Virus record (IMG/VR): IMGVR_UViG_3300045988_074307
Source: a virus
Direction: 5' to 3' (one strand)
Length of the DNA: 12,547 bases
Shown here: positions 1 through 12,547 of the stretch, piece after piece
Layout: every line of letters begins with the position of its first letter
How positions within the stretch are numbered: the first letter of the stretch is position 1
Made by a program: the position numbers and the translations under genes
Notes under the pieces: model-generated
Database searches by the model: none
The model's input: the letters and a program-made list of their open reading frames with translations, nothing else
Told to the model about the DNA's origin: nothing

Positions 1-42
1 AAAGTAACCATACCCGAAACACTTGTTCGACCTCCCCAAACG
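1..42. repeat. Left inverted terminal repeat (42 bp, perfect); genome terminus and likely protein-primed replication origin
   Basis: nt 1-42 (AAAGTAACCATACCCGAAACACTTGTTCGACCTCCCCAAACG) are the exact reverse complement of nt 12506-12547. Degenerate similarity continues to about nt 57 (shared TAAATT). The end starts AAAGTA, as phi29-group termini do. Confidence 0.95.
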
Positions 43-62
43 TCTCGACGGTAAATTAAGGG

Positions 63-101
63 CTTGTATATACGATTATTATGTGCTATACTTGTATATA
101 C
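63..101. promoter_or_regulatory. Two direct copies of CTTGTATATAC (each with the 8-bp palindrome GTATATAC); candidate operators at the left promoter
   Basis: Copies lie at 63-73 and 91-101, 28 bp apart. One overlaps the -35 and the other the predicted transcription start. The same palindrome recurs at 3122-3129 inside the second rightward promoter. Confidence 0.45.
64..92 (+). promoter_or_regulatory. Sigma-A-type promoter of the left (replication) arm
   Basis: TTGTAT (64-69), 17-nt spacer, TATACT (87-92), with TG at 84-85 giving an extended -10 (TGcTATACT). It lies just inside the ITR and upstream of the first RBS-supported gene. Confidence 0.6.
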
Positions 102-139
102 CGATACAACTAAATTATTTCATGCAGAGAGGAGGAGTA

Positions 140-304
140 ATGAAAAAAACTAGAGTAATAAACATAAGGCTGACAGAAGAACAGCGGATGGAGATTGATT
201 CTCTCGCCGAACTTATGCAGACTACCCGAACCGAAGTATTATTAAAGGCGATAGCCTATTTAAAAGACCATATGGAGGAGGTGCTTGATGATGGCAAGAG
301 GTAG
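140..304 (+). CDS. Ribbon-helix-helix (CopG/Arc-like) DNA-binding protein, 54 aa; candidate transcriptional regulator
   Basis: ATG at 140 is preceded by GGAGGAG (131-137). MKKTRVINIRLTEEQRMEIDSLAELMQTTRTEVLLKAIAYLKDH fits a beta-strand/helix/helix RHH layout. The longer ORF-track start at 23 lies inside the ITR and has no RBS. Confidence 0.7.
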   Translation: MKKTRVINIRLTEEQRMEIDSLAELMQTTRTEVLLKAIAYLKDHMEEVLDDGKR

Positions 305-956
305 GAAGAAATACATAACCCCAGCCATAACACAGCTGAAAACAGTAAAGAAACCCGAGTACAGAACGATAGACGTATACGCAGGAGGATACACTTTAGG
401 AGAATTACAGGATATACGACGGGTATTAGCAAAGCAGGCAAATCAGCGGATATTGCGCCTAGAGAGAGCAAAAAGCCGCGTAACTGGTGAGAGTTACAAC
501 ACATTCGGTGCTGTTATTGATGTTTACGATTACTTAGGAAATAAAGGACGTAGACGATTTTCGGAATCAAAGACAGCTATAAAGCAGAGTAATGAACTTA
601 GGCGCGAGATAACAGTATTACAGGGATTTCTCGGAAGGAAGTCGTCAACGGTTAAAGGCATACGAGAAATAGAAAATAAGCGACTGCGGGTATTTTCGAA
701 TAAAGGGATAAAATTTGCGAATACTAGAGAATTTTATGAGTTTTTAAACTCGCAGACATTTTTAGGCTTAGTAGCAAGTGGCTACACATCTGAACAGATT
801 GTAGAAACATATGACATGGCGCGTGAAAAAGAAGACGATTATAAGGCTGTTGAGAAAATGACAAAGGCTCTTGAAGAGTTTAGAAAAGGCGAGAAAAAAG
901 TGACCATTAAAAACCTAGAGCAGACACTGGGGGTTAAGTTATTAAGTAGGCGATGA
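288..956 (+). CDS. Candidate terminal (DNA-priming) protein, about 222 aa
   Basis: It sits immediately upstream of the protein-primed polymerase, with its stop at 954-956 and the polymerase ATG at 958, the gene order seen in phi29, Cp-1 and PRD1. It has a very basic N-terminus (MMARGRKKY; phi29 TP starts MARSPR as I recall). RBS GGAGGAGG is at 274-281. I recognise no conserved motif, so the call is positional. Confidence 0.55.
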   Translation: MMARGRKKYITPAITQLKTVKKPEYRTIDVYAGGYTLGELQDIRRVLAKQANQRILRLERAKSRVTGESYNTFGAVIDVYDYLGNKGRRRFSESKTAIKQSNELRREITVLQGFLGRKSSTVKGIREIENKRLRVFSNKGIKFANTREFYEFLNSQTFLGLVASGYTSEQIVETYDMAREKEDDYKAVEKMTKALEEFRKGEKKVTIKNLEQTLGVKLLSRR

Positions 957-957
957 A

Positions 958-3117
958 ATGAGGAAAGCAAGAATAGTTAAACGCGACCTGACATATGATT
1001 ATATTGATACATTTAATATTGATGATTTCCCGTTTACACTTTTAAATAAAAAGTGTCTTAGATGCCGTGGTCAACATCCCAAAGAATATATTTACGATTA
1101 CGCAACATTCGACATTGAGACTACGACTATTGTAAATACAGGGAAACCGTTTGGTTATATGTATCACTGGCAAATGGACGTTGCGGGCTATGTAATAACT
1201 GGCAGACGTTGGAATGAATGGGTATATTTTATGGAGAAGTTAGCAGAAATATACAGAATAAATGACAACAGGCGATTAGTGATATACGTACACAATCTAG
1301 GATATGAATTTCAGTACATTCGTGATTATTTAGAAGAAAATTTCGGCGGTTATAATGTGTTTGCGACAAAAAACAGAGCGCCTATACGAGTAAATACGCA
1401 TAACGGTTTTGAGTTTCGTTGTTCTTACAAACTTACAAATATGTCATTAAACAAAGCAACGTTAAATGAACTAGGAGTAATCCATATTAAAGCGGTAGGA
1501 GACCTTGACTATAAAATTATTAGAACTGCGGAAACACCTTTAAATGACACTGAATTCGGGTATTGTGTGAGCGATGTAGTTTCTTTATATGAGCTGATTG
1601 ACAGGCGATTGATAAATGAGACGGATAATTTAGAGACAATCCCTATGACATCTACAGGCTATGTACGCAGAGATTGTCGTAAGGCATGTCGAAAAGACCA
1701 TGACTATAATAGGATGTTTACGAAATTAATAATGACACCTTATGTGTACGGTCTTCTAAAAGAAGCTGGAAGAGGAGGAAACACACACGCAAATAGGTTT
1801 ATGTCCGGTCGTATATGGAGCGATGTCGATTCTTTTGATTTTGTTTCGGACTATCCCGCGCAAATGCTGTTGCGCAAATATCCGATGAGTAAATTTGTAC
1901 CATACGGGGATATCGAGAATATGGCAGAATTTGACGACTTACTGAGAGAATATGCGTGTCTATTCCGTGTTACTCTTGTAAATGTGAAGGTTAGAGACAA
2001 TATAGCAATGCCGTATATACCGATATCTAAATGCACACAGTACATAAGAAAAGCAGAAGACAGCAATATTGAGTTGCGGCTTGATAACGGTAGAGTATTA
2101 TCTGCCCCCGCGCTGTCTATGACAATAACAGATGTAGACTACACGATTTTAAAACGACAATATAATTGGGATAGTATAGCAATACAGGATATGTGTATTG
2201 CAAACTATGACTATCTACCGAGACCAATCCGCGATTGTGTTATGGAATATTTTAAAGCAAAAACAGATTTAAAATTCGCGATACAGGAGGAAAAGCGCAG
2301 AGAAACTCCCGACCGCGAGAAACTAGAAAACCTTACTTATTTGTATGCGAAGTCAAAAAACCGTCTAAATGGTATATTCGGTATGTGCTACACAGACCCA
2401 GTACACCAACAAATTACTATAAACGAATTGGGAGAATGGGAGACTAAAGAACCCGATATAAAAACGGAATTAGATAAGTTCCATAAGTCGCGCAACTCGT
2501 TTCTATACTATCCATGGGGAGTATGGGTTACTTGTTGGGCACGCTTGCATTTAGAAGATTTGATTGACATCACGGGACAGGACAGGACTATATATTGCGA
2601 CACGGATTCTTCTAAGGCGGTCGGAGTGGATATTTCTAGTGTTGATAAATTTAACGAAAAAATAATTGCCCTCGCAGAAGAGAGGGGTGCTTATTACGAC
2701 TGTAATGGAACACGATTCTATATGGGCATAGCTGAACACGAGAACGATGAACCAATAGCGAGATTTAAAACTCTTGGGGCTAAGAAATATGTGTATCACG
2801 ACAAAGACGGGTTTCATATCACTATAGCCGGTGTTAGTAAAGCAAAAAGCTATGACACAGGAGAATATATTGCTGTAGAGGAAATGCGATGTATTAAGAA
2901 TTTTGCACCAGGATTTACATTTTCACGTGCGGGAGGTAACGAATTGGTTTATAACGATAACGTAGGCATACATAACATAACGATAGACGGTTGCACGATG
3001 GAAACGGCTAGTAATATTGCAATGTTAGATTCCACTTATACCGTGGGTATAACAGCGGAGTATGCAACTCTGATTGACTGCAATATTTATTGTGATATTG
3101 ACAAAGATATCGCTTGA
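958..3117 (+). CDS. Protein-primed family-B DNA polymerase (phi29 gp2-like), 719 aa
   Basis: Colinear motifs: Exo I FDIETT (aa 51-56), Exo II HNLGYEFQYI, Exo III YCVSDVVSLYEL, motif A DFVSDYPAQM, motif B KSKNRLNGIFGM, motif C IYCDTDS (nt 2590-2610) and the KxY-type LGAKKYVY. Confidence 0.97.
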   Translation: MRKARIVKRDLTYDYIDTFNIDDFPFTLLNKKCLRCRGQHPKEYIYDYATFDIETTTIVNTGKPFGYMYHWQMDVAGYVITGRRWNEWVYFMEKLAEIYRINDNRRLVIYVHNLGYEFQYIRDYLEENFGGYNVFATKNRAPIRVNTHNGFEFRCSYKLTNMSLNKATLNELGVIHIKAVGDLDYKIIRTAETPLNDTEFGYCVSDVVSLYELIDRRLINETDNLETIPMTSTGYVRRDCRKACRKDHDYNRMFTKLIMTPYVYGLLKEAGRGGNTHANRFMSGRIWSDVDSFDFVSDYPAQMLLRKYPMSKFVPYGDIENMAEFDDLLREYACLFRVTLVNVKVRDNIAMPYIPISKCTQYIRKAEDSNIELRLDNGRVLSAPALSMTITDVDYTILKRQYNWDSIAIQDMCIANYDYLPRPIRDCVMEYFKAKTDLKFAIQEEKRRETPDREKLENLTYLYAKSKNRLNGIFGMCYTDPVHQQITINELGEWETKEPDIKTELDKFHKSRNSFLYYPWGVWVTCWARLHLEDLIDITGQDRTIYCDTDSSKAVGVDISSVDKFNEKIIALAEERGAYYDCNGTRFYMGIAEHENDEPIARFKTLGAKKYVYHDKDGFHITIAGVSKAKSYDTGEYIAVEEMRCIKNFAPGFTFSRAGGNELVYNDNVGIHNITIDGCTMETASNIAMLDSTYTVGITAEYATLIDCNIYCDIDKDIA

Positions 3118-3142
3118 CAACGTATATACATTTGTGTATACT
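3114..3142 (+). promoter_or_regulatory. Internal sigma-A-type promoter upstream of the SpoVG-like gene and the ATPase
   Basis: TTGACA (3114-3119, overlapping the polymerase stop TGA at 3115-3117), 17-nt spacer, TATACT (3137-3142). The spacer contains the palindrome GTATATAC (3122-3129). Confidence 0.6.
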
Positions 3143-3186
3143 ATAAGAGAACAATTAATATATTATTTAAAACAGGAGGTAGCATA

Positions 3187-3465
3187 ATGAATAAGTCTAA
3201 TTCAAAAAAAACACTGGAGGTGTCTAGTTTTAGAGTAACGGGAGTACGAACTTTAGATAGTGGCTCAGTTTCGTTTGATATGAAATTAAATGGAATAAAT
3301 ATATACGGTTGCTTCGTAGTAGAATCGGCGGAATATGGTGATTTCATTTCGTTTCCACAAAGAAAAGGGAAAGACGGAAAGTACTACCCGATTGTACGGG
3401 CGAAACTGGATAAGGAAGATACTGCGGCAATCTTGCAGGAAGTAGAGAGAATATTAAATGAATAA
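3187..3465 (+). CDS. Small SpoVG-like nucleic-acid-binding protein, 92 aa; possible replication accessory DNA-binding protein
   Basis: RBS GGAGG is about 8 nt upstream. LEVSSFRVTGV...SFDMKLNGINIYGCFVVESAEYGDFISFPQRKGKDGKYYPIV aligns by eye with B. subtilis SpoVG (EVTDVRLRRV...[41 protein letters not shown], as I recall it). Confidence 0.45.
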   Translation: MNKSNSKKTLEVSSFRVTGVRTLDSGSVSFDMKLNGINIYGCFVVESAEYGDFISFPQRKGKDGKYYPIVRAKLDKEDTAAILQEVERILNE

Positions 3466-3476
3466 ATATGAATAAT

Positions 3477-3505
3477 GGGAGGGGTTTCCCTCCCTTATTT
3501 GTTAT
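3477..3505 (+). terminator. Intrinsic terminator or attenuator hairpin between the SpoVG-like gene and the ATPase
   Basis: A 7-bp GC-rich stem, GGGAGGG (3477-3483) with CCCTCCC (3488-3494), closes a 4-nt loop and is followed by TTATTTGTTAT. Confidence 0.5.
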
Positions 3506-3516
3506 GGAGGTATTAC

Positions 3517-4578
3517 ATGCAAAATAAAATGTTTTTAAACATTTTCGATTATAAAGACGACCGATACCCTTTTCAAATTTTTATTGGTGGTCGAGGTTTC
3601 GGTAAAACATATAGCGGGTATACTGGTTGCTTAGGTCTACAAGAAACAGCTGTAGTTCCGAAAAAATTTTTATGGATGAGGAGAACCCAAAAGGAATTAG
3701 AACTCATGGAGGATACTGAAAAGGGAGAAGGAATTGGAGATTTAAAAACAATAAACAACGATTATGGTACTAATTACGGTTTTAAAGCAATAAACGACTC
3801 TCTCGCTGGAGTATATGCTAGAGAGGTCGGCGAAAACGGAAAGTATATATACAGCGAAACACCAGTAGGCTATGGCATAGCGTTAAGTACTGTATCCTCG
3901 ATACGAGGTATAAACTTTAGTGACTGCTCGGACTGGGTATATGATGAATTTATACCCGAAAAACACGTAAAGAAAATGAAGGGTGAGTGTGACGCGCTTC
4001 TAAATGCGTATGAGACAATAAACCGTAACAGAGAGTTTACAGGAGGGCAACCTATACACCTTTGGCTATTAGCAAACTCGAACGATATTTACAATCCAAT
4101 ATTTGTAGGACTTGGAATTGTTTCTATTGCGGAAAAAATGGTGTCCAGCAATAAAAAGCATACATACATTCCCGATAGAGGTTTAGCGATACATATTTTG
4201 CCGCCGTCGCGAGAGTTCCGCGAGAAAAAGGCAAAGACAGCCCTCTATAAACTTACGAATGGTACAGAGTTTCATGACATGGCTCTTGATAACACTTTCG
4301 CGTACAATGATTTTTCTCTGATAGCATATCGAAAAATACAGGGGTATATTCCGCTTTGTGCGCTTGATAATGCGTATATATATAAGAAAAAAGGCGATTC
4401 TGAGTTATACGTTTCTTATTCGCCTGCTAAAGTGCCTATATTTAGCAGTAAGATTGCACAGGACGTTATTCGTTTTAGAAGAGAATACGGTGTTACTATA
4501 CAACCGTATTTTGTAAAAGGGCACTTGATATTTGAATCTTATGAACTTAAAGAAAAGATTTTACAAATGATATTATAA
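3517..4578 (+). CDS. DNA packaging (encapsidation) ATPase, phi29 gp16-like, 353 aa
   Basis: Walker A GGRGFGKT (aa 24-31 from ATG 3517) and Walker B-like DWVYDEF. I moved the start to ATG 3517 (GGAGG at 3506-3510) because the ORF-track start at 3475 would translate through the hairpin. Confidence 0.88.
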   Translation: MQNKMFLNIFDYKDDRYPFQIFIGGRGFGKTYSGYTGCLGLQETAVVPKKFLWMRRTQKELELMEDTEKGEGIGDLKTINNDYGTNYGFKAINDSLAGVYAREVGENGKYIYSETPVGYGIALSTVSSIRGINFSDCSDWVYDEFIPEKHVKKMKGECDALLNAYETINRNREFTGGQPIHLWLLANSNDIYNPIFVGLGIVSIAEKMVSSNKKHTYIPDRGLAIHILPPSREFREKKAKTALYKLTNGTEFHDMALDNTFAYNDFSLIAYRKIQGYIPLCALDNAYIYKKKGDSELYVSYSPAKVPIFSSKIAQDVIRFRREYGVTIQPYFVKGHLIFESYELKEKILQMIL

Positions 4579-4588
4579 GTGTTATAAT
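4560..4588 (+). promoter_or_regulatory. Near-consensus extended -10 promoter aimed into the central non-coding locus
   Basis: TTTACA (4560-4565), 17-nt spacer, TGtTATAAT (4580-4588). The -35 and spacer lie in the last ATPase codons and the -10 follows the TAA stop (4576-4578). Confidence 0.6.
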
Positions 4589-4593
4589 AGAAG

Positions 4594-4699
4594 CTGGCAG
4601 GAGCGCTAGGACTAGCTGACGGAATCAGCGGCGCATGGTCTTGTCCGCCATAAGCCTGCTAGAAGCCCAGTAGATAATCTACTGGGCTTCTTTGATTTT
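4594..4699 (+). ncRNA. Candidate structured ncRNA of about 105 nt, possibly a pRNA-like packaging RNA
   Basis: This GC-rich non-coding gap between convergent stop codons has a dedicated promoter (4560-4588) and terminator (4661-4699). Helix candidates: 4594-4601/4655-4662, 4603-4606/4631-4634, 4615-4619/4625-4629 and 4635-4638/4648-4651. No RBS-supported ORF is present. Confidence 0.45.
4661..4699. terminator. Intrinsic terminator at the convergence point of the two arms
   Basis: A perfect 13-bp stem, AGAAGCCCAGTAG (4661-4673) with CTACTGGGCTTCT (4679-4691), closes a 5-nt loop ATAAT. It is followed on the + strand by TTGATTTT. There is no comparable U-tract for leftward transcripts, so it looks stronger for rightward transcription. 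Confidence 0.8.
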
Positions 4700-5735
4700 A
4701 GAACGGTCTGCGACGTATCGTCATATTTATTGAGAATGTAGTACCTGCAGTGATTGTAGCACCCCCGTCTGCAAATATACGCATACCTCCCACTGTGTAT
4801 GCGCTTGATAATGTAACAGGCGGCGCGAAATCACACATAACACTTGTAATACCCGATAAATCTCGTCTCGGAATGGAACATGACAATGGTGTAGGGAATG
4901 TAAATGGTGCTGGAATGTCGCAAACGTCAACATCGTCTGCACCAATAGTTTTAGTTGCTTTTATACTTCCTGCAAATGTAATGCTATCCGTATCCATGTA
5001 TATTGCAAGATTGCTAGTATCCCAACCATCGTGTGCGGTTGGTGCAGTAATGTAAGAGCTGGTTCTGCGCTCGTAATACGTGCCATTTAGCAATGCTACC
5101 ATACACTTTGCAAGAATATCATAACCGAAAATTGTTGGGTGTATGTTGTCCGAGCTTACATACTGCGGATAACCTACCAACGCTGTAGCGCATTCGGGGT
5201 AGTAATACACTGGTGTGTTTGGGTCGTCTCCGTATCCTAAAGCTCCGAAGACTTTCCAGCTATCGAATGTTGTAAACGACACGGAGCCCCAGCAAGGAAA
5301 CTGCACTATTTTTGCGGCAGGAAACGACCGCTGTAAATAACTGCGCAATGAGTTGGCACTCCCTGCTACATCCGCAGATGAGTTAAAATTTACGTCATTT
5401 ATGCCGCCGATTATAACCACGTATTTTACTTTATTATGGCTGTATGTAACATCATCGTTCGCACGCTCTGCCTGCGACATAAATAAATTGCCAGCGATAG
5501 TATAGCCGCTACCCGATACACCATAGTTGTGTAACCGCAATCCTAAGTATTTTGCAAGAAGAGTAGGCAATTGTTGCTCTGTTGGCACGATACCACCCGC
5601 AGTTACACCCTGAGTAAAACTGTCGCCTATAACGACTATTTCTGTTTTTTCTATTCTATTAATCGCGTCCCTCACGTCCCTGTCTTTAACAGCGACTAAC
5701 TCTCCGTTTAAATCAAATTCTGAAACATATTTCAT
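4698..5735 (-). CDS. Tail appendage / receptor-interacting protein with an SGNH (GDSL) esterase domain and a C-terminal beta-rich domain, 345 aa
   Basis: SGNH blocks: I VVIGDSFTQG, II GVSGSGY, III VVIIGGINDV, V SSDNIHPT. Start set at ATG 5735 with AGGAGGA (5741-5747) 5 nt upstream. It is the last gene of the structural operon, in the position of phi29 gp12. Confidence 0.8.
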   Translation of the reverse strand: MKYVSEFDLNGELVAVKDRDVRDAINRIEKTEIVVIGDSFTQGVTAGGIVPTEQQLPTLLAKYLGLRLHNYGVSGSGYTIAGNLFMSQAERANDDVTYSHNKVKYVVIIGGINDVNFNSSADVAGSANSLRSYLQRSFPAAKIVQFPCWGSVSFTTFDSWKVFGALGYGDDPNTPVYYYPECATALVGYPQYVSSDNIHPTIFGYDILAKCMVALLNGTYYERRTSSYITAPTAHDGWDTSNLAIYMDTDSITFAGSIKATKTIGADDVDVCDIPAPFTFPTPLSCSIPRRDLSGITSVMCDFAPPVTLSSAYTVGGMRIFADGGATITAGTTFSINMTIRRRPF

Positions 5736-5748
5736 ATCGTTCCTCCTA

Positions 5749-6264
5749 TTAAAAGCCATATGCCTGTACCATTAAATCGAAAGTGAATGTTCCACTAATT
5801 GGATTTAACAGTCTTACTATAATCTGTGCCTTAGACTGTTGTCTTACAACACAAGTTACTGCACCAACACCAGTGAGCATATCTGCTGTAACCGTAACGG
5901 AATAAAAACCGTTCGGCGGCTGACACACAACAGGAATCGTTAACGCAACGTCCGTCCAAAACATGCCGCTACCATATGCAGTCGATATCGAGCAATTGGT
6001 CTGTCTAACGCTCCCCGAAACAATAGCTAAATATTGGTCTCCGTTCGAAATTTCCGATTTTAGCCATGGTGCGCTCACGACGTTGGTTATACTGGCTTTA
6101 CCATTGGCAACAGCCAAAGCACTGTTTGCGGTACTTTGTGCACTGCTCGCGGCACTCTGTGCGCTATTCGCGGCACTCTGAGCATTACTAGCATTAGTAC
6201 GTGCTGTAGAGTCTTCTACATTGTAGATTGCTCCTCCCACGCGCACCTTGTTTATATTTGCCAT
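5749..6264 (-). CDS. Fibre-like protein, 171 aa: N-terminal docking motif, Ala/Ser-rich coiled-coil-like segment, C-terminal beta-rich domain
   Basis: RBS GGAGGG. MANINKVRVGGAIYNVEDSTAR followed by NASNAQSAANSAQSAASSAQSTANSAL. Its N-terminal half is paralogous to ORF 6273-6470. Confidence 0.55.
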   Translation of the reverse strand: MANINKVRVGGAIYNVEDSTARTNASNAQSAANSAQSAASSAQSTANSALAVANGKASITNVVSAPWLKSEISNGDQYLAIVSGSVRQTNCSISTAYGSGMFWTDVALTIPVVCQPPNGFYSVTVTADMLTGVGAVTCVVRQQSKAQIIVRLLNPISGTFTFDLMVQAYGF

Positions 6265-6272
6265 ACACCCTC

Positions 6273-6470
6273 CTACTCTAAAACAAGAGTGCTGGTATCG
6301 CTCTCGTATTTTGCGCCCACTTTACTGCTTACGGCAGTTAATGCACTGTTTGCCGTATTCTCCGCGCTGTCTGCGGCACTCTTTGCTTCGCTCGCGGTCG
6401 CTCTTGCTGTTACGTCCTCAATTGGATATGTTACGTCTCCGAGTTTTATATTTTTTATAGTGTCTGCCAT
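6273..6470 (-). CDS. Mini fibre-like protein, 65 aa: docking motif, short Ala/Ser-rich helix, C-terminal YESDTSTLVLE
   Basis: RBS GGGAGGA. MADTIKNIKLGDVTYPIEDVTAR followed by ATASEAKSAADSAENTANSAL. Paralogous to the N-terminus of ORF 5749-6264. Confidence 0.5.
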   Translation of the reverse strand: MADTIKNIKLGDVTYPIEDVTARATASEAKSAADSAENTANSALTAVSSKVGAKYESDTSTLVLE

Positions 6471-6472
6471 TT

Positions 6473-6766
6473 CTAATCCTCCCTTTTTTTAATAACCAAT
6501 GTGTCTGTTTCTGAATCATACGCGTGTGTCGCGTTGCCTACAATGTTTTCATTTTTAAACGACAGCGTAATACGCTCGTTTGCTTCGTCGTATATAACAC
6601 TAGGCATTATCTCGTTAAAAAATTCTAGCACAAGTGCGTTAAAATTATTTTTTAATTGCCGCTTTAACTCCTCTACTGTCTCTTTCGTTTGCGTCATTTC
6701 GTGAAGTAACCAGTCGGAATTATGGCGGTTGGGGTCTACATATGGATATTCATTATTGTATGCCAT
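6473..6766 (-). CDS. Hypothetical structural protein, 97 aa, possibly a tail or fibre adaptor
   Basis: RBS AGGAGG with ATG at 6766. It is packed between the collar and fibre genes. Its C-terminus AYDSETDTLVIKK resembles the C-terminus of the 65-aa ORF. Confidence 0.5.
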   Translation of the reverse strand: MAYNNEYPYVDPNRHNSDWLLHEMTQTKETVEELKRQLKNNFNALVLEFFNEIMPSVIYDEANERITLSFKNENIVGNATHAYDSETDTLVIKKRED

Positions 6767-6775
6767 TTATACCTC

Positions 6776-7480
6776 CTAATAAATCTGTACAATAAACTCG
6801 TGTTCAAACATTTCGGCAATCATCGCATAAAGGTCATATTTTACTCGCATGTCTTCCTCTGCCGAAATCATTTCTTGGTTGGTTGTAACACCAATGTTAC
6901 CATGCGCTCGTAAGACCTCTGTCTCGTCTCGTACAGCACCATAATTTACTGTAGAATTGTCATCGGCGCTAGTATTTGTAGAATTTACGTATTTGTCCGC
7001 GCCGCTGTTGCTAGTAGTGTCATTACGGCTATTGCCTGTTTTATTACGGTTTGTGTATTCATTTGTGTTGTATGCACTTACAGCTTCGGTGCTTTCCCCA
7101 GCGCTTATGGTTGTTGTCTGCGTACCTAGTGTTGTTGTGTCTTCACGTTTATTTTCATCGGTATATTTGCGCTCCGTTACGTCTCTACCCGAATTAGTGT
7201 AATTCCTAGACGATGTTTCGTAGCGGTCATAGTTCTCTATCGGGTTGTATGTTGCAGTAAGAGCTTTAAACATCTGTTCGAAATCATAACGTCGCCGTAA
7301 AAACCAGTAAGATATGTTAATTTTTAACATCGGCGGTGTCTGATAATAGGGGAATAAATCTCCCGACCGAGATATTATCTCGTTTATAAGAATATCCCTA
7401 TTTAACCCATCGGGCAGTACAACACCATCAAAAAGCGTTTTATCATATAGTAGCATTCCATATAGCGTTATCCTAGGCAT
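6776..7480 (-). CDS. Lower collar (phi29 gp11-like) candidate, 234 aa
   Basis: It lies immediately downstream of the portal gene. ATG 7480 overlaps the portal stop by 8 nt, with GGAGG at 7493-7497. The central Ser/Thr/Asn-rich segment has no hydrophobic core and could form extended tube hairpins. The call is positional; I rejected the GTG start at 7522, which has no RBS. Confidence 0.5.
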   Translation of the reverse strand: MPRITLYGMLLYDKTLFDGVVLPDGLNRDILINEIISRSGDLFPYYQTPPMLKINISYWFLRRRYDFEQMFKALTATYNPIENYDRYETSSRNYTNSGRDVTERKYTDENKREDTTTLGTQTTTISAGESTEAVSAYNTNEYTNRNKTGNSRNDTTSNSGADKYVNSTNTSADDNSTVNYGAVRDETEVLRAHGNIGVTTNQEMISAEEDMRVKYDLYAMIAEMFEHEFIVQIY

Positions 7481-8375
7481 TATCTTCACCGTCCTCCGTA
7501 TATTTGTATGCACACTCAACACGCAAACCTAACTCGCCTGAGGATAACCTATTCAAATTTTCAAACGATTCAGAGATATTTGCATAGATTACCGAGATAA
7601 TAGAGCGTGTCTCGTCGTTGTTTTCACTAACCTCCTGCGAATTTAGACGTTCTTTTTTATCATAATTAGCGTTGCGGATTCCTATTTTTGTTAGAAACTC
7701 GTTTGTTACGGTTCTCTTTGCCTGTAATAACACGTCTACGATAAAGTTACTTTTTACCGATGGAAAAAAAGGTTTTAAACCGCTATCGCCGACAACATGC
7801 TTATTTACAGTTACAAGCGGATTTCCCTGTGTCGCCGTTGCGTAAGCTTCTTTAATAGTGTCAGCATCTTTTTTGCTCTCGGCTTCGAACAAAAATGCAA
7901 CATTTGTATTCATTAAAGCAATATCAATTGCCTTGTCAATATTAGATAATTTAGTTGCAAATCTAGTTACAAGGTCATCCAATCCGTAGTAGTCATCCAG
8001 TAGTTTAACAATCTCCGCGTTTACACCAATACGACCGATTTTGTCTCCACTAAGAAAAGGCGACGTGACAATAATATCCTTCGGTTGATAGTACAAATTT
8101 AATTTTTGGATTCCGTAAGGATATGCAATCCACCCCATCTCGCGCGTATACAATACTGCTATCGACCCGTAATGAAATAGCCAGTATCGAAACCAATTAA
8201 GTTCCCAATTCTTCGGTAGAGTAAATTTAAAAACGGAGTAAATCTGCGTCCATAAATACCGTTTATTATAGTCCGTCTCAGCATTCCAAACACCCTTAAC
8301 TTGCGACGGCTGTTGATTAAAAAAATCCATAAACGACTGTGCGCTATAATCTAATGGAGCATTAAAATTATACAT
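7473..8375 (-). CDS. Portal / upper collar connector (phi29 gp10-like), 300 aa
   Basis: FLTKIGIRNANYDKKERLNSQEVSENNDETRS closely matches the phi29 gp10 segment [32 protein letters not shown] as I recall it. Size is similar (phi29 gp10 is about 309 aa) and the C-terminus is acidic. Confidence 0.88.
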   Translation of the reverse strand: MYNFNAPLDYSAQSFMDFFNQQPSQVKGVWNAETDYNKRYLWTQIYSVFKFTLPKNWELNWFRYWLFHYGSIAVLYTREMGWIAYPYGIQKLNLYYQPKDIIVTSPFLSGDKIGRIGVNAEIVKLLDDYYGLDDLVTRFATKLSNIDKAIDIALMNTNVAFLFEAESKKDADTIKEAYATATQGNPLVTVNKHVVGDSGLKPFFPSVKSNFIVDVLLQAKRTVTNEFLTKIGIRNANYDKKERLNSQEVSENNDETRSIISVIYANISESFENLNRLSSGELGLRVECAYKYTEDGEDNA

Positions 8376-8384
8376 ACATTCCTC

Positions 8385-9749
8385 CTATTCCATATAAAAT
8401 CCGCTGTTTAATAGCATATTTAGAGTATCGCGCTCGCTCGCTAACCCATCTATCGAAATGCTAGCCCCGCCGCATTTTACAAATCCGCTTAAAGTTCCTA
8501 ACTGTACATTTTGCATAAGCGGTCTACCTGCAACAGCAGTAGGATATTCGGCAGAACCATATACAGTTCTACTTATTGTAAACCACGGACGATTGCGTAA
8601 ACCTTGTATTGCCCCTGTAGAACCTAGAGTTTTTACGACTGGTGTTATTGCGTTTTTAATTGCATTTACTCCACTTGCAATGCCACCCATTACGTTACCA
8701 GTTGCAACAGACCCTCCTAACGACACAGCAGATTGTATTATACCGCCAATGTTAGAAACGGTCTGCCCAATCTGCACGTCGTATCCAACCATTCCGACAG
8801 CTGTTGTAAGATTGCAACCTTTATCGAGTTCTCCAGAAGCGCCTGTGTTTACAAATGTTACAAACTGTCCTGTCGAGTAGTCGATACTGCATGAAATATC
8901 AAGACCGCCATCGAAATACATGTGTTCGGGTGGTATTGCAACAATACCGTAAGATGGTATGTATAAAGAGAATGTCGTAAAATTGGGGTTACAATCGCGC
9001 CAATCGTTGTAATAACGTTCCATAGGCGCTACCTTTAAAATAATTGTTCCTCCGTACTTTGTAAGCATGTAACCTTTAATTCCCGTATTCCACCAGCCTA
9101 CCCATATATCGGTCTCTATGCCGTTAAGAGAATCGGCGCTGAACGGAAACCATTTGATTGAAATAATGTAGTCAATCGGATTAAATATAGCCTTTACGAA
9201 AGTTTCCGCTAAAACGTCCGAGAAATTTGAACTATCGTATAGATAAGACAATAGATGTCCTAATGTACTCGCAGATATTGCAAACATTTCTACACCTGTT
9301 GGAGCTAGAATAGAAGCTGTACTAGCCAATCTTATTATATAACATCCGTCTGTATCAAATCCAGCGATTTCGTTTCGAGCGTCTACTTTTACAAGTTTCT
9401 GCTTTGCACTCAATAATTCATCGTTAATATCAGAGTCATAAAAGGACGCGCTACGTTCTACAAAACACGTATAGCCCTCTATAGTACCTCGATACGTAGA
9501 GAGTACATCGACGGCTAGTTTGCAACTCCATAGACCTTCATTGTAATTCCAATCGTCGATAAAATAGTATCGTGTAAATTCGGGAATGTAGCAATAAGAG
9601 TAAGAGGGATTCCCCTCTACTCTAAGCTCTATAACTGGAGCTAAGATAGAGGTCGAATCCTTTAGCAATATGTCGATAGGTGTTCCATCTGTATTCGGAA
9701 GTTCCGTAGAATTTTTCCGCTTTGCAAAATTATAAAAAATTGCGTTCAT
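8385..9749 (-). CDS. Tail knob / distal tube protein (phi29 gp9-like), 454 aa
   Basis: N-terminal WSCKLAVDVLSTY resembles gp9 VHFEIDVLQTW. A long Gly/Ala/Val-rich segment (aa 316-383) resembles the gp9 hydrophobic loop. C-terminal FVKCGGASISIDGLASERDTLNMLLNSGFY resembles gp9 [32 protein letters not shown] (recalled). Confidence 0.75.
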   Translation of the reverse strand: MNAIFYNFAKRKNSTELPNTDGTPIDILLKDSTSILAPVIELRVEGNPSYSYCYIPEFTRYYFIDDWNYNEGLWSCKLAVDVLSTYRGTIEGYTCFVERSASFYDSDINDELLSAKQKLVKVDARNEIAGFDTDGCYIIRLASTASILAPTGVEMFAISASTLGHLLSYLYDSSNFSDVLAETFVKAIFNPIDYIISIKWFPFSADSLNGIETDIWVGWWNTGIKGYMLTKYGGTIILKVAPMERYYNDWRDCNPNFTTFSLYIPSYGIVAIPPEHMYFDGGLDISCSIDYSTGQFVTFVNTGASGELDKGCNLTTAVGMVGYDVQIGQTVSNIGGIIQSAVSLGGSVATGNVMGGIASGVNAIKNAITPVVKTLGSTGAIQGLRNRPWFTISRTVYGSAEYPTAVAGRPLMQNVQLGTLSGFVKCGGASISIDGLASERDTLNMLLNSGFYME

Positions 9750-9750
9750 A

Positions 9751-10590
9751 TTAGACCCTCCGCAGTTTACCCACCTTTGCCATGTTTAAAAGATACATAT
9801 TCTGTTCATACGTACCTGCATAATCGCTTATTCCATTCGCATTTGCGAGAGGTGTTCGTAATTTCCAATTACCAAATGGCGCTCCGATTTCTTCTAAAAT
9901 CTCATCTAATCCCTCTGCTTCACCTTCATATCGCGGGTAGTATTCATCGTCTGTCGAATACACCCTCATCAGTGTTCCGTCCTTTGCCTTGTTAATAAGA
10001 TACATATTCTGTTCATACGTACCCGCATAATCGCTTATTCCATTCGCGTTCGCGAGAGGTGTACGTAATTTCCAATTGCCAAAAGGCGCACCGATTTCTT
10101 CTAAAATCTCGTCTAACCCCTGCGATTCACCTTCATATCGCGGGTAGTATTCATCGTCTGTCAAAATTGGTTCGTTAAATAACGCTAACTCTGCGTTTCG
10201 GCGATTCACAAGACCGTTTAAAACTGCGCCACCTGCTTTATTATATTTTGGTAAATCTGCGCTAATCTGCTCGCGGGTTGCCTGTCCGTTTTTTAATAAC
10301 GTGCATAAATTAGCCGCACCGCAGTTGTAGCAGAAGCTCACGAGTGCGTCAAACTCATTTTGATTAAAATTATAATCATCGTCGTACTTATTTACACTAG
10401 GCTCATAGTTTCCTGCTAAATCGTCTTTTAAAAGCTCGTCAGCCTGTTCTTGTGTAATAGTATCCCATGCTTCTACATTTCCGTGATGACCATAACCTAT
10501 CGCATAACCGTTCACGTCCCAAAATGCTGTAAGACTACAACCCTCAAACGTTTTAATAAGCTCTAAACCTCTGTCAGATATATGTTTCAT
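9751..10590 (-). CDS. Endolysin: N-terminal GH24 (T4/lambda-type) lysozyme plus two tandem 69-aa C-terminal repeats (putative cell-wall-binding module), 279 aa
   Basis: LIKTFEGCSLTAFWDVNGYAIGYGH carries the E-x8-D lysozyme signature, followed by NEFDALVSFCYNCG. The C-terminal repeats are TDDEYYPRYEGE..GLDEILEEIGAPFGNWKLRTPLANANGISDYAGTYEQNMYL. The gene is adjacent to the holin. Confidence 0.88.
   Translation of the reverse strand: MKHISDRGLELIKTFEGCSLTAFWDVNGYAIGYGHHGNVEAWDTITQEQADELLKDDLAGNYEPSVNKYDDDYNFNQNEFDALVSFCYNCGAANLCTLLKNGQATREQISADLPKYNKAGGAVLNGLVNRRNAELALFNEPILTDDEYYPRYEGESQGLDEILEEIGAPFGNWKLRTPLANANGISDYAGTYEQNMYLINKAKDGTLMRVYSTDDEYYPRYEGEAEGLDEILEEIGAPFGNWKLRTPLANANGISDYAGTYEQNMYLLNMAKVGKLRRV
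9754..10161. repeat. Tandem duplication, 2 x 207 bp at about 90 percent identity, inside the endolysin gene
   Basis: Copy 9754-9954 matches copy 9955-10161; for example GATACATATTCTGTTCATACGTACC at 9792 recurs at 9999, an offset of 207 nt. Confidence 0.9.
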
Positions 10591-10601
10591 ATAAATACCT
10601 C

Positions 10602-10787
10602 CTACTGTGTCAACTTGTCTTTTAACTCTGTGATAACAATTTTTAAGTCTGCTAATGCTTCGGTTACTTTGCTCATTTCTTCCTTATGTGCGTCCGTCTG
10701 ATTCTTGTTTACGTAAGCCATATAAATACACGCAACAATAGGAAAGCCTACAGAACTAACCGCCGTTAATACTCCGTTTACGTCCAT
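10602..10787 (-). CDS. Holin candidate (BhlA/UviB-like architecture), 61 aa
   Basis: It has a single N-terminal transmembrane segment (GVLTAVSSVGFPIVACIYMAYV) and a charged helical C-terminus. RBS AGGAGG. It lies directly upstream of the endolysin. Confidence 0.65.
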   Translation of the reverse strand: MDVNGVLTAVSSVGFPIVACIYMAYVNKNQTDAHKEEMSKVTEALADLKIVITELKDKLTQ

Positions 10788-10798
10788 ATATTTACCTC

Positions 10799-12004
10799 CT
10801 ACTTCTGTTTACCGCCGTCGCCCAGTACAAATACTACAGCGTTCTCTGTGTAGTCGCTGTAAACGTTAAATCGCCAGTGCATATACATATTCCAGTAACC
10901 GCCTGCACTATTAAATGGTGTAGAGCTGGCATAATCAAACTGCGGCAGAACACCGAGTGCTTCCTCGTCAAAAAGAATGCCTAAACAATAAGGAATAGTT
11001 GTTTCTACACCGTCCTTGCTTGCACCAGTAGCGGTGTCGAGGATATTCGGCTTTACCTTAATCTGCGTTGGTTCTGCCTGTGACTGCCAGTAATTCACAC
11101 CCTCAAAGTCTCCTATTTCTAAGTACTGCGGGTTAAAAAGACTAGAATAAACCTCGGATTCCGCCTCGATGTAAACTGGGTCATACATAATCATTTTCTG
11201 CCGCTCTTTTGGTGTATGCCGCATAATCTTAGGATGGCTGTCGAGGTTTGCGTGATAATTGGTCGACATATCTGTAAGTCGTTTAGAATATATCTTAATT
11301 GTCGCCGCGGTAAACTTCATAAAAGATGTGAGCTGGCTCGATAACAGCTCTCCTCTTGTATATGTCGTGCCGTATTTTGTATTATATTCGGCAACTAAAT
11401 CTACAACACCAGTACCCATATTTACCATACCAGCAATATGCGAAATAAGCGCCAACCTAGATTTTGTTTCATTAAGTAATTCAACTTCGTTAAAAAACTC
11501 AATCATTACAGAATCAATAAATGCCAAAAACTCACGCTCGTCCGAAAAAGCTAGCGCGAGCTGGTCGCGAAAACGCGTAATATGCTTCTGCAAGAGTTTT
11601 GTGCCGTAAAAATTAAGCTGTAACACTTTAGGCTTACGAATTTTGTACATATCGACAGCTTCTCCGTCGTCTAACTGTGCAGGATTACTGTCTGTATTCC
11701 AGTCTTCTGTCTTCTCTGCTTCTTCATACAAGGTAATAATCTTACGTACCTGTCCACCCCAGCGTTCCGGAGATACAAGCAATGTAGACAATTTTGACTG
11801 GTACGGTCGGACAGAGAAAATAGTGCGCGCTAATACAGTAGACACGGAATTAAGTATATTTTCTGTGCCTGTGCGAAGAACAATTTCTCCGACCGATTGA
11901 AAAGATGTAGAATCTACTGCTTTTAAATCAGAGCGCCCTGTTGCCTGTGATACCATTTCGTTAAACAACGCGTATACGTCTACAGGTGTTAGTGTGTTTG
12001 CCAT
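10799..12004 (-). CDS. Major capsid protein (phi29 gp8-like), 401 aa
   Basis: C-terminal GGYWNMYMHWRFNVYSDYTENAVVFVLGD resembles phi29 gp8 [29 protein letters not shown] as I recall it. It is translationally coupled to the upstream gene through TAATG at 12002-12006. Confidence 0.85.
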   Translation of the reverse strand: MANTLTPVDVYALFNEMVSQATGRSDLKAVDSTSFQSVGEIVLRTGTENILNSVSTVLARTIFSVRPYQSKLSTLLVSPERWGGQVRKIITLYEEAEKTEDWNTDSNPAQLDDGEAVDMYKIRKPKVLQLNFYGTKLLQKHITRFRDQLALAFSDEREFLAFIDSVMIEFFNEVELLNETKSRLALISHIAGMVNMGTGVVDLVAEYNTKYGTTYTRGELLSSQLTSFMKFTAATIKIYSKRLTDMSTNYHANLDSHPKIMRHTPKERQKMIMYDPVYIEAESEVYSSLFNPQYLEIGDFEGVNYWQSQAEPTQIKVKPNILDTATGASKDGVETTIPYCLGILFDEEALGVLPQFDYASSTPFNSAGGYWNMYMHWRFNVYSDYTENAVVFVLGDGGKQK

Positions 12005-12417
12005 TATTTACTACCCCCTTTTAAATTTTCTCCTACCAGCATAGAAGTAAAGTGCTCTGCTAACTTATCGTCTATCGAAACTGTCGGCGGAATGTCGATT
12101 GTTGCATTCGCAGTATTTACACTCTGCAATAACTGTGCAAACTGGCTCTCTGTCAATCCTGTTTGCGGTGCTACCTGCGCTACCTGCGGTGCTACCTGCG
12201 GTGATACCTGCGGCGCTACCTGCGCTACCTGCGGTGCTACCTGCGGTGCTACCTGCGCTACCTGCGGTGCTACCTGCGGTGCTACCTGCGGTGCTACCTG
12301 CGGTGCTACCTGCGGTGCTACCTGCGCTACCTGCGGTGTTGCCTGCTGTGCTAAAGTCATAATCTGCTCTCTGCTAAAACCAGCATGAGCAAGTGCTACA
12401 ACATCATTTAATGTCAT
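12004..12417 (-). CDS. Scaffolding protein candidate with a central (A/S)PQV / AQV tandem repeat, 137 aa
   Basis: First gene of the late operon, directly upstream of the capsid gene and coupled to it, like phi29 gp7. ATG 12417 has GGGAGG upstream. The ends are helical and acidic and flank a repeat linker. The ORF-track start at 12525 lies in the ITR and was rejected. Confidence 0.45.
   Translation of the reverse strand: MTLNDVVALAHAGFSREQIMTLAQQATPQVAQVAPQVAPQVAPQVAPQVAPQVAQVAPQVAPQVAQVAPQVSPQVAPQVAQVAPQTGLTESQFAQLLQSVNTANATIDIPPTVSIDDKLAEHFTSMLVGENLKGGSK
12163..12342. repeat. In-frame microsatellite-like tandem repeat: 12-nt GCTACCTGCGGT units mixed with 9-nt GCTACCTGC units, about 16 units
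   Basis: Read directly. It encodes ATPQV AQV (APQV)x5 AQV (APQV)x2 AQV APQV SPQV APQV AQV APQ on the - strand. Confidence 0.95.
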
Positions 12418-12456
12418 AGATTTGTACCTCCCTTTTAAAATTAATTGTTCGCCCAT

Positions 12457-12485
12457 ATAGTACAACATTTTGTATGTATTGTCAA
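12457..12485 (-). promoter_or_regulatory. Sigma-A-type promoter of the right (structural/lysis) arm
   Basis: On the - strand: TTGACA (12485-12480), 17-nt spacer, TACTAT (12462-12457). Its -35 is 63 nt from the right end, mirroring the left promoter, whose -35 is 64 nt from the left end. Confidence 0.6.
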
Positions 12486-12490
12486 TACAT
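12474..12490. promoter_or_regulatory. Perfect 8+1+8 inverted repeat over the late-promoter -35; candidate operator
   Basis: ATGTATTG-T-CAATACAT (12474-12490) is centred on the -35 hexamer. It contains GTAT/ATAC half-sites like the GTATATAC palindromes of the rightward promoters. Confidence 0.45.
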
Positions 12491-12505
12491 AATTTAACGT
12501 TATGC

Positions 12506-12547
12506 CGTTTGGGGAGGTCGAACAAGTGTTTCGGGTATGGTTACTTT
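12506..12547. repeat. Right inverted terminal repeat (42 bp, perfect)
   Basis: Exact reverse complement of nt 1-42. Confidence 0.95.

What the first reader, a model, noticed from the sequence alone, without database searches (positions are those of the whole stretch)
1..12547. The window is a complete, very small phi29-like genome with a reduced gene set
ITR-to-ITR the sequence is 12,547 bp. phi29 is about 19.3 kb, and the smallest tailed-phage genomes I know of are about 11-12 kb (for example Mycoplasma phage P1). It encodes about 16 RBS-supported proteins. Recognisable phi29 equivalents are gp2, gp8, gp9, gp10 and gp16, with candidate equivalents of gp3, gp7 and gp11, plus a lysis pair. I see no counterpart of the head fibre (gp8.5), the gp12 tailspike fold, the gp13 tail lysin or the gp5/gp6 replication accessories. 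This may approximate a minimal protein-primed podovirus and could represent an undescribed lineage.
Basis: partly seen in the sequence, partly recalled or inferred. Interest (0 to 1): 0.75.

Follow-up and report, generated by a model that had tools for sequence, protein, structure and literature searches.

The report
Small phi29-like gut phage genome

Summary
Observation confirmed. The window is a complete linear genome bounded by 58-nt inverted terminal repeats (exact for 42 nt, starting AAAGTA as in phi29). It has 16 RBS-supported genes and is 95% coding. Independent public assemblies end at or within 6 nt of the same termini.

Interpretation partly supported. All six phi29-group hallmark genes (gp2, 8, 9, 10, 11, 16) are present, and gp8.5, gp12 and gp13 have no homologues. 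It is neither minimal nor an undescribed kind. Cultured relatives are smaller (Amedibacillus AD70P2 at 12.3 kb, Salmonella astrithr at 11.6 kb). IMG/VR holds at least 556 related loci, with ITR-bounded genomes of 12.9-14.4 kb, and a 2024 review catalogues over 2,000 phi29-related sequences. The same species is already in ENA assemblies (97.8% nt identity) and in GenBank as an unclassified TPA MAG (PolB 99% identical). No named phage shares nucleotide similarity, so it is an unclassified genus-level lineage within a known clade.

Corrections: a SpoVG-fold nucleic-acid-binding protein sits in the replication module, and three tail proteins (two sharing an N-terminal module, one an SGNH esterase) probably stand in for gp12.

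New: positions 4595-4661 encode a promoter-driven RNA of about 67 nt (about 105 nt with its terminator). It belongs to a strongly covarying family found beside the ATPase gene across the clade, with phi29 pRNA topology including the bulge-to-loop pairing. It is not in Rfam.

The parts
1..58 (.). Left inverted terminal repeat (exact match 1-42), starting AAAGTA; predicted origin of protein-primed replication
   Evidence: the same terminal base in L003 and L005
140..304 (+). g01, 54 aa, ribbon-helix-helix type transcription regulator (candidate early/late switch)
   Evidence: phrog_876 transcriptional repressor E 1.2e-5; weak Pfam NikA-like match
291..956 (+). g02, 221 aa, terminal-protein candidate (assigned by position, not by homology to phi29 gp3)
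   Evidence: Sits immediately upstream of PolB. Family HMM hits the equivalent ORF upstream of PolB in HM2, AD70P2 and astrithr. All-alpha model, pLDDT 80. Invariant Ser119 and Ser167. No PDB or phi29 gp3 match.
958..3117 (+). g03, 719 aa, protein-primed family B DNA polymerase (gp2 equivalent)
   Evidence: PF03175 E 2.8e-11; phrog_1907 E 5e-51; family HMM vs phi29 gp2 E 7e-27
3114..3142 (+). Promoter-like site TTGACA-17-TATACT upstream of g04
   Evidence: consensus match only
3187..3465 (+). g04, 92 aa, SpoVG-fold nucleic-acid-binding protein; possible functional stand-in for gp5/gp6
   Evidence: Family profile vs PDB 2i9x E 7.8e-4; 13 of 19 family members match PF04026; HMM hits the annotated SpoVG of phiCP7R at E 2e-7
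3477..3494 (+). GC-rich hairpin followed by a T-run between g04 and the ATPase gene (terminator-like)
3517..4578 (+). g05, 353 aa, gp16-type DNA packaging ATPase
   Evidence: PF05894 E 2.7e-18; phrog_2150 E 1.4e-34; HMM vs gp16 E 8e-35
4560..4588 (+). Promoter TTTACA-17-(TG)TATAAT for the small RNA, overlapping the ATPase stop codon
   Evidence: a -10 box matching at least 5 of 6 positions lies upstream of the RNA in 60 of 63 distinct relatives
4595..4661 (+). Core of a pRNA-like structured RNA: closing helix, three-way junction, arm with a 5' bulge (AGGACUA) and CGGAA loop, hairpin with loop CUUGUCC; bulge GGAC pairs with loop GUCC
   Evidence: Fold z -4.46. A covariance model built without the window places its best hit here, E 0.023; model R2 gives 20.1 bits, E 2.6e-4. 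Family covariation.
4661..4691 (.). Perfect 15-bp inverted repeat with T-runs: bidirectional terminator for the RNA, the ATPase strand and the convergent late operon
   Evidence: (I18)
4698..5735 (-). g06, 345 aa, SGNH/GDSL esterase tail protein (probable receptor-modifying appendage)
   Evidence: PF13472 E 1.8e-13; phrog_5240 tail fibre; HMM hits Av-1 ORF13 in its tail module, E 1.9e-6
5749..6264 (-). g07, 171 aa, Ala-rich coiled-coil fibre protein
   Evidence: N-terminal 45 aa are 44% identical to g08; 21-nt x3 repeat at 6119-6184; no database match
6273..6470 (-). g08, 65 aa, short paralogue of the g07 N-terminal module
6473..6766 (-). g09, 97 aa, unknown small tail-module protein
   Evidence: Assigned by position only; no significant match
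6776..7480 (-). g10, 234 aa, lower collar / tail tube (gp11 equivalent)
   Evidence: Family HMM vs phi29 gp11 E 2.7e-9; phrog_3225 adaptor Ad4 E 7e-4
7473..8375 (-). g11, 300 aa, portal / upper collar connector (gp10 equivalent)
   Evidence: PF05352 E 3e-14; phrog_2038; HMM vs gp10 E 3e-38
8385..9749 (-). g12, 454 aa, tail knob (gp9 equivalent) with a Gly/Ala-rich low-confidence loop at residues 329-376
   Evidence: AF2 pLDDT 79.8; Foldseek to phi29 gp9 5fb5 E 1.6e-12, TM 0.57, and to phage C1 gp12 4eo2 E 1e-10; HMM vs gp9 E 2e-5
9751..10590 (-). g13, 279 aa, GH24 lysozyme endolysin (gp15 equivalent) with two ~69-aa C-terminal repeats
   Evidence: PF00959 E 1.4e-31; HMM vs gp15 E 1e-38 and no match to gp13; 207-nt x1.9 repeat at 9774-10162
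10602..10787 (-). g14, 61 aa, holin
   Evidence: phrog_4898 E 3e-11; HMM hits the annotated holin of phiCP7R at E 1e-7
10799..12004 (-). g15, 401 aa, major capsid protein (gp8 equivalent)
   Evidence: PF25622 Phi29_MCP E 2.9e-14; HMM vs gp8 E 1.3e-10
12004..12417 (-). g16, 137 aa, scaffold candidate containing an (A)PQV repeat (12-nt unit x16.8 at 12164-12353) whose length varies between strains
   Evidence: Assigned only by its position upstream of the MCP gene; no homology; repeat; lengths of 130, 137, 144 and 164 aa in other assemblies
12457..12485 (-). Promoter-like site TTGACA-17-TACTAT for the late operon
12490..12547 (.). Right inverted terminal repeat

Best explanation
The window is the complete linear genome of a lytic, protein-primed phi29-type podovirus of an unidentified, probably Gram-positive (Bacillota) host. 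It belongs to an abundant clade of 12-14 kb phages from gut and other metagenomes that already has cultured members.

Shown:
- ITRs and true termini.
- A rightward operon of regulator, TP candidate, PolB, SpoVG-like protein and gp16 ATPase.
- A convergent leftward late operon: scaffold candidate, MCP, holin, endolysin, tail knob, portal, lower collar, then four small or fibre proteins ending in an SGNH esterase.
- Between the two operons, a promoter-driven structured RNA that belongs to a covarying family.

Inferred:
- Replication starts at both ends by PolB priming on g02, using the AAA terminal reiteration for sliding back as in phi29.
- The ATPase packages unit-length TP-capped DNA through the portal.
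- The small RNA plays the part of phi29 pRNA. Its closing helix would present the ATPase, and its bulge and hairpin loop would pair between neighbouring RNAs to form a ring on the portal. I put this last step at about 0.55.
For: - Termini.
- Hallmark genes.
- Clade membership and commonness: PolB, MCP and knob relatives at 25-48% identity in 12-14 kb genomes; at least 556 IMG/VR loci and 25 ITR-bounded genomes of 12.9-14.4 kb; proteome clustering with L023, L026 and AD70P2.
- Gram-positive signals: AGGAGG RBS at all 16 genes, sigma-A-type promoters, a GH24 endolysin with wall-binding repeats, and a cultured relative on Amedibacillus.
- RNA structure: 94.7% of cells paired on 52 distinct sequences against 27-43% in slid controls. 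The four nested helices are 98-100% paired with 4-6 pair types per position. The bulge-loop helix, which the model cannot represent, is 78% paired with 4-5 pair types at three positions.
- RNA in the window: a model built without the window finds the window's copy.
- RNA transcription: its own -10 box in 60 of 63 relatives.
- RNA topology: the same element order as Rfam's phi29 pRNA consensus.
- RNA strand: about 31 G-U cells occur on the ATPase-sense strand, which fits an RNA rather than a DNA element.
Against: - The TP and scaffold assignments have no homology support to phi29 gp3 or gp7.
- The host is unknown.
- Rfam's pRNA model does not match the window even at E<=10, and my model does not match phi29.
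- The closing helix is 5-12 bp, against about 26 bp for the phi29 A-helix.
- In most relatives the RNA runs straight into the RBS of the next late gene, as a 5' leader would.
- In L021 and L022 the RNA is not next to the ATPase gene.
- No hit in the cultured AD70P2, astrithr, phiCP7R, P68, Cp-1 or Av-1.
- The bulge-loop pairing could be an intramolecular pseudoknot.
Confidence: 0.85

Rival explanations
1. One reading: this is a near-minimal protein-primed podovirus representing a previously undescribed lineage.
For: No nucleotide-level match to any of 50,697 deposited phage records. The best protein identities to any of them are MCP 48% (an unannotated faecal contig) and PolB 39% (Clostridium phage HM2). 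Proteome similarity to the named families is 0.000-0.011, and at most 0.146 to anything in IMG/VR. By usual practice that makes it an unclassified genus-level lineage.
Against: Smaller complete relatives are cultured, and 15-16 genes is typical of them. The clade has hundreds of members in IMG/VR and is covered by a published survey of over 2,000 phi29-related sequences (PMC11476376). The same species is already in GenBank as a TPA MAG and in ENA.
Confidence: 0.1
2. The conserved RNA is not a packaging RNA. It is a cis-acting 5' leader (riboswitch, attenuator or stability element) of the late operon, or a trans-acting regulatory sRNA, and its bulge-loop pairing is an intramolecular pseudoknot.
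For: In most relatives the element lies between a strong promoter and the RBS of the next late gene (a holin-like ORF) with no terminator in between. Pseudoknotted three-way junctions are common in riboswitches. There is no sequence homology to RF00044.
Against: In the window, L003, L005 and L021-L026 the element keeps its promoter but is followed at once by a strong terminator with no downstream gene on that strand, so it cannot regulate anything in cis there. It stays linked to the ATPase gene through genome rearrangements. Its element order and its bulge-to-second-hairpin pairing match pRNA exactly.
Confidence: 0.3
3. The sequence is a linear plasmid or phage-plasmid, or a fragment of a larger replicon, rather than a free lytic phage genome.
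For: Some phi29-related sequences are phage-plasmids (PMC11476376). The window encodes an RHH protein. One knob homologue (P0116) lies on a 49,959-bp contig.
Against: There are no ParA, toxin-antitoxin or integrase genes among the 16 ORFs. A full virion and lysis module is present. The ends are reproduced in independent assemblies. No relative of the MCP was found in bacterial or archaeal genome assemblies.
Confidence: 0.03

Closest known systems
Amedibacillus phages AD70P2 / AD70P3 (OP172638, OP172639; filed under Guelinviridae in GenBank)
   Same: Cultured and ITR-bounded (55 nt), 12.3 and 12.2 kb, with 15 genes. They share PolB (38% identity), ATPase (33%), MCP (34%), knob (28%), portal (28%), lower collar (31%), holin (40%) and the g02 family upstream of PolB, with the same order in the late module. 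A 123-nt gap with a TTGACA-17-TATATT promoter follows the ATPase gene, and its MFE fold has the same three-way layout.
   Different: All but one gene lie on one strand. There is no SGNH, SpoVG or GH24 homologue. G+C is 27% against 40.5%. Proteome similarity is only 0.067. The RNA model gives no significant hit.
Unclassified human-metagenome relatives: GenBank TPA MAG carrying DAV44387.1, ENA contig L106, and IMG/VR L023 and L026
   Same: DAV44387.1 PolB is 714/719 identical. L106 is 97.8% identical over the full length with the same 16 genes. L023 and L026 are the nearest IMG/VR genomes (S_G 0.146 and 0.112), with the RNA followed by a terminator as in the window.
   Different: These are unannotated or unclassified records with no description, host or taxonomy. 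The scaffold-repeat and fibre lengths differ between strains.
Bacillus phage phi29 (Salasmaviridae)
   Same: AAAGTA termini, protein-primed PolB, gp16 ATPase, the gp8/9/10/11 virion core, a GH24 endolysin, a bidirectional terminator between convergent operons, and a pRNA whose topology matches the new RNA.
   Different: Phi29 has 19.3 kb and 27 genes, a 6-nt ITR, and gp8.5, gp12, gp13, gp4, gp5, gp6 and gp17, none of which has a homologue here. Its ATPase is the last gene of the late operon. Its pRNA is 174 nt (a 120-nt functional domain) and is encoded at the left end. Proteome similarity is 0.011.
Clostridium phage phiCP7R (Guelinviridae, Brucesealvirus)
   Same: The same convergent layout, with a protein upstream of PolB, then PolB and the ATPase on one strand and the late operon on the other. 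It has an annotated SpoVG homologue and a related holin.
   Different: 18.4 kb and 26 genes, a gp12-like appendage, an M23/lysozyme tail peptidase and an amidase endolysin. Proteome similarity is 0.007. No RNA hit.
Astrithrvirus group (Salmonella phages astrithr/Astrid, Pectobacterium DU_PP_III, Acinetobacter Phanie)
   Same: 11.2-11.9 kb, about 15 genes, ITRs, a related PolB (33%), MCP (22%), holin and g02 family.
   Different: Gram-negative hosts. The knob is split over two genes and the lower collar is shortened (PMC11476376). Portal and lower collar are not detectable by BLAST. No RNA hit.
phi29 prohead RNA (Rfam RF00044)
   Same: The element order is the same: closing helix, three-way junction, first arm with a 5'-only bulge and apical hairpin, then a second hairpin. 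The bulge pairs with the second hairpin's loop and the two co-vary. It has its own promoter and is encoded by a phage with a gp16 ATPase and gp10 portal (PMC5066667).
   Different: The core is about 65 nt against 120 nt, and the closing helix is much shorter. The apical loop is a conserved C-GGAA-G. The gene lies beside the ATPase gene instead of at the genome end. There is no covariance-model similarity in either direction. Function is untested.

Membership tests
phi29-related protein-primed podoviruses (hallmark set of Evseev et al. 2024, PMC11476376) | Protein-primed family B DNA polymerase (p2) | tested here: met
   PF03175; HMM vs gp2 E 7e-27
phi29-related protein-primed podoviruses (hallmark set of Evseev et al. 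2024, PMC11476376) | gp16-type packaging ATPase | tested here: met
   PF05894; HMM vs gp16 E 8e-35
phi29-related protein-primed podoviruses (hallmark set of Evseev et al. 2024, PMC11476376) | phi29-type major capsid protein (p8) | tested here: met
   PF25622; HMM vs gp8 E 1.3e-10
phi29-related protein-primed podoviruses (hallmark set of Evseev et al. 2024, PMC11476376) | Tail knob (p9) | tested here: met
   Foldseek to 5fb5 E 1.6e-12, TM 0.57; HMM E 2e-5
phi29-related protein-primed podoviruses (hallmark set of Evseev et al. 2024, PMC11476376) | Upper collar / portal (p10) and lower collar (p11) | tested here: met
   PF05352; HMM vs gp10 E 3e-38 and vs gp11 E 2.7e-9
phi29-related protein-primed podoviruses (hallmark set of Evseev et al. 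2024, PMC11476376) | Linear genome with inverted terminal repeats | tested here: met
phi29-related protein-primed podoviruses (hallmark set of Evseev et al. 2024, PMC11476376) | Terminal protein covalently linked to the 5' ends | tested here: inconclusive
   The g02 family is conserved immediately upstream of PolB in four lineages, but there is no similarity to phi29 gp3 or to any solved structure. The covalent linkage itself cannot be tested here.
Salasmaviridae | Proteome-level clustering with phi29-type members | tested here: not met
   S_G 0.011 to phi29 and 0.004 to Cp-1; the window falls in a different cluster. This is a home-made ViPTree-like score, not an ICTV analysis.
Guelinviridae | Proteome-level clustering with Clostridium-phage type members | tested here: inconclusive
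   S_G is 0.007 to phiCP7R, which does not cluster with the window. However, the window does cluster with AD70P2, which GenBank files under Guelinviridae. Layout and SpoVG are shared with phiCP7R.
Rountreeviridae | Proteome-level clustering with P68/44AHJD-type members | tested here: not met
   S_G 0.000 to P68
phi29 prohead RNA (pRNA, RF00044) | Match to the curated covariance model | tested here: not met
   No RF00044 match in the window at E<=10. The positive control on phi29 scored 145 bits.
phi29 prohead RNA (pRNA, RF00044) | Secondary-structure topology: A-helix, 3WJ, C helix, CE 5' bulge, E hairpin, then D hairpin | tested here: met
   The window's fold and the family consensus, with 98-100% pairing in all four helices, have the same element order as the Rfam consensus
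phi29 prohead RNA (pRNA, RF00044) | Watson-Crick complementarity between the CE bulge and the D loop, maintained by covariation | tested here: met
   78% of cells paired, and three of five positions show 4-5 pair types, in a helix the model could not fit. In the window the pairing is GGAC/GUCC.
phi29 prohead RNA (pRNA, RF00044) | The pairing is intermolecular; the RNA forms a ring on the portal and is required for packaging | not testable with these tools
   Needs biochemistry or cryo-EM

The most novel reading that the evidence does not exclude
The roughly 67-nt RNA at 4595-4661 and its 70 or so relatives found here are miniature prohead (packaging) RNAs. If so, an RNA component of the DNA-packaging motor is not a peculiarity of phi29-type Bacillus phages. 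It would be widespread, and possibly ancestral, in the protein-primed podoviruses, in a form about half the size of phi29's 120-nt functional domain, encoded beside the ATPase gene it serves.
Probability: 0.55. Interest if true: 0.8.

Novelty: new member of a known kind. Interest (0 to 1): 0.5.

Why it matters
The genome itself adds little. It is one more member of a populous, already catalogued group of 11-14 kb phi29-related phages, and the same species is already deposited as an unclassified MAG.

The RNA is the part that could matter. Reviews describe pRNA as unique to phi29 and related Bacillus phages (PMC11476376). A 2025 covariance-model search added only Bacillus- and Cytobacillus-type phages (PMC12670572). 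Why the phi29 motor needs an RNA at all, and whether the RNA is ancestral or a late addition, are still open questions (PMC5066667).

A second, sequence-unrelated family would bear on those questions. It would offer a natural minimal pRNA for structural work and RNA nanotechnology. It would also make the question testable in cultured relatives of this clade, if one carrying the RNA can be found or isolated.

Tried and rejected
- Megablast of the whole genome against 50,697 phage records: no match.
- Rfam at E<=10: no pRNA. The only sub-threshold hits (PrrB_RsmZ at 3373-3502, E 0.007 and 26.6 bits against a gathering score of 44; RsmY in the APQV repeat) were treated as chance. They rest on the g04 terminator hairpin and on repeat composition.
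- Profile of the knob family against PDB sequences: nothing. Structure search was needed.
- TP candidate: no hits by profile against PDB, by HMM against phi29 gp3, by Foldseek against PDB or against Cp-1 and Av-1 TPs. BFVD returned only uncharacterised proteins of similar MAGs.
- g04 against phi29 gp5: E 0.024 in a 27-protein database. This is too weak, and the SpoVG assignment replaced it.
- Host inference: the endolysin wall-binding repeats are only about 34% identical to Bacillus phage endolysins. Two scans of bacterial and archaeal genomes found no relatives.
- First MAFFT alignment of the RNAs misaligned the window and L023. I rebuilt the seed without them.
- R2 over 1.1 Mb with default filters dropped the window subgroup. 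It was recovered with filters off.
- The A8 alignment of the window subgroup was not used for pair counts because P3 is visibly misregistered.
- AD70P2 RNA: the architecture is compatible but z is only -1.5 and there is no model hit, so it is not claimed.
- Apparent extensions beyond the ends in L013 and L004 were rejected as chimeras.

Full report
1. THE OBSERVATION

The window has a terminal inverted repeat. Positions 1-58 and 12490-12547 are 91% complementary. The first 42 nt are identical at the two ends and read AAAGTAACCATACCC.... Phi29's 6-nt ITR is AAAGTA.

Sixteen ATG-initiated ORFs, each preceded by an AGGAGG-like RBS, cover 95.4% of the sequence. There are no tRNA genes.

2. ARE THE ENDS REAL?

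The window's exact MCP is encoded on at least 21 public metagenome contigs. The longest are 12.2-12.9 kb and none is longer.
- Two assemblies of a sister variant with about 87-94% nt identity (L003, L005) start at exactly the same terminal base, AAAGTGACC....
- An independent 12,530-bp contig from another sample (L106) is colinear with window 6-12541 at 97.8% identity, so it stops 5-6 nt short at each end.
- Two contigs that seemed to extend further were examined. L013 (12,867 bp) and L004 carry unrelated DNA joined inside the genome, at window positions 167 and 12524. They are chimeric assemblies and not continuations.
- Scans of 185,579 bacterial and archaeal genomes for relatives of the MCP and of the endolysin wall-binding domain found nothing, so nothing points to a prophage or plasmid state.

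I could not inspect read coverage.

3. WHAT THE GENES ARE

Rightward strand:
- g01 (140-304) is an RHH-type regulator (phrog_876).
- g02 (291-956) is the terminal-protein candidate.
- g03 (958-3117) is a protein-primed PolB (PF03175; family HMM vs gp2, E 7e-27).
- g04 (3187-3465) is a SpoVG-fold protein.
- g05 (3517-4578) is the gp16 ATPase (PF05894; E 8e-35 vs gp16).

Leftward strand, from the right end:
- g16 is the scaffold candidate.
- g15 is the MCP (PF25622; E 1.3e-10 vs gp8).
- g14 is the holin (phrog_4898).
- g13 is a GH24 endolysin. It matches gp15 at E 1e-38 and does not match gp13.
- g12 is the tail knob.
- g11 is the portal (PF05352; E 3e-38 vs gp10).
- g10 is the lower collar (E 2.7e-9 vs gp11).
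- g09, g08, g07 and g06 follow.

The 454-aa g12 had no Pfam, PHROG or PDB-sequence match. An AlphaFold model built on 26 homologues (pLDDT 79.8) matches the phi29 gp9 and phage C1 gp12 tail knobs (E 1.6e-12 and 1e-10, TM 0.57).

So all six hallmark proteins of phi29-related viruses as defined by Evseev et al. (PMC11476376) are present.

4. THE UNCERTAIN ASSIGNMENTS

g02 (TP candidate):
- It is all-alpha (pLDDT 80), has a basic N-terminus and has two invariant serines, S119 and S167.
- Its family HMM hits the ORF immediately upstream of PolB in Clostridium phage HM2 (E 8e-39), Amedibacillus AD70P2 (3e-17) and Salmonella astrithr (2e-11).
- It shows no similarity to phi29 gp3, to the Cp-1 or Av-1 TPs, or to any solved structure.
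- BFVD returns only uncharacterised proteins of similar metagenomic podoviruses and one 'Tectiviridae sp.'.
- It is therefore a TP by conserved synteny only.

g16 (scaffold candidate):
- It is assigned solely by its position before the MCP gene.
- It contains a 12-nt tandem repeat, x16.8, that encodes (A)PQV units. The protein's length differs between strains: 130, 137, 144 and 164 aa.

No window family matches gp8.5, gp12, gp13, gp5 or gp6, so those are absent as homologues. Two qualifications apply.

First, g04 is a SpoVG-fold nucleic-acid-binding protein.
- The family profile matches PDB 2i9x over its full length (E 7.8e-4).
- 13 of 19 family members match PF04026.
- The HMM hits the annotated SpoVG protein of Clostridium phage phiCP7R (E 2e-7).
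- It sits between PolB and the ATPase gene and is a plausible functional stand-in for a DNA-binding accessory. That role is an inference.

Second, g07 and g08 share a 45-residue N-terminal module at 44% identity. The N-terminus of g06 looks similar by eye.
- g06 is an SGNH/GDSL esterase (PF13472, E 1.8e-13). Its family matches a tail-module protein of Actinomyces phage Av-1.
- These three proteins occupy the gp12 position after the lower collar. They are the likely appendages, with an esterase in place of a beta-helix depolymerase.

6. IS IT UNUSUALLY SMALL OR A NEW LINEAGE?

It is not unusually small.
- tblastn of PolB, MCP and the knob against deposited phages finds cultured phages of 11.2-12.3 kb: Amedibacillus AD70P2 and AD70P3, the Salmonella Astrid/astrithr/assan group, Pectobacterium DU_PP_III, Acinetobacter Phanie, Enterobacter Entb_47 and Shigella vB_SHGBLB0004. 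It also finds a 10.4-kb Vibrio record that is not ITR-bounded, and human-faecal contigs of 12.4-15.7 kb.
- AD70P2 (12,320 bp, 55-nt ITR, 15 genes) and astrithr (11,569 bp, 18-nt ITR, 15 genes) are complete and smaller than the window.
- IMG/VR holds at least 556 loci encoding related ATPases. Among the best 80, 25 contigs are ITR-bounded and span 12.9-14.4 kb.
- The knob family alone has more than 247 clusters at 90% identity, almost all on contigs of 12-15 kb.
- A 2024 review lists 2,115 phi29-related sequences in 30 MCP clusters, many of them 12-16 kb human-metagenome genomes. It already states that phi29-related phages are the smallest known tailed viruses.

On lineage, a home-made ViPTree-like score (best six-frame ORF blastp hits, normalised) places the window with IMG/VR L023 (0.146), L026 (0.112), AD70P2 (0.067) and MT836115 (0.066). 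It is far from phi29 (0.011), phiCP7R (0.007), P68 (0.000) and Mycoplasma P1 (0.000). For scale, phi29 against Cp-1 scores 0.028. So the window is an unclassified lineage of roughly genus level, inside a clade that already has cultured members.

The species itself is not new to the archives. The window's PolB cluster includes GenBank DAV44387.1, 'MAG TPA: DNA polymerase B [Caudoviricetes sp.]', which is 714/719 identical. L106 is the same species. From my own knowledge, DA-prefixed TPA proteins of 'Caudoviricetes sp.' come from the Tisza and Buck human-metagenome catalogue. I could not verify that here.

7. THE ITEM NOT IN THE FINDING: A STRUCTURED RNA BESIDE THE ATPASE GENE

The window's element. 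Apart from the two terminal regions, the only sizeable non-coding gap is 4579-4697 (119 nt, G+C 0.50 against 0.405 for the genome). It contains:
- a near-consensus extended -10 promoter (TTTACA-17-TG-TATAAT, 4560-4588);
- about 67 nt that fold into a three-way junction;
- a perfect 15-bp terminator hairpin at 4661-4691 (fold z -4.46).

The same gap in relatives. Most relatives keep a 90-180-nt gap after the ATPase gene, with elevated G+C. Their folds share one architecture despite very different sequences:
- a closing helix P1;
- arm P2a, then a 7-nt 5' bulge, then P2b with a C-GGAA-G apical loop;
- hairpin P3 with a 5-7-nt loop.

Covariation in the seed. A nine-sequence seed alignment that excluded the window and its nearest relatives has 93.6% of cells paired, against 33-38% in slid controls. 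20 of 24 pairs show double changes.

Model searches.
- A covariance model built from that seed found the element in 59 of 90 sources, nearly always just 3' of the ATPase gene on the same strand.
- In the window, its single best full-length hit is 4595-4661 (E 0.023; the next hit is at E 1.6).
- A second-generation model gives 20.1 bits, E 2.6e-4, for the window. It also recovers L003, L005, L023-L026 and L039.

Covariation on the larger set. On 52 distinct sequences, 94.7% of cells pair, against 27-43% in slid controls. The four nested helices are 98-100% paired with 4-6 pair types per position.

The bulge-loop pairing. The bulge is complementary to the P3 loop. This fifth helix cannot be represented in the model, so the alignment could not have been fitted to it. 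It is still 78% paired, with 4-5 pair types at three positions. Examples are GGAC/GUCC in the window, AGUCA/UGACU, GGUCA/UGACC, GACCA/UGGUC and UAGCA/UGCUA.

Strand. About 31 G-U cells lie on the ATPase-sense strand. That fits an RNA rather than a DNA element.

Promoter. 60 of 63 distinct upstream regions have a -10 box matching at least 5 of 6 positions, 1-20 nt upstream, often with a perfect TTGACA.

8. WHAT THE RNA PROBABLY IS

Rfam's consensus for phi29 pRNA reads: A-helix, C helix, 9-nt 5' bulge (containing AACC), E hairpin, C helix return, D hairpin (loop UGGUU), A-helix return. That is the same element order as the new RNA, including the one-sided bulge that pairs with the second hairpin's loop. 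In phi29 this CE-D pairing is intermolecular and builds the pRNA ring on the prohead (PMC5066667).

Arguments for a miniature pRNA:
- The context fits: a gp16-type ATPase next door and a gp10-type portal in the same genome.
- In the window subgroup the promoter-RNA cassette is followed only by a terminator, with no downstream gene. That argues against a purely cis-acting leader.

Arguments against:
- There is no covariance-model similarity in either direction.
- The closing helix is much shorter than the phi29 A-helix.
- In most relatives the RNA is the 5' leader of the next late gene.
- In L021 and L022 it lies elsewhere in the genome.
- There are no significant hits in the cultured phages AD70P2, astrithr, phiCP7R, P68, Cp-1 and Av-1.
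- Whether the bulge-loop pairing is inter- or intramolecular cannot be told from sequence.

I put the packaging-RNA reading at about 0.55.

Prior literature:
- The review states that pRNA is, 'according to current knowledge', unique to phi29 and related Bacillus phages.
- A 2025 Infernal search added 12 pRNAs, all in Salasvirus or Cytobacillus-type phages (PMC12670572).
- The Av-1 GenBank record annotates a putative 'packaging RNA', so the idea has been raised for another lineage, but my model does not hit it.
- I found no report of this RNA family, and it is not in Rfam 15.

9. VERDICT

The window is a complete, typical member of a known and abundant group of small phi29-related phages. It is not a minimal or undescribed kind, and the species is already deposited as an unclassified MAG.

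The genome on its own deserves a low score. The overall score is raised to the middle of the range by the well-supported new RNA family with pRNA topology, whose function remains to be tested.

Noticed in passing
window 4560-4699 (+); also L015 5309-5371, L017 7949-8015 (-), L023 5403-5470, L048 5791-5855 and about 65 further loci: A conserved promoter-driven structured RNA lies next to the packaging ATPase gene. It forms a three-way junction with a covarying bulge-to-hairpin-loop pairing, the same topology as phi29 pRNA. It is not in Rfam.
   Followed up: yes
L021 4628-4694 (-) and L022 6084-6149 (-): In these two IMG/VR relatives, whose ATPases are the closest in IMG/VR to the window's (52-53% identity), the RNA is on the opposite strand several kb from the ATPase gene. 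It still has its own TATAAT box and a terminator. The linkage to the ATPase gene is therefore not absolute.
   Followed up: partly
L001 (Amedibacillus phage AD70P2) 6384-6506 (-): The 123-nt gap after the ATPase gene of this cultured phage has a TTGACA-17-TATATT promoter. A 60-nt stretch has an MFE fold with the same three-way layout and a UCGAA apical loop. It is AT-rich, not significant (z -1.5) and not hit by the model.
   Followed up: partly
L013 1-710 (ENA ERZ1744996 NODE_2389) and L004 1-97: Unrelated, higher-G+C DNA is joined to the phage inside the genome, at window positions 167 and 12524. In L013 it carries a 220-aa ORF that looks bacterial. I read these as chimeric assemblies. The foreign segment was not identified and could hint at a co-occurring organism.
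   Followed up: partly
window 12164-12353 (-), inside g16: A 12-nt tandem repeat (x16.8) encodes (A)PQV units. The protein is 130, 137, 144 or 164 aa in different assemblies, so the array length is polymorphic. Several assemblies break or hold N-runs here.
   Followed up: partly
window 9774-10162 (-), inside g13: The endolysin carries two tandem ~69-aa C-terminal repeats (89-91% nt identity). They are distantly similar (~34%) to wall-binding domains of Bacillus subtilis phage endolysins. Sister strains have a 285-aa version.
   Followed up: partly
window 5749-6264 and 6273-6470 (-); N-terminus of 4698-5735: g07 and g08 share a 45-residue N-terminal module (44% identity) followed by Ala-rich heptads. 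g06 has a similar start by eye. This suggests several appendage proteins docking on one site. g07 also holds a 21-nt x3 repeat at 6119-6184 and varies from 164 to 185 aa between strains.
   Followed up: partly
window 3373-3502 (+): There is a sub-threshold Rfam match to PrrB/RsmZ (26.6 bits against a gathering score of 44, E 0.007). It spans the end of g04 and the GC-rich hairpin at 3477-3494. I judged it a chance match driven by the terminator-like hairpin.
   Followed up: no
P0116 (knob homologue): One knob-family protein (31% identity) is recorded on a 49,959-bp contig, far longer than any other in the family. It could be a chimera, a phage-plasmid or a larger relative.
   Followed up: no
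L105 (Actinomyces phage Av-1) 16295-16402: The GenBank record annotates a putative 'packaging RNA' in a phi29-like phage that does not infect Bacillus. My RNA model gives no significant hit there.
   Followed up: partly
window 1-9; L096 1-9; L075 1-5; L020 1-6: The terminal sequence AAAGT(A/G) is shared by the window, its sister strains, some distant IMG/VR relatives and phi29 itself. This fits a conserved sliding-back initiation on a 3'-TTT template end.
   Followed up: partly
L101 (Clostridium phage phiCP7R) 16629-16940: An annotated SpoVG homologue exists in a Guelinviridae phage and matches the window's g04 family (E 2e-7). SpoVG-fold proteins therefore recur in phi29-related phages of Bacillota. 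Their role is not discussed in the review I read.
   Followed up: partly

Follow-up and report, generated by a model that had tools for sequence, protein, structure and literature searches.

A covarying structured RNA gene beside the packaging ATPase gene of a phi29-like virus, and its candidacy as a compact pRNA

Does the intergenic gap beside the packaging ATPase gene of a small phi29-like virus encode an RNA and, if so, is this RNA a part of the DNA-packaging motor? No RNA other than the prohead RNA (pRNA) is known to form part of a motor that packages viral DNA, and pRNA has become a workhorse of RNA nanotechnology. A 2024 review describes pRNA as confined to phi29 and its relatives among the Bacillus phages (PMC11476376). 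A structure-based search published in 2025 yielded 12 new pRNAs, and the phages named in the available part of that report are all Bacillus phages (PMC12670572). The window analyzed here, i.e. the whole 12,547-nt stretch of IMG/VR record IMGVR_UViG_3300045988_074307, had been described previously from its letters alone. This sequence-only reading proposed a pRNA-like packaging RNA in the gap and was followed up using covariance models, shuffled controls and comparison with related viral loci.

The RNA locus and its transcription unit

The window represents a complete phi29-like genome which, based on PHROG and PDB matches, encodes a protein-primed PolB, a gp16-type ATPase and a gp10-type connector. 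Its 42-bp terminal inverted repeats begin with AAAGTA, like those of phi29. In the PDB, the ATPase matched 7jqq (phi29 gp16; 5.9e-12) and 7jq6 (asccphi28 gp11; 2.7e-10), and the connector, which is the presumed docking partner of the RNA, matched 1h5w (phi29 connector; 1.2e-10). Both protein assignments made previously, gp10 portal and gp16 ATPase, thus agree with the PHROG and PDB matches. No GenBank phage was matched when the full window was used as a megablast query.

No intergenic gap of the window exceeds the 119 nt between the convergent stop codons (4579-4697), the second largest having 69 nt; this stretch had been described previously as the only sizeable non-coding one. The locus is also G+C-rich, as was noted by eye: positions 4594-4662 have a G+C fraction of 0.609 vs 0.405 window-wide, placing them in the top 1.25% of 69-nt windows. 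Coordinates of all features are given in Table 1.

The promoter upstream of the RNA scores 11/12. It had been called the best in the window; its sequence and coordinates hold, but two other sites tie with it in score, and of these three it is the only one with an upstream TG. The window has no excess of promoter-like sites (29 found vs 34.9 expected). The intrinsic terminator was found where it had been read previously, with 14 pairs in its stem instead of 13, and it also closes the convergent tail-gene operon. Equivalent terminators are located 3' of the RNA in relatives L002-L004, L013, L014, L096 and L133. Both predicted transcript ends, 4594 and 4699, were placed according to where the promoter and the terminator lie.

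The minimum-free-energy fold of 4594-4662 reproduces the structure drawn earlier by eye, i.e. a closing helix around two arms. It comprises helix A (4594-4601 with 4655-4662), helix C (4603-4607 with 4630-4634) and two hairpins (4615-4619 with 4625-4629, loop CGGAA, and 4635-4639 with 4647-4651). The stability of this core is unexceptional (z = -1.23; 22 of 200 shuffles fold equally well). For 4594-4699 a z-score of -4.46 was obtained, most of which is due to the terminator hairpin. A loose single-sequence descriptor of the topology gave approximately 25 chance matches in the window. Taken alone, the promoter, helices and terminator of the window sequence do not go beyond chance.

Table 1. Positions in the window of the RNA, its elements and the genes discussed in the text
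Feature	Position	Strand	Remarks
phi29-type DNA packaging ATPase gene	3475..4578	+	directly upstream of RNA; phrog_2150, E 1.4e-34
sigma-70-type promoter	4560..4588	+	TTTACA, 17-nt spacer, TG-n-TATAAT; overlaps last codons and stop of ATPase gene
Predicted primary transcript	4594..4699	+	~102-106 nt; 69-nt three-way-junction core, terminator hairpin, U tract
Helix A, 5' strand	4594..4601	+	CUGGCAGG; pairs with 4655-4662
Helix C, 5' strand	4603..4606	+	GCGC; pairs with 4631-4634
R bulge	4607..4614	+	UAGGACUA; 5' side, between helices C and E
E hairpin	4615..4629	+	stem 4615-4619/4625-4629, loop CGGAA 4620-4624
Helix C, 3' strand	4631..4634	+	GCGC; G4630 between helices E and C
D hairpin	4635..4651	+	stem 4635-4639/4647-4651, loop CUUGUCC; L = GUCC 4643-4646
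Junction strand	4652..4654	+	AAG; between helices D and A; family consensus A-u-G-A-a
Helix A, 3' strand	4655..4662	+	CCUGCUAG; last 2 nt overlap terminator stem
Intrinsic terminator	4661..4699	+	14-bp stem, 3-nt loop, T tract; stem-loop 4661-4691
Upper collar connector (portal) gene	7473..8375	-	phrog_2038, E 2.3e-22
Holin-like gene	10602..10787	-	homologue of the gene 3' of the RNA in most relatives

A conserved RNA family with covarying helices

Covariance models R1, R2 and R3 were built from relatives and members were aligned with Infernal. The first model was seeded with five ungapped sequences and a hand-written structure because MAFFT did not align the helices consistently: this was so for 16 hand-cut cores, and in a 9-sequence version the window and L010 were still shifted. 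Using R1 and R2, one match per locus, on the ATPase strand, was obtained in 70 of the 89 related viral loci. Switching off the filters added 7 viral loci (77/89). The RNA was also found in 27 of 37 independent metagenome-bin contigs. In total, more than 100 divergent genomes, with ATPases 30-53% identical, carry one copy at a constant position. In the window the models likewise give a single copy and no further RNA genes were detected, in line with the earlier remark that no other candidate locus is apparent. Upstream of the RNA, a promoter scoring at least 9/12 lies within 70 nt in 55 of 57 distinct family members, and in most of these a distance of 4-10 nt separates the end of the -10 element from the foot of helix A.

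Covariation was scored on 85 distinct sequences. Overall, 92.1% of helix cells are paired vs 54.0% in shuffles, the helix covariation score is 0.864 vs 0.174 (reached in 0 of 500 shuffles; slid controls at most 0.105), and cells changed on both sides number 710 vs 205 in shuffles. The six model pairs of helix A, which is an uninterrupted 8 bp in the window and 6-17 bp among relatives, are 96.8% paired with double changes at each pair. Helix C is 99.7% paired, with both-side changes at 4 of 4 pairs. Double changes also occur at each pair of the E stem (100% paired) and of the D stem (99.3% paired). The E loop is CGGAA in nearly all members, the rare variants being CUGAA, CAGAA, CCGAA and CGAAA. 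Across the family the helices contain 65 G.U pairs vs 2 A.C, and therefore the RNA is on the + strand. The covariation of the fold persists inside the clades in which the RNA stands alone.

Because of this covariation in relatives the RNA was accepted as real: the locus is a strand-specific, conserved non-coding RNA gene that is selected for this fold. Helix covariation, proposed along with the by-eye fold as a way to check it, was found for all four helices. Whatever its role, the RNA represents a structured RNA family that is new, has strong support and is not contained in Rfam.

Neither R2 nor R3 had a match in phi29, Cp-1, CI644P6 or phiCPV4, so that homology to pRNA is at most putative. 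They also missed a look-alike in the cultured Amedibacillus phage AD70P3, whose membership is therefore by inspection only. As a cultivable member of the family, Amedibacillus phage AD70P2/P3 (OP172638/9) is the candidate. The loose single-sequence descriptor, which combined the A, C, R, E and D elements with an R-L pairing of at least 4 bp, was also used to seek counterparts in phi29, Cp-1, CI644P6, phiCPV4 and asccphi28, and was dropped since it gave dozens of chance matches per genome.

Pairing between the R bulge and the D loop

The sequence-only reading had matched CGGA (4620-4623) in the E loop with UCCG (4644-4647) in the D loop as an interacting loop-loop pair, and had named the covariation of these tetranucleotides as a check. 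The pair failed this check and was rejected: D and E loops are complementary in only 3 of 89 distinct members, and the E loop stays almost invariably CGGAA while the D loop varies. The CGGA/UCCG complementarity is a coincidence. It is the R bulge that covaries with the D loop: in the R bulge of the window, GGAC (4609-4612) is complementary to GUCC (4643-4646), the L segment of the D loop.

The R/L covariation score amounts to 0.348 vs 0.098 in shuffles (0 of 500), slid controls reaching at most 0.083, and was obtained with models into which this pairing had not been built. In a register-free comparison, at least 4 Watson-Crick base pairs were formed by 83% of R/L pairs from the same RNA vs 9.6% of cross pairs. 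The corresponding values for an independent set were 70% and 7.6%. The sequences themselves vary widely, as illustrated by GGAC/GUCC in the window, GGUCA/UGACC in L002, AGUCA/UGACU in L016, UGCAC/GUGCA in L024 and AAAGGAA/UUCCUUU in L008. These sequences are compatible both with R-L pairing between molecules and with an intramolecular pseudoknot.

Likeness to phi29 pRNA and possible functions

Our preferred reading, to which we give a probability of roughly 60%, is that the locus encodes a compact prohead (packaging) RNA of the pRNA type. This reading draws on a comparison with phi29. The RNA occurs in a phage that replicates by protein priming and has a gp16-type ATPase and a gp10-type connector. 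As in phi29, the predicted start of the transcript, set by a promoter of its own, coincides with the foot of helix A, in which both ends of the RNA pair to close a three-way junction. The order of elements is the same, namely helix A, helix C, a 5'-side bulge, the E hairpin, the closing strand of C, the D hairpin and the closing strand of A. In the RF00044 consensus these are A, 1 nt, C, a 9-nt 5' bulge, a 4-bp E hairpin, 0 nt, C, 3 nt, D and A; in the window and its family they are A, 1 nt, C, a 7-8-nt 5' bulge, an E hairpin of 4-5 bp, 0-1 nt, C, 0-2 nt, D, 3-5 nt and A. Bulge and D loop are complementary and covary, with pairing bases in R that abut helix E and form 4-5 bp. The phi29 pRNA self-associates by intermolecular pairing of its CE loop with its D loop (PMC5066667). 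In phi29 pRNA, domain I is followed by a 3' domain II; the core in the window is followed by a 14-bp 3' hairpin, which is an ordinary terminator and has no equivalent in most relatives. The idea that this hairpin stacks coaxially on helix A and so mimics a long helix A was rejected, because in relatives terminator and helix A are separated by 6-8 nt or the terminator is missing.

The differences are substantial as well. The core is 63-70 nt in the family vs 117-120 nt for domain I of phi29 pRNA, and the predicted transcript is approximately 105 nt vs 174 nt. Helix A has 8 bp (6-17 in the family) instead of approximately 25 and lacks the CCA bulge; helix C has 4 bp instead of 9; junction strands are 1 / 0-2 / 3-5 nt here and 1 / 3 / 0 nt in phi29. 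The E loop differs in being nearly invariant CGGAA. The gene usually follows the ATPase gene directly, whereas in phi29 it lies at the genome end, and the hosts are uncultured gut and rumen bacteria rather than Bacillus. The N-terminus of the phi29 connector gp10 carries a basic RKR motif that binds pRNA; the N-terminus of the window portal (MYNFNAPLDYSAQSF; MYNFNAPLDYS...) has no RKR motif. In phi29 pRNA, bases 1-28 and 92-117 and the C18C19A20 bulge are needed for packaging and ATPase binding (PMC5066667). At E values of up to 10, the RF00044 covariance model matched neither the whole window nor 4570-4710 alone (141 nt), and it gave no match in the relatives; phi29, as positive control, scored 145.4 bits (gathering threshold 100). 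This Rfam scan, suggested with the original proposal, bears out the statement made there that there is no sequence similarity to phi29 pRNA. The proposal of a pRNA-like packaging RNA is partly supported: it holds as regards the conserved RNA gene with its own promoter and terminator, the phi29-type genome and the pRNA-like architecture, but its interacting loops were wrong.

From this likeness we infer a packaging role, ring formation and binding to portal and ATPase, which would proceed as follows. Transcription by the host RNA polymerase would begin where helix A begins, approximately 5-7 nt past the TATAAT box, and would end at the intrinsic terminator, giving an RNA of approximately 105 nt. 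The 69-nt core would fold into a three-way junction, with helix A joining the 5' and 3' ends, a first arm made up of helix C, the 5'-side R bulge and the E hairpin with its CGGAA loop, and the D hairpin as second arm. The R bulge GGAC of one molecule would pair with the D loop GUCC of the next, thereby completing a ring that sits on the prohead's portal vertex. Helix A would point outward and dock the ATPase encoded just upstream, and the invariant CGGAA loop may be a protein contact.

Alternatively, the product could be a trans-acting structured RNA that is not involved in packaging, such as a protein-sequestering RNA, a regulator or an anti-defence decoy, in which R-L forms an intramolecular pseudoknot compacting the three-way junction. 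We think this unlikely, though deserving of attention. Independent-gene status and covariation suit any trans-acting structured RNA equally, and the constancy of the CGGAA loop points to a particular ligand or protein. The missing RF00044 match, the short helix A and a portal lacking RKR would fit as well. An intramolecular side-by-side contact of R and L is conceivable, since helices C and D are both approximately 4 bp long and would place R and L at similar heights over the junction. On geometric grounds, however, a 5-bp helix formed within one molecule looks strained, given that it would engage 5 of the 7 loop bases and that the C-to-D linker has 0-2 nt. Furthermore, the RNA matches no known RNA class, and its resemblance to pRNA, element by element and in a phi29-type phage, would have to be a coincidence. 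Genomes of 12-15 kb seldom keep accessory genes, yet this RNA is near-universal in the clade.

Genomic context bears on a further alternative, in which the RNA is a 5' leader that acts in cis on the holin/late operon, for instance as attenuator, riboswitch, antiterminator or mRNA stabiliser, and the window copy is stranded. Within the family the RNA is usually located directly 3' of the ATPase gene. In most relatives it lies between a promoter and a holin gene: an RBS and the start of a holin-like gene (MD..GFPI..) follow 16-60 nt past helix A with no strong terminator in between. In L006 the RNA accompanies the holin-like gene, apart from the ATPase gene. A U-rich tract, defined as 4 or more T within 8 nt, is often present 3' of helix A (57% of members vs 13.5% background) and resembles an attenuator. 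In contrast, in the clade of the window (with L002-L004, L013, L014 and L096) the RNA has its own promoter and a strong terminator and faces a convergent gene, so that nothing is left to regulate. In the L133 clade it is an isolated unit with its own promoter and terminator, approximately 5.4 kb from the ATPase gene and antisense to all neighbours. The holin-like gene of the window starts 11 nt past the capsid gene and has no such RNA leader, and the fold covaries within the stand-alone clades. The RNA is an independent gene in three genomic contexts, and a leader function has little probability.

Purine and similar riboswitches are three-way-junction aptamers held together by a loop-loop contact. 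They share with this RNA a closing helix and two arms with touching distal loops, and they often form a 5' leader before a terminator or RBS, as the RNA does in most relatives. Here, however, one partner is a bulge, the 4-5 canonical pairs covary freely and the RNA persists where no downstream gene follows. A known riboswitch or a self-cleaving ribozyme was rejected: Rfam riboswitches and other Rfam families gave no match, and junction strands of 1 / 0-2 / 3-5 nt are unlike the hammerhead core.

The view that there is no functional RNA, only a promoter-like sequence and a bidirectional terminator between convergent operons with a chance fold, is consistent with a core no more stable than shuffles, promoter-like sites that are not enriched and some 25 similar topologies arising by chance under loose rules, but it is extremely improbable and is refuted by the covariation data (both-side changes, G.U over A.C asymmetry and one match per genome at a constant position in more than 100 divergent genomes).

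It had further been argued that phi29-family motors require a pRNA. This is not established: the phi29-like phage asccphi28 reportedly gives no evidence of pRNA, which is why it was picked as a model, and its ATPase is reported to form rings alone (PMC7823558). Hence a pRNA cannot be taken for granted in such motors. Lactococcus phage asccphi28 resembles the window in being a small protein-primed podophage, with polymerase and ATPase genes on one strand and convergent structural genes, and its ATPase (7jq6) matches that of the window about as well as phi29 gp16. What differs is the conserved gene for a structured RNA that the window shares with its relatives; Rfam models found nothing in the left terminal repeat of asccphi28 (1-620).

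If the family is pRNA, RNA-dependent packaging extends to a large group of phages abundant in gut and rumen, and pRNA has a minimal natural version of approximately 65-70 nt, with more than 80 covarying sequences. Such a version would be useful for structure determination and for finding the essential parts of pRNA. Whether pRNA is ancient or derived would become testable by comparison, and phages believed to be devoid of pRNA would merit another look. We give an even chance to the stronger claim that this is a true minimal pRNA and that an ATPase-scaffolding RNA ring is not specific to Bacillus phages. On this claim, a large clade of uncultured phi29-like phages from gut and rumen anaerobes, with genomes of 12-15 kb, would commonly have such a ring and would probably have inherited it from their ancestor. 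The core would then be half the size of phi29 pRNA, and in most genomes it would also be the 5' end of the holin/late transcript. Under this minimal-pRNA reading, helix A and the U tract may act as a leaky terminator, and the supply of packaging RNA could be coupled to the timing of the lysis gene.

Genome and RNA locus

The window, 12,547 nt long, represents an entire linear phage genome, as indicated by the perfect 42-bp inverted repeat at its two ends (1-42 and 12506-12547). This repeat begins with AAAGTA, the identical six bases with which the phi29 terminal repeat starts (PMC11476376). The genome is probably protein-primed. An IMG/VR contig, UViG_3300045988_062711, is identical in sequence, and a megablast search against GenBank phages returned no similar sequence. 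Rfam gave a weak match to PrrB/RsmZ at 3373-3502 (26.6 bits against a threshold of 44, E = 0.007), which is probably due to chance; the matched region ends in a GGGAGGG/CCCTCCC hairpin (3477-3494) that overlaps the ATPase start codon and looks like a terminator between a 92-aa ORF and the ATPase gene.

Genes assigned in the window, with their matches
Feature	Position	Strand	Match
Protein-primed family-B DNA polymerase	958-3117	+	
phi29-type packaging ATPase	3475-4578	+	phi29 gp16 (7jqq), 5.9e-12; asccphi28 gp11 (7jq6), 2.7e-10
Upper collar connector	7473-8375	-	phi29 gp10 (1h5w), 1.2e-10
Holin	10602-10787	-	
Tail protein		-	
Endolysin		-	
Major head protein		-	

The sequence-only reading had placed a candidate packaging RNA resembling phi29 prohead RNA (pRNA) at 4560-4699, and the sequence features it listed are all present. 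The 119-nt gap between convergent stop codons (4579-4697) is the largest intergenic gap of the window, and the RNA core (4594-4662) is G+C-rich (0.609 vs. 0.405 overall; top 1.25% of 69-nt windows). A promoter, TTTACA-17-TG-n-TATAAT, is present at 4560-4588 and a terminator with a 14-bp stem and a T tract at 4661-4699. The three-way junction that had been drawn by eye is exactly the minimum-free-energy fold of 4594-4662. By itself, the window sequence is weak evidence for an RNA, since the stability of the core does not exceed that of shuffles (z = -1.23), promoter-like sites are not enriched in the window and a loose descriptor of the RNA topology finds about 25 chance matches there. The z of -4.46 obtained for 4594-4699 is owed mostly to the terminator. 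ARAGORN found no tRNA, and an Rfam search of the locus, even when restricted to 141 nt, gave no match.

Relatives and covariation

Related loci were collected by ATPase-based IMG/VR searches, yielding contigs of 12-15 kb with ATPases 30-53% identical to that of the window. GenBank relatives comprised two cultured Amedibacillus phages, AD70P2 and AD70P3, together with human faecal phage scaffolds that lack annotation. In L002-L004 (ATPase 52-53% identical), the sequence directly 3' of the ATPase stop could be aligned to the window, sharing the TGTTATAAT box, a CGGAA loop, compensated stems and the terminator; the same design was visible by eye in most of the more distant loci. A first covariance model, whose seed consisted of five sequences from one distant clade with a structure written by hand, gave 45 matches and located the window RNA at precisely 4596-4660 (15.1 bits, E = 0.45 in 1.1 Mb). 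The second model, rebuilt from these matches, detected the RNA in 70 of 89 sources, and in seven more with filters off, always with one match per locus. The window (41.6 bits) belonged to the training set of this model; L002-L004, which did not, were found with E values of about 2e-6. Matches were also obtained in 27 of 37 contigs of an independent set, binned with metagenome-assembled genomes from gut, rumen and caecum. These 12-15 kb contigs (L096-L132) had been binned with genomes of Clostridia, Bacteroidales, Elusimicrobia, Alphaproteobacteria and Spirochaetia; they are apparently free phage genomes that ended up in the bins, so the bin names are unreliable for host assignment.

The RNA fold is under selection. 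Compensatory changes, proposed earlier as a check on the helices, were found among 85 distinct sequences: standard pairs occupied 92.1% of cells vs. 54.0% in shuffles, 710 vs. 205 cells were changed on both sides, and the covariation score was 0.864 vs. 0.174 (reached by 0/500 shuffles; at most 0.105 when partners were slid by 1-3 columns), the alignments being model-fitted and the figures thus biased towards the structure, with large margins. Each of the four nested helices (A, C, D and E) was 96.8-100% paired, and every pair showed double changes. G.U pairs far outnumbered A.C pairs (65 vs. 2), which identifies the + strand, that of the ATPase gene, as the functional one.

The pairing between E loop (CGGA) and D loop (UCCG) that the sequence-only reading had singled out did not hold: the E loop is nearly invariant (CGGAA), the D loop is variable, and a complementary D loop occurs in only 3 of 89 members, so that this match is a by-product. 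Instead, the D loop covaries with the 7-8-nt 5'-side bulge between helices C and E. In the window, GGAC (4609-4612) pairs with GUCC (4643-4646); relatives have GGUCA/UGACC (L002), AGUCA/UGACU (L016), UGCAC/GUGCA (L024), GUCCA/UGGAC (L036) and AAAGGAA/UUCCUUU (L008). As this pairing is absent from the covariance models, its test is independent of the alignment fit. With fixed columns, the score was 0.348 vs. 0.098 (0/500), slid controls remaining at or below 0.083. Free of register, at least four Watson-Crick pairs were formed by 83% of members with their own bulge and loop vs. 9.6% across members, and by 70% vs. 7.6% in the independent set.

One subclade (L068, L069, L080-L090; e.g. L080 3529-3612) retains helices A, C and D as well as the covariation between bulge and D loop, and has a larger two-hairpin insert, CACGUUGGGAGCGUG and GGAUCAUAAUGAUCC, in place of the CGGAA hairpin; the CGGAA loop is therefore not universal. 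Phage AD70P3 (OP172639) carries a look-alike directly after its ATPase gene (5862-5933), with a TTGACA promoter, helix A GAGGG/CCCUC, E-hairpin loop CCGAA, bulge UAUCC facing D loop GGAUA, and a weak D stem. This look-alike is missed by models R2 and R3, which were built from relatives; if confirmed, AD70P3 could offer an experimental system. Short tandem repeats, which may be genome-end features, lie just past the ATPase terminator near the contig end in L012 (~3640-3790, unit roughly GTGTACGGCTGATCGT) and L122 (~2900-2950, unit roughly GGTCGGTGTT).

Comparison with phi29 pRNA and putative function

In the Rfam consensus of phi29 pRNA, 1 nt separates helix A from helix C, after which come a 5'-side bulge of 9 nt and a 4-bp E hairpin, then directly the C closing strand, 3 nt, the D hairpin and the A closing strand. 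The new family has these elements in the same order. Its bulge, again on the 5' side between C and E, has 7-8 nt and its E hairpin 4-5 bp; the linkers are 1 nt between helices A and C, 0-1 nt between the E hairpin and the C closing strand, 0-2 nt from there to the D hairpin and 3-5 nt between the D hairpin and the A closing strand. In both, the bulge bases that pair lie next to helix E, 4-5 bp are involved, and the position of the promoter puts the start of transcription at the foot of helix A. In phi29, the ring on the prohead is built by pairing between molecules, the bulge, or CE (right-hand) loop, of one engaging the D (left-hand) loop of the next (PMC5066667).

The differences are real. 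The absence of sequence similarity to phi29 pRNA noted earlier was confirmed with the Rfam model RF00044, which detects nothing at the window locus or in relatives; conversely, the family's own covariance models do not match phi29. Helix A (8 bp in the window, 6-17 bp in the family) lacks the CCA bulge of phi29 pRNA, which binds gp16 (PMC5066667). The core is half as large, and helix C has 4 bp vs. 9 in phi29 pRNA. The window portal lacks at its N-terminus the basic RKR motif that is a feature of the phi29 portal. Because of these differences, the RNA is not filed under RF00044 and is called a pRNA-like variant.

The reading that fits best is a compact packaging RNA of pRNA type (probability about 0.6), which would multimerise on the portal vertex through bulge-to-D-loop pairing and present helix A to the packaging ATPase. 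The earlier proposal stands as to a conserved RNA gene with pRNA-like element order, but not as to its loop pair. The main rival, a trans-acting RNA of other function in which bulge and D loop form an intramolecular pseudoknot, is possible but doubtful: by geometric reasoning, such a helix in cis would be strained, given that the C and D stems have 4 bp each, the linker has 0-2 nt and 5 of the 7 bases in the loop are paired.

In the literature consulted, pRNA is confined to Bacillus phages: a 2024 review describes it as unique to them (PMC11476376), and a structure-based search of 2025, in which 12 pRNAs were added, names only Bacillus phages in the part consulted (PMC12670572). No Rfam 15 family matches the RNA, and no description of it was found in a search of the literature outside subscription journals. 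The function of the RNA and its intermolecular pairing are putative. Phage asccphi28 (EU438902) was described as without evidence of a pRNA (PMC7823558). On its - strand, at 23-401, promoter P1 and terminator T1 are annotated with no CDS between them, within a 577-bp terminal repeat whose right copy mirrors the arrangement; from this, each genome end is expected to produce a non-coding transcript of about 350 nt, in the position that pRNA has in phi29. The region folds better than shuffles (z = -3.0, partly due to the terminator); Rfam gave no pRNA match.

Gene context

A sigma-70-type promoter, usually TTGACA-17-TATAAT, ends 4-10 nt before helix A in 55 of 57 distinct members. Matches share the strand of the ATPase gene and lie some tens of nt past its stop codon, with L006 and the L133 clade as exceptions. 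A purely cis-regulatory leader would fit most relatives, in which helix A is followed after 16-60 nt by an RBS and the gene for a small membrane protein (MD..GFPI..), a homologue of the window's holin gene; for the window such a leader is unlikely. In the window clade (the window, L002-L004, L013, L014 and L096), a strong terminator lies 3' of the RNA and the next gene is convergent; the holin gene lies elsewhere without any leader. In the L133 clade (ATPase 53% identical to that of the window), only a terminator lies 3' of the ATPase gene, and the RNA is encoded on the other strand at a distance of about 5.4 kb. There it runs antisense to every neighbouring gene and has a promoter (TTGCAT-17-TATAAT) and a terminator to itself. 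Within these stand-alone clades, fold and bulge-loop pairing still covary. Together, these observations disfavour a purely cis-acting role and argue that the RNA is an independent gene, not a leader alone. In L006, the RNA is distant from the ATPase gene, yet ahead of the holin gene; with placements so variable, the sole constant is one copy per genome. That the fold is due to chance is ruled out.

Upstream of the holin gene, helix A may also serve as a leaky intrinsic terminator that releases a short RNA, as suggested by a U-rich tract past it (e.g. L014 3310-3320, L120 and L097). At least four T occur in the first 8 nt past helix A in 47 of 83 members (57%) vs. 13.5% of random positions, an enrichment that is only suggestive because the background is mostly coding sequence. 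In L027 (~3500-3535), the spacer of the RNA promoter contains the palindrome TTTCACGTGAAA, which recurs downstream of the RNA in L080-L090 and resembles an operator at which a regulator of the phage or its host might bind.
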